Shown: positions 1-46,382 of the stretch, piece by piece
How positions within the stretch are numbered: position 1 is the stretch's first letter
Layout: every line of letters starts with the position of its first letter
DNA from: Candidatus Bathyarchaeota archaeon
GTDB lineage: Archaea; Thermoproteota; Bathyarchaeia; Bathyarchaeales; Bathyarchaeaceae
Assembly (NCBI GenBank): GCA_029882515.1
Contig: JAOUKN010000003.1
Location: 1 to 46,382 of the forward strand
Direction: 5' to 3'
DNA length: 46,382 bases
Notes under the pieces: generated by a model
The model's database searches: none
What the model was told of the DNA's origin: nothing
What the model saw: the letters and a program-made list of their open reading frames with translations, nothing else
Translations under genes and position numbers: made by a program

Positions 1-209
1 CCATAGAGTAGGCCTTGGAGGCTGTGCATGTGGATAGGTTTCAGAGTGATATTGTTGTTGAAATGTATAGGTGCCATAGGCGGACCGTGGAGGTTGAGAA
101 CATCTGAGGCAGGTAGTCCACTGGTGAAGCTGTCAAAGGCAGCTAGAAGTGAGGAAATAATCAGTAGCGCCAAAGCAGTCACTAGTAACTTCTTCTTCAG
201 AACTTGCAT
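1..209 (-). CDS. Secreted/surface protein, 5' part only (runs off the left edge)
   Basis: Not in the ORF track. The ATG at 209 opens MQVLKKKLLVTALALLIISSLLAAFDSF...IHMHSLQGLLY, which stays open to the edge. It has a basic plus hydrophobic signal peptide, an upstream GAGAAAGGAG SD-like element, and the same orientation as the surface-protein cluster. Confidence 0.7.
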   Translation of the reverse strand, partial: MQVLKKKLLVTALALLIISSLLAAFDSFTSGLPASDVLNLHGPPMAPIHFNNNITLKPIHMHSLQGLLY

Positions 210-318
210 TGAGTATCTCTTTCTCCTTTCTCGTTCTTTTGACCTAATATGTGCACATTCAAGTATAAAAAACGTTATGGAAGAAACTTACACTCTGACA
301 CATGGGAGTACGTATGCT

Positions 319-504
319 TTAGGGCAGTTCTTGCCCGAAATTTTGGGCTGCGATTAAGATGTCATCGACCCGTACTTTACCATCGCCATTTACGTCACAA
401 TCAGGATCCCAATTCGGATCACCTGGTTCAGACCCGAACGCAAGAGCGACCGCGAGAATGTCATCTATCCGCACCTTACCATCCCCATTCACGTCTCCCA
501 AGAG
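319..504 (-). other. Dockerin module of the PKD giant
   Basis: GDVNGDGKVRIDDILAVALAFG...WDPDCDVNGDGKVRVDDILIAAQNFG: two EF-hand-like loop+helix repeats. Confidence 0.88.
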
Positions 505-3500
505 TTTTTCGCTAACGGCCACAACGTAGGACACAGTATCGGACTGATCTAGTTCATCAGTGACAGTTAATGCCACTATGTAGTTGCCTGGTTGAACATA
601 TGTATGATTTATTGCGAACACAGAGATCGTGGTTATGTTGCCATCGCCGAAATCCCACATGTACGAAACGATTGGTGGATGATCAGTCCCATTCCACCCA
701 GATGTGGATGTTGATGCATCAAACGTGATCGTTCGGTTAGGATAACAGGGATATGGCCACGTGAAGTCAGCCGTTGGACCACTAAGTGGAAGAATAGATA
801 TTATCTTTGATGCGGTGGACCAGAATCCCCGAGTATCTGTTACGTTCAGAGCTACAGTGTAGTTTCCTTCAGATGCATATGCATAATAGACTACTGGATC
901 CACAACAGTTATTGTTTCACCATCGCCAAAATGCCACGTGTAGTTAGCAATCTCTGCTACAGTTCCTATCGAGTTTGACGCGTCGAACAGGACAGTTTCG
1001 TTCACATATGGATCGGAAGGAGTCCACGAAAAGTCCACATAGGGACCGGTCACAATTACAGAAACCAGTTTTTGTCGGATGTTCCAGAGACCTTGATCAT
1101 TGGTAACATTCAATGCGACAGTGTAATTTGCTGGTGCACCATATTGATGCGTTATGATTGACTCAAATACTGTTGTAGAGTTGCCATCGCCAAAATCCCA
1201 AGTATAATTGACGATAGATCCCGTGGGGTCGTAACTTTCGGAGGCATCAAAAGCGATGACTTCATTTATTTCAGGATATTGTGGCTCCCAAGTGAAATCT
1301 ACGTGGGGTCCCGCTATAACCGTTACTATCTTCGATATTGCATCGGTGTTTTCGTCTAGATCTTCCACAGTGAGAGTTACATTGTACTGTCCAAGGGCAG
1401 TATAAACATGTGTTACAATTGAATCCCAGCCAAGATCGGTCTCACCGTCGCCAAATCTCCAATGATAGACCCAAATTTGACCATCCGGATCGTGGCTTTT
1501 AGAGGCGTTGAAAGTGACTATCCCACCTTTCACCGCGGGGTCGGGAGAGTAGACAAATGCTGCCACAGGTGAAGCTTGTTCAACGGTTATTAGCTCAACA
1601 TTCAAATCAGAGAGCCCCTCACTATCCGTGACCGTCAAGACAGCAGTGTAGTTTCCAGCTTTTGCATACACATGAACTACCATTGATGTCGTAGTGGTCG
1701 TGATGTTGCCATCACCAAAGTCCCATGCGTAGTCTGTGATGGACCCGCCTTGGCCTGGTGTGGATGATGATCCGTCGAAGTTGACAGGCAAACCGGCTGT
1801 GGGGGGCGTTGGAGAGTATTGAAAAGTGGCTGTTGGGTAATCTCGAACTGATACAGTTGTGGATGTTGTGTCTGAGAGGTCTTCACTATCTGAGACAGTT
1901 AGAGTCACCACATAGTCTCCAACCGTCGTGTATAGATAGGTAAGTATTGGGTCGGGGGTATCGACAGGGAGCGATCCATCACCAAAGTCCCAATGGTAGT
2001 TATCAATTGACCCACCGTTAGGAGTTGAAGAAGACGCGTCGAAAGTTACGTCTTCTCCAGCAATTGGATAATCGGGAATACACATGAAGGAAGCTGTAGG
2101 GTATTCTCTAATCCTGACGAATTTGGTCTTTTCGTCTGTGAACCCTTCATTGTCGGTTACAGTCAATATCACAACATACGTCTTCGCAGTCGCGTAAGTA
2201 TGAGTTGTGATTGGGCTTGTTGTCGCCGTTATATTCCCGTCACCAAAATCCCACGTGTAGTTCATAATATAGCCGTTCGGATCATAACTCTCCGAAGCAT
2301 CAAACGTGACCACGTCGCCCACGAGGACGAATCCAGGAGAATACGTGAAAGATGCTACAGGAGCACGGAGAACTGTAATCATCGTTGAGTTGGTGGCATT
2401 TATGCCCTCATTATCGGTAACAGTGAGTGCTACTGAGTAGACGCCATCTGAGACATAAACATGAATTGTTATGGGATCAGTTTCGTTCACGGGTAAAGAG
2501 CCGTCACCAAAATCCCACAAATAGCTGATAATAGAGCCGTCAGGATCGTAACTCGCAGAGGCATTGAATGTGGCAGTATCACCTACATATAGAGTTGCAG
2601 GTGAATAGGTAAAGGAAGATACCGGGGATAATCCAACTCTGATAGTTTGCGATAAAGAATCGCTTAATCCTTCACTATCTGTCACATTAAGAACTACAGT
2701 GTAGTTTCCTTCAGATGAGTAGACATGAGTTAATATCGGGCCGCTTACTGCTGTGATGTTTCCATCTCCAAAGTCCCATTGGTAGCTAGTGATAATTCCG
2801 CCATTTGGAACTGAAGAAGATGCATTGAAAATTATAGATTGGTTCTTGGCTGGGGGGTCAGGTGAATACGTAAAAGCGGCAGTTGGATAGTTTCTCACCA
2901 TCACCACGTCTGTACTATTATTGGTTGCTGAATCGTCATCCGTTATGGTTAGCGTCACCGTGTAGTCTCCTTCTATTGCATACGTATGACTCACTATAGG
3001 TGTGGCTACGGTTGTTGTCGTATTATCTCCGAAATTCCATGCATAGTCTACGACATAGCCATCAAGGTCATAGCTAGCAGAAGCATTGAACGCAACAATC
3101 TCACCGACAATTGGATAGCTAGGAGAGTAGATGAAGGAGGCGCTAGGAGACCGGTTCAAGATTGTCTTAGTTGCCACTGCAGCAACTACAGATCCATCAT
3201 CATCTGTAACTGTCAAAGCAACTGTGTAGTTCCCATCATTAACATAGGCGTGCTCAGCCAAAACGCCTGTAGCATTGGTACCGTCGTTAAAATCCCAGAA
3301 GCAACTAACAATTACGCCATCTGGATCATAGCTGCCACTGGCGTTAAACGTAATGGACTCTCCAGTGTAGACCGTCTCTGCAGACTCGGTAAACGAAGCA
3401 ACTGGAAACCTGTTCAAGATTGTCTTAGTCGAAGTCGCAGACGAAGTCTCACCTTCATTGTCTGTAACCGTAAGGATAACAGTGTAGATGCCGTCATCAG

Positions 3501-6500
3501 CATATGAATGATTCACGGTAACGCCAGTTGCATTAGTGCTATCACCAAAATCCCAGAAATAACTAACAATTACGCCGTTAGGGTCATAGCTCGCAGAGGC
3601 GTTAAAGTAAATAACCTCATCAGTATAGACAATCTCTGCTGACTCAGTGAATAACGCAACGGGAGACGTACTCAAAACTATCTTAGTTGCGCTGACAGAT
3701 GTGGTCGCACCATCATTATCAGTAACGGTTAATGTAACAATGTACGTCCCTTCGTCTATAAATGCATGATCCAAAATGACATTAGAAGCGTTAGTGCCAT
3801 CGCCAAAGTCCCAGAAGTACGTAGCTAGATAGCCATCAGGATCATAACTGGCAGAAGCATCAAAGTGGATAACCTCTTCAGTATAAACCGTCTCTGCAGA
3901 CTCCGTGAAAGACGCAACGGGAGACCTATTCAAAACAGTTTTGGTTGAACTTGCCATGCCCGTTGCGCCATCGTCATCAATCAAGGTTAAGGTGACGAAG
4001 TAGTTCCCGTCATCTATATAGGCGTGTTCAACGATGATATCTGTCGCGTTGGTATCGTCACCGAAATCCCAGAAGTAACTTAGAATAACACCGTCAGAAT
4101 CATAGCTGGTGGAGGCGTCGAAGTGAATTACCACACCGGTGTATACTACTGTTGCAGACTCAGAAAATATAGATACAGGAGATCGGTTCAGGATTGTCTT
4201 GATTGAGGTGGCGGTGGCAGTTGCATCAGCATCATCAGTGACGGTTAGAGTTACAGTGTAGTTTCCATCGTCAGCATATGCATGACCCACACTCAGACCT
4301 GCAGCGTTAGTACCATCGCCGAAATCCCAGAAATAATCAACAATCACACCATCTGGATCATAGCTGCTGCTGGCGTCAAATGAGATCACCATGCCAGTAT
4401 AGGCAGCTGCTGCAGACTCAGTGAATATAGCTACAGGAGATGAGTTCCCAACTATCTTAGTAGCGATAGCTGACGCAGTTGCACCATCATCGTCAGTAAC
4501 CGTCAAGGTGACGATGTAGTTTCCCTTTTCAGCATACGAATGCTCCGTCGTCACGCCCATAGCGTTGATTCCATCACCAAAATCCCAGAAATAACTAACG
4601 ACATAACCATCTGGGTCATAACTTCCAGAAGCATTAAAGTAAATGACCTCACCAGTAAGCACATTTTCCGCAGACTCAGTGAATGAGGCAACAGGAGACC
4701 TGTTCGACACAATCTTAGTAGCGGTAGCCGACGCAGTTGCACCATCATCGTCAGTAACCGTCAAGGTTACCGTGTAGACTCCATCATCTACATAAGCATG
4801 ATCCACGATGGCACCAGTAGAGTTAGTGCTGTCTCCAAAGTCCCAGAGATAACTAATGATATAGTCATCTGGATCGTAGCTGGCAGAGGCATTAAACGTG
4901 ATAATCTCATCCGTTAGCACGGTCTCCGCAGTTTCAGTGAACAGTGCAACCGGTGGCCTATTCAGAACCGTCTTAGTTGAGGTAATGATGCCGGTTGCAC
5001 CATCGTCATCAGTCACAGTTAGGGTAACTGAGTACGTTCCGTCATCAACATAAGAATACTCTACAATCATGCCAGTACTGTTTGTTCCATCACCAAAATC
5101 CCAGAAATAACTAACGATTGTACCATCAGAATCATAACTGGCGCTAGCATTGAATGAAATAATCTCGTTGGTATAAACCGTTTCTGCGGACTCCGTGAAA
5201 GACGCAACGGGAGACCTATTCAAAACCGTCTTAGTAGCACTTGTTGAGGTAGTTACACCGTCGTCGTCAGTAACCGTTAGGATTACTGTATAAGTCCCAT
5301 CGTCTACGTATGCATGATCCACGATGACGCCAGTAGCGTTAGTGCCATCGCCAAAATCCCAGAAGTAACTAACAATGATGCCATCAGAATCGTAACTAGC
5401 TGACGCATTAAAGTAAATAACCTCGCCTGTAAACACCGTGGTCACAGACTCAGTGAACAATGCAACAGGAGACCTATTCAAGACTGTTTTAGTGGCCGAC
5501 GCTGAGACTGACGCTCCATCGTCATCTAGTATGGTTAGTGTGACTGTGTAGACTCCGTCGTCAGCGTACGAACGATCCACGACAACACCAGTGGCGTTAG
5601 TGCCATCGCCAAAATCCCAGAAGTAACTAACTATTGTGCCGTCTAAATCATAGCTATTTGACGCGTTTAATGTGATAACATCGCTTGTGTAGACGGTTTC
5701 CGCAGACTCAGTGAATGAGGCAACAGGAGACCTGTTCAAAACAGTTTTGGTTGAAGTATCCGTGGCAGTTGCATTATCGTCATCAGCAACGGTTAGGGTC
5801 GCCGTATAAATGCCATCGTCGGCAAATGCATGATCCACGATGACGCCAGTAGCGTTAGTGCCATCGCCAAAATCCCAGAAGTAACTAACTATTGCGCCGT
5901 CTGGATCATAACTGGCAGAAGCATCAAAGGAGATGATCTCATTTGTATAGACGGTTTCTGCAGATTCAGCAAATGATGCCACAGGAGACCTGTTTAGGAC
6001 CATCTTGGTCGCACTGGTCGATGCAGTTGCACCGTCGTCGTCTGTCACAGTTAGAGTTGCCGTGTAGACGCCATCACTCACATAAGCATGACCCACAATA
6101 ACACCCGTAGCGTTGGAACCATCGCCAAAATCCCAGAAGTAACTAACAATGGTGCCATCAGAATCGTAACTGGCAGAAGCATCAAAGGAGATAACCTCAT
6201 CAGTAGACAGAGTTGTTGCAGACTCGGTGAACGATGGTACTGGTGACCTGTTTAACACCGTTTTAGTGGATACTGCCGAGGCTGTGGCTCCATCATCATC
6301 CGTAACCGTCAGCGTCACGTTATATACACCGTCATCCACATACGAGTGAACAACAATCACACTGGTCGCGTTGGTACCGTCACCAAAGTCCCAGAAGTAA
6401 CTAACTATAACACCGTCGAAGTCGTAACTTGCAGATGCATTGAACATGATAGTCTCGCCGGTAAGCACGGTTTCTGCAGATTCAGTAAATGTGGCTACTG

Positions 6501-9500
6501 GGGGTGTGATTCCGACCGTCTTGGTGGCGCTGGTCGATGCAGTTGCACCGTCGTCGTCTGTCACAGTTAGAGTTGCCGTGTAGACGCCATCGTCGGCATA
6601 TCCGTGTTCAGTCGTCATCCCTGTGGCGTTGGTGCCGTCACCAAAGTCCCAGAAATAACTAACTACGACACCGTCGGGGTCGTAGCTTTCGGATGCATTA
6701 AAATAGATAACCTCACCGACAAGCATAGTTTCGGTCGACTCTGTGAACGACGCTATTGGAGACCTATTCAAGACAGTCTTAATGACTGACGTTGAGGATG
6801 ATGCACCGTCATCATCGGTCACGGTTAAAGTCACCGTGTAGTCGCCATCATCAGCATACGCATGATCCACAATGACCCCAGTAGTGTTAATGCCATCACC
6901 AAAATCCCAGAAATAACTAACAACTGTACCATCTGGATCGTAACTCGCAGAGGCATTGAAAGCGATAATCTCGGCAGAGTAAACTGTCTCTGCAGTCTCT
7001 GTAAATGATGCAACTGGAGAATTGTTCAAAACTGTCTTAGTTGCGATCGAAGAAGAAGATGCTCCATCATCGTCTGTGACAGTGAGTGTGACTGTGTAAT
7101 TTCCATCTTCAGAATATGTGTGATCTACAATTGTTCCTGTAGCGTTAGTGTTATCACCAAAATCCCAGAATCGACTAGTAATAATGCCGTCAGGATCATA
7201 ACTCGCCGAGGCGTTGAATGAAATAACCTCACCAGTAAACACCGTTTCGGTAGATTCGGTAAACGATGCGACTGGAGGCCTATTCAAAACTGTCTTGGTT
7301 GCTGTGGCGACGCCAGTTGCGCCGTCATCATCTGTCACCGTTAGAGTGATTGTGCAGTTGCCGTTGTTGGCAAAAGAGTGATTCGTAACAATGCCTGTTG
7401 TGTTGGTACCATCGCCGAAATCCCAGAAATAGGTGGCGATCGAACCATCGGGATCATAGCTGGCAGAGGCATTAAACGTGATAACCTCATCCGTGTATAC
7501 GGTTTCCGCGGATTCGGAGAAGGAAGCACTAGGAGCACGATTCAGAACTGTTTTCGTTGTGGTGGCACTGTTAGTTACCCCGTCGTCGTCAGTGACAGTT
7601 AGTATCACCGTATAGTTTCCGTTATCGGTATATGCGTATTCAGCTGTAACGCCAGTAGCGTTAGTGCCATCTCCAAAGTCCCAAAAATAACTAACGAGCA
7701 CACCATCTGAATCATAACTGGCGGAGGCATTGAAGTAGATAAATTCACCCGTATACACTGTCACAGCAGATTCAGTGAATATGGCTACAGGAGGTGTTAC
7801 CTCCACGTTCTTTGTAGCGGTTGCTGAAGTGGTTGCCCCGTCATTGTCGGTAATGGTTAACGTGACCGTGTAAACGCCATTGTCTGCATAGGCGTGCTCA
7901 GTCGTGACATCTGTGGCGTTGGTACCATCACCAAAATCCCAGAAATAACTGACAATAGAGCCATCAGGATCATGACTGACGGAAGCATTGAAGTAGATAA
8001 CTTCATCGACAAGTACTGTTTCGGCAGACTCAGTGAATATAGCTACTGGAGGTCTATTCAAAACTGTCTTAGTTGCGCCAGCTGAGGCAGTTGCGTCATC
8101 ATCATCAGTAACCGTTAGGGTGACAGTATAGGTTCCATCTTCTGAATAAGCGTGATTCACAATTATTCCTGTGGCGTTAGTACTATCCCCAAAATCCCAG
8201 AAATAACTCACAATAGCACCGTCAGGGTCATAGCCGTCCGAAGCGTTGAATGTGATAGTCACACTGGTATAGACGGTTTCTGCAGACTCGGTAAAGAATG
8301 CGACTGGAGGTCTGTTCAATACTTTCTTGGTTGATGTAGCCGTGCCAGCTGCTCCGTCGTCGTCAGTTACCGTCAGTGTGACGACGTAATTTCCGTCGTC
8401 GGTGTATGCGTGTTCCACAGTTACGCCCGTAGCATTAGTTCCATCACCAAAATCCCAGAAATAACCGACAATAACACCGTCTGGATCATGACTCTGCAAT
8501 GCGTCGAAGTAAATAACCTCCCCAGTATACACCACTGATGCAGACTCGGTAAATATGGCTACAGGAGAACGGTTTAAGATCGTCTTTATCGCCGTGGCGG
8601 TATCAATTGCACCATCATTATCGGTTACTGTAAGGGTGACCATGTAGTTTCCGTCATCTGCGTAGGAATGACCTACAGTGATCCCTGTAGCATTTGTGCC
8701 ATCACCAAAATCCCAGAAATAACTAACAACGGTGCCATCTGGATCGTAGCTGGTGCTAGCATCAAATGTGATGGTCACACTTGTATAGACGGTTTCTGCG
8801 GACTCGGTAAAGAATGCGAGAGGTGGTCTGTTTAGGATGGTTTTGATTGAAGATGTTGATGCTAATGCACCATCGTTGTCAGTTATAATTAGTGTCACTG
8901 TGTAATTCCCATCGTCAGCATATGCGTGATCTGTGACTATACTTGTATTGTTAGTGCCATCACCGAAATCCCAGAAATAACTGATGATGATACCATCCAG
9001 ATCGTAGCTCTCGCTAGCGTTGAAGGAAATTGTGTCACCAGTATACACTGTTTCTGCAGACTCAGTGAAGACAGCAATGGGAGGTCTGTTTAGAACCGTC
9101 TTATTGGCGCTAGTCGAATTAGTTGCCCCGTCATCATCAGTAACTGTCAGTATTACTGTGTAATTTCCCTCCTGGGAATATGAATGCTCGGTTGTCACGC
9201 CAGTGGCATTGGTACCATCACCAAAGTCCCACCAATAACTGACAATCGTACCATCGAGATCGTAGCTATCTGAAGCATTGAGATAGATAGTTTCATTGAT
9301 GTAGACAACCTCCGCTGATTCCGTGAACGTAGCGAGAGGTGGCCGATTTAAGACGGTTTTTATTGCGGTGTCACTATTGGTTGCGCCATCGTCATCCGTC
9401 ACTGTCAGCGTTACCGTGTAAATACCATCATCTACGTAGGCATGATCAACAGTGACTTCAGTAGCGTTGGTGCCGTCACCAAAATCCCAGAAATAACTCA

Positions 9501-12500
9501 CAACAGAGCCGTCAAGATCCAAGCTACTGGAAGCATCAAAATGAATTGTCTCACCCGTATATACGGTTTCTGCGGATTCAGTAAACGAAGCTACTGGCGG
9601 TCTGTTTAGCACCGTTTTGGTTGAAGTTGTAGTATCTGTGGTGCCGTCATCATCCGTCACTGTTAAGGTTACGGTATAGTTTCCATCATCGGCATAAGCA
9701 AGATCAACCACGATGCCAGTAGCGTTAGAGCCATCTCCAAAATTCCAGAAGTAGCTGACAATCATACCATCAGGATCATAACTTTGAGAGGCATTGAAGT
9801 GAACAGTTTCTCCAGTGTTTATGGTTTCAGCGGACTCGGTGAAGGATGCCAATGGCGACCGATTCAGAACAAATTTAGTAGCGGATGCGGTATCCGTGGC
9901 GCCATCGTTATCTGTGATAGTTAGGGTCACAGAATAATCACCATCATCCACGTATGAGTATTCGACAATGGCTCCAGTAGCATTGGCGCCATCACCAAAA
10001 TCCCAGAAATAACTCACAATCAAGCCATCTGGATCATAGCTTGAAGAGGCATTGAATGTGATTATCTCTTGCGTAAGCACAGTTTCCGCAGATTCAGTGA
10101 ACAATGCTACTGGATGTCTGTTCAAGATCATCTTAGTCGCCGACACCAAGGCTGTGGCTCCATCGTCATCAGTAACGGTTAGGGTCACTGTGTAGTTTCC
10201 GTCGTCTGCATACGCATGGTTAACGGTAACGTCCGTGGCATTAGCTCCATCTCCCAAATCCCAGAAATAACTAAGAATCATGCCGTCGGGGTCATAGCTA
10301 TCGCTTGCGTTGAACGTAATAGCCTCACTGGTGTAGACGGTTTCAGCTGACTCGGTGAAGGACGCGACAGGAGGTCTGTTTAGAACCGTTTTGGTTGAGG
10401 TTGCAGCATCTGTAGCTCCATCATCATCAGTGACAGTTAGAGTCACTGCATAGATTCCATCATCAGCATACGCATGATCCACAATGATCCCAGTAGCATT
10501 GGCACCATCACCAAAATCCCAGAAATAACTGACTATCGAGCCATCTGAGTCGTAGGAGGCACTAGCGTTGAAGGTGACAGCCTCATTGGTGTAGATGGTC
10601 TCAGCCGACTCGGTAAACGACGCAACAGGAGATCTGTTCAGAACCGTTTTGGCTGCTGTAGCAGTGTCTGTGGCGCCGTCATCATCTGTAACGGTTAGGG
10701 TGACTGTGTAGTATCCATTATCGGCATAAGCATGATTTACAGTAACGCCAGTAGCGTTAGTTTCATCATCGAAGTTCCAGAAGTAACTAACAATAGTACC
10801 ATCTAGGTCATAACTAGCACTAGCGTTAAAGGATACTACCTCATCGGTGTAGACGGTTTCAGCCGACTCCGTGAAGGAAGCAACGGGAGATCTGTTTAGA
10901 ACTGTCTTGACTGAAGTAGCAGTATCAGTTGCGGCTTTGTCATCTGTAACCGTTAGAGTTATGGTATAAATGCCATCATCCACATACGTGCGTTCCACAA
11001 CAATACCAGTTGCGTTGGTGCCGTCGCCAAAATCCCACTCGTAGCTGACGATTATACCATCTGGGTCATAACTGCTACTGGCGTTAAACGTGATAGGCTC
11101 ATTCGTATAGACGGTTTCCACAGACTCAGTAAACGACGCAACAGGAGATTCATTCATGAGAATTGTCTTGGTCGACGATGCCGAATCTGTTGCTCCATCG
11201 TCATCTGTTATGGTTAGGGTCACGGTGAAAGTTCCGTTAGTAGCAAATGCGTGATTTACAGTGATCCCAGTGGCGTTCGCACCATCGCCAAAATCCCAGA
11301 AGTAACTGACAATCATGCCATCTGGGTCATAGCTGTTGGTAGCGTTAAAGGTGATAGGCTCGCCAACATACACGGTTTCCGCAGATTCTGTGAATATGGC
11401 TACTGGAGGTTTGTTTAAGACTGTCTTAGTTGCAGTAGCGAGGCCAGTTGCGCCGTCATTATCGGTAATTGTTAGAGTTACGATGTGAATGCCATCATCC
11501 AGATAAGTGTGATTTACGATAATGCCAGTAGCGTTGGTGCCGTCACCGAAATCCCAGAAATAACCAGCAATCGAACCGTCTAAGTCATAACTAACACTAG
11601 CGTTAAAGGATATCACCTCATCAACGTAGATCGTTTCAGCTGACTCGGTAAACGAAGCAACAGGAGGTCTGTTTAGAACCGTTTTGGTTGAGGTTGCAGC
11701 ATCTGTAGCTCCATCATCATCAGTGACAACTAGTGTCACCGTGTAGTTTCCGTCCTCAGGATAAGAGTGCTCCACAATGATCCCAGTAGCATTGGCACCA
11801 TCACCAAAATCCCAGAAATAACTGACTATCGAGCCATCTGAGTCGTAGGAGGCACTAGCGTTGAAGGTAATAGTCTCACTGGTGTAGATGGTCTCAGCCG
11901 ACTCGGTAAACGACGCAACAGGAGATCTGTTCAGAACCGTTTTGGTTGCTGTGGCGGTTTCTGTGGCGCCGTCATCATCGGTTATAGTAAGAGTTACTGT
12001 ATAATTGCCGTCGTCAACATAAGCATGATCAACCACAACGCCAATAGCGTTGGTGCTGTCACCAAAATCCCAGAAATAACTAACTATTGAACCGTCTGGA
12101 TCCGAGCTACCAGAAGCATCAAAATAAATGGTTTCACCCGTATACACGGTTTCAGCAGACTCGGTAAACGAAGCAACAGGAGGTCTGTTCAGAACCGTTT
12201 TGGTTGAAAATACGATGTTGGTTGCCCCATCATCATCAGTAACAGTCAAGGCAACCGTGTAATTACCATCATCAGCAAATGAGTGATCAGTCGTGACCCC
12301 AGTGGCGTTGGTACCATCACCAAAATCCCAGAAATAACCAACAATCGAACCATCAGGGTCATGACTATTAGTAGCGTTAAAGGTGATGGTTTCATTGGTG
12401 TAAACAGTCTGAGTCGATTCGGTAAAAGCAGCTATAGGTGGACGGTTTAACACGGTCTTGAACGCTATCGTGCTATCAGTAGCGCCGTCATCATCTGTCA

Positions 12501-14772
12501 CAGTAAGAGTTACTACATAATTGCCATTATTAATGTACGAGTGATCAACAGTAACTCCAGTGCCATTGCTTCCATCACCAAAGTCCCAGAAATAACTGAT
12601 AATGCTACCGTCAGGATCGTAACTCGTGGTAGCGTTGAAGTATATAGTCTCACTGGTATAGACGGTTTCCGTTGATTCTGTAAATGAGGCAATGGGGGGT
12701 CTGTTCAGAACGGTCTTACCGGCACTGGTCAAGTTAGTTGCCCCATCGTCATCATTGACTGTGAGGGTTACTGTGTAATTTCCCTCCTGAGGGTAAGAGT
12801 GCTCGGTTGTCACGCCAGTGGTGTTGGTGCCGTCACCGAAATCCCAGAAATAACTAATAATCACACCATCTGGGTCGTAACTTGCAGAGGCGTTGAAGTA
12901 GATGATCTCCTCGGTATAGATAGTTTCCACAGATTCGGTGAAAAACGCTACAGGAGGCCGATTCAACACGGTCTTGGTGGAGGTTGCGGTGTCAGTTGCG
13001 TCGTCGTCATCCGTTACGGTCAAAGCCACCGTATAAGTTCCGTCGTCAACATAAGCATGATCAACCACAACGCCAATAGCATTGATGCCGTCACCAAAAT
13101 CCCAGAGATAGCTATTAATAGTGCCATCGGGGTCATAGCTGTCTGACGCGTCAAAGTAAATGATTTCACCAGTGAGCGCGGTTGTTGCAGACTCGGTGAA
13201 TATGGCTGCTGGTGGCCTATTTAGAACAGATTTGGTGGCTGACGCCAAGTCAGTTGCTTCATCATCATCCGTAATGGTTAGGGTTATCGTGTAGTTTCCA
13301 TCATCAGCATATGAGTGGCCTACAGCTATACTTGTGGCGTTTGTTCCGTCACCAAAGTCCCAATAGTAGCTCACTATTGAACCGTCAAGATCATAGCTGT
13401 CACTTGCGTTGAACGTGATAGGCTCACTTGTATAGACGGTTTCTGCCGATTCAGTGAATGTTGCAATCGGAGGTCTATTAAGCACTGTGATGCCCTTAGA
13501 AGTGATGTCGGATAGTCCGTCGTTATCGGTCACAGTGATTGTAACTGTGTATGTTCCGTCATCAGTGTAGATGTGGGTCGTGATCTCGCCTGTAGCGTTG
13601 GTTCCGTCGCCGAAGTCCCAGAAATAAGTGACGATTGACCCGTCAGGGTCATAGCTGCTCGAAGCATTGAAAGTTACGGTTTCGCTAACATAAGGGTATT
13701 CCGGGGTGCAGGAGAAATTGGCTACCGGTGGTACTCCCCACGTACGTAGAAGCGTGCAATCTATTTCCCATGAATCTTGATAGGTATCCGCTGTTTCGGT
13801 TCCCCCTTTGAATCTTATGGTAAACGTGGAACTAATCAGATAGTCAGTAATTGAAATGTTGTTCCATCCACTTGATAGGTCATTGAACAGGCTTTGCCAC
13901 GTGAAACCGTCCCAAACATCGATTCGAAGATTTTCCGATCCCATAGCTCCTCCGAATATGCAAAGTTGCTCGTTGGTCAGATCGTGCGTTGCATTGGTCC
14001 ATTGAACCTCCAGATCGAGATCATAGTTAGTCATGAAATATGTTACCACAATCTTGACATAATCGCAATAAATTGTGCCTTTGTTAGTCTCATCTTGGAC
14101 AACGAAGTAAAGGTACCCGTTCGCGTTAATGTAATCGGTAATTCCAGTCGTGATGGTTGCCGTAAAGTTTTCGTCTTGTCCTCCTGCGGCGACGGTAGAG
14201 TTTTTGATATCCCAAGCAGAACCTGTAAAGTTCCATAGACGTAGATAAACAGTTGCTCCTGCACCAAGGGGAGACCCTTCGAATAAAAGGTCTAGCTGAG
14301 TAATACTGTTCTCACTGATGGTGAATTTGAAGTTGAAGTATGGTCTTCTGCCTGGAGAGCAAGGGCCAGAGGAATCCCTTACGTCATTGGAGGACTCTAT
14401 CAAGGTGTAGTCTGCTACTTCTGTCTGTCCCGTTATGTCTGGTCCATCAGCGGGTGGAGAACTTGCTTGGCCTTTGTAAGCCCACTTGGTTAAGCCTGCG
14501 CCAGCACTATAATCGTAGGTTGTTTCATCAATACCACCAGTATTTTCTTCGTTTAGAGCGTCATAAATTGAGTCTGGACCGTATTGTTGGTCTGTGAAGT
14601 TTGAGTGTGTGCCCCTGTCGGGGCTAGTGTCCACATCACTTGTGTTGTTATCGACATAATCATACTCGTCTGAAGGATTGGCATAAACAGGGAAAAGTCC
14701 AGCTGCTACGCTAACTGAAACGAGTAATCCTAGCAGAAGAAGGAGAAAGAGCCCTCTTCTTCTCCTACGCAA
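319..14772 (-). CDS. Giant surface protein (4817 aa): signal peptide, N-terminal beta-sandwich head, 51 PKD domains, C-terminal dockerin
   Basis: TTG start after a purine-rich SD; MRRRRRGLFLLLLLGLL signal peptide. 51 units carry the PKD core (FNAS.SYDPDG.I.SY.WDFGDG...H.Y...G.YTVTLTVTDDDG). The C-terminus has a duplicated DVNGDGKVR[IV]DD dockerin motif. Confidence 0.93.
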   Translation of the reverse strand: MRRRRRGLFLLLLLGLLVSVSVAAGLFPVYANPSDEYDYVDNNTSDVDTSPDRGTHSNFTDQQYGPDSIYDALNEENTGGIDETTYDYSAGAGLTKWAYKGQASSPPADGPDITGQTEVADYTLIESSNDVRDSSGPCSPGRRPYFNFKFTISENSITQLDLLFEGSPLGAGATVYLRLWNFTGSAWDIKNSTVAAGGQDENFTATITTGITDYINANGYLYFVVQDETNKGTIYCDYVKIVVTYFMTNYDLDLEVQWTNATHDLTNEQLCIFGGAMGSENLRIDVWDGFTWQSLFNDLSSGWNNISITDYLISSTFTIRFKGGTETADTYQDSWEIDCTLLRTWGVPPVANFSCTPEYPYVSETVTFNASSSYDPDGSIVTYFWDFGDGTNATGEITTHIYTDDGTYTVTITVTDNDGLSDITSKGITVLNRPPIATFTESAETVYTSEPITFNASDSYDLDGSIVSYYWDFGDGTNATSIAVGHSYADDGNYTITLTITDDDEATDLASATKSVLNRPPAAIFTESATTALTGEIIYFDASDSYDPDGTINSYLWDFGDGINAIGVVVDHAYVDDGTYTVALTVTDDDDATDTATSTKTVLNRPPVAFFTESVETIYTEEIIYFNASASYDPDGVIISYFWDFGDGTNTTGVTTEHSYPQEGNYTVTLTVNDDDGATNLTSAGKTVLNRPPIASFTESTETVYTSETIYFNATTSYDPDGSIISYFWDFGDGSNGTGVTVDHSYINNGNYVVTLTVTDDDGATDSTIAFKTVLNRPPIAAFTESTQTVYTNETITFNATNSHDPDGSIVGYFWDFGDGTNATGVTTDHSFADDGNYTVALTVTDDDGATNIVFSTKTVLNRPPVASFTESAETVYTGETIYFDASGSSDPDGSIVSYFWDFGDSTNAIGVVVDHAYVDDGNYTVTLTITDDDGATETATATKTVLNRSPVASFTESAETIYTSETITFNASASYDSDGSIVSYFWDFGDGANATGIIVEHSYPEDGNYTVTLVVTDDDGATDAATSTKTVLNRPPVASFTESAETIYVDEVISFNASVSYDLDGSIAGYFWDFGDGTNATGIIVNHTYLDDGIHIVTLTITDNDGATGLATATKTVLNKPPVAIFTESAETVYVGEPITFNATNSYDPDGMIVSYFWDFGDGANATGITVNHAFATNGTFTVTLTITDDDGATDSASSTKTILMNESPVASFTESVETVYTNEPITFNASSSYDPDGIIVSYEWDFGDGTNATGIVVERTYVDDGIYTITLTVTDDKAATDTATSVKTVLNRSPVASFTESAETVYTDEVVSFNASASYDLDGTIVSYFWNFDDETNATGVTVNHAYADNGYYTVTLTVTDDDGATDTATAAKTVLNRSPVASFTESAETIYTNEAVTFNASASYDSDGSIVSYFWDFGDGANATGIIVDHAYADDGIYAVTLTVTDDDGATDAATSTKTVLNRPPVASFTESAETVYTSEAITFNASDSYDPDGMILSYFWDLGDGANATDVTVNHAYADDGNYTVTLTVTDDDGATALVSATKMILNRHPVALFTESAETVLTQEIITFNASSSYDPDGLIVSYFWDFGDGANATGAIVEYSYVDDGDYSVTLTITDNDGATDTASATKFVLNRSPLASFTESAETINTGETVHFNASQSYDPDGMIVSYFWNFGDGSNATGIVVDLAYADDGNYTVTLTVTDDDGTTDTTTSTKTVLNRPPVASFTESAETVYTGETIHFDASSSLDLDGSVVSYFWDFGDGTNATEVTVDHAYVDDGIYTVTLTVTDDDGATNSDTAIKTVLNRPPLATFTESAEVVYINETIYLNASDSYDLDGTIVSYWWDFGDGTNATGVTTEHSYSQEGNYTVILTVTDDDGATNSTSANKTVLNRPPIAVFTESAETVYTGDTISFNASESYDLDGIIISYFWDFGDGTNNTSIVTDHAYADDGNYTVTLIITDNDGALASTSSIKTILNRPPLAFFTESAETVYTSVTITFDASTSYDPDGTVVSYFWDFGDGTNATGITVGHSYADDGNYMVTLTVTDNDGAIDTATAIKTILNRSPVAIFTESASVVYTGEVIYFDALQSHDPDGVIVGYFWDFGDGTNATGVTVEHAYTDDGNYVVTLTVTDDDGAAGTATSTKKVLNRPPVAFFTESAETVYTSVTITFNASDGYDPDGAIVSYFWDFGDSTNATGIIVNHAYSEDGTYTVTLTVTDDDDATASAGATKTVLNRPPVAIFTESAETVLVDEVIYFNASVSHDPDGSIVSYFWDFGDGTNATDVTTEHAYADNGVYTVTLTITDNDGATTSATATKNVEVTPPVAIFTESAVTVYTGEFIYFNASASYDSDGVLVSYFWDFGDGTNATGVTAEYAYTDNGNYTVILTVTDDDGVTNSATTTKTVLNRAPSASFSESAETVYTDEVITFNASASYDPDGSIATYFWDFGDGTNTTGIVTNHSFANNGNCTITLTVTDDDGATGVATATKTVLNRPPVASFTESTETVFTGEVISFNASASYDPDGIITSRFWDFGDNTNATGTIVDHTYSEDGNYTVTLTVTDDDGASSSSIATKTVLNNSPVASFTETAETVYSAEIIAFNASASYDPDGTVVSYFWDFGDGINTTGVIVDHAYADDGDYTVTLTVTDDDGASSSTSVIKTVLNRSPIASFTESTETMLVGEVIYFNASESYDPDGVVVSYFWDFGDGTNATGMTTEHGYADDGVYTATLTVTDDDGATASTSATKTVGITPPVATFTESAETVLTGETIMFNASASYDFDGVIVSYFWDFGDGTNATSVIVVHSYVDDGVYNVTLTVTDDDGATASAVSTKTVLNRSPVPSFTESATTLSTDEVISFDASASYDSDGTIVSYFWDFGDGSNATGVIVGHAYVSDGVYTATLTVTDDDGATASTSATKMVLNRSPVASFAESAETVYTNEIISFDASASYDPDGAIVSYFWDFGDGTNATGVIVDHAFADDGIYTATLTVADDDNATATDTSTKTVLNRSPVASFTESAETVYTSDVITLNASNSYDLDGTIVSYFWDFGDGTNATGVVVDRSYADDGVYTVTLTILDDDGASVSASATKTVLNRSPVALFTESVTTVFTGEVIYFNASASYDSDGIIVSYFWDFGDGTNATGVIVDHAYVDDGTYTVILTVTDDDGVTTSTSATKTVLNRSPVASFTESAETVYTNEIISFNASASYDSDGTIVSYFWDFGDGTNSTGMIVEYSYVDDGTYSVTLTVTDDDGATGIITSTKTVLNRPPVALFTETAETVLTDEIITFNASASYDPDDYIISYLWDFGDSTNSTGAIVDHAYVDDGVYTVTLTVTDDDGATASATATKIVSNRSPVASFTESAENVLTGEVIYFNASGSYDPDGYVVSYFWDFGDGINAMGVTTEHSYAEKGNYIVTLTVTDDDGATASAIATKIVGNSSPVAIFTESAAAAYTGMVISFDASSSYDPDGVIVDYFWDFGDGTNAAGLSVGHAYADDGNYTVTLTVTDDADATATATSIKTILNRSPVSIFSESATVVYTGVVIHFDASTSYDSDGVILSYFWDFGDDTNATDIIVEHAYIDDGNYFVTLTLIDDDGATGMASSTKTVLNRSPVASFTESAETVYTEEVIHFDASASYDPDGYLATYFWDFGDGTNASNVILDHAFIDEGTYIVTLTVTDNDGATTSVSATKIVLSTSPVALFTESAEIVYTDEVIYFNASASYDPNGVIVSYFWDFGDSTNATGVTVNHSYADDGIYTVILTVTDNEGETSSATSTKTILNRFPVASFTESAETVYTGESITFNASGSYDPDGVIVSCFWDFNDGTNATGVLAEHAYVNDGNYTVALTVTDDDGSVVAAVATKTILNRSPSASFIYSPSYPIVGEIVAFNASASYDLDGYVVDYAWNFGDNTTTTVATPIVSHTYAIEGDYTVTLTITDDDSATNNSTDVVMVRNYPTAAFTYSPDPPAKNQSIIFNASSSVPNGGIITSYQWDFGDGNITAVSGPILTHVYSSEGNYTVVLNVTDSEGLSDSLSQTIRVGLSPVSSFTYSPATLYVGDTATFNASASYDPDGSIISYLWDFGDGSLPVNETDPITIHVYVSDGVYSVALTVTDNEGINATNSTMITVLRAPVASFTYSPGFVLVGDVVTFDASESYDPNGYIMNYTWDFGDGNITATTSPITTHTYATAKTYVVILTVTDNEGFTDEKTKFVRIREYPTASFMCIPDYPIAGEDVTFDASSSTPNGGSIDNYHWDFGDGSLPVDTPDPILTYLYTTVGDYVVTLTVSDSEDLSDTTSTTVSVRDYPTATFQYSPTPPTAGLPVNFDGSSSTPGQGGSITDYAWDFGDGNITTTTTSMVVHVYAKAGNYTAVLTVTDSEGLSDLNVELITVEQASPVAAFVYSPDPAVKGGIVTFNASKSHDPDGQIWVYHWRFGDGETDLGWDSIVTHVYTALGQYNVTLTVEDLDENTDAISKIVTVIAGPHVDFTWEPQYPEINEVIAFDASESYDPTGSIVNYTWDFGDGNSTTVFESIITHQYGAPANYTVALNVTNDQGLWNIRQKLVSVIVTGPYVDFSWTPSDPYVNETVLFDASNSIGTVAEIANYTWHFGDGETITVVDPVVYYAYASEGNYTVALNVTDTRGFWSTASKIISILPLSGPTADFTWPYPCYPNRTITFDASTSTSGWNGTDHPPIVSYMWDFGDGNITTISVFAINHTYVQPGNYIVALTVTDELDQSDTVSYVVAVSEKLLGDVNGDGKVRIDDILAVALAFGSEPGDPNWDPDCDVNGDGKVRVDDILIAAQNFGQELP
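505..3156 (-). repeat. 10 more divergent PKD repeats (F-x-Y/W-S-P type) next to the dockerin
   Basis: These units begin with P.A.F.YSP or FTWEP, keep W[DNRH]FGD, and vary in length. One more unit of this type precedes the FTES block (~13480-13734). Confidence 0.85.
3157..13479 (-). repeat. 40 tandem 258-bp (86-aa) 'NRxPVAxFTESAET'-type PKD repeats
   Basis: The span is 10323 bp = 40 x 258 + 3 (one extra codon in KTILMNESP). WDFGD-coding AAAATCCCAG recurs at 258-bp spacing (e.g. 5611 and 5869). Confidence 0.92.
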
Positions 14773-14989
14773 ATTTCTCTTCTCCCTTCTCTTTCAGCAC
14801 TGTATATTTTTAGCTGCCCGACTTATTTAACCGTTCAGTATATATCTTCTACATACATTTTGAGATGAAGCAGACTTTAAACGCATATTCTTCATTAAGA
14901 AATACATCCATTGCGAAATATCTCCCAACTCATACGATGCTTGCACATATGATAGTATGCGTAAGAGAAATGAAAGGGGGATACAGTTT

Positions 14990-15751
14990 TTAGTGAAGTG
15001 TTCTTTCAAATAATCTGCGTCTGTACAAGCCTATAGCAACTGTAAGCATGGTAAATAAAAGAAGCATTGATATCCATGTGGAAAATTCTGGAACCCAGCT
15101 ATATCCATTAGAAGACATATCTCCCCACACTGCTGGTTCTGAAATACCGGCCGTGGAAGGCCATGCATACCATCCCATATCAACATCCATATCAACGATT
15201 AGAAACATAACTCCAAGCGTCTTATTTCCGCCAGCAGTCACATCCAACTTTGCATAGGTAATATTGTATTCACACTGCCACGCAGTCGATGTTGAATTAG
15301 CTTTCGCTGTCCAACCACAGACTGTGGTTGGAAACCAACCGCCTGCAGTTACATTGTATTCTTGTGTGGCACCGATACGAGAAATACGAAACCACACGTC
15401 GTCTGTCTGCAATGAGGTGTTCCTATCGTGATCAACATCGAAGATAAGAATACAACAGTCACTATTGTTGAACGTAGAGTCTGGTATGTCAAATCCGGCA
15501 TAGAGGTTAGTACCATCTTGCTTGGCATAGACTGTGCAACTGGCCCCGTCGGTAATTGAAACCGTAATATTACTGGCATCATTCCATTCGCCACTTTCAA
15601 AGGCCCCGTTTAAAGTTGGAGTCAAACCATGCACAGCAACTATGATGTTCTCAGAAGATGCTTCGGTCATAGGAGCGTTAAATGCAATAGCTAACGCAGC
15701 AGCCAAAAGCAGGGCTAACATTTTTTTGGCTATCTTTTTCTTATCATACAA
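14990..15751 (-). CDS. Secreted DOMON/CBM9-like sugar-binding domain protein with PEF-CTERM sorting signal
   Basis: Signal peptide; PTLNG..E.GEW.DA, YAKQDGTNLY.GF, IFDVDHD and WQCEY motifs typical of DOMON-like/CBM9-like domains. The C-terminus is VPEF followed by a TM helix and RRR. Confidence 0.7.
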   Translation of the reverse strand: MYDKKKIAKKMLALLLAAALAIAFNAPMTEASSENIIVAVHGLTPTLNGAFESGEWNDASNITVSITDGASCTVYAKQDGTNLYAGFDIPDSTFNNSDCCILIFDVDHDRNTSLQTDDVWFRISRIGATQEYNVTAGGWFPTTVCGWTAKANSTSTAWQCEYNITYAKLDVTAGGNKTLGVMFLIVDMDVDMGWYAWPSTAGISEPAVWGDMSSNGYSWVPEFSTWISMLLLFTMLTVAIGLYRRRLFERTLH

Positions 15752-15837
15752 TTCTTCTCTACCTAGGTCTGAAAAGTTGCTATGTCATTATATAAAACAT
15801 GCGCATCTGCAAAAGTGAAGATCATTCAATGCGGTAA

Positions 15838-16824
15838 CTAGCCGCTATAATTGCCAAAGGCTTGCGCCACAATCAGAACATCATCTACGCGGACTTTGCC
15901 GTCACCATTTATGTCAACACTAGGATCCCAGCCTTCGTCACCCTCGTTCATGCCGAAAGCCAAAGCCACAGCCAACACGTCATCTACCCGCACCTTACCG
16001 TCATCGTTCACATCACCGATTAGAATGACTTCAAACGTTGTGCTATTGGTTATGAACAGCATTTGATATTGTGAAACTGCTGAGATGCTGTAGTTGCCCG
16101 TGATCCCTCCTTCAGGGTTCGTACGAAATGTCAGATTGAATTCTCCTGGTGTACTTGTGCCGAAAGATTCTTCGGAGGTATAGGTTTCTCCTCCCCCTCC
16201 ACCAACAATGTTAAATCCAACTGACGCTTCAGGGCAGTAGGCGAATCCGTTTTCGTTCGGCCATCCATACAACGCACTGGTGTATATAAACGCGGGGCCG
16301 AGAGATATGTATTCAGAGATTGGTATAGGCCAGATGAAACGACGTTCCTCTTGTTCTGGTCCTAGCTCTGTTTGGAATAGTTTCTGCGCTATGAAGGGTA
16401 AACCGGTTGAGTCATAAAGATTCAACGTGACCGTCACATTCTCTGAGGTGAGCCCGTTGTTTTTCACGGTTATGTTTATTCCTAGACCTTCGCCTAGTGT
16501 GAAGCTCGATTTGGCGTTTCCAAATCGGTCACATGTGACCAATTCTGGGATCTCAACAACCCATGGACCCACAGGATTGTCCCCTGTCGGCAGGGTCCTT
16601 AATACGAACAGGTTCTCATTTGGATCGTCTATTTGGATTGCTACAAAGCCATCAGTTACAGGTGAACCATCCAGCATTAGGCTTCCATGGACCGAAACGC
16701 TTTCTCCAAGACCGTTTTCCTGGTCAACACTCAAAATGAGTTTCAAGCTCACGGCTTGTACAACTTGGACTGTTACGAGGATGACGAGGATAGTAAGGAA
16801 GGTGAACCACTGTTTCCGAGACAT
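15838..16824 (-). CDS. Secreted Ig-like domain protein with C-terminal dockerin
   Basis: Signal peptide, beta-rich body, and the C-terminal GDVNDDGKVRVDDVLAVALAFG...DINGDGKVRVDDVL. Confidence 0.85.
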   Translation of the reverse strand: MSRKQWFTFLTILVILVTVQVVQAVSLKLILSVDQENGLGESVSVHGSLMLDGSPVTDGFVAIQIDDPNENLFVLRTLPTGDNPVGPWVVEIPELVTCDRFGNAKSSFTLGEGLGINITVKNNGLTSENVTVTLNLYDSTGLPFIAQKLFQTELGPEQEERRFIWPIPISEYISLGPAFIYTSALYGWPNENGFAYCPEASVGFNIVGGGGGETYTSEESFGTSTPGEFNLTFRTNPEGGITGNYSISAVSQYQMLFITNSTTFEVILIGDVNDDGKVRVDDVLAVALAFGMNEGDEGWDPSVDINGDGKVRVDDVLIVAQAFGNYSG

Positions 16825-16921
16825 TTTGTTCTATCCCGTTTTTATCTATAAAGAAAACTTAAAGATACAAGTATAAACCTTGTGCAGCTGTCTTGTTGCC
16901 ACTTGTCTGAGAAACGGATGG

Positions 16922-17956
16922 TTACGGTGCCCATTCTTTTCCAAACTCCTTAGCGACAGCCAAAACATCGTTTACGCGCACCTTGCCATCCTTGTCTAGG
17001 TCTGTATATGGGTTCCAGTCCGGGTCACCTTCATTGGAGCCGAAGGCTAAGGCCACAACTAGAACATCATCTACGCGGACTTTTCGGTCACCATTTATGT
17101 CTCCGATGATCGTGGCGAAGATTTTGATGTTTCTTGTTGAGTGTTGATAGGTGAACTGTATGAAATCGTGTGTTGCATTCTTAGAGAGGCTATAGGGAGT
17201 CGGAGTGGTGTCTACGAGAACCATTATTGTACTGACGTTTCCGTTGAGGAACGATGTTGGTGTTGCCACAGTTGTCGACCCAACAGTTCCTGTGGTTCCT
17301 GTTGCGTCAAACATAATTTTTTTCGATCCTTGGTCGTAGTTGAACGTTGTGATCGTTGAGTTGCTGAAGATTAGAACATGATAGGTTTCTTGGTTGATTA
17401 TCACCGTAAACAAGTTTTCTTCAAAGCCTTGGTCTGTGACGATTACAATGCCATCCATTCCTTCGAATGGAATGAATTCATAATCTGGCTCCTGAAGATA
17501 GGTGTCGCAGAGTTCGCTGGGACATTCGGGTTCTACTATTTCTAAGCTGCTGATGCCTGGGTCTATGCTGTTGAATTCTACTTGAACTAAATTGCCTGAG
17601 CCATTTACGCCATAGGTTCCATCTAATACACAGAAAACCAGCACGTATCCTTCTGCATTGTCAATTTCAGGTGGAAATAGAATGAAGTAGCTTCCGAAGA
17701 TATTTTCGTCAGGAACTGTAATGTCAGTACAGTTGATTATTGAGGGGTTGAAACCAAGTCGAAGTTGCCATGTATTGAGGTTGGTCACATTGGATACGGT
17801 AACGTTGATTGTGACTGTTTGCCCTATCTGGACATAGCTCTTGTTAGGATTCACGATGATTGCCGTTCCTGCGAGCGGAGAAGCAAAGCGGAAGCTGAGA
17901 AATATTATCGTGGAAGTGACAAGTAATCCTAATAAGATTGTTGCTTTGCGATTCAT
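16922..17956 (-). CDS. Cohesin + linker domain + dockerin protein (adaptor-scaffoldin-like)
   Basis: Signal peptide. Cohesin pattern GQTVTINVTVSNVTNLNTWQLRLGFNPSII...GSGNLVQVEF..G.SSLEI; C-terminal GDINGDRKVRVDD...DLDKDGKVRVND. Confidence 0.85.
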   Translation of the reverse strand: MNRKATILLGLLVTSTIIFLSFRFASPLAGTAIIVNPNKSYVQIGQTVTINVTVSNVTNLNTWQLRLGFNPSIINCTDITVPDENIFGSYFILFPPEIDNAEGYVLVFCVLDGTYGVNGSGNLVQVEFNSIDPGISSLEIVEPECPSELCDTYLQEPDYEFIPFEGMDGIVIVTDQGFEENLFTVIINQETYHVLIFSNSTITTFNYDQGSKKIMFDATGTTGTVGSTTVATPTSFLNGNVSTIMVLVDTTPTPYSLSKNATHDFIQFTYQHSTRNIKIFATIIGDINGDRKVRVDDVLVVALAFGSNEGDPDWNPYTDLDKDGKVRVNDVLAVAKEFGKEWAP

Positions 17957-18063
17957 GTAAATCCTCTTCTCAAGCTCATTTAGATCTCCGAGACAGTAAA
18001 GGGTTTTGGTTAAGTTACTTTTACCTTCATATTCTTACATGATTCTCTGTATAGAAATTTTCA

Positions 18064-18100
18064 CAAAAAAGGAGAGGATGAGATGTGTGCACGTGCACAC
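18064..18100 (-). terminator. Putative terminator: 16-bp perfect palindrome followed by pyrimidine/T tract
   Basis: GTGTGCACGTGCACAC (18085-18100) is self-complementary. On the minus strand it lies 20 nt after the scaffoldin stop and is followed by ATCTCATCCTCTCCTTTTTTG. Confidence 0.55.
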
Positions 18101-18120
18101 GCTTAGTTTACGGTTTTACC

Positions 18121-20436
18121 CTAGTATGGCAGTACGTAGATTGTGGTTGTGTCTTCCGGTCCTGCAGCAGTCCATCCGTCCACATACCAGAAGAGTGGAA
18201 CTGCATGGATTGTTGCTGTGCCAACGAAGACAAACTTGTCAATGTGTAGACTTAGTTCCACCAGGTACTCTTCCGCCGTGCAGAATTCTGCTCCGGTGAC
18301 ATTGAGCATTACTACTCCAAATGCAACTGGCACGTTGAGTTCGTCATGGATGGTTACGCGCATTGCGACGAGATATTGTTGTTGTGCATGGCTGGTGAAG
18401 GTAATACTGATGTCTACCCATTCACAGTGTTCGTAGTAGTACTTGTCAGTTGTAACTTCGACGATGTTTACTAGCCAGTCGTAGTGGAATTCAAGCTCAT
18501 CGTAGATTGATTCGCAGGCGACGTCGACTTCTGCTACAACTCTCCATACTCCGAGTAGGCTTTCAGGATCATCGCAGGGCCACGGTAGTCTGAATGAGAC
18601 GCATGCCACGCCGTCTTCGTCTGTGACGGCTTGCAGCGTTGTCCACATGTTGTCTTGATTATCCCAGACTGTGAAGGTTACTAGTTTTTGCTGTACTGGC
18701 CAGCAGTTGAAGGTTACGTTTGCGCAGAGGATGACCTCTTTTTGTGGCCAGAACATGTCGCTGGGCTGCATTAATCCTTGGCCTCCGTATGGAGCTGGAT
18801 ATTGGGTGTATACGTCGATGATTCGACCCACTTCAAATGAGCCTAGTATTGTATAGGTACCGTCTACGGGGTCTCGATAGCCTATGGGTTCACTCTTCTT
18901 GTCAATCATTAGTATGTCGTACAGGATGAAGTCGCATTCGAAGTCTTCTGGATCGCAACTGACGTCTTGCGCTGTCACTTCAAAGGTGATGATGGCGATT
19001 GTTCCATTTTCTACCGGATCTCCGCCAGCCACAGGATCTGGATAGTATCCTGTTCCGTTTGGCAGGATCAAGTCCATGAGCACGATGTAGTCGCCTTCGT
19101 CAAACGCCTGGAAGATTGTAGGTTGCGGTGCACCGGTTTGCTCGAATTGGGGTAGGTAGTCTCCTTCTTCGATGCTTACTACTTGCATCAAATCGGGACA
19201 ATAGGTTAACCTGAATTCAACTCCTACGAGGTACCAGTTCCAGTGTAGCTCCTTGATGTTCACAGCGATTGTAAATTCTTCGCCGACTGCAGGTGCAGGT
19301 CCCAATGTGGTATCGTTGGGCACCACTTCTAAGTATGGTGGTACGATTGATAGGTACGCAACTACCTGAACCATACCGTCTACAGGTTCACTGTCTATTG
19401 TATATTCATGGTCCCAGACTTCGGTTTCGTCGCAGAATGCTAGTGCAGTTTCGTTGTAGGCTCCTTGTGCCTCTGGTGGGGCGTTTCCTTGTACTAGTAT
19501 TTCGAAGGTGATGGTGGCAACGAGTACAGAGGCTCCTCCGTCTTGTGAGCCAGAGAAGCCGCGAACGGTGGCGTTAACCCAGTCTAAGGTATCATGGCTC
19601 ATGGTGATGCTGTTCGTGCCAGTCCAATCCGCCGTGTTAAGGACTGCTGCTGTAGCGTTGATGAGGGTTGAGTCATAGCTTAGGCAGAAAGTGGCGTTGG
19701 TCATGCCCCAACCGGCGTAGTAGTTGGCAATAACAACGTCAACATCGAAGGTTGTACCAACCCAGTGAGTCCATTGGTCGAAAATGTTTTCGTCGTCGTC
19801 GGTGGTGAACCAACAGGGTGCTGGTGCCGACCACGTGAAATTGTAGTTCGCGTTAATTCCTATCCATCGGTAGTAGACCTGTGCATCGTCTTGGATGTAG
19901 TTATCCTCGCTAGTCGTGATGTCAAGGAGACTGTTAAATTCTTCACCTTTTGTCGGAACCGATACCACTTCGAATTCAAGGTAGGCCACGCTGGATGGGC
20001 AATGGCTTGGACCTGGATACGGACCACTGAAGTACGACTCAGCGAATAGTACGTAGTCGCGAGTGCTATCATATGAGCCGTATGACGGGGATGTAGCGAT
20101 GTGTGTGGTTCCAGCTTTTATGAAGAGTTCGCTTGCGTCGGTGCCTTCATCAATTCCGGAGTACCAGGCGCCATTACATTGTAGGTGGTTCTTGTTGTAT
20201 AACATGTAGAACTGCCATGAAGCAACGCTTACGTTTGAGTTTACGAATACGGTGACATTGAATTTGTAGCCGATGGATGTCGTAGACGTATCGAAGCTGA
20301 TGTTGGCGGGTTCAATCCACAGGGCATTGGCCGGGTGAGTTGTGCTGGGAACATCATATGCAAGGACTGGTAGTACAGAAAGTAGAAGCATTAGAACTGC
20401 CATTGACACTATAATCTTCTTTAGGTTTCTTTTCAA
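18121..20436 (-). CDS. Scaffoldin-like surface protein: three cohesin-like domains plus two C-terminal Ig-like domains
   Basis: Signal peptide; TTG start at 20436 preferred because it follows GGGAG (ATG at 20460 is the alternative). Three cohesin-like patterns: GYKFNVTVFV..WQFYMLYN, GTTFDVDVVI..FCLSYDSTLI..VATITFEI, and GEEFTIAVNI..VEFRLTYCPDLM..GTIAIITFEV. No dockerin and no C-terminal TM helix. Confidence 0.75.
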   Translation of the reverse strand: MKRNLKKIIVSMAVLMLLLSVLPVLAYDVPSTTHPANALWIEPANISFDTSTTSIGYKFNVTVFVNSNVSVASWQFYMLYNKNHLQCNGAWYSGIDEGTDASELFIKAGTTHIATSPSYGSYDSTRDYVLFAESYFSGPYPGPSHCPSSVAYLEFEVVSVPTKGEEFNSLLDITTSEDNYIQDDAQVYYRWIGINANYNFTWSAPAPCWFTTDDDENIFDQWTHWVGTTFDVDVVIANYYAGWGMTNATFCLSYDSTLINATAAVLNTADWTGTNSITMSHDTLDWVNATVRGFSGSQDGGASVLVATITFEILVQGNAPPEAQGAYNETALAFCDETEVWDHEYTIDSEPVDGMVQVVAYLSIVPPYLEVVPNDTTLGPAPAVGEEFTIAVNIKELHWNWYLVGVEFRLTYCPDLMQVVSIEEGDYLPQFEQTGAPQPTIFQAFDEGDYIVLMDLILPNGTGYYPDPVAGGDPVENGTIAIITFEVTAQDVSCDPEDFECDFILYDILMIDKKSEPIGYRDPVDGTYTILGSFEVGRIIDVYTQYPAPYGGQGLMQPSDMFWPQKEVILCANVTFNCWPVQQKLVTFTVWDNQDNMWTTLQAVTDEDGVACVSFRLPWPCDDPESLLGVWRVVAEVDVACESIYDELEFHYDWLVNIVEVTTDKYYYEHCEWVDISITFTSHAQQQYLVAMRVTIHDELNVPVAFGVVMLNVTGAEFCTAEEYLVELSLHIDKFVFVGTATIHAVPLFWYVDGWTAAGPEDTTTIYVLPY

Positions 20437-20610
20437 TATTCTCCCTTCTCTTTTCAACATGTATCTGATGAACTCTGCGGATTTAAGTATTACGGAAGTA
20501 TCTTCTATCTCCTAGACGTGTACATCAGCACTCCTTGTTCGATCTGGCTTCACACATTCTCTCAAAATTATCAAAATGAAAAGTAGACAATATTTCGTAA
20601 GGAGAGAATA

Positions 20611-20629
20611 TAAAAAGGGGGGGAAGGGG
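20611..20629 (-). terminator. Putative archaeal pyrimidine/oligo-T terminator after the SBP gene
   Basis: Minus-strand CCCCTTCCCCCCCTTTTTA about 20 nt after the stop codon. Confidence 0.45.
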
Positions 20630-20646
20630 TTGTTTCAGTTTTTCGT

Positions 20647-23145
20647 TTATGGCCAGCCGAAGTTGAGGGCGACAGCCAGAATGTCGTCGACTCGGATTTT
20701 GAAGTCGCCGTTGACGTCGCATCGTGGATCCCATCGCAAGAAGGCGACAAGGGGATCGGAACCGAAGGCGAGGGCAGCGGCTAAGACGTCGTCCACACGA
20801 ACTTTGTCGTCGATGTTGATGTCTTCGGGGATGGTGGCGTGGATGGTGTGCGTATACGTGTCCACGAGCAGCGTACCTTGCCAAACTTCCACGGTGATCT
20901 CTACGGTTCCTGCGCAGAGGGGATAGATGGTGTAGGGGCCGAGTTTCGCCCAGTCAAACACGTTGACTTGGGTGTCGTTTTCGACATGCTTTACTACGCC
21001 GTCTTCTTTGATCACTACGTCCACAGTCTTGTTGGCGAGTTCGCCGTCGACTTTGTAGCCATAGTTCGTAACCAAGACGTTGTATTCCACGGGATCTTCA
21101 ACGCAATCTGTCTCGTTCACGAAAGCAATGTAGGGTGCATCAACAACCGCCTTGATGGGGCCGTCCACCCAGTAAACGTCGCTTGAGTGGACTTCGCCGA
21201 TTCGGGTGGCGTCATCGTAGTAGTCGTAGACGAAGGCGCCAGCACCGACGTTGGCGGTTTGTGGGGCGTTGCTGTCACGTGGCGGCAGACCGGCATCCGG
21301 CCAAGCAGCGTAGTAGTCGAGGTACTGTGGGCGCACGGATGTGTACCAGAGTTCTTTGGCTTTGGCGGTCCAGTCTTGGTAATCCCACGCATCGGGGACC
21401 ATGGCGTCAAACGCGATTTTCTGTTCGTCGGGATTAACTGAGGATTGTTCAGCCATTTCGTCGAGGATGTAGTAGATGTGCTTCGGGAAGTAGGACGCGA
21501 TTTGTGGATAGTCTTCGTACCAGAGGCTGGTCGCATTGAAGTAGGTGATGAACTCGTAGGGACCTTTGGCTTCCGTGTAAACGACAGTTTTCCACGTGCT
21601 CTCGTATCTGCCAACCTCCCATTTCTTGAGCATGTTGAAGGCGAATTGGCAGTCGTCGGCCGTGAACTGGAAGGTTTTGCCGCCTGCACCGGTGTCCTGC
21701 CAGTAGACATCGTTTCGGAGGTAGTAGGTGACTTTCATGCCGTCCGGTATGTTCAACGCTGCCGATACGTCAGCGTTAACCGTGCTGTTGACGGCTTCAA
21801 TTTTGGATTTGTATGCTATCCAAGGTAAGTCGGTGCTGGGAACTGGTGGCGAAAACATCATTAATGGTTCGTGGAGTCCGTCTAAGAGCAACCATCCATA
21901 TAAGGTATTGTCGGTCCATGGGCTCAGTGTGTCAGGTTCGTCTCCCATGGCGCGTCGTATTAAGCCTTCGTAGGGCGGATTGTTATATACAGTGCCTGGA
22001 CCCCAGTGGACGCTTCGCCAGTTCAGGTAGCATTGGTCCGCGCCTGGACCCGGTGAGCCGATGAAGTTATCGAGGTCGGGATCCCACGTAGTAATACCTT
22101 GACCCGTGGTGACGGGGAAGAGGGGCATCCAGTCACTGACGAAGAGGCGTTGCATCTCCCAAACGGCGTCCAGCACAGTAGCTTCATCCAGATTGTACAT
22201 CATCGTCTCCAAGAGGTCATCCATTGTATCGTTGACGAAGCCACCAAAGTTCCATTGCCATGGACCGATGGTGCTTGAATGGTAATTGTCAAAACACCAG
22301 TCCGGAGTTAGTCCCAAACCAGTCAATCCGATGCCAATAAAGTCGAAGTCATGGAAATCCATTAGCTCGTAGACTAAGGTCATGAACTCTCGATCGGTCA
22401 AGATGAAGTTAGGACCGTTCGTGGCGCCTTTACTGTCAAAGAAGGCGTTCACTTGGCCAACGAATTGTTGGAGGATGTATTCCCATGAGAGGGTGCCCGT
22501 GCTGTACACGACTTCGAGGTCTCGTACGCGGCTGCCGTCAGGGTTAAGCAGATAACCCGCATCGTCGCCAGCCCCTAAGGTGTAATCGGCATCCATCAGA
22601 ATCTGCCAGGCGGTATCGTTGTCAGTGTCCGGCATGACGTCCACATTGTTGCACCAGCCGCCTTGAGCGGGCATTATCGCGGATCCTAGGGCGACGGTGA
22701 GGGAGTTCTGGTAGTACTCGTAGATGGCGTCAGCTTTGTCATCCATACCCCACACGTAGGATAGCGCCACTCTAAAGCGGCTATCGTTGAGGGGCTTACA
22801 CGTTTCTCCCGGCGTCCTTCCGGCAGGTCCACCGACCACGTGTGCACAGTATTCATCTCGGTTTTGTACTGCCATAAATCCAAAGGCAGATATAGGATCA
22901 AACGTCATGTTGTATCCCGCCGCGACACAAGCATCGATGAGTTCAGTGGTTCCCGGACCAGGCCTCATGTCAATTTCGTGGTCAACCAACAAGGCAGCGT
23001 TCATCTGTGCGGTGTCATCGTACACCTTGTACTGGATCTTTTGAATGTGCGGAAACGGATCGTTAATGTTGGTTGTCGCAGATACGCTTAAGAGCAATAT
23101 AAGAGCAAACAGCGTAGCAATTACAATAGGTTTTTTCGAAAGCAA
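20647..23145 (-). CDS. ABC transporter family-5 (peptide/nickel-type) substrate-binding protein with Ig-like domain and C-terminal dockerin
   Basis: TTG start at 23145 after AGGAG, then a signal peptide. SBP5 motifs PLNDSRFRVAL, EPDTLSP, YLRNDVYWQD, FTADDCQFAF and GAGAF. C-terminal EDINIDDKVRVDD...CDVNGDFKIRVDD. Confidence 0.85.
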   Translation of the reverse strand: MLSKKPIVIATLFALILLLSVSATTNINDPFPHIQKIQYKVYDDTAQMNAALLVDHEIDMRPGPGTTELIDACVAAGYNMTFDPISAFGFMAVQNRDEYCAHVVGGPAGRTPGETCKPLNDSRFRVALSYVWGMDDKADAIYEYYQNSLTVALGSAIMPAQGGWCNNVDVMPDTDNDTAWQILMDADYTLGAGDDAGYLLNPDGSRVRDLEVVYSTGTLSWEYILQQFVGQVNAFFDSKGATNGPNFILTDREFMTLVYELMDFHDFDFIGIGLTGLGLTPDWCFDNYHSSTIGPWQWNFGGFVNDTMDDLLETMMYNLDEATVLDAVWEMQRLFVSDWMPLFPVTTGQGITTWDPDLDNFIGSPGPGADQCYLNWRSVHWGPGTVYNNPPYEGLIRRAMGDEPDTLSPWTDNTLYGWLLLDGLHEPLMMFSPPVPSTDLPWIAYKSKIEAVNSTVNADVSAALNIPDGMKVTYYLRNDVYWQDTGAGGKTFQFTADDCQFAFNMLKKWEVGRYESTWKTVVYTEAKGPYEFITYFNATSLWYEDYPQIASYFPKHIYYILDEMAEQSSVNPDEQKIAFDAMVPDAWDYQDWTAKAKELWYTSVRPQYLDYYAAWPDAGLPPRDSNAPQTANVGAGAFVYDYYDDATRIGEVHSSDVYWVDGPIKAVVDAPYIAFVNETDCVEDPVEYNVLVTNYGYKVDGELANKTVDVVIKEDGVVKHVENDTQVNVFDWAKLGPYTIYPLCAGTVEITVEVWQGTLLVDTYTHTIHATIPEDINIDDKVRVDDVLAAALAFGSDPLVAFLRWDPRCDVNGDFKIRVDDILAVALNFGWP

Positions 23146-23313
23146 ATACTCCTTTCTCCTATTTTTTCTATACTGCAAGAATATTGAGGGAGCTTAAAAG
23201 GCTTATGGAGGATTTTTACATTTTTTATTCAAGCTCAGATGTTAAAGACTAGCATTACGAAGACCCCATTAGACTTAAATATTCAAGAGGCCTCATCAAA
23301 TTGAGGAGGTTTT
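23146..23313. promoter_or_regulatory. Divergent promoter region between the SBP gene and dppBCDF
   Basis: TATA-like TTTTAAG on the minus strand (~23193-23199) and TTAAATA on the plus strand (~23275-23281); GAGGAGG SD before the dppB ATG. Confidence 0.5.
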
Positions 23314-24318
23314 ATGGGATTCAGAGGTTATTTCTTAAACAGGATAGCAATAGCAGTAGCAGTCCTCTTCATCGTATTAGTATTGAACTTCTTGATTTTC
23401 CGTGTGTTCAGCCCCTATGATCCCACTGATATGATAATAGACCCAGATTTCGAGCAAGCAACGAAGGATAGGCTCAGAGCTGAATGGGGATTGGATCGCC
23501 CTCTTTTTCCCGATCAATTCGTCTTGTACCTGAAAAATCTGCTCACCTGGAACTATGGGCGGCAATTTGACCAATCAAAAAGTCTTATAGCACCGCAGAT
23601 GGCTTGGCGCCTCCGAAACACACTTTTGCTTCTTGGAACAGCAACGATAGGAGTCATACTCGTAGGAATCCCGCTCGGAATCTTGGCAGGGTCAAGAAGA
23701 GGAAGCAAAACAGACATAACGATCATAGGCGCAGGGCTCTTTACATGGGGTGTTCCAACCTTTTTCGTTCAACTGATTTGGTTGTTCGTCTTTTCTGCGA
23801 CCTGGAACTCCGTTTTTGGGGCGCCACTTATCCCTAGAAGTGGAGTCGTCGGCTTGCCTCCACCAGAAGGACTACTTGAAACATTAAAGGATGTTGCATG
23901 GCATGCAATTTCTCCCATATGTACCTTGATCATTGCAGGTTTTGGATCCTGGGCATTGTACACTAGAAACATGATGGTCGATGCGCTCACAGAAGACTAT
24001 ATTCAGACGGCTCGTGCTAAAGGAGTGAAGGGCAGAGATGTGTTGTTTCGGCATGCCTTTCGAAGCATACTTCCCCCTGTCGCCACTATGGTGGCTTTGG
24101 CGATTCCGGGAATAGTCACGGGTGCCATAATAACTGAGAGTCTGTTCGGTTGGCCAGGGATTGGAGCATGGTACATAAATGCTCTGATGAACCGCAATCA
24201 TCCAGTGGCTCAAGCAGTCCTCTACAACTATGCAGTTTTGATGATAGGGGCCAACCTTGTCACAGATCTGCTTTATGGGTTCCTAGATCCTAGAATACGT
24301 GTAGGCCAAAGAAGGTAA
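23314..24318 (+). CDS. dppB: Oligopeptide/dipeptide ABC permease (DppB/OppB family)
   Basis: WGLDRPL..QFVLYL, the EAA loop DYIQTARAKG and DLLYGFLDPRIR; hydrophobic helices. Confidence 0.92.
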   Translation: MGFRGYFLNRIAIAVAVLFIVLVLNFLIFRVFSPYDPTDMIIDPDFEQATKDRLRAEWGLDRPLFPDQFVLYLKNLLTWNYGRQFDQSKSLIAPQMAWRLRNTLLLLGTATIGVILVGIPLGILAGSRRGSKTDITIIGAGLFTWGVPTFFVQLIWLFVFSATWNSVFGAPLIPRSGVVGLPPPEGLLETLKDVAWHAISPICTLIIAGFGSWALYTRNMMVDALTEDYIQTARAKGVKGRDVLFRHAFRSILPPVATMVALAIPGIVTGAIITESLFGWPGIGAWYINALMNRNHPVAQAVLYNYAVLMIGANLVTDLLYGFLDPRIRVGQRR

Positions 24319-24333
24319 AGGAGGCTCAACAGA

Positions 24334-25854
24334 GTGGCCCTGTTTCGCAAGGAAAAAAGAACAATATACGTGAGAAAGATCAAGAATTTTTGGGAAGAGT
24401 TCAGTCACAACAGAATCGGTCTTGCCGGTATTGGTATCTTAATATTCTACGTAATGGTAGCTGTCTTCACTCCCTATATTTCTCCGATGAGACCCACAAG
24501 CCAAGAGTATAATCCTCCTCGCTCGGCTGCGATGTATGCAATGCCCGAATGGGTGCGTATCTTCCCTCAGTTTCAGGATTTACCTCCGTCTTTTGAGGTC
24601 CGATTATTAGAGAACGTGACGCTAGTGAACTCGACCGTAACTGACCGTGCAACACTCCAATTTGACAAAGAAGCGCTCAACATTACTTTCCATGCAGACG
24701 CTGAGGAAGAGGAAGGAAGCATTCTTCTTCATCTGACTGCATTTAGTTACGTCTATGCTCCTCCATCGGACTTCAAGCTCACAACGGTCTACTACGAAAC
24801 AGGTAACCAAATACGGTATGAAATAGACTTGTTCTTGACGACTGATCAACAAAATGATATATGGGACGAATGGCTGGAAGATCCAACAAGAGCTGTCTTA
24901 TATACTAATGACAGAAAAGTGACTCGCTACCCAAGTGTTGACAAAAAGATTAGAAGAAGCTTGTATGCTGGGTTAATGAATGAACAGCTGTTCGCTTGGC
25001 AATACCCGAATGACGCCGTACAATACGCATTTCTCCATCCGTCAGAGATGCTACTCTCCAAAAAAGGAAGTTACGACTTCTATCTTGAGATAAAATTCAA
25101 CTCGCTTGCGTCTACTTCAACATGTAACATACATATTGACACTGCTGAAGTCAAGTTCTTTGGTGATGTTTGGGGATTATTAGGAAGTGACAGAGTTGGT
25201 CACGACGTTTGGGCACAACTAATTTATGGAGTTAGAATCTCCTTGATCGTTGGATCTCTTGCAGCGGTTCTCTCATCAGTCCTTGGGATTTCGTTCGGAG
25301 TGATAGCAGGATATTCTGGAGGGAGAACCGATCAAATAATAATGCGAGGTGTAGACGTGCTTCTCTGCTTACCAGTACTTCCTATCTTGCTTATATTATC
25401 GTCATACTGGAGCTTCAACGTGTATTACGTTATCCTTCTTATAGCCATTTTTGGATGGCAAGGTTTATCAAGAATAGTCAGATCCAAAGTTCTCTCCCTT
25501 AAAGAAGTGCCTTTCATAGAAAGTGCAAGAGCTGCGGGCGCAACCTCAGGATACATTATGACGCGCCACATTATACCAAATGTCCTCCCAGTAGTTATGG
25601 CAGCCATGGTTCTCGCTGTACCCGGCGCTATTCTAACCGAAGCCGCGTTAAGCTTTCTAGGATTCGGGGATCCCTCCGTGCCAACTTGGGGAAGAATGCT
25701 CTACCGATCCCGAACGCAAGGAGGTTTTGAGAGTTTAGCTTGGTGGTACGTCATACCGCCTGGGCTTGCAATCACCTTCTTATGTTTGGCTTTTGTGTTC
25801 ATTGGACATGCCTTAGACGAAATCGTGAACCCGAGACTTAGGAGACGACGCTAA
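24334..25854 (+). CDS. dppC: Oligopeptide/dipeptide ABC permease (DppC/OppC family) with large extracytoplasmic insertion
   Basis: LLGSDRVGHDVW..LIYGVRISL, FIESARAAGA, EAALSFLGFG and ALDEIVNPRLR. A soluble insert of about 220 aa follows TM1. Confidence 0.9.
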   Translation: MALFRKEKRTIYVRKIKNFWEEFSHNRIGLAGIGILIFYVMVAVFTPYISPMRPTSQEYNPPRSAAMYAMPEWVRIFPQFQDLPPSFEVRLLENVTLVNSTVTDRATLQFDKEALNITFHADAEEEEGSILLHLTAFSYVYAPPSDFKLTTVYYETGNQIRYEIDLFLTTDQQNDIWDEWLEDPTRAVLYTNDRKVTRYPSVDKKIRRSLYAGLMNEQLFAWQYPNDAVQYAFLHPSEMLLSKKGSYDFYLEIKFNSLASTSTCNIHIDTAEVKFFGDVWGLLGSDRVGHDVWAQLIYGVRISLIVGSLAAVLSSVLGISFGVIAGYSGGRTDQIIMRGVDVLLCLPVLPILLILSSYWSFNVYYVILLIAIFGWQGLSRIVRSKVLSLKEVPFIESARAAGATSGYIMTRHIIPNVLPVVMAAMVLAVPGAILTEAALSFLGFGDPSVPTWGRMLYRSRTQGGFESLAWWYVIPPGLAITFLCLAFVFIGHALDEIVNPRLRRRR

Positions 25855-26817
25855 ATGACGCTTCTCAAAGTTGAGAACTTGACCATGTACTGGGAAGTAT
25901 TACGAGGATACGTTAAGGCAGTAGACGACGTCAGCTTTAGCCTTGAAAAGGGACATTCTCTTGGACTCGCTGGCGAATCCGGATGCGGAAAAACAAGTAC
26001 TGCCTTGGCAATTCTAAGACTGTTGCCATATAATGGGCGGATAATGGGTGGAAACATCATCTTCAACGGAGAAGAACTGCTACAAATGAATGACCAAAGG
26101 TTTCAGAAGGAAATTCGATGGAAAAAAATGTCTGTAATTTTTCAGGGAGCCATGAATGCGTTACATCCAATTCAAAGAATTGGAGACCAGATAACTGAAG
26201 CTATTCTTCTCCATGAGAACATAAGCAAGAAGGAAGCAGTGGACAGAGCTAGTAAGCTACTCGATCTGGTTGGAATCGGAGCGGAGAGAATCGATCGATA
26301 CCCCCATGAACTCAGCGGAGGACTAAAACAACGAACTGTAATTGCCATGGCCCTAGCATGTAATCCTGACCTTATCTTCGCAGACGAACCGACAACCGCA
26401 TTAGACGTCATTGTTCAAGCCCAAGTGCTAAAAGTGATCAAGGAACTCCAGCATAAATTGAATCTCTCTATGATCATGATTTCACATGACCTCGCCATGA
26501 TCGCTGAAACCTGCGATGAGATCGCAATTATGTATGCAGGAAAAATAGTGGAATACGGAGATGTCACAACCATCTACAAAAAGCCGTTGCACCCCTACAC
26601 ACAGAAACTCATAAAAGCCTTCCCCAGTGTCATAGGACCCAAAACGGAACTCGCAACCATACATGGATTTCCACCCGACCTGCTGAAGCCTCCACCAGGA
26701 TGCAGATTCCATCCAAGATGCCCATACGCCATGGAAATTTGTAGAAAGAAAGACCCGCAATCAGCAAAAGTAGATGGCAAATATCATTCAGTAGCCTGTT
26801 ACCTAATTGGAGACTAG
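25855..26817 (+). CDS. dppD: Oligopeptide ABC ATPase (DppD)
   Basis: Walker A GESGCGKT, LSGG, DEPTTALD, HPYT and the C-terminal CRFHPRC..C..C cluster. It abuts the dppC stop (TAAATG). Confidence 0.93.
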   Translation: MTLLKVENLTMYWEVLRGYVKAVDDVSFSLEKGHSLGLAGESGCGKTSTALAILRLLPYNGRIMGGNIIFNGEELLQMNDQRFQKEIRWKKMSVIFQGAMNALHPIQRIGDQITEAILLHENISKKEAVDRASKLLDLVGIGAERIDRYPHELSGGLKQRTVIAMALACNPDLIFADEPTTALDVIVQAQVLKVIKELQHKLNLSMIMISHDLAMIAETCDEIAIMYAGKIVEYGDVTTIYKKPLHPYTQKLIKAFPSVIGPKTELATIHGFPPDLLKPPPGCRFHPRCPYAMEICRKKDPQSAKVDGKYHSVACYLIGD

Positions 26818-26822
26818 AACTC

Positions 26823-27815
26823 ATGGAAGAAAGCGTTGTAGAAATTCACGATCTGAAAAAATATTTTCCTATAAAGTTAGGTTTCCTCAAGAGTTTAACA
26901 ATTAAGTTAGTTCCAGAGATCCGTGCTGTTGACGGCGTAAGCTTCAAAATAGCCCCTCGGGAAGTTTTTGGTCTCGCTGGAGAAAGTGGCTGCGGAAAAA
27001 CAACTACCGGGAGATGCATACTCAGGCTAATTGAACCCACAAACGGTAAAATCTTGTTTAAAGGGACAGATTTAACGGCTCTTGCTTCAGACAGAATGAC
27101 CAAACTCCGAAGGAAAATGCAGATTATATTTCAGGACCCCTACGAATCTTTGAACCCACGAATGAGCGTATATGACATCATAGCAGAGCCGTTAACTATC
27201 CAAGGAATCGCGACAAGTGCAGATCAAATCACAAAGCTGGTAAGTACTGCTTTGGAGGAATTGGATCTCAATCCACCAGAGGAATTCATGTACAGATTTC
27301 CCCACGAGCTCAGCGGTGGTCAAAGGCAAAGAGTGGCCATAGCAAGAGCCTTCGTACTTAAGCCCGAGTTCATTGTTGCCGACGAACCCGTATCTATGCT
27401 TGACGCTTCCATTAGATCCGAAGTTCTAAATCTCATATTAGGCCTGATAGAGGAAACCCAGTGCGCATTTCTTTACATCACGCACGACATCGCACTGACA
27501 CGGCACATTTGTAATCGCATTGCAATCATGTATCTAGGAACAATCACGGAGAAAGGACCAACTGAGAAGATGATTCAGAACCCTTTACACCCATATACTG
27601 AAGCGTTAATTGCTGCAGTACCAGTCCCTGATCCAACAGCCCGTAGAACTGAAATTGTAATTAAAGGTGAGGTTCCCAGCCCTATCAACCCACCCCCAGG
27701 ATGCAGATTTCATCCAAGATGTCCATATGCAAAACAAAAATGCCAAGAAGAAGAACCACAACTGGTAAATGCCACAAAAGACAGATATGTCGCATGTCAC
27801 TTCCCACTTGGATAG
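26823..27815 (+). CDS. dppF: Oligopeptide ABC ATPase (DppF)
   Basis: GESGCGKT, LSGGQRQR, DEPVSMLD, HPYT and PSPINPPPGCRFHPRC. Confidence 0.93.
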   Translation: MEESVVEIHDLKKYFPIKLGFLKSLTIKLVPEIRAVDGVSFKIAPREVFGLAGESGCGKTTTGRCILRLIEPTNGKILFKGTDLTALASDRMTKLRRKMQIIFQDPYESLNPRMSVYDIIAEPLTIQGIATSADQITKLVSTALEELDLNPPEEFMYRFPHELSGGQRQRVAIARAFVLKPEFIVADEPVSMLDASIRSEVLNLILGLIEETQCAFLYITHDIALTRHICNRIAIMYLGTITEKGPTEKMIQNPLHPYTEALIAAVPVPDPTARRTEIVIKGEVPSPINPPPGCRFHPRCPYAKQKCQEEEPQLVNATKDRYVACHFPLG

Positions 27816-27876
27816 AGCTCAAAGCCTACACGTTAATTTCTCACAAAAGTAGACTATTCACAGCTTTGCGAACGTC

Positions 27877-28335
27877 CTAACTCTTGCTAGGTTTATAAAC
27901 AATATAAAGAAAAACTTCCGATAGACTCAGACTTGTTACAAAGCCGTTTACACACATAAACCAGATCGCAGGATCTACAAAACCAAGCGAAATCACCGAT
28001 AGAACTACGATAAGAACAAAGCCGATGACCTGTGCCAATACTCTCCACTTTGGAGGTACTCTCCGAATCGGCTCTACCCTCTTGTTACCCAGATTCTTCC
28101 CGGATTCCGGTCGCCTCTTCAACAGATAACGAAGTTTCAGTTTATACATAACAAACGTCAGCACCATTGCGATACCAAAGTAAGATACTAATAGAATTGG
28201 GTAAACATACAAAATAAGCAAAGACGTTACTGCTGACAGAATACTTATCGCAGTGCACCAATACACTGCAACTTTGCTAAAGGGGTATTCAACACGCTTA
28301 CGAGTCAAAATACACTCACCGACCAGATGACACAC
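27877..28335 (-). CDS. Hypothetical membrane protein (about 4 TM)
   Basis: Four hydrophobic stretches with a basic loop; the start codon is uncertain. Confidence 0.6.
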   Translation of the reverse strand: MCHLVGECILTRKRVEYPFSKVAVYWCTAISILSAVTSLLILYVYPILLVSYFGIAMVLTFVMYKLKLRYLLKRRPESGKNLGNKRVEPIRRVPPKWRVLAQVIGFVLIVVLSVISLGFVDPAIWFMCVNGFVTSLSLSEVFLYIVYKPSKS

Positions 28336-28376
28336 GATTGACTTCGAGACTTCCGTGAATTACGTCCATGACGAAA

Positions 28377-28865
28377 CTACGTATCGAAAGTGACCACCTC
28401 AAACAACCTGAGAGTAACTTCACTGGGAAGAGGTGTATCCAAACCTATGGTAACAGACAAGTACAAACTATACGTTCGTCCTTTAGCCACTTCAAGGCCA
28501 TCCGCAGAGATCGCGAAAGTGCCATTCGAGAACGGATGTACCTCGACGGGAATTGCGTGTGGTGGTAACCAATAACCATTGCCTTTCCCGATAACTTTGC
28601 TATTTGTTGCGTTGTATAATTTCTCATTAGCCCATGTAACATAAAAAGCGAATTCAGAAGGGTTATGTATTCGCAGGTTCGTTCTTACGGATATTTTAGT
28701 GTCCGACGTTTGAAACACCTCTAAATCCGAAAGCGAAACCTCCATCGTCCGCGTGGCTGAAGCCACTCCAAAATAGACGTACAATGTGTAGCATGACACA
28801 AGCGCCAATACTGCGGTAGCCGTCACAAAAAGCATTAAAATATTTTTCTGAGCGCTAATAGACAC
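28377..28865 (-). CDS. Membrane-anchored protein with LEA_2/WHy-like beta domain
   Basis: N-terminal TM helix followed by the pattern NLRIHNPSEF...P.EVHPFSN. Confidence 0.55.
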   Translation of the reverse strand: MSISAQKNILMLFVTATAVLALVSCYTLYVYFGVASATRTMEVSLSDLEVFQTSDTKISVRTNLRIHNPSEFAFYVTWANEKLYNATNSKVIGKGNGYWLPPHAIPVEVHPFSNGTFAISADGLEVAKGRTYSLYLSVTIGLDTPLPSEVTLRLFEVVTFDT

Positions 28866-28945
28866 GTGCTCACCAACAACCTTATAGTTTTCATCTGTAT
28901 TTTATAAGTTTGTCACATAAATATTGCTGGTCTCAAGGGATAAAC

Positions 28946-29341
28946 ATGTATATTAATCGTTTCCAGATCTTCTTAACACTTGCTTCGATTATAAACTTTC
29001 TCTGTGCTTATTTGTTGTTTTTCGTTTGGGAACAACAGTACGGCTACTTTATCGTCATAGTTTTGGCAAGTTTTATGATAGGAATCGTCATAGGAGACCT
29101 AAGAGAAGCTATCCCCTATACGTTTGTAGCATGGATTACAGGTTCGTTTATATCTGTCGGAATCCTCCTGATACCCGCAGTAGTTTATGGCGCAGAAAGT
29201 TTCCTGCTAGATGCATTCATCCTATCCTACCTCACATATCTGGCAAGATTGGCGTTCTTCGTCTTTCCTCTTAGTTTTGGTGTGACAGCACTTGGGTGTT
29301 ATTTTAGCCGTGGTCGCACGGGTATCATAAAAACGTCTTAA
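28946..29341 (+). CDS. Hypothetical membrane protein (about 4 TM)
   Basis: The ATG at 28946 is preferred over the TTG at 28910. Hydrophobic helices; convergent with lig, with a 4-nt stop overlap. Confidence 0.6.
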   Translation: MYINRFQIFLTLASIINFLCAYLLFFVWEQQYGYFIVIVLASFMIGIVIGDLREAIPYTFVAWITGSFISVGILLIPAVVYGAESFLLDAFILSYLTYLARLAFFVFPLSFGVTALGCYFSRGRTGIIKTS

Positions 29342-31098
29342 GTAACCTGTGTTTTAGGCTGATTCTTATACAGTTGAATTATTTCATTTACTGTTGTTGC
29401 GTTTTCCGCCGCTTTGTCTGGCCGATAGTTTCCAGTAAAACGCGGAAATCGTATAGCAAGGCCACTTCCTTTTCTTACGGCATCTAGAGCACACGTGTGG
29501 ATCGGGCTTAACGTTATTTCTGCACCTATGGTTTCGACAACAACTCTGGGTTCAAACCACACATCGGCTTCAATGGTTGATAGAACTCTAGGATGCCTAT
29601 GGGGTATTTGATGCTTTTTCATCATTCCTGGAAGCTTTTCAAGATCTTCATCAGTGAACCCAGTTCCACATTTAGTCACTGTTTCAAATATGTCTTCTTT
29701 TGGATTGTATGCAGCTAAGAGTAAGGCGCCGTAAGTTCCTGCTCTTTTGCCCCTTCCATGGAAAGCGCCTACTACTACTAAGTCAACGGTGTCGGTCATT
29801 TCACTTTTGTAGTCACGTTTGTACTTTATCCATTGCCATCCCCGTGCTCCTGCTTGATAAACCGCGTCTTTATTTATTGACTTGCAGATGAGCCCTTCAC
29901 ACCCTTCTTCAACAGCCTTTTCGAAGAACCGTTCAAGTTCATCTAAGTCATCCGTGATAAGGTATTCCGCGAGCCGAACACGATCACCCTTTTCAGTTAT
30001 CTCCTCCAAATAGTTATGTCTAACAGGATATGGTTCTTGGGTTAGGTCTTTTCCGTCAACGTAAAGTGCGTCAAACATGAAGAGGGAAACTGGATTTTCT
30101 TCCATGGCCTTTTGGATGCCATATTTTCGTCTTCGGTGCATGAGTGCTTGGAAGGGTTTTATTTCGCCAGTGTCCGGATCTATGGCAACACATTCTGCTT
30201 CGATGATTGTTTCCTTTGCGTTCACATATTTTCTAACCAGCTCTCTTCCATCTGGATATTGACCAGTGATATCTTCAAGTCGCCGAGAGAAGAGAGTAAC
30301 ATGGTCATCTCGTTTGTGGGCTTGTATTCTCTCGCCATCATATTTGTATTCCGCAATACATTTTCCTCCCAGTTTCTCTAGAATCTCTTGAGGCGAGCCT
30401 AAGCGTTCGGCCAGCATGGGTCTAATAGGATTGCCGACTACAACCTGGAATTTTTTTATGCTGTTTATTCCTTCTTCTGCAACTGTTCTCGCTACGTTGC
30501 CTAAATCGGATGACACATTGTATGCCCGTTCTAGATCCTCTCTTGTTTCTTTTCCTCCACCATATGCTATAGCTAATGCATCAAGGACCGTCATGTCTGC
30601 TATTCCCAGGCGCAAACTTCCTGTCACTGTCCGGATGATATATTTCGCTTCGTTTGGTGTGGCGTTGGCTAATAGTCCAGCTAGATAATTTATTTTTTGA
30701 CCTATGGAGCCTGGACCTGACGCTTGTGCCATTTTGTCGAGATGTTCATAGACGTTTTGAACAGTAAGCGGTTGCTGGAAGAATGTTGTCTGAATTCTTT
30801 TCTTAAGGAACTGCTGGGCAGTCTCACCTAAATCTCCTGTTGTCCGTATATCGTCTTCGATTTTCTTCTCGCTTTGACCTGTTGCTTTGGAAACTGCGCG
30901 GATGGCTAGTTTTTCTGCAATACCAATTTCTATGCCGACAAAATCTGGATATAATTTACCTTGTGTTAGGTATACAACTTTATCTAGGATATCTTTGGGA
31001 GTTTTTCTGAGAAGTTCGACTAGGTAGTCGGTCATTTCAAGTCTTTTCGTTGTAGCTTCAATTTTCTCGTAGGAAACTGCAAGAAGAGAATACCTCAA
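29338..31098 (-). CDS. lig: ATP-dependent DNA ligase (archaeal type)
   Basis: EYKYDGER active-site lysine, EGCEGLICK, WIKYKRDY, DLVVVGAFHGRGKR and IRFPRF. Confidence 0.97.
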   Translation of the reverse strand: MRYSLLAVSYEKIEATTKRLEMTDYLVELLRKTPKDILDKVVYLTQGKLYPDFVGIEIGIAEKLAIRAVSKATGQSEKKIEDDIRTTGDLGETAQQFLKKRIQTTFFQQPLTVQNVYEHLDKMAQASGPGSIGQKINYLAGLLANATPNEAKYIIRTVTGSLRLGIADMTVLDALAIAYGGGKETREDLERAYNVSSDLGNVARTVAEEGINSIKKFQVVVGNPIRPMLAERLGSPQEILEKLGGKCIAEYKYDGERIQAHKRDDHVTLFSRRLEDITGQYPDGRELVRKYVNAKETIIEAECVAIDPDTGEIKPFQALMHRRRKYGIQKAMEENPVSLFMFDALYVDGKDLTQEPYPVRHNYLEEITEKGDRVRLAEYLITDDLDELERFFEKAVEEGCEGLICKSINKDAVYQAGARGWQWIKYKRDYKSEMTDTVDLVVVGAFHGRGKRAGTYGALLLAAYNPKEDIFETVTKCGTGFTDEDLEKLPGMMKKHQIPHRHPRVLSTIEADVWFEPRVVVETIGAEITLSPIHTCALDAVRKGSGLAIRFPRFTGNYRPDKAAENATTVNEIIQLYKNQPKTQVT

Positions 31099-31172
31099 CG
31101 CGACTGCTCCATACTAACAGAAGGTGAGAGGTGTATAAAAAGTTGAATATGAAAGCAGGCTTTTCAAGTGAT

Positions 31173-31490
31173 TCATTCTTTTGTGAGGAGTAGCAATCCA
31201 CAGAGGACATTTAATGCTCCAATGCAGCCTATAATGGCGCTTAATAGAATTTCAAAGCCTTGAAAAGAGAAACTCGTCTCGATAAGAAGATATAAAAAGA
31301 AGAATAAAGCCAAGGCACCGATTCCAGTCATAATCCAACTAAAATATTGTCCTATTCGAGTGGAAACCTTGGAAACAATGTGACTTTCTAGCTCAGTCGT
31401 GTCTTTGAGAAGCTCTTCTTCACGTTTTAAGAAGAAAGTGTCAACCAAAATTTCTTTTGTCTTTTTCTTCTTCTTTTTCCTGTTGGACAT
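31173..31490 (-). CDS. Small membrane protein (basic N-terminus, C-terminal two-TM hairpin)
   Basis: MSNRKKKKKK...; two TM helices ending IGALNVLCGLLL. Confidence 0.65.
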   Translation of the reverse strand: MSNRKKKKKKTKEILVDTFFLKREEELLKDTTELESHIVSKVSTRIGQYFSWIMTGIGALALFFFLYLLIETSFSFQGFEILLSAIIGCIGALNVLCGLLLLTKE

Positions 31491-31563
31491 TCCACCCACA
31501 AAGAAAGAATTGAAATTCGAGCAATTTAAGAGATTCTCTAGATAGGATAAAGCTTAGCGGTTA

Positions 31564-33039
31564 TCAACGTTCTGATTTCGCGGTGACGTTCAATACTCCT
31601 GCTAGAATGCTGATTGCGCAAATGACAATGAAGCCATAAGAAACTGTGGTTGAGAACTGTGAGGGTACACTTATCGGTAATAGATATCCAGTTGCAAGTA
31701 GATATGCAAAGAGTGCCATGAAGCCTCCGATGCCTAGGCTCATTCCTCCGAAGGCTATACGAATACGTTGGTATCCTATCATTCTTAGATGGTATGTTAA
31801 TACTCCTAAAAGGATAAAGATCAAACCAAGTAAAAGTGCGCTTCGTTCGATGAAAAAAAGCAGTGATATTGAGATGATAAACCCTGCAATGGGAATGTAT
31901 GGATATAAGGGAATCTTAAATGGTCTTTTTAGGTAAGGGCTCTTCGTCCTGAGTCTGATAAGTGCAAGGTTCACAAGGGCGAAACCAAGGATAGATGCAA
32001 ATCCAGCGACGTATCCAATGACTTCTACTACTCCAGTGGCGGCGAATAATATATAGAAGATTGAACCAAAGATGATTGTGATGTGAGGGGTCTTGAAACG
32101 GCTATGCGGTGATAGGAAAAATTTAGGCAAGTAACCATCCCTACTCAAGCCCCTAACAATACTTGATTGAACCATAATCGCTGTACTTAAAGAGGACAGT
32201 GCCGCAACTATGGCTGCGACTGTAAGGATTATGGCTCCGGCTTCTCCAAAAATCTGTTCAGCAGCTAAAGTTAAAGGTGTATATGACCCTTCAATCTTAT
32301 CTAATGGAAGAACGCTTACAGTTACATAAGCTATACCGCAATAAAGCACTATCAAAACCACGGCGGAAATCATTACCGCCCGTGGAATATTCTTTCCAGG
32401 GTCTTTTATTTCAGGACCGCCAGCTGCTATTGCTCGCATTCCTAAAAACATAGTAAAAGTGTAAGCGACAGTTGCAAAAACGCCGGATGCACCGGCAAAT
32501 GTCGATGGATAAGAGAAGCTGAATTCTAACCCATGCAAGAACCCACCAACTATTAGAAGAATGAAGAAAGCTATGAATGCAATCACTATCACAGGTCCAA
32601 TCTGTCCAACTCCTCGGACACTCAAAACAGTAATAACGATAATTATGATTGACGCAATCAAAGGCGTCAACAATGGTATGTCGACTTGAATGAAAAACAA
32701 GATGTTGTAAGCGAAACCTAAAGCTGCGAGTGCTGCACCAAATACGTTAGAAATCCATCTAAACCAGCCAGTTAGGAAGGCTAGAAAACCTCCTAGTGCT
32801 GCTTTAGCATAAGAGTATTCCCCGCCAACTTCAGGGATAGCTGCTCCAAGTTCGGAAAAACTTAGCATGGTTAGCAGATTTATGACGCCACATACGAGAA
32901 GTGCAAAAACTATTGTAGATCCAGCTAGGTACGTTGCGTAGTTGAGGAGCACAAAAATTTCGATACCTATAGCGCCACCTAGTCCTATCATTACTGCCTG
33001 AAAGAGCCCAACTTTCCTCTTTTCTTCCAACTTTTTCAT
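31564..33039 (-). CDS. APC-family amino acid permease
   Basis: GLGGAIGIEIF, ELGAAIPEVGGEYSY, EIKDPGKNIPRA, RDGYLP and RPFKIPLYP; about 12 TM plus 2 extra. Confidence 0.9.
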   Translation of the reverse strand: MKKLEEKRKVGLFQAVMIGLGGAIGIEIFVLLNYATYLAGSTIVFALLVCGVINLLTMLSFSELGAAIPEVGGEYSYAKAALGGFLAFLTGWFRWISNVFGAALAALGFAYNILFFIQVDIPLLTPLIASIIIIVITVLSVRGVGQIGPVIVIAFIAFFILLIVGGFLHGLEFSFSYPSTFAGASGVFATVAYTFTMFLGMRAIAAGGPEIKDPGKNIPRAVMISAVVLIVLYCGIAYVTVSVLPLDKIEGSYTPLTLAAEQIFGEAGAIILTVAAIVAALSSLSTAIMVQSSIVRGLSRDGYLPKFFLSPHSRFKTPHITIIFGSIFYILFAATGVVEVIGYVAGFASILGFALVNLALIRLRTKSPYLKRPFKIPLYPYIPIAGFIISISLLFFIERSALLLGLIFILLGVLTYHLRMIGYQRIRIAFGGMSLGIGGFMALFAYLLATGYLLPISVPSQFSTTVSYGFIVICAISILAGVLNVTAKSER

Positions 33040-33055
33040 AGAACCCCCATCATCG

Positions 33056-33292
33056 TCATTCTAGTAGTTCACGAATAAGAAAGAACCCACTTATTATAAA
33101 GACAAAGCCGAAAACGGAAAGGATCAGCACATAGAGTGCAACATGCTCTGCAGCAATATTTAACCAATTTAGAACATCGAAGAGATTGTAGTAAAGAACA
33201 TAGCAAAAAACAATGGTTAATACACCTATTGCTTCTTGTGTTACACCAATGAACCCTATTAGTAGTTTCCTGCCTTTCATTGAAGAAATCAC
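33056..33292 (-). CDS. Small two-TM membrane protein
   Basis: 78 aa with two hydrophobic helices; overlaps the upstream ORF by GTGA. Confidence 0.6.
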   Translation of the reverse strand: MISSMKGRKLLIGFIGVTQEAIGVLTIVFCYVLYYNLFDVLNWLNIAAEHVALYVLILSVFGFVFIISGFFLIRELLE

Positions 33293-33510
33293 CGAAGTGC
33301 AAGTATAATTCCTGCTAGCAAGTCACAGGTGCCAATTACTAACAAAGTGAGAATAAAAAACGCTCTAAACTGAGATTCCATAACCATCGTGATATCAAGG
33401 AAGTCAAAAAAAGCGAGGGTAAAGATGCCCATCATAACTATACCCATCATGATTAGCACTCCACCAAACGCTGCCGCGGCTATACCGATTTTTCGTCTGT
33501 TTCCAGTCAA
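33289..33510 (-). CDS. Small two-TM membrane protein
   Basis: 73 aa with two hydrophobic helices, in an apparent operon with nitroreductase and the permease. Confidence 0.6.
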   Translation of the reverse strand: MTGNRRKIGIAAAAFGGVLIMMGIVMMGIFTLAFFDFLDITMVMESQFRAFFILTLLVIGTCDLLAGIILALR

Positions 33511-33534
33511 TTCTTACATCAACTCTAGCGATTG

Positions 33535-34062
33535 TCACTTACTGTAGGTTTCATAATGAACAAAATCACTTACAGCTCTTTTGAATCGCATTTCGGGTTT
33601 CTCTGCCGAATGCCCAACTGGAATTATGGCAATCGGTCTCACACCCTTAGGAATGTTCAGTATTTTTCTAGCATCATCTTCACGGAATGCGCCCACCCAA
33701 CATGTTCCTAAATTCAAGGCACACGCAGTTAACAGCATGTTTTGAATGGCCGCTGCAGTATCTTGTAAACAGTACAAAGTTGTACCTCGACTACCATATC
33801 CTCGACCTGAGCGCAATTCGTTAGCGCAAACAACAATCAATACTGGAACCTCTTCTAGGAATCTCTGGTTCAAAGCAGCCACGGACAACTTGCGTTTTGT
33901 TCTAGAATCTCTAATGACAATAAATTCCCAAGGTTGCATGTTTCCGGCAGAAGGAGCATGCCTAGCAGCGTCTATTAACTTCTCAATTTCTTCTTTTGAA
34001 ACTTCTTCAGGAGTGAAAGCTCTGATGCTTCTTCTGTTCGTTATTGCCTCAAAGACATCCAA
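33535..34062 (-). CDS. Nitroreductase family protein
   Basis: RRSIRAF, APSAGNMQPWEF, NMLLTACALNLGTCWVGAF and IIPVG. Confidence 0.92.
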   Translation of the reverse strand: MDVFEAITNRRSIRAFTPEEVSKEEIEKLIDAARHAPSAGNMQPWEFIVIRDSRTKRKLSVAALNQRFLEEVPVLIVVCANELRSGRGYGSRGTTLYCLQDTAAAIQNMLLTACALNLGTCWVGAFREDDARKILNIPKGVRPIAIIPVGHSAEKPEMRFKRAVSDFVHYETYSK

Positions 34063-34298
34063 ATCTCGTCTCTCCTTTTTGCTTTGTGTTAGGTTATGTT
34101 GACTGGAAGCTCGCCACCTAAAATCCTACCTAAGTCATCTATCAAAGTCTTTCTAAGTTTCATGCTTTTCCAACTTAGATATCACATATGGTTATTTTGT
34201 AATATAATTTTATGTCACAATAGTGGAGATATCCCCCGCAGACCCTTTTTTCTCAACCAGAAACCGATCGGATTCGGAACAGTTTCCGCGCACATTGT

Positions 34299-34859
34299 TC
34301 AGACAAGAATGGTGAACAAGCTGTTGTCCAGCAGCAAGAGAATCCCCTGAACAATGCATACTAACCCAAGGATTATTGCCACAGGCCTAGAGGCTAAGAG
34401 AGTTCCAATCAGCTTCACCACGTCTTCAACAAACTTGAAGAGCATATACATAAACAATGCTGGGATAAAGAAAAGCAGTAGATAGATCCATGTCGACGAA
34501 ATCCCAAAGATAGTATCTGGTAAAGGATGCAAAAAGAATACGAACCCAACGCACAATCCACCCACTGCAAGACCTACCAAAGCAGCCCAAGGAATATCCT
34601 TCAACGGTTTCAAGAACAAAGCGAAGCCGGTAACAATTAGCAAGAATCGAGTACCAGAATCCCAAGCTTGCACCGACCAAACACTCACTGCTGTCACTAA
34701 TAAGAGGACTCCGACAAAAAATCCAAAGAGTGTCAGAGCCTTTATCAACCCACCGATAGGTTTTCCCATGACTGGTACAGGTCTCACGGATCTTTCCAGC
34801 AGCCAAGAAGCTGCGACCATTCCACCCAAGATTAGAATGAAAGGTGTGTAATCCACCAA
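34299..34859 (-). CDS. Hypothetical membrane protein (about 6 TM)
   Basis: 186-aa hydrophobic ORF. Confidence 0.7.
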   Translation of the reverse strand: MVDYTPFILILGGMVAASWLLERSVRPVPVMGKPIGGLIKALTLFGFFVGVLLLVTAVSVWSVQAWDSGTRFLLIVTGFALFLKPLKDIPWAALVGLAVGGLCVGFVFFLHPLPDTIFGISSTWIYLLLFFIPALFMYMLFKFVEDVVKLIGTLLASRPVAIILGLVCIVQGILLLLDNSLFTILV

Positions 34860-35197
34860 AAACGTAATGTTCGTACTCCCACAACCTTCACAAATTCTTT
34901 CTTTGCCCTTCTTTCTAACTCATTGCCAACATTCTGCGTGTTTGTGCACTTCACACGTTGTAAGAAGCCATCTTTTTGGCCCGAGAGATGAGGTATCCCC
35001 TTTTTTGTTATTAAAGTGTTTCCAACGCACACAAACTAGAAATGCGCACGCGGTTTGAATACGTCATCAGATATGACAGCGGCGACAAGATATTCCGCAA
35101 AAGGAAGTACCCGTTGCACCCTAAAGTCAAAAGTTGTAGTTTATAATTTTATATCAAGTCAAATTGTTGACAAGAATAAATATCAAGATCATATTTT

Positions 35198-35467
35198 TCA
35201 TTTCTTAATTGTCTTCTGATGTTTCAAACACCATTTCGTCTTAACGAGTTTGCCATTTTCGCTGAAAAATTCACACCCGCATGGCATCTTCAGTACTCGG
35301 GCATCAAGAAGTTCAGGTGATTTGTCCAATACCTTCTCGTCTTGTTTTTCCCAATACATTCGTTTCAGAGCCTTCTCTGCGCATTCAGCATTACAGTAAC
35401 TCCGTCGAGTCGAAGGAAGCTTGGCTCCACAAAATTTACAGCGTCTCTCTTTCAACACAGTCACCAC
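35198..35467 (-). CDS. Small Cys-rich zinc-finger protein
   Basis: CKFCG...YCNAEC treble-clef-like motif plus PCGC...CLKH. Confidence 0.55.
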   Translation of the reverse strand: MVTVLKERRCKFCGAKLPSTRRSYCNAECAEKALKRMYWEKQDEKVLDKSPELLDARVLKMPCGCEFFSENGKLVKTKWCLKHQKTIKK

Positions 35468-35600
35468 TTAACGAAGGATCCCAAGATTCGTCTCTAGCAA
35501 GGTAACTCCTCTTCACTCGAATCTTGTTCATATAATTTGATATATAGTTTTTATACGCTAAAACCTACTAGCGAAAATAGAAATAATTGGGAGCATTAAC

Positions 35601-36356
35601 ATGTCTGAAGAAACTCCGCTTACCCATCTTCTATATTACAAAGATGCTTACCTCAAAGAATTTGACGCCAAAATCTTGAAAATTCAAAACACAAACGAAG
35701 AATACCATATGGTGTTAGATCAAACCGCCTTCTATCCACTAGGAGGAGGCCAACCCGCAGACACTGGCATCATCAAAAAAGAAAAGAGAGAAATCAAGGT
35801 TTCAGATGCTAGGATGCTTAATGGTCGAGTAATCCACATTGCTAAAGAAGTGGTGGGAGAAATCAAGGAAGGAGACCACGTAGAAGGCGTCATTGATTGG
35901 GATCGCAGATACGCCTTGATGCTTAATCACACAGCCGCTCATTTGATGTCGGAAGCTCTCCGAAAAGTAACCGGACTTCCTATGAAGATAGTTGGCTCTG
36001 GAATTGACGCTGAAAAGGTTCGACTAGACTTAGCCTATGATGGCTCCCTAGGGCCAGCATTACCGCAAATCGAAAAAATCGCCAATGACATCATTAGGGA
36101 AAATAGGGCAGTAATTGCAAAAACAATGCCAAGAAAAATAGCTCAAAGATATGTTGAAAAGTTTCATGAAAGCTTGAAGACTCTGCCGCCTCGAGTGCAG
36201 GAAGTTCGAATTGTGGAGATCAAGGATTTACACGCTTGCGCGTGTGGAGGAACTCATCTAAGAAACACTGGAGAGATAGGAGCAATCAAGATTTTGAAAA
36301 GAAGATCCAAAGGTAAAGGTGTCGAAAGAATTGAGTTTTTGGCGCAAAAGTCTTAA
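35601..36356 (+). CDS. alaXM: Alanyl-tRNA editing protein AlaX-M
   Basis: LDQTAFYPLGGGQPADTG, HTAAH and CGGTH zinc motifs; 251 aa. Confidence 0.9.
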   Translation: MSEETPLTHLLYYKDAYLKEFDAKILKIQNTNEEYHMVLDQTAFYPLGGGQPADTGIIKKEKREIKVSDARMLNGRVIHIAKEVVGEIKEGDHVEGVIDWDRRYALMLNHTAAHLMSEALRKVTGLPMKIVGSGIDAEKVRLDLAYDGSLGPALPQIEKIANDIIRENRAVIAKTMPRKIAQRYVEKFHESLKTLPPRVQEVRIVEIKDLHACACGGTHLRNTGEIGAIKILKRRSKGKGVERIEFLAQKS

Positions 36357-36378
36357 GTCTAGATGATAACAGCTTTTA

Positions 36379-36450
36379 CTGGATGATGAATAAGAGAGTT
36401 AGCAGAGCTGTAGAGCTGTGATAAGAAACTCTCGACGGGCGATCTGACAC
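36379..36450 (+). ncRNA. Box C/D methylation-guide sRNA
   Basis: C box ATGATGA 36383-36389, D' CAGA 36403-36406, C' GTGATAA 36418-36424, D CTGA 36444-36447. The guides are complementary to conserved 23S H69 and 16S h44 sequences. Intergenic between alaXM and purA. Confidence 0.75.
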
Positions 36451-36537
36451 TACTATTTGAGATAGAATATACAAAAAGAGTTATCTACTTCCTTAAAATT
36501 TAAATAATTATGCCTATAAACGACTGAGGGAAAAGAC

Positions 36538-37542
36538 GTGTCATGCACAGTGGTTGTTTGTGGTTTCTTTGGAGACACCGGCAAAGGAAAAATCATTTCG
36601 TACCTTGCTCCAAGAGATAAAGTTGCTGTCACTGTGAGAGCTGGTGTTGGTCCAAATGCAGGCCATACCGTGGTTCACGAAGGAAGAGAGTATAAGTTGC
36701 GGATGCTTCCCAGTGCCTTTGTCTATGACAGATGTCGCCTGTTGATAGGGCCTGGTGTTCTCATTAATCCCCAAATTCTAGTGAGAGAGGTTCAATTAAC
36801 AAATTCTCAAAATAGGGTTGGTGTTGATCCCCAATGTGCAATTATAGAATCGAAACATATTCAGGTTGACAGAAAGGGAGAACTTGCTGAAAAGATAAAG
36901 ACGACTGGAACTGGCACTGGACCATGTAATGCTGAAAGAGCACTTCGAACAGTCAAACTCGCCCGTGACATGCCTGACCTAAAGAATTATCTGACAGACG
37001 TTCCTCAAGAAGTGAATGAAGCACTCAATGACAGAAAGAATGTGTTGATTGAGGGCACTCAGGGAACATACCTTTCCTTGTATCATGGAACGTATCCCTA
37101 TTGCACATCTAAAGACGTAACAGCCTCAGCCGCGTGTTCAGATGTAGGAATTGGGCCCACGAGAGTTAACGATGTAGTTCTCGTCTTCAAGACTTATACC
37201 ACTCGAGTGGGAGGGGGACCCCTTCCAAACGAACTCTCCCAGGAGGAAGCAGAAAAGAGAGGATGGGCAGAAGTGGCAACGGTGACTGGAAGAATACGAA
37301 GAGCAGCACCCTTTAACTATGACCTAGCAAAAAGAGCGGTTATGCTAAATGGAGCTACACAAGCTGCAGTGACAAAGATCGATATAGTATACCCAGAATG
37401 CAAAGGAGTTCAATCCTATGAAGAACTATCACAACAGGCGAAGACTTTCATTAAAAAAATTGAAAAAGAAATAAAAGTGCCAGTGACATTGATTGGAACA
37501 GGACCGGGCACCTGGGAAATTGTAGATAGGAGAAATGTTTGA
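36538..37542 (+). CDS. purA: Adenylosuccinate synthetase (short archaeal type)
   Basis: FFGDTGKGK, GPNAGHT, EGTQGTYLS, YPYCTS, TRVGGGPL, TVTGRIRR and TKID. Confidence 0.95.
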   Translation: MSCTVVVCGFFGDTGKGKIISYLAPRDKVAVTVRAGVGPNAGHTVVHEGREYKLRMLPSAFVYDRCRLLIGPGVLINPQILVREVQLTNSQNRVGVDPQCAIIESKHIQVDRKGELAEKIKTTGTGTGPCNAERALRTVKLARDMPDLKNYLTDVPQEVNEALNDRKNVLIEGTQGTYLSLYHGTYPYCTSKDVTASAACSDVGIGPTRVNDVVLVFKTYTTRVGGGPLPNELSQEEAEKRGWAEVATVTGRIRRAAPFNYDLAKRAVMLNGATQAAVTKIDIVYPECKGVQSYEELSQQAKTFIKKIEKEIKVPVTLIGTGPGTWEIVDRRNV

Positions 37543-37544
37543 CC

Positions 37545-37835
37545 ATGTCAAAAATTGGAATTGATATATCTGAACTGCGAACAGGAGACGGTGATGAAGT
37601 CATAGAAGCCCTTGCAGAGTTTCTTAGAGACAAAGTGAAAGCCGAAATAGATGTTACAAGTGGCGAGATCATTTTAGAGTATGAGGAAACAAAGGAGGCT
37701 CCATCTAAAGCCCATCTTCGAGTGCTTCTTCGAAAATTCTTACATAAAGAAGAATTGAAAGAATGGTTCCGCGTGATTGCTGGCAAAGAAAAGGCTTTCA
37801 TTATAAAAGAGAAACGAAGAGTCACAGGAGAATAA
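37545..37835 (+). CDS. Ribosomal protein eL22 (L22e)-like protein
   Basis: IDIS...LAEFLRDKVK...PSKAHLRVLLRKFLHKEELKEWFRVIA resembles eukaryotic eL22 (IDC...LEKFLQERIK...FSKRYLKYLTKKYLKK..VRDWLRVIA). AGGAG lies upstream and the ATG is 2 nt after the purA stop. Confidence 0.65.
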   Translation: MSKIGIDISELRTGDGDEVIEALAEFLRDKVKAEIDVTSGEIILEYEETKEAPSKAHLRVLLRKFLHKEELKEWFRVIAGKEKAFIIKEKRRVTGE

Positions 37836-37865
37836 TAATATTGGGAACGCAAGATCAACGACAAT

Positions 37866-38240
37866 TTATTGACGCTTTTTCTCAAGAAAATTCTGCACCT
37901 TTAGAAGATGGCCACGGGCTAGCCATATGTTCTTGTGGGCTTCCGGAAGGTTGCCATTCTCAAAATCAGTTTGAGCCTTTTTAAGCAATTCTTGTGTAGA
38001 AGCGATTACGGGTGCAAATTCGAGCCCCTTTGATTTTAGGTTACCTTTCCATGAATGATTTTGATCTTCGTTTTGTCGTAGGATAGAGAAAAGGAAAAGA
38101 GCGTATTCCAGTTCTGCAGATGCTTTCCAAATCTGGTTCTCTAGCGCGTCTCGATTGTTTTCTGCAATGGATTTTTTGGAGTTTTCAAGATGTTTCATCG
38201 TTGATAGAATAGCCTTTGTTATCTTTTTTTCTAGTGCCAT
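37866..38240 (-). CDS. Hypothetical helical-bundle protein
   Basis: 124-aa amphipathic helical ORF with ATG start; no motif recognised. Confidence 0.65.
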   Translation of the reverse strand: MALEKKITKAILSTMKHLENSKKSIAENNRDALENQIWKASAELEYALFLFSILRQNEDQNHSWKGNLKSKGLEFAPVIASTQELLKKAQTDFENGNLPEAHKNIWLARGHLLKVQNFLEKKRQ

Positions 38241-38384
38241 TCTTAATCCCTAATGCCTTGAAATATTAGTGTCACAATGTAGCGAATATACCAAGTCTCT
38301 CTTCTTTTAACAATTTCCTTACTGAGAATCTTCCGTTAATTTTTTCTTTTGCCACGAAATTACTACAAGCAAATGCGATGACCT

Positions 38385-39260
38385 ATGCAAAGACCTATTT
38401 TCACAGTAGTAACAACTGCAAAGAATGAGAAGAACAAAGATGTATTAAGAGAGACTTTTGAGAATTGGGAACGTGCAACTGAGCCATTTGGTAGAAGTGT
38501 TGAGTTCATCGTAGTGGATGCTGGGGGAAATACTGAGCTACCATGGACGGACTTGACAAATATTGTATCCTCTGAAGAATATAAGAGATATAAGGAAGAA
38601 CTTTACCGTTCCAAAATCATCAAACATCAATGGTGGGATTCCCCTTCCATAGGAAGAAATTGTGGTTTCCGATATGCCAACGGCTGGATAGTTGTTTTTC
38701 AAGATATAGACTCCCTTTTCTCTACAGGCACAGATTTCGACTACGAATACGTTACGGAATTGGATGCTTATGATAACTGGTTCGAAGTAATGTATCAGGC
38801 TTTCAAAAGAAAGAATATTGTGGCAGCCACGCCGTCACTAAGACCAAGGGACAGTAGGAAAATCAGCAGACGATTTGCCGCTATGGGCTTAAATACCTTA
38901 ACTCGCATGTCATTAAAACTTCCTTCAATAAGTGTCCACGATACTATTATGGTAGGGGGAAGTGTTCCAGGATGTAGCATAGCCATGTTACGCGAAATCG
39001 CGGCAAAATTGACTGCAGATGGAACTGGACCCTATGATCCTGAACTGGCCATAGGAGAAGATTACAAGTTGTCAAGAAGGTTAGGGATGTGTGGAAAGGT
39101 GTCTTATGAGAAGAAAGCTGGCATATTTGTTAGGACGCTTAGCAGAGTGAGTGGCGGTTTTGATATCACCAAATCTTTAGTTTACGCTCTTAAGTGGGCG
39201 CCACATTATCTGTTTCCTGGACGATACTGCAAATACCAGAAGCACACACTATCAATGTAA
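38385..39260 (+). CDS. Glycosyltransferase family 2
   Basis: FTVVTTAKNE, EFIVVDAG, GRNCG, VFQDID (DxD) and GEDY. Confidence 0.8.
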   Translation: MQRPIFTVVTTAKNEKNKDVLRETFENWERATEPFGRSVEFIVVDAGGNTELPWTDLTNIVSSEEYKRYKEELYRSKIIKHQWWDSPSIGRNCGFRYANGWIVVFQDIDSLFSTGTDFDYEYVTELDAYDNWFEVMYQAFKRKNIVAATPSLRPRDSRKISRRFAAMGLNTLTRMSLKLPSISVHDTIMVGGSVPGCSIAMLREIAAKLTADGTGPYDPELAIGEDYKLSRRLGMCGKVSYEKKAGIFVRTLSRVSGGFDITKSLVYALKWAPHYLFPGRYCKYQKHTLSM

Positions 39261-39277
39261 AAAAGAAAACTTGAATT

Positions 39278-40672
39278 TTAGGCAGCGCGTGTAAGGGTGT
39301 CTGTCAACGGTTTCGCATTTTTTAGGTTGAAAGCATATCTTTCCCAGTCCCATAAGCTTTTGGCATACCTGCCCTTCCCTCTCCGTCTATTGTATACTCT
39401 GCCTGCTGCCAACCATTCACCGTTCGTTCTCACGTTGATAAGCCCATAATTGGTTTTTTCGTATAACTGAATTCCAACATCTTCAGATTTAAAGTCTACA
39501 CCTTTGAAGGTTGCACCGATCTCTGTCGAGAACAGTAGTGGTCTTTCAATTACATTGGGTGCGTAACGCCCTAAGCTGCCCAAGGGGTTGGCTCTTGGAT
39601 GTCCATAATCAGGTTGGTCACCTGAGGAGACGACGGTCACCCAAGGCTGAATGATTCTGAGGAACTCGGTGGTAAAATCCTGGCTTCCATGATGATTTGC
39701 CTTAAAAACGTGTGCAATGGGGGTCTCCTGTTTGCAGTGCTCTAGAAATTGCTTTTCTGCCTTCTCGTTCATATCTCCACACAACAATATTCGTGCCTTG
39801 CCATACTCGAGCAGAACCGCTACAGAGTTTCCGTTTATGGTCTCGCTTGGACGTCCGAATTTCATGAGTTTAGGCGAGTTCTTACTGTCTAGGTTTATGG
39901 GGTTCAGGAAGCTGATTTTCAATGGTTTCTTTTTATCTAAAACAAGCGGTTCTGTGTTCTGGTCCGCTCGAATGCACTTAAAGTCGATATTGCTCTGCAG
40001 TGCCCTATCTCTTGCCTGTGAAACTGCTTCAACCCACTTTTTGTAGGTTCTAGTTAATTCCCCTGCCTTCGGCTCTAAATCCTCTATATCGCTGTATAAT
40101 TCGACGAGCATTTCTTTCCCTTTAACTTTTTCTTCCTTGCCCAGAACTGGTTTTTTCGTACGCTTAGCTATCCCATTGTGATAGATTGCTTTTACTAACA
40201 CATGGTCGTCATTAAGTAATGGGAATAGCCCACCTGTATGATCCGTGTCACCGTGAGTCATAATTACCGCGTCGAAATCTTTGTGATATTTTTTCAAGTT
40301 ATACTTCCATCTTATGAAACTGTAAGCACTTTTGTCTCGTCCCCCATCTATGAGAATCCTTTTGTCGTCTGCTGTCTGGATGAGGATCGAATCTCCTTGA
40401 CCCACATCGATGAAATAGATTTCAAGAATCCTTTCCTCTCCAATTGAATCACTGGGCACATAGCCTTCTCCACCTCGGAACTTTATCTGTGATTCTTGTC
40501 CCTCCGTTCCAAGACACTTTGTCCAGTCGCCTACGAAAAGATTGGCTACAACTTGTCTTTTCTTTCCTTTCTCGGCTTCACCTGTTGAAATATCATAAGC
40601 TTTCGTTACTAACTTTTTTATCCATCGATAGTCTTTTTGTGCATCTTTTGCCTTCTTCAACGATTTAGACAA
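39278..40672 (-). CDS. ComEC/Rec2-type metallo-beta-lactamase fold hydrolase (stand-alone)
   Basis: FIDVGQGDSILI, LIDGG, THGDTDHTGG, LLCGD, KANHHGS and YGHP. Confidence 0.85.
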   Translation of the reverse strand: MSKSLKKAKDAQKDYRWIKKLVTKAYDISTGEAEKGKKRQVVANLFVGDWTKCLGTEGQESQIKFRGGEGYVPSDSIGEERILEIYFIDVGQGDSILIQTADDKRILIDGGRDKSAYSFIRWKYNLKKYHKDFDAVIMTHGDTDHTGGLFPLLNDDHVLVKAIYHNGIAKRTKKPVLGKEEKVKGKEMLVELYSDIEDLEPKAGELTRTYKKWVEAVSQARDRALQSNIDFKCIRADQNTEPLVLDKKKPLKISFLNPINLDSKNSPKLMKFGRPSETINGNSVAVLLEYGKARILLCGDMNEKAEKQFLEHCKQETPIAHVFKANHHGSQDFTTEFLRIIQPWVTVVSSGDQPDYGHPRANPLGSLGRYAPNVIERPLLFSTEIGATFKGVDFKSEDVGIQLYEKTNYGLINVRTNGEWLAAGRVYNRRRGKGRYAKSLWDWERYAFNLKNAKPLTDTLTRAA

Positions 40673-40712
40673 CAGATCAACTCCGAAATTAGAATGAGCC
40701 GGTGTTGGTTGT

Positions 40713-40901
40713 TTATTCCCCTGTGAGGTCTTGGATTATTGCTTTGGGAGCGTTTTCTCTGACAGACGCTATGCCATTTTTGCAGCCATCTTTTGATGTG
40801 TATCCTTCACTCACAGATATTATCTCGCCATTTGGTGCTCTTAACCTAAATCTGTATTCGCCAGCAGTATCTTTGTAAATTTCAAATTGTGCTTCAGGCA
40901 T
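40713..40901 (-). CDS. YegP/DUF1508 (UPF0339) family protein
   Basis: FEIYKD.AGEYRFRLRAPNGEII..SEGYTSK..C.NGIASVR.NA. Confidence 0.88.
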   Translation of the reverse strand: MPEAQFEIYKDTAGEYRFRLRAPNGEIISVSEGYTSKDGCKNGIASVRENAPKAIIQDLTGE

Positions 40902-41167
40902 GATTCTCACTTCTCACTATTCATTCAACAATTCATTCAACTATCTATTGCTTTTTTTCTTATTTAAGACTTTCAATTCCCAATGGAACTACAGCTACGC
41001 GGGCTTGTACGTTACCTTTCAGGAGAACAGCTTTGGAAAATAGCCAATATATCATCTGATATATCAAAAAGGCTAAGTGTCAGTGAAAATAGTACTTACC
41101 ATAATTACTCTACATGTGTAAAGTATTTATCCTCGCTCTGTGATATATATATTTGTGGTGAGAAAAA

Positions 41168-41662
41168 ATGCCGGAACAGATCGTGAAACAGGAAAGCAAG
41201 AGTTTAAGCCAATTGGCTGCTGACGATGAAAAATTCTATCAGAATACAACCTTCTATTCAAAGAAACACACCTGGGCAAAGGTGACTTCAAACTGGACTA
41301 TACAAGTTGGACTAACTGACTTTGCTATACAACATCTAAAAGCTCTCGCCAAAATCTACACTGATGACGAAAACTCTATTGTCAGGATACTAGAACCATT
41401 CGGAGTTGCTGAAACATGGATGTTCATGTTTGATTTATACTCGCCGGTAGCTGGTCGAATTGTCAAGATTAACAGAGGAGTACTAGAGAATGAAGGAAAG
41501 CTCTTGGCGCCTGATTGTAGAACTTGGTTAATTGAAGTCTCTCCTATAGATCATAATGCTCTCATTGCTGAACTGGGTTTATTGTTGAAAGAAGCTGGAT
41601 ACAAAGAGTATCTTGAGGACGTTAAGAAAAAAATTCTACCCAAACTTGGACATCTCTGTTAG
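41168..41662 (+). CDS. Glycine cleavage H-like protein lacking the lipoyl lysine
   Basis: HTWAK, VGLTDFA, FGVAETWM..DLYSPVAGRIVKIN and WLIEV. The canonical ESVK is ETWM here. Confidence 0.75.
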   Translation: MPEQIVKQESKSLSQLAADDEKFYQNTTFYSKKHTWAKVTSNWTIQVGLTDFAIQHLKALAKIYTDDENSIVRILEPFGVAETWMFMFDLYSPVAGRIVKINRGVLENEGKLLAPDCRTWLIEVSPIDHNALIAELGLLLKEAGYKEYLEDVKKKILPKLGHLC

Positions 41663-41715
41663 ATCTTATTGTGAAACTCAATATCTCTCTTTTTTGCGCG
41701 CTCCTTGCTTGTATG

Positions 41716-43806
41716 TTATCTCTCAACAGAGACTTTGCTTACTCCAGCTTCTTTCTCGAATCGTATGACATGTTCTGCTTTTTGGGCAAACGCCTCGTTA
41801 TGTGTGACGGCAATTATTTGTTCGATGGCTTTTAGTCGGGAGATGGCTTCGGCCAGCCGATCGATAGACCCGTCTTCTCTTCCCAGGCTTTCTGTGGGTT
41901 CATCTAAGAGAAGCATGTATAGTCCATGTCCAGTCCTTGACTGCATAATCAGTTGTCCCAAACCTATGCGATATGCGAACGCAAGGAGGGTTCGCTCTCC
42001 GCCAGATAAGTTGGTTACAGTTCGTTCATAGCCTTCTTCGCTCCTGATAGATGGTGTATATGTCTCATCAATGTTCACAAGTAGCAGAGATCCTTCCACG
42101 CCAACGAGTCCATCTAAAATCTGCTGAACCGACCTCTGCAAGTACGTGACAAATTCACTCCTCAACTTCGGCTGGATGCTCCTATAAACTCCACGTATTC
42201 CCTCAATAATCTCAAGAATCTTCTCGATTTTCTTCATTCTCTCGATCTTTTGCTGAGCATGATCCAACCGTTCTCTAATGTTATCAACTCTCAGTGTAAC
42301 GTCTTTCTTCCGAATTGCCATTGATTCCAACCGATTTTTTAGACTAGAGTATTGGTCAAAAGAAGTATCACGAAGTGTTTTCGCGGTTTCAAGCTCTCTA
42401 ATGTCAAATTTGGCGATTTCCTTTCTGGTGAGATCAAGTTGATTCCGAAGCAGTTTCTCATACCGTTGTTTCTCTGCAAACTCCTTTCGAAGTTTGTTTA
42501 ATGATGTGTGTTCCTTCGAGTGCTGGTTTCTGAAATCTTCAATTCGTGGTGTAAGAGACTGCAATCCCGAAAGGGTTGGATTGATAATGCTTTTCAGTCT
42601 TTCTAGTTCATCAAGGTCTCTCTGGAGTTCGATGAGCCTTTTTTCACGTTCGGCATTTTCTTCTTGAAGGCGTTGAAGAAGATTCCTTTTGTATGTGTTT
42701 GGTAGGTTTTGGAGGCATAATGGACACTTGCTTTCTGTTGTTAATGTTGAAAGACGGTCTTGAGAATTTTGCATTTCCTTTTTAGTGGCTTCTTGTTCAC
42801 CCCAAATGTTAGTGGCTTGATATTCAAGTGCTTCGAGATGCTTTCTGATTTCCTCAATTGTTTGATCAGATTGAAGCCCTGCTTTTTCTTGAAGCCCATG
42901 GCGATAAGACTTTTCTTGGCCCTCCAAGGATTTCAGACGGGCCTCCAAATCACTGATAGAGGATTTTTCTTGTTCAATTTCCTCAGACAGTCGGGCGCAT
43001 GTGTCTTCCATATTGACGAGGTCTGCCTGTATCTTAGCTTTTTTCCTTTGCAACTCTTCGGTTTGTCTTCTTAATGCTTCAAGATTTTGCAGACGTGAAG
43101 TTGCTTCTTTCAGGGTTGCCTCAGCTTTTAGAATGTTTGTTTTCAGGTCTTGGATTTCATCTTCCATCAAAGAAAATTCTTCAACTGCATTGTTGTAGTC
43201 TGCTTGCAGTTTTTCGATTCCAACCATGTCAGGGTCTTTTTCTAGGGTTCCCTTTTCGATTCCATAGTCCCTTTGGAAGGTAGCTAGGCTACTCCAAGCA
43301 ACTTCGTAATCTGAAAGACCAAATAGTTGGTCAAATTTCTTCTGTCTTTCACGTGGCGTCATGTCCAGTAGTGTTTTCAAGTGCTCTTGGCGTATCCAAA
43401 CAACTTCACGGAAAATATCTTTGTCAATACCCGTGATTGCCATCAACTGCTCTGAGACTGCTTCACCTTTTGCACTTGCAATCAGCTTGTCTTCCTTGAA
43501 AAGTTTGAGTTGTTCCATGTCTTGGCTAATGCCTTTTTCTCTTCTTTGTAGGCCTCTGTGAATTGTGTAGGTTTTTCCGCCATGAACAAAAATTACGCTC
43601 AACTTGCCAAAATCTTCTCCTTCTCTAAGAAGGTAGTCGTAACTTCTGCCTAACGGATCACCAAAAAGAGCAAAATCAATAGCAAGTAAAACACTCGATT
43701 TTCCACAGCCTACCCCTCCAACTAAACAGTTGAAGCCTTCAGCAAAGGGCACATTACTGTTTGCATGAGAACGAATGTTCTCCAGTTTTACTTCTTTGAT
43801 TCTCAT
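41716..43806 (-). CDS. rad50: Rad50/SbcC ATPase (short, 696 aa)
   Basis: Walker A GGVGCGKS, Q-loop IRQ, Zn-hook CPLC, LSGGE, LLLDEPT and VTH; ATGA overlap with mre11. Confidence 0.88.
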   Translation of the reverse strand: MRIKEVKLENIRSHANSNVPFAEGFNCLVGGVGCGKSSVLLAIDFALFGDPLGRSYDYLLREGEDFGKLSVIFVHGGKTYTIHRGLQRREKGISQDMEQLKLFKEDKLIASAKGEAVSEQLMAITGIDKDIFREVVWIRQEHLKTLLDMTPRERQKKFDQLFGLSDYEVAWSSLATFQRDYGIEKGTLEKDPDMVGIEKLQADYNNAVEEFSLMEDEIQDLKTNILKAEATLKEATSRLQNLEALRRQTEELQRKKAKIQADLVNMEDTCARLSEEIEQEKSSISDLEARLKSLEGQEKSYRHGLQEKAGLQSDQTIEEIRKHLEALEYQATNIWGEQEATKKEMQNSQDRLSTLTTESKCPLCLQNLPNTYKRNLLQRLQEENAEREKRLIELQRDLDELERLKSIINPTLSGLQSLTPRIEDFRNQHSKEHTSLNKLRKEFAEKQRYEKLLRNQLDLTRKEIAKFDIRELETAKTLRDTSFDQYSSLKNRLESMAIRKKDVTLRVDNIRERLDHAQQKIERMKKIEKILEIIEGIRGVYRSIQPKLRSEFVTYLQRSVQQILDGLVGVEGSLLLVNIDETYTPSIRSEEGYERTVTNLSGGERTLLAFAYRIGLGQLIMQSRTGHGLYMLLLDEPTESLGREDGSIDRLAEAISRLKAIEQIIAVTHNEAFAQKAEHVIRFEKEAGVSKVSVER

Positions 43807-45005
43807 GAAACAAAACCTTCCAGCTCTTTCTTTATCTTGGCTTCATCTTTCTTCACTAATGGCTCGATCATATTGACTGCAAGCTTAGACATCTTTTCAG
43901 CTTCTTCGTGACCATAGCGTTCACGGAAAACTTCAAAAAAGTACTCAAATGCCTTCGTTTTAAGGTCTTTCAACTCGCCTTCAAATATAGAACGGACAAT
44001 CTCCTCTGAAACTTCGGTTTCTCTCAATCTAATAAGCGGACGCACCAAGAGTGCCTTTTCAGCGGCATCTCTAATTTTTCTGAGATCAACCTCTCCTCGC
44101 GTTGCTGAGGTTGGAAGCACCCCGCGAAGTACAGGGATGATTATGGCGCCGTCTTCATCGGCTTCCCTGACTGACTCAACTGCCTTCTCAGTTATTTTTG
44201 CAGGAGTTGAACCAGAATAGTCATGGTCTAAAATAATGAAGTGCCGGGGAGTTTCAAGATTGATGCGATGAAGTTTCGGGACTCCTTTTGCATTCACTTC
44301 TACGTGGAAAAACCCCTTTTTGATGGAGGCGTCTTCATAACTTACTGTTTCGGTACAACCACTGTAGGCAAGGATGCCGTTTTTAAAAGGCATTTTATGG
44401 AGACTGTGAACGTGCCCGCCTGCATAGTAGTCAAAGTCGTCAGGAAGGAGTTCCGGTGTAGCTTCAGCTTCTATTTGAGGTGGCTTTAGGCTAGGAATGT
44501 CCAAGGCCATGTGAAAGACAAAGATGTTGAAGAGAGAAGGGTCTGGAGTGGGTCGATTTTCCCCAAGAAAAGTGGGCAACTGTTCTTCAGTTCTTCTTTT
44601 TGTTCTGAAGTTTGGAACACCATAGACGTAGCAGTTTTTGTTCTGCCAAAAAGCTCCTTTTCTGCGGGGCAAATAGTGAATTAAGCCTGCGCTATCGAGA
44701 GGGTTGAGAATTGTGCCTGTGATTACGTTTGGTGCCGAATCGTGAGAGCCATCCACCGTGAGAACTGGAATCCCAGCGTCTCTCAGGTGCTTAAAATTCG
44801 TTATGGCGTTCTCCAGAGTAATGTTCGAAGGACGAGCTTGCTGAAACAAGTCTCCAGCAATAATCATGAAATCGGGTTTTAACTGCATAGTTTTTTCCAC
44901 AACCTCTTGGAAGACTCTGTTGAAGTCTTCACGGCGTACATCCAGATTATATTGTGCATAACCAAGATGTAAATCGGCTACATGAACAAAACTGAAGGGC
45001 TTCAA
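43803..45005 (-). CDS. mre11: Mre11/SbcD nuclease
   Basis: ADLHLG, AGDLF, GSHD, FH and GGHVH phosphoesterase motifs; adjacent to rad50. Confidence 0.9.
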   Translation of the reverse strand: MKPFSFVHVADLHLGYAQYNLDVRREDFNRVFQEVVEKTMQLKPDFMIIAGDLFQQARPSNITLENAITNFKHLRDAGIPVLTVDGSHDSAPNVITGTILNPLDSAGLIHYLPRRKGAFWQNKNCYVYGVPNFRTKRRTEEQLPTFLGENRPTPDPSLFNIFVFHMALDIPSLKPPQIEAEATPELLPDDFDYYAGGHVHSLHKMPFKNGILAYSGCTETVSYEDASIKKGFFHVEVNAKGVPKLHRINLETPRHFIILDHDYSGSTPAKITEKAVESVREADEDGAIIIPVLRGVLPTSATRGEVDLRKIRDAAEKALLVRPLIRLRETEVSEEIVRSIFEGELKDLKTKAFEYFFEVFRERYGHEEAEKMSKLAVNMIEPLVKKDEAKIKKELEGFVS

Positions 45006-45151
45006 CCTTTCTGTCCACCTTTTTCAGTCGCTACGAGGTTTGACGTTTAGTAGTTGCGACTACCTTTTAAAAGTATTAGAAATCACTTTCCTTCAAGGCC
45101 AGCTTTCCGGTTAAGCAATTGGAAATCTCAGGTTTCTGCAGGTCCGCTGAT

Positions 45152-46382
45152 TTATTTCATTACGATTCCGTTTTGCATCAGGTCTTCAACAACGTAGTCT
45201 AGACCTAGTTTCCTTAGTTTCTCTGCCTTCGGGACTCCAGTTTTCAGATTCCATTCTCTTTCTATGTAATACTCGTTGAGCATTGGTCCCATTTCAAATA
45301 TCGCTCCTTTTGAGTTGCCGTCTGGAAGCGGCTCTTTCAAGAATCGTTCAGGTAGGTAATCGTCTTTCCTGCGGATTCCTTCTCGAACGACATATGCACG
45401 TTCTATGTTGACTATTCTTTCTCCAATCTCAAACATGAGGTCTTCAGTAAAATGAAATCCTGTTACAGCTTCAGCAATTTCGGCGGCTCGTTTAAAAGGT
45501 AGTAATTCCATGTTTTCAGCTAAGTTTTTGCAGGTCTCTAACGAATCTATTATTGCACACCAGTTTTCAAAATAGCGGACAAGTTTTCCTTTTCCTTTGG
45601 ATGCAAGCCGTAGAGTTGCCTCTGGGACACCGAACATTTCCTTACCTCTTTCTGGATTATCGCTCAATTCTATGAATGGCTCTGATCTCAGGTGGTCAGC
45701 GCCTCTGCTCGAGACTGCGTATCCTAAGCCGTAGCCTTTTAAGCCTCTTGGGTCCGCTTGTATGAGTTCTAAACCTTTTACATGAAACGCGATTTCTTGT
45801 CCTTTTCCGAGTTTTTCTGCTGCCTTTCGAACCCCCTCTGCAAGTAAGTCTCCGAATCCTCTACGATAGGCTATCTTTTCGACTAAAGCGAGGATTGCCT
45901 CTTCGTTTCCCCATGTCAGGTCAAGGCCGTCGGTGTCACTCTTTTTCAGTTCTCCTTTCTCATAAAGCTCCATCGCCCACGCGATGCATTCAGCCGTTGT
46001 TATAGCATCTAAACCCAATCGGTTCGCTAGGTCAACAGCCTTTAAGGCTAAGTCTAGATTTGGGTTACCCACTCTAGCAGTGAAACTGCTTAGGGCTTCA
46101 TATTCGGGGCCTTCCCCATAAAGTCCAGCGTATTCTCCTTTCCTTATTACATAAACTCGGCTACATGGGACTATACAGGAGAAGCAAGACCTGTTTTTTA
46201 CATTGTATTCTCTTGCTAATCTTTCACCGCTTACGTTAGCTGCGTGTTCGAATGTGGCTGAAGTGAAATGTCTGGTAGGTAAAATGCCAAATTTGTCTGC
46301 AAGCATCAAGATTCTGGTTGTTCCCATAATTCTACGGGGCCAATACTGCGGATGAACATAGGTCTCTTCTTTTATTTCGTCA
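45152..46382 (-). CDS. aor: Tungsten aldehyde:ferredoxin oxidoreductase family protein, 5'-truncated by the window edge
   Basis: CFSCIVPC, GPEYE, LGLDAIT, RGADHLR and DSLETC. The frame stays open upstream of 46327 to the edge (DEIKEETYVHPQYWPRRIMG). Confidence 0.88.
   Translation of the reverse strand, partial: DEIKEETYVHPQYWPRRIMGTTRILMLADKFGILPTRHFTSATFEHAANVSGERLAREYNVKNRSCFSCIVPCSRVYVIRKGEYAGLYGEGPEYEALSSFTARVGNPNLDLALKAVDLANRLGLDAITTAECIAWAMELYEKGELKKSDTDGLDLTWGNEEAILALVEKIAYRRGFGDLLAEGVRKAAEKLGKGQEIAFHVKGLELIQADPRGLKGYGLGYAVSSRGADHLRSEPFIELSDNPERGKEMFGVPEATLRLASKGKGKLVRYFENWCAIIDSLETCKNLAENMELLPFKRAAEIAEAVTGFHFTEDLMFEIGERIVNIERAYVVREGIRRKDDYLPERFLKEPLPDGNSKGAIFEMGPMLNEYYIEREWNLKTGVPKAEKLRKLGLDYVVEDLMQNGIVMK

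Follow-up and report, generated by a model that had tools for sequence, protein, structure and literature searches.

The window, that is, the whole stretch of 46,382 nucleotides analysed here (contig JAOUKN010000003.1 of a Candidatus Bathyarchaeota archaeon), carries six minus-strand open reading frames within positions 319-23178, encoding proteins of 4817, 253, 328, 344, 779 and 843 aa. The translations were read by eye and all six proteins were found to start with a basic and then hydrophobic, signal-like segment. Positions, strand and signal-like starts confirmed the original prediction of six co-oriented secreted proteins.

The largest frame (319..14772, minus strand) encodes a secreted giant of 4817 aa, in which roughly 345 N-terminal residues precede 51 PKD domains, detected by Pfam as PKD_4 stretches, and a C-terminal dockerin (328..513). 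No Pfam family was matched by residues 26-345. The core of the PKD array is a tandem repeat at the DNA level (3380..12354; period 258 nt, 34.8 copies); with 67% matches, its copies are diverged enough for assembly. The following frame (14990..15751, minus strand) encodes a 253-aa surface protein with a weak CBM9-like beta-sandwich (CBM9_1, a marginal match of 23.7 bits with the cut-off at 23.4) and a PEF-CTERM-like tail, composed of VPEF, a hydrophobic stretch and RRR. This protein contains neither a cohesin (0.1-0.3% by hhalign against cohesin profiles) nor a dockerin, a point not made in the original prediction, and no NCBIfam match was obtained.

The 328-aa protein (15838..16824, minus strand) is a beta-sandwich protein ending in a dockerin (15850-16032). 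The 344-aa protein (16922..17956, minus strand) combines a D1-type cohesin (approximately 17573-17842) with a C-terminal dockerin (16934-17122) and is referred to as the adaptor. The 779-aa protein, or scaffold (18121..20460, minus strand), has a signal-like N-terminus followed by three cohesins, D1 (residues 44-211; 19828..20331), D2 (residues 212-371; 19348..19827) and D3 (residues 372-541; 18838..19347), and by a CT module (residues 542-779; 18124..18837), delineated by conservation and modelling and made up of two beta-sandwiches. The body of the 328-aa protein weakly resembles the second half of this CT module (14.6 bits with the CT profile).

The 843-aa protein (20647..23178, minus strand) is an Opp-type solute-binding protein (SBP; SBP_bac_5, 56.3 bits) with a C-terminal dockerin (20653-20844; 82 bits) and no C-terminal membrane helix. 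Divergent from its gene, four plus-strand genes encode an OppB-type permease (23314..24318; BPD_transp_1, 128 bits), an OppC-type permease (24334..25854) whose OppC_N and permease core are separated by an inserted segment of about 250 aa, and OppD-type (25855..26817) and OppF-type (26823..27815) ATPases, both matching ABC_tran and oligo_HPY. The parts of an Opp/Dpp-type importer are thus complete: the receptor is of the SBP_bac_5 family, both permeases are BPD_transp_1 proteins, and both ATPases have the C-terminal oligo_HPY domain.

Identity of the cohesin and dockerin modules

Three tandem cohesins had been predicted in the 779-aa protein and a cohesin next to the dockerin in the adaptor, and both assignments were upheld. 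With Pfam Cohesin (PF00963; cut-off 24.1 bits), 45.2 bits were obtained for the 779-aa protein and 26.3 bits for D3 scanned alone; D1 and D2 scanned alone gave no Pfam match, and both matched solved cohesins using the family profile. The three domains are mutually homologous (hhalign 96-99.7%). The adaptor's cohesin scored 21.2 bits, below the Pfam cut-off, and matched the D1 cohesin profile with an E-value of 5.8e-11. At E<=0.01, the family profile of the 779-aa protein matched 18 sequences in the PDB, every one of them a cellulosomal cohesin module; D1 (also seen in a model; 1tyj, E 7.8e-6; 2y3n_A, 8.3e-6), D2 (4ums, 5.4e-3) and D3 (3l8q, 3.7e-12) were matched separately. D2, the weakest of the three by sequence, was modelled alone (pLDDT 87, pTM 0.83) and compared with the PDB using Foldseek. 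All 41 matches listed were cohesin modules (TM 0.49-0.69 by query), the best being 1g1k (E 2.7e-8, TM 0.67); for D2, the concern that it might not model as a cohesin was therefore not borne out.

Dockerins had been predicted at the C-termini of the giant, the 328-aa protein, the adaptor and the SBP, and all four were recovered at 82-102 bits (82.4 for the SBP, 102.5 for the giant) by a profile made from dockerins of the same genome. The Pfam check suggested with the original prediction gave a mixed result. Cohesin was detected in the 779-aa protein and Dockerin_1 (PF00404; curated cut-off 22.9 bits) in the giant (25.6 bits); the 328-aa (22.2 bits) and 344-aa (22.1 bits) dockerins fell just below the cut-off, as the adaptor's cohesin had fallen below its own, and the SBP tail had no Dockerin_1 match in Pfam.

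A second profile, A2, built from 24 dockerins of the same genome, scored 116 bits on the giant's dockerin and matched solved dockerins (2y3n_B, E 1.8e-14). In the A2 alignment D13, D17, D24, D46, D57, G33 and G66 are invariant. The module consists of two near-symmetric halves, each with a D-x-N/D-x-D calcium loop followed by a helix; in the giant's dockerin, DVNGDGKVR(I/V)DDIL is present twice. Two solved complexes, 2y3n (A/B) and 4u3s (A/B), are represented by both of their chains among the best cohesin and dockerin matches. The modules of the locus are genuine cohesins and dockerins.

The four dockerins had been described as near-identical, which was overstated: the other three are 65, 57 and 57% identical to that of the giant, placing them in one class. 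Dockerins on different carriers within one locus have a mean identity of 56% (n=82 pairs), against 39-47% for dockerins on the same carrier type in different loci. As judged from sequence, this greater likeness within loci would fit a shared specificity; it might also stem from gene conversion without a common partner.

The CT module is the most conserved part of the 779-aa family. Single-pass membrane proteins also have it as their ectodomain, and a paralogue lies on another contig (C129). Its resemblance to MG2/Big_1 domains provides leads only. Neither the 779-aa protein nor any of the 32 homologues examined has a dockerin or a C-terminal anchor, and the protein may be released from the cell.

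Genome-wide complement and conservation

The genome was found to encode 28 full dockerins, together with about 19 cohesin domains, spread over many contigs. Five cohesin proteins with C-terminal transmembrane tails are all located on other contigs, and the locus is therefore not self-contained. Multi-cohesin proteins with a dockerin are also encoded (contigs C216 and C191), and other dockerin carriers include beta-helix, propeller and further binding proteins. PEF-CTERM sorting involves a C-terminal PEF motif, a hydrophobic helix and a basic tail, together with an archaeosortase gene in the genome. PEF-type tails were found in 8 frames, two of which encode the 253-aa protein and the C216 cohesin, and the genome contains one exosortase/archaeosortase-family gene (PF09721, 49.6 bits). 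The PEF-CTERM family is entered as InterPro IPR017474 in a table of PMC5244752.

SBPs of this genome carry either a helix or a dockerin. All four canonical SBP_bac_5 proteins end in a transmembrane helix and basic tail and have no dockerin; the three dockerin-bearing SBPs (the 843-aa protein and two Peripla_BP_6 proteins, on contigs C228 and C36) have no C-terminal transmembrane segment. This exclusivity means that the dockerin most likely stands in for the membrane anchor, as far as can be read from the sequences. The rule is simple and can be checked in other archaea. Opp-like permeases are present on only 6 contigs of the genome.

The proposed synteny survey recovered the cluster across Bathyarchaeia metagenome-assembled genomes, in which OppBCDF, the SBP with dockerin, the scaffold with cohesins and CT module, the Ig-dockerin protein, the adaptor and the PKD giant recur together. 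The same cluster was found in members of another genus and another family (genomes G011 and G031). Searching genome contigs for related loci gave 38, of which 35 are labelled Bathyarchaeia/ota. At least two Opp components accompany 19 of the 23 loci with cohesins and CT module that have at least 5 kb upstream; Opp genes are missing from the remaining 4 of these 23 sufficiently flanked loci. An SBP_bac_5-type protein was found in 17 loci (13 by a custom profile, four by Pfam) and bears a dockerin in 14. Three scaffold-adjacent SBPs (L065, L076 and L077) have no dockerin, so the link between SBP and dockerin is not obligatory. A homologue of the 328-aa protein is encoded directly after the scaffold in 20/28 loci, a cohesin-dockerin adaptor lies downstream in 16/21, the downstream proteins in these 16 loci being multi-cohesin proteins of about 620-780 aa with a dockerin, and many loci have a PKD giant at the end of the cluster. 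Among 15 short single-cohesin proteins of related loci, 13 have a C-terminal hydrophobic tail and 9 a P[EQD]F motif.

Cohesin/CT profiles matched 15 of 41 related genomes. All 15 have dockerins (2-36 each), and the 12 genomes with at least 9 dockerins all fall within these 15; as related genomes are not independent, the support is smaller than such co-occurrence counts suggest. Four RNA libraries from four studies provided contigs, 90-99% alike, that mapped to the scaffold, SBP and Opp genes; this is weak evidence, as the runs were chosen using a portion of the sequence analysed here and DNA carry-over is possible.

Proposed surface tethering and alternative readings

We consider it probable, at roughly 65%, that the locus forms one cluster within a cohesin-dockerin system that extends over the genome, is non-cellulolytic and serves surface tethering. 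Secreted proteins devoid of a membrane anchor of their own would end in a calcium-type dockerin, the passengers being the SBP of the adjacent OppBCDF importer, the 51-PKD giant, the small Ig-like protein and others throughout the genome. Cohesin proteins would retain these carriers at the cell surface in a putative hierarchy of membrane-anchored single cohesins with PEF-type or transmembrane tails (encoded on other contigs), cohesin-dockerin adaptors such as the 344-aa protein, and the free three-cohesin protein with its conserved CT module. On the SBP, the dockerin would replace the C-terminal membrane helix of ordinary archaeal SBPs and keep the receptor near its transporter. We infer dockerin-cohesin binding, the choice of partners and the resulting surface retention from these arrangements. 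The original prediction had envisaged a plug-and-socket envelope encoded by this locus. Docking of the SBP and of the PKD and Ig proteins fits the comparative evidence; the dispersal of anchoring cohesins described above means that the locus does not provide such an envelope by itself.

More tentatively, OppBCDF, the dockerin-tagged SBP and the multi-cohesin protein with its CT module might form a non-covalent 'receptor rack', with up to three tagged binding proteins per importer. The scaffold's CT module would then pair either with the transporter or with the CT ectodomain found on a single-pass membrane protein.

Opp-type transporters carry oligosaccharides in some archaea and thermophiles, and the scaffold could couple polymer breakdown to Opp-type uptake in a degradative, cellulosome-like complex, the beta-helix-dockerin proteins being its lyases or hydrolases. 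For the scan of enzyme families, 33 dockerin or dockerin-like frames were used, leaving out four short ones (72-134 aa). NosD/Beta_helix repeats were found in 11 of these frames, two of which have weak N-terminal Pectinesterase matches (26.2 and 26.3 bits, the cut-off being 27); one frame matched Amidase_6 (30.9 bits) and one CBM96. Beta-helix tailspikes are described as mostly lyases or hydrolases in the relevant part of PMC13452462; non-catalytic surface proteins, however, commonly have beta-helix repeats too. Glycoside hydrolase, polysaccharide lyase and carbohydrate esterase families above cut-off numbered 0/33. In Pfam scans no catalytic family was detected in the six window proteins, as anticipated for a locus without hydrolases, and no CBM family in the scaffold. 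A degradative role is accordingly judged unlikely.

We give a similarly low probability to an adhesion or extracellular-matrix system, in which the PKD giant, CARDB/Ig proteins and adaptors polymerise into a mesh or filaments, the SBP being one passenger among many. A dockerin-bearing giant with 51 PKD domains belongs to the cluster, such giants close it in many loci, and several proteins with both cohesin and dockerin could chain head to tail; section 3.5 of PMC5244752 proposes adhesion for ANME archaea. The tightest conserved neighbours of the scaffold are nevertheless the SBP-dockerin gene and OppBCDF, which argues for a transport-linked role of at least that part. Although Pfam dockerin scores are marginal, it is very improbable that the modules do not pair, the dockerin-like tails being only tags that bind calcium for stability or attach to the S-layer and the cohesin-like domains being generic spacers with a beta-sandwich fold, given that both match solved interacting pairs, co-occur across genomes and cluster together, that the dockerins are homogenised within loci, and that archaeal cohesin-dockerin pairs of A. 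fulgidus bind (work cited in PMC9012536).

Anoxic sediments harbour Bathyarchaeia in great abundance; to our knowledge, the cell envelope of these archaea is undescribed. For surface tethering, a conserved cluster of an oligopeptide/oligosaccharide-type importer, a cohesin scaffold and a dockerin-tagged receptor offers a concrete and testable model of how receptors and long surface proteins could be kept attached. The function of non-cellulosomal archaeal cohesins and dockerins has long been open, and the locus offers a defined set of about ten modules suited to expression and pairwise testing.

Comparison with known systems

The closest precedent is found in ANME archaea, for which multi-cohesin, scaffoldin-like proteins and dockerins on NikA/OppA and TroA binding proteins have been reported (Chadwick et al. 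2022, PLoS Biol, PMC9012536; Timmers et al. 2017, PMC5244752; PMC13452462), as well as NosD-like beta-helix proteins adjoining dockerins (PMC13452462). The concept, including dockerin-tagged OppA-type SBPs, is thus already published, and the system is not of an undescribed kind, for which the original prediction had named it the best candidate. As far as these reports describe them, the two systems belong to archaea, are non-cellulolytic and combine numerous dockerins and cohesins in each genome with multi-cohesin proteins, some bearing a dockerin here, and a dockerin on an Opp/Nik-type SBP. ANME archaea belong to the Halobacterota, whereas the present genome is from the Bathyarchaeia (Thermoproteota), for which the literature searched yielded no report of cohesin-dockerin tethering or of the conserved cluster. 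The relevant parts of the ANME reports are domain inventories, in contrast to the conserved syntenic cluster tied to OppBCDF found here, with its free scaffold ending in a family-specific CT module instead of a dockerin and its anchoring cohesins with PEF-type tails. In Archaeoglobus fulgidus, cohesin 2xdh of which ranked fifth for the D2 model (E 6.7e-8, TM 0.68), few modules and no multi-cohesin scaffoldin are known according to a review cited in PMC9012536; here, a full hierarchy and a conserved cluster are present.

Bacterial cellulosomes (Acetivibrio/Clostridium thermocellum, A. cellulolyticus, Pseudobacteroides cellulosolvens) share the multi-cohesin scaffoldin, cohesin-dockerin adaptors, anchoring scaffoldins and dockerins with duplicated calcium loops, and among solved structures the best matches come from ScaA/ScaB cohesins and the dockerins belonging to them. 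They differ in that here no glycoside hydrolase occurs among the 33 dockerin frames and a CBM is absent from the scaffold, anchoring relies on transmembrane or PEF-type tails instead of SLH or sortase, and the passengers are binding, PKD/Ig and beta-helix proteins.

GlnPQ and OpuA are ABC importers with covalently fused or membrane-anchored substrate-binding domains. The likeness is one of analogy only, a receptor being kept at the transporter in the absence of a periplasm, possibly with several receptors each; here the tether is a putative non-covalent dockerin-cohesin joint on a separate scaffold. If true, the rack arrangement would be the modular equivalent, with exchangeable parts, of importers to which several binding domains are fused, and a new principle for solute capture without a periplasm, widespread in Bathyarchaeia.

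Domain content of the window proteins

The genome (G000) is a 2.23-Mb MAG of 230 contigs and 88% completeness, in which the window is contig C95. Six consecutive ORFs were found on the minus strand and their N-termini, judged by eye, were all basic and then hydrophobic, in line with the original prediction of six co-oriented secreted-type proteins. Using Pfam, SBP_bac_5 was detected in the 843-aa solute-binding protein (SBP; 20647-23178; 56.3 bits), Cohesin in the 779-aa scaffold (18121-20460; 45.2 bits), and both Cohesin (21.2 bits) and Dockerin_1 (22.1 bits) in the 344-aa adaptor (16922-17956). The 328-aa protein (15838-16824) carried Dockerin_1 (22.2 bits), the 253-aa protein (14990-15751) gave a marginal CBM9_1 match (23.7 bits), and the 4817-aa giant (319-14772) contained 51 PKD stretches and Dockerin_1 (25.6 bits). 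The OppB, OppC, OppD and OppF genes (23314-27815, plus strand) are divergent from the SBP gene. Pfam yielded no usable family in the SBP tail or SBP residues 560-778, in the N-terminal 320 aa of the giant, or in the bodies of the 328-aa and 344-aa proteins. An NCBIfam scan of five of the proteins returned nothing above cut-offs, and a phmmer search of the PDB with the SBP returned 0 matches.

The 779-aa protein was modelled by AlphaFold from a 55-sequence alignment (pLDDT 90.8), giving an N-terminal helix followed by five beta-sandwich units: D1 (residues 44-211), D2 (212-371), D3 (372-541), and a C-terminal (CT) module of two sandwiches (542-779). D1, D2 and D3 were mutually homologous by hhalign (96%, 98.6% and 99.7%) and CT was related to none of them. 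Searched against the PDB, the scaffold-family profile matched 18 sequences at E<=0.01, every one a cellulosomal cohesin module; separate matches were obtained for D3 (3l8q, 3.7e-12), D1 (1tyj, 7.8e-6) and D2 (4ums, 5.4e-3). Pfam gave no usable family for D1 alone or D2 alone. Because its sequence evidence was weakest, D2 was modelled by itself (19 sequences, pLDDT 87, pTM 0.83). In a Foldseek search with this model, all 41 of the rows listed were cohesin modules, the best being 1g1k (E 2.7e-8, TM 0.67) and the Archaeoglobus fulgidus cohesin 2xdh ranking fifth. The original prediction was to be given up if the 779-aa domains did not model as cohesin folds; retrieval of cohesins throughout the rows listed, together with the profile matches to solved cohesins, therefore removes a fold-based objection, and the domain searches agree both on these three domains and on the cohesin plus dockerin of the adaptor. 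An earlier Foldseek search with the whole model retrieved nothing beyond generic multi-Ig proteins (S-layer 7ptp, alpha-2-macroglobulins, complement); as a guide to domain identity it was rejected and is superseded by the PDB profile search and the single-domain model. For CT, the ESM Atlas offered only leads below 0.9 (MG2, Big_1, MG4-like).

A genome-specific dockerin profile scored all four predicted dockerin ends, at 82 bits for the SBP, where Pfam had no match, and at 95-102 bits for the giant, the 328-aa protein and the adaptor. These dockerins had been called near-identical; they do belong to one class, but at 57-65% identity to that of the giant the stronger wording does not hold. A profile of 24 dockerins of this genome matched the solved dockerins 2y3n_B (1.8e-14) and 4u3s_B (1.6e-12), and the cohesin profile matched chains A of the same two complexes.

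Two further ideas were examined. The 253-aa protein was considered as a hidden cohesin and ruled out by hhalign against D1, D2, D3 and CT (0.1-0.3%). The OppC permease (24334-25854, plus strand, 506 aa) contains a ~250-aa insert without Pfam family between OppC_N and the permease core. As a special docking domain this insert is disfavoured, the same insert being present in an ESM Atlas cluster of ~510-aa archaeal OppC proteins (TM 0.77) and OppC being of ordinary length in many scaffold loci (316-855 aa across related loci). ORFs of 152, 162 and 109 aa (27877-28335 and 28377-28865, minus strand; 28-357, plus strand) had no Pfam family, and the remainder of the window carries ordinary genes, such as those for a DNA ligase (29338-31098) and an amino-acid permease (31564-33039).

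Conservation of the scaffold locus

The 779-aa family gave 128 database matches (E<=0.001); full-length alignments at 30-75% identity were numerous among them, and the small named fraction carried the labels Bathyarchaeia/Bathyarchaeota, Nitrososphaerota or Thermoprotei. Across GTDB representative genomes, 38 loci with the family motif were found, 35 of which bear a Bathyarchaeia or Bathyarchaeota label. One of these loci is a contig of G011, which belongs to the same family as G000; the window is thereby placed in Bathyarchaeia. The sole scaffold locus with a non-Bathyarchaeia class label (Thermoplasmata) lies on a short 3.3-kb contig (L049), which may be mis-binned. One homologue, of 1058 aa (L054:528-3701), has additional sequence within D3 and within CT.

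The conserved gene order runs from OppBCDF through a SBP_bac_5-dockerin protein, a scaffold of two or three cohesins plus CT and a dockerin-bearing homologue of the 328-aa protein to a PKD-dockerin protein, a multi-cohesin adaptor with dockerin, a short anchored single cohesin, a two-cohesin protein and a PKD giant. A cohesin+CT protein was present in 33 loci, and at least two Opp components accompanied it in 19 of the 23 loci having at least 5 kb upstream. An SBP_bac_5-type protein occurred in 17 loci (13 by a purpose-built profile, 4 by Pfam), with a dockerin in 14 and without one in 3. The gene following the scaffold encoded the 328-aa homologue in 20/28 loci; downstream of the scaffold, a cohesin+dockerin adaptor was found in 16/21 loci and a short single cohesin in 8/21. 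Such short cohesins ended in a hydrophobic tail in 13 cases out of 15, nine having P[EQD]F. Opp-like permeases of G000 are confined to 6 contigs; by a rough reckoning rather than a computed test, adjacency of scaffold and Opp genes is far commoner than expected for genes placed at random.

In four RNA libraries, each from a different study, contigs at 90-99% identity lie on the scaffold, SBP and Opp genes. The support from them is weak, part of the window having served to select the runs and the libraries possibly containing DNA; their depth is unfit for ranking genes and uncovered stretches are uninformative.

Dockerin carriers and attachment to the cell

Six SBP_bac_5 matches were found in G000, including the window SBP. 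Four are canonical (569-640 aa) and all end in a hydrophobic helix and basic tail without dockerin, whereas the three dockerin-bearing SBPs, namely the window protein and two Peripla_BP_6 proteins (C228, C36), all end in the dockerin without a C-terminal helix. The dockerin therefore occupies the usual membrane-anchor position. This placement is the strongest argument that the dockerin would serve in cell-surface retention. The sixth match (C191), a paralogue of the window SBP cut by the contig end, adjoins a two-cohesin protein.

Pairing of these dockerins with the cohesins is supported indirectly, by dockerin likeness within loci and by co-occurrence across genomes. Complex prediction with the three cohesins (residues 44-541, scaffold-family alignment), two Ca and dockerins from an alignment of 24 of this genome, run without controls, scored 0.11/0.15 against a mark of 0.32. 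This outcome does not weigh on either side of the binding question; the joint presence of three cohesins and calcium may have hampered the prediction. Dockerins of different carriers at the same locus shared on average 56% identity (82 pairs), compared with 39-47% for the same carrier type at different loci and 39.5% for unrelated pairs. Such likeness within loci is expected if the dockerins of each genome have one partner in common; gene conversion alone could also homogenise them. Among 41 related genomes, which are not independent, 15 matched the cohesin/CT profile and all 15 carried dockerins (2-36 each), including all 12 genomes with at least nine dockerins; among the 26 non-matching genomes, 12 held 1-7.

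The sole membrane-type element of the scaffold is the N-terminal signal-like helix, and no C-terminal anchor or dockerin was found on any of 32 scaffolds. Were the helix cleaved, another hold would be needed. CT also forms the ectodomain of single-pass membrane proteins, in G000 on C129 and elsewhere as cohesin-free proteins at L041:4185-6179, L067:7172-8551 (minus strand), L074:14666-16708 and L076:3172-4605 (minus strand); CT-CT contact is thus one conceivable way in which the scaffold might be held. Three of these four share a cytoplasmic end motif, Y-x-[IV]-I-[IV]-x-x-H-I. On contig C216 (L036, minus strand, ~5465-6140), CT-module gene fragments in three frames with one in-frame TAG may represent a decayed paralogue beside the second cohesin cluster in G000.

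Cohesin profiles detected ~19 domains in 15 frames of G000, several also with a dockerin, and five cohesin proteins had a hydrophobic C-terminal tail. The 242-aa single-cohesin protein of C216 ends in IIPEF, a helix and basic residues. Tails of this type, (I/V)PEF followed by a hydrophobic helix and a basic end, occurred in eight frames (C4, C52, C86, C89, C95, C135, C182, C216), including the 253-aa protein of the window, several being preceded by a common NHSTQEVII stretch. One gene of the exosortase/archaeosortase family was found (C106:12354-13163; PF09721, 49.6 bits). It lies ~800 bp from a gene (C106:9768-11570) whose 601-aa product has a dockerin near its N-terminus (residues 38-93) and no other Pfam family.

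The dockerin profile identified 38 domains in 37 frames of G000, with a full dockerin (at least 55 bits) in 28. The Pfam scan took in 33 frames, the four left out being short (72-134 aa). Passengers comprised NosD/Beta_helix repeats (11), CARDB (7), PQQ-type propellers (2), Peripla_BP_6 (2), cohesins in several, and one each of Flg_new_2/PPC, CBM96, phage tail collar, Kelch and Amidase_6. In these 33 frames no family of glycoside hydrolases, lyases or esterases exceeded its cut-off, in keeping with the absence of hydrolases noted for the locus; a degradative system could exist if the beta-helix passengers were enzymes, at low odds.

A second, more canonical dockerin class (DVNGDG-x-V-[ND]-I-x-D; C194, C107, C158), 39-47% identical to the main class, may represent a second specificity; one member belongs to a cohesin protein that ends in a TM tail. 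One 465-aa protein without other Pfam family has an internal dockerin (C21:16856-18250, residues 101-160). At C67:2372-2551, a dockerin match ending a beta-helix and Amidase_6 protein has one in-frame TGA, which could reflect a broken gene or sequencing error.

Comparison with known cohesin-dockerin systems

The system follows the logic of cellulosomes, with anchoring, adaptor and primary scaffoldins, and dockerins with duplicated Ca loops. It differs in the two defining features tested, with no enzyme family above its cut-off on the 33 dockerin frames scanned and no CBM on the scaffoldin, and should not be classed as a cellulosome.

Literature searches found in print no cohesin-dockerin system in Bathyarchaeia, conserved Opp-linked cluster, cohesin-CT scaffold family, PEF-tailed anchoring cohesins or dockerin-or-TM exclusivity of SBPs, though S4 Data of PMC9012536 may list similar architectures. 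In the passages available from two co-mention papers (PMC7038595, PMC13452462), the two search words stand in unrelated places. The observation behind the original prediction was confirmed and its interpretation supported in part, for the modules, the conserved cluster and the dockerin in place of the anchor.

The closest described case is that of ANME archaea. Chadwick et al. (2022; PMC9012536) describe proteins that combine a dockerin with as many as five cohesins; they also report dockerins on binding proteins of the NikA/OppA and TroA types. Cohesin and dockerin domains in ANME were counted by Timmers et al. (2017; PMC5244752), who proposed adhesion. A 2026 paper (PMC13452462) restates that ANME dockerins may fix transporters to the cell exterior and places NosD-like proteins next to dockerins. 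The principle is therefore already in print and the locus cannot be called an undescribed system on that account. What appears to be new here, as far as the literature searches reach, is the Bathyarchaeia system with its Opp-linked cluster; the cohesin-dockerin principle itself was already known.

Follow-up and report, generated by a model that had tools for sequence, protein, structure and literature searches.

The window, a stretch of 46,382 nucleotides from a Candidatus Bathyarchaeota archaeon, holds the gene of an ABC-importer substrate-binding protein together with a dppBCDF set of permease and ATPase genes on the opposite strand. On its own strand, the binding-protein gene comes first in a cluster of cohesin and dockerin genes which ends with the giant 51-PKD gene (Table 1). 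As the sequence-only reading had it, the binding-protein gene lies head-to-head with dppBCDF, 135 bp separating the start of dppB from its ORF, and directly upstream of the triple-cohesin gene, which follows after a gap of 186 bp and whose three modules match solved cohesins by profile. This arrangement, divergent from dppBCDF and ahead of the cohesin genes, is kept across the order. The database call for the binding-protein gene starts at the TTG at 23145, which is preceded by a GGAG motif and gives a protein of 832 aa; this is the likely start.

Table 1. Genes and protein features of the locus (residue numbers of the binding protein count from the TTG at 23178).
Feature	Position	Strand	Description
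Giant protein gene	319..14772	-	4817 aa; 51 PKD repeats and C-terminal dockerin
Dockerin-bearing protein gene	15838..16824	-	328 aa; N-terminal part matches no known family
Cohesin + dockerin adaptor protein gene	16922..17956	-	344 aa
Secreted triple-cohesin protein gene	18121..20460	-	779 aa
Substrate-binding protein gene	20647..23178	-	843 aa from TTG at 23178; dockerin-tailed, circularly permuted family-5
Dockerin module	20650..20826	-	residues 785-843; D-x-N-x-D...D loop plus helix in each of two repeats
Beta-sandwich (Ig-like) module	20833..21156	-	residues 675-782, directly before the dockerin; AF2
Binding fold, circularly permuted	21184..23076	-	residues 35-665; Pfam/DppA segment order and structure match
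Sec-type signal peptide	23077..23145	-	residues 12-34; predicted cleavage between SVSA and TT; no lipobox Cys
dppB-type permease gene	23314..24318	+	
dppC-type permease gene	24334..25854	+	506 aa; ~230-residue extracytoplasmic insert
dppD and dppF ATPase genes	25855..26817 and 26823..27815	+	

The host is an uncultured archaeon from sediment; its relatives are named Bathyarchaeota or Bathyarchaeia, and an ANME origin was rejected on the grounds that the 88 %-complete genome yields no mcrA (MCR_alpha) match. Short contigs from four metatranscriptome libraries, each from a different study, cover parts of the genes at 95–100 % identity and provide a weak hint of expression, which bears on neither strand nor level.

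Pfam SBP_bac_5 recognises the binding protein with 56.3 bits (cut-off 32.4, E 3.9e-15). The AF2 model (pLDDT 90.2, pTM 0.87) retrieves exclusively members of the OppA/DppA/NikA class among its best 50 Foldseek matches, with E values down to 3e-14, and the closest structures by Foldseek and VIA are OppA, AppA, DppA and NikA (Z 25–26). Profile and model agree in confirming a predicted secreted protein of the SBP_bac_5 / OppA-DppA-NikA type (cluster C). Peptides are the family's default ligand, and oligosaccharides or metal chelates are possible. The order of the family segments along the chain is swapped: residues 43–243 correspond to profile positions 146–312 and residues ~434–612 to positions 2–146. 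By VIA, model residues 35–396 superimpose on residues 209–520 of 1xoc_A (Z 26.2, rmsd 4.9, 308 aligned) and 201–507 of 1dpp_A (Z 25.1), i.e., on the ~300 residues at the C-terminal end of solved chains of the OppA/DppA type, and residues ~434–612 resemble their N-terminal part, the former segment being matched by structure and the latter placed by sequence. Since the canonical segment order is absent, the protein is a circular permutant of the family fold, a point on which the sequence-only reading has to be corrected.

The permuted fold is new here, and so is the large ectodomain on the protein's permease DppC. It results from an insert at about 24481–25203, between the first and second membrane helix; the other DppC proteins have 290–310 aa. 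The ectodomain finds nothing in Pfam and only three matching database proteins, and the AF2 model of DppC, built from a 5-sequence alignment, is poor (mean pLDDT 51, ectodomain below 50). A tie between the ectodomain and the dockerin was rejected: orthologues of the binding protein that end in a membrane helix also adjoin a long DppC (loci L066, L083 and L085), so that the long DppC goes with the permuted family as a whole.

Three means of retaining transport receptors are established for monoderm cells and archaea, namely lipid anchors, membrane helices and pilin-type signals. At the N-terminus of the binding protein, K15-K16 precede 16 hydrophobic residues and the predicted cleavage site, and the first 40 residues contain no Cys. 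This pattern is kept in seven close homologues, with small residues at -3 and -1, and all 16 orthologues have a signal peptide of matching type, from which we infer that it is cleaved. At the other end no hydrophobic helix is found (the maximal 19-residue hydropathy within the last 45 residues is 0.99), and NCBIfam returns no match to PGF-CTERM or PEF-CTERM. Sequence and homologues thus agree with the earlier description of a signal peptide ending in SVSA without a lipobox Cys, and hydropathy and NCBIfam with that of a C-terminus devoid of TM or PEF/PGF signals.

The Ig-like domain and dockerin claimed for the C-terminus are upheld, the former as a beta-sandwich in the AF2 model and the latter by AF2, a lineage HMM and a PDB profile search. 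The beta-sandwich module (residues 675–782) consists of strands only, with a block pLDDT of 85–98 in AF2, and has no Pfam match. A dockerin loop binds Ca through 12 residues, with D or N at positions 1, 3 and 5 and D at position 12, and is followed by a helix. The loops of the tail, DINIDDKVRVDD and DVNGDFKIRVDD, and the modelled helices at 795–803 and 830–838 (AF2) reproduce this pattern twice, and homologues 37–68 % identical conserve both helices and Ca-ligand positions 1, 3, 5 and 12 of both loops. Pfam Dockerin_1 (PF00404) does not match the isolated tail at E<=10, nor does the tail appear among its 29 matches in the genome at E<=1; the module is too divergent for Pfam detection, which amends the sequence-only reading. 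The lineage HMM scores it at 90.7 bits, within the range of the genome's Pfam-positive dockerins. A 6-sequence tail profile has solved dockerins as its top seven PDB matches, the best of which, 2y3n_B (E 1.3e-5), spans profile positions 2–57 of 60 and hence both repeats. Moreover, the tail is 52–62 % identical to 21 of the 29 other dockerin modules of the genome, Pfam-positive ones among them.

Potential partners are encoded in the same genome, which contains about ten cohesin modules. Pfam Cohesin (PF00963) matches the triple-cohesin protein with 45.2 bits (cut-off 24.1); by family profile against solved cohesins, modules lie at 45–183 (E 1.5e-6) and 365–502 (E 3.6e-12), and a middle one at 214–349 is weakly matched (E 0.013). 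The protein has a signal peptide and a strongly conserved C-terminal domain (residues 545–779), for which an atlas look-up returned only Ig-like/MG2 leads with scores of at most 0.90 and no sign of an anchor. Searches for a membrane helix and for a dockerin of its own found neither, and plugging into this protein alone would therefore retain nothing. Cohesins that do have an anchor are encoded elsewhere in the genome (C216_2426_3838, a cohesin with a C-terminal membrane helix) and in related clusters (L051:1313-2329 and L054:3489-4994). A second, unrelated binding-protein family of the genome, Peripla_BP_6, also bears dockerins. Most dockerins of the genome belong to a single sequence type, which makes it probable that the same sockets serve several binding proteins, namely both permuted family-5 copies and a pair of LivK-type proteins. 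In the second permuted copy, P0007, as in P0004, the binding protein is fused to a cohesin and an additional dockerin. Exchange and clustering of receptors are only suggested, by the paralogues, the orphan copies described below and this fusion.

The tails of related proteins indicate what the dockerin replaces. All four canonical SBP_bac_5 proteins of the genome (contigs C72, C65, C155 and C165) end in a hydrophobic helix and a basic tail; for three of them the contig includes the N-terminus, and each of these begins with a signal peptide of that same type. A C-terminal helix is therefore how this organism normally anchors such proteins, and the dockerin stands in its position. The binding core is matched over at least 250 residues by 80 cluster representatives. 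Of these, 54 have a C-terminal dockerin and 9 a C-terminal membrane helix, a further 5 carry the dockerin internally, 8 are truncated and 4 have other tails; since a dockerin was part of the query, this census is biased towards dockerins. At least two tail swaps are required by a tree of 49 cores, a single swap being allowed in 0 of 200 bootstrap trees. One protein, P0079, carries both a dockerin and a C-terminal helix; the two are therefore not strictly alternatives.

A similar picture emerges from the genomic neighbourhood. In 16 of 19 loci with a long DppC, dppB-dppC is flanked by an ORF of 680–985 aa that ends in a dockerin, and all 13 of these ORFs newly tested with Pfam are SBP_bac_5 proteins in permuted order (13 of the 16 fetched loci had been chosen for a cohesin match on the same contig). 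Twenty further loci, picked without regard to cohesins, contained nine complete adjacent binding proteins, six with a dockerin, two with a dockerin-like tail judged by eye only, and one with a membrane helix. Counted by the permuted binding-protein gene, 16 of 19 and 14 of 17 assessable loci have it beside dppB and the long dppC, mostly divergent and adjoining dppB. The co-occurrence with cohesins expected from the sequence-only reading is found: all 22 complete orthologues with an HMM-detected dockerin, which adjoin a permease of this type, and two more recognised by eye, come from genomes with a Pfam cohesin match. Conversely, the genomes of three membrane-helix orthologues have no cohesin match at E<=0.001, a pairing that rests on two genomes, and related genomes are non-independent samples. 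Cohesins occur in every one of the 15 genomes that have a match to P0001, compared with 97 of 201 overall.

With a dockerin where its relatives have a membrane anchor, the protein probably relies on cohesin sockets to stay at the cell surface. Our main reading, to which we assign a probability of roughly 0.7, is that of a receptor of an Opp/Dpp-type ABC importer for which a plug of cohesin and dockerin takes over the role of the membrane anchor. After export and cleavage of the signal peptide, the dockerin would bind a cohesin module, presumably in a Ca2+-dependent manner. The socket could be a membrane-anchored cohesin protein, such as the one encoded on contig C216, or the connection could run via products of the neighbouring genes, namely the secreted triple-cohesin protein and the adaptors that combine cohesin and dockerin; either way the plug would keep the receptor within reach of its permease. 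The sequence-only reading had proposed the dockerin as another retention mode. The retention part is supported by the replaced anchor, the dockerin tails confined to cohesin-positive genomes and the membrane-helix tails in genomes where no cohesin was found; the novelty is not, dockerin-bearing binding proteins having already been mentioned for ANME archaea by Chadwick et al. (2022, PMC9012536).

Among the alternatives, the one that survives best, albeit as an unlikely one, holds that the protein is not a transport receptor but a ligand-capturing or sensing module of an extracellular cohesin-dockerin assembly, with the 51-PKD fibre, a CBM9-like protein and NosD/beta-helix proteins as partners and the dppBCDF adjacency as secondary. 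Such a role would suit a gene that heads the cohesin/dockerin cluster, the fusions P0004 and P0007, and the orphan copies, which in four of the first nine loci lack both a permease and a cohesin in the surrounding 8 kb or so. However, orphan extra binding proteins are common in Opp systems, the permuted gene keeps its place beside dppB and the long dppC (16 of 19 and 14 of 17 assessable loci), and membrane-helix relatives occupy the same genomic place. Still less probable is an N-terminal stretch that acts as an uncleaved signal anchor, the dockerin then recruiting cohesin-bearing partners instead of retaining the receptor. The AF2 model has a helix at 20–29 and a pLDDT below 50 at residues 1–22 and 28–32, and P0079 combines dockerin and membrane helix, but the 16-residue hydrophobic core and the small -3/-1 residues recur in 8 of 8 aligned homologues and 16 of 16 orthologues, and in 3 of 3 canonical proteins with an N-terminus on the contig, a similar N-terminus coexists with an anchor at the C-terminus, which would be superfluous if the N-terminus remained in the membrane. 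Hardly credible, finally, is a decayed, non-binding dockerin on a protein free under the S-layer, in the manner of diderm periplasmic binding proteins, since the tail, although missed by Pfam and carrying I and D in its first loop at two positions where the genome's other dockerins have G, conserves its Ca ligands and helices, scores on the lineage HMM like Pfam-positive dockerins and has orthologous counterparts that reach the Pfam cut-off (31.3, 32.1, 25.3 and 23.0 bits).

If retention by a cohesin plug is correct, this non-covalent plug would be a fourth and reversible mode of holding a receptor, and would give non-cellulosomal archaeal cohesin-dockerin pairs a concrete, testable role. The set of partners is well delimited, comprising a single dockerin tail, a single permease and the genome's roughly ten cohesin modules, and the complementary distribution, with dockerins where there are cohesins and helices where none were found, amounts to a natural experiment that justifies a bench test. 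A bolder generalisation, which we consider doubtful, would make a plug-in rack for ABC-importer receptors a main job, in Bathyarchaeia, of the archaeal cohesin-dockerin system that has long lacked an explanation: receptors of at least two unrelated families would be interchangeable on membrane-anchored sockets beside a dedicated permease, those that bear cohesins could chain, and the DppC ectodomain would have co-evolved as the landing site of the permuted receptor. The cell could then change or multiply its receptors and leave the permease untouched. Binding-protein engineers, and those who study how receptors dock on Opp/Dpp permeases, may likewise find the permuted fold and the long ectodomain of DppC of interest.

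Several known systems invite comparison. The oligopeptide-class binding proteins of Sulfolobus combine a Sec signal peptide with a C-terminal membrane helix. The protein described here shares with such helix-tailed archaeal binding proteins the Pfam family, the kind of signal peptide and the link to dppBC-type genes, but has a beta-sandwich and a dockerin in place of the helix and basic tail, a permuted fold and a DppC of 506 aa. A dockerin-tailed binding protein is not new in kind. According to Chadwick et al. (2022, PLoS Biol, PMC9012536), NikA/OppA binding proteins that bear a dockerin are common in ANME archaea; the authors also mention TroA binding proteins with a dockerin and multi-cohesin proteins there, and call the function of non-cellulosomal archaeal cohesin-dockerin pairs unclear. 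Both systems pair a NikA/OppA-type binding protein with a multi-cohesin genome, and both are known from genome annotation alone; the host here, in contrast, is a member of the Bathyarchaeia in whose genome no mcrA was found. The statement in PMC9012536 is a single sentence, which contains no anchor comparison, synteny, mechanism, permuted fold or long DppC ectodomain. A literature search for the design retrieved nothing relevant beyond it; PMC8542988 describes dockerin enzymes and no dockerin-bearing binding protein. A precedent for the rearranged chain is the circularly permuted Treponema pallidum Tp0684 (MglB-2; PMC4990184), likewise an ABC binding protein in which the fold is kept and the chain order changed, but one that is a bacterial lipoprotein of the glucose/galactose-type structural class and has no dockerin.

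A parallel for the tail itself is found among the cellulosomal X-module-dockerin dyads, several of which are matched by the tail profile (2b59_B, 4u3s_B, 4wi0_B, 3kcp_A and 5g5d_B). Here the cargo is a transport receptor rather than an enzyme scaffold, anchoring relies on membrane helices at the C-terminus instead of SLH domains or sortase signals, and the cohesin binding is putative. In both cases, however, an Ig-like module directly precedes a C-terminal two-repeat dockerin, the partner cohesins reside on anchoring proteins, and surface attachment is the role proposed.

The dockerin-tailed binding protein is real. Its gene lies in a 2.2-Mb metagenome-assembled genome in which, at 88 % completeness, no mcrA was found. 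The ORF is delimited from one TTG, and the database gene call begins 11 codons downstream at the TTG at 23145, right behind a GGAG motif. The protein matches SBP_bac_5 with 56.3 bits, the Pfam cut-off being 32.4, and its AF2 model (48-sequence alignment, mean pLDDT 90.2, pTM 0.87) separates three parts, which are listed in the table together with the other features of the cluster. The top Foldseek matches of this model are EppA, AppA, OppA, NikA and DppA, with E values down to 3e-14. In the Pfam and DppA alignments, residues 43-243 correspond to profile positions 146-312 and residues ~434-612 to positions 2-146. Superposition with VIA-align places model residues 35-396 on 209-520 of 1xoc_A (Z 26.2, rmsd 4.9, 308 aligned) and on 201-507 of 1dpp_A (Z 25.1), i.e., on the C-terminal ~300 residues of the solved chains. 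The binding fold is a circular permutant of the OppA/DppA-type fold, and the permuted segment order recurs in all 13 orthologues tested.

Coordinates of the features discussed, in nucleotides of the window and in residues of the encoded protein
Feature	Window position (strand)	Length (residues)	Residue range	Basis
Binding-protein ORF	20647-23178 (-)	843, counted from TTG		
Binding fold			35-665	AF2 model
Beta-sandwich			675-782	AF2 model
Two-helix module			785-843	AF2 model
Triple-cohesin protein	18121-20460 (-)	779		
C-terminal domain of triple-cohesin protein	18124-18825		546-779	
Cohesin-dockerin adaptor	16922-17956 (-)	344		
51-PKD protein	319-14772 (-)	4817		
Long DppC	24334-25854	506		
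Extracytoplasmic insert of DppC	24481-25203	~230		

Both termini bear out the sequence-only reading, which had described a signal peptide ending in SVSA without a lipobox cysteine and a C-terminus free of membrane helix or PEF/PGF signal. The N-terminus consists of two lysines, 16 hydrophobic residues and SVSA|TT, without any cysteine. Small residues at -3 and -1 are kept in seven close homologues and in 16/16 orthologues, two of which contain a cysteine outside the lipobox position. We infer from this pattern that a signal peptide is probably cleaved at SVSA|TT. The C-terminus has no hydrophobic helix, and no NCBIfam model for PGF-CTERM or PEF-CTERM matches the protein.

The Ig-like domain followed by a dockerin, also claimed from the sequence, is found again as the beta-sandwich and a tail of 59 residues, in which two repeats carry the loops DINIDDKVRVDD and DVNGDFKIRVDD, each with a helix behind it. 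Pfam misses this dockerin: Dockerin_1 is undetected in the tail, which is absent even from the 29 matches in the genome at E<=1. On an HMM trained with 69 related tails it nevertheless scores 90.7 bits. Since the seeds of this HMM were picked for their likeness to the tail itself, the real control is recovery of the Pfam-positive set, and all 10 Pfam-passing ORFs are among the 36 that it matches in the genome at E<=0.001. Moreover, the top seven PDB matches of the tail profile (six sequences) are solved dockerins, the best being 2y3n_B (E 1.3e-5, spanning both repeats). With 21 of the genome's 29 other dockerin modules the tail shares 52-62 % identity, its main departure from the others being I and D instead of G in the first loop.

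The gene order described at the outset, head-to-head with dppBCDF and just upstream of a triple-cohesin gene, holds as well. The genes dppB, dppC, dppD and dppF lie on the opposite strand and begin 135 bp from the binding-protein ORF. Downstream of the latter, five same-strand genes encode the triple-cohesin protein, the cohesin-dockerin adaptor, a dockerin protein, a CBM9-like protein and a PKD giant. By its family profile, the secreted triple-cohesin protein matches solved cohesins at three places (E 1.5e-6, 0.013 and 3.6e-12). This family is well conserved (128 database matches, many full-length), and its members start with a signal peptide and share a strongly conserved C-terminal domain, with neither a membrane helix nor a dockerin. 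The anchor-less scaffold may be kept in place by this C-terminal domain, for which neither Pfam nor NCBIfam gives a match and Ig-like/MG2 leads are weak. Conservation within the large Bathyarchaeia family is highest in this domain, which ends in the conserved motif ...AAGPE..IYILP. The PKD giant, with 51 PKD repeats and a C-terminal dockerin, resembles a fibre or adhesin whose dockerin would engage the same cohesins. RNA-library contigs from four studies map to genes of the cluster at 95-100 % identity, a weak hint that the genes are expressed.

Membrane-anchored sockets exist too. A cohesin protein elsewhere in the genome (C216_2426_3838) combines a signal peptide with a C-terminal helix, further anchored cohesin proteins occur within related clusters (L051:1313-2329, L054:3489-4994), and in several loci cohesin genes directly follow the binding-protein gene. 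Besides this anchored protein, the triple-cohesin protein and the 344-residue adaptor, the cohesin-bearing proteins of the genome include one on contig C191 and an adaptor on C216.

Dockerin and membrane helix appear as largely alternative endings of these receptors. All four canonical, non-permuted SBP_bac_5 proteins of the genome finish in a hydrophobic helix and a basic tail. An exhaustive search gave 457 matches at E<=0.001; among its 150 best cluster representatives, 80 matched the binding core over at least 250 residues. The ending is a dockerin in 54 of the 80, a membrane helix in 9 and another tail in 4; a further 5 have the dockerin inside the chain and 8 are truncated, in a ranking skewed to dockerin tails because the query carried one. 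An unrooted maximum-likelihood tree of 43 dockerin-ended and 6 helix-ended cores (49 in all) requires at least two tail changes, a single change being permitted by 0/200 bootstrap trees. Among the relatives, P0079, a permuted binding protein from the databases, is an exception: a dockerin lies inside its chain (residues 597-655) and a membrane helix forms its C-terminus. P0079 may represent an intermediate state, or the dockerin may have roles beyond retention.

The distribution of the two endings follows that of cohesins. In 201 sampled genomes of the order, Pfam cohesins occur in 97 and matches to P0001, the query of the binding-protein family (E<=1e-10), in 15, every one of them cohesin-positive. 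In genomes without a cohesin match, the three assessable adjacent binding proteins (two loci of genome G049, one of genome G162) all end in a helix; two other loci lack an adjacent binding protein and three lie on contigs that are too short. Dockerin tails (22 by HMM and 2 by eye) were thus observed exclusively in cohesin-positive genomes and helix tails (3 proteins, 2 genomes) exclusively in those without a cohesin found, in a comparison limited by few cases, relatedness among the genomes and incomplete assembly. SBP-dockerin fusions common in genomes without cohesins, which would speak against a tether, are not seen among these 24 tails. Together with the helix-ended controls, this distribution argues for the proposed retention of the receptor through cohesin-dockerin pairing, which is a well-supported prediction. 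What does not stand is its novelty in kind, since Chadwick et al. (2022; PMC9012536) had earlier noted NikA/OppA- and TroA-type binding proteins with dockerins in ANME archaea.

The permease is distinctive in its DppC. The four other DppC homologues in the genome measure 290-310 residues and lack the insert, and three of them share contigs with helix-anchored canonical binding proteins. The insert, of no known family, reaches ~430 residues in related genomes. Relatives of the long DppC (E<=1e-55) occur in 50/201 genomes, nearly all as open frames of 470-860 residues; 40 of these 50 genomes have cohesins, versus 57 of the 151 others. A first set of 19 loci comprised 16 fetched around long-dppC genes, the window and two earlier loci. 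A dockerin-ended ORF of 680-985 residues adjoins dppB-dppC in 16/19, mostly head-to-head, in a set that is biased because 13 of the 16 fetched loci were chosen for a same-contig cohesin match. All 13 adjacent ORFs newly tested with Pfam are SBP_bac_5 proteins in permuted order. In a second set of 20 further loci, taken in list order with cohesins disregarded, a permuted binding protein is adjacent in 14 of the 17 assessable; 6 of the 14 have an HMM dockerin, 2 a dockerin-like tail by eye and 1 a membrane helix, and 5 are cut by contig ends. The long DppC accompanies the whole permuted family, whatever the tail, and not the dockerin.

Dockerins also occur on other proteins of the genome. Among 20 scanned dockerin ORFs (L023-L042), two are LivK-type (Peripla_BP_6) binding proteins, on contigs C228 (L023) and C36 (L031), one of them carrying two dockerins; the tail is independently recruited by this unrelated receptor family. 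NosD matches nine of the 20, and eight of these plus one further ORF match the right-handed beta-helix model, which brings NosD or beta-helix proteins to 10/20; PQQ propellers account for two. Pfam reveals no obvious peptidase or glycosidase among the 20, and the assembly therefore seems unlike a degradative cellulosome. A second permuted copy in the genome (contig C191, L021:12665-14341) is identical at 536/536 positions to its stretch of the database protein P0007, which beyond the binding fold has a dockerin, a cohesin and a second dockerin. Judged by this twin, the copy would be receptor and socket in one; its gene is oriented divergently to a further cohesin gene. At 4 of the first 9 loci, copies are orphans, lacking both permease and cohesin genes in the ~8 kb around them. 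Dockerin-tailed orphans at L001/L015 (contig C10 of genome G191) and L014 lie near peptide/amino-acid metabolism genes, namely for M42 aminopeptidase, glycine-cleavage P proteins and a Pab87-type serine peptidase. These neighbours are a weak hint at peptide ligands.

Literature searches on dockerins with binding proteins, or with Bathyarchaeota, returned no other treatment, supplements aside. Timmers et al. (2017) count cohesin and dockerin domains, and Chadwick et al. (2022) report proteins with up to five cohesins and call for experiments. Tp0684, the one permuted ABC binding protein that the literature search listed, belongs to a different structural class. The receptor described here extends a published design to another lineage and adds to it a permuted fold, a dedicated long-DppC permease and the complementary occurrence of dockerin tails and helix tails.
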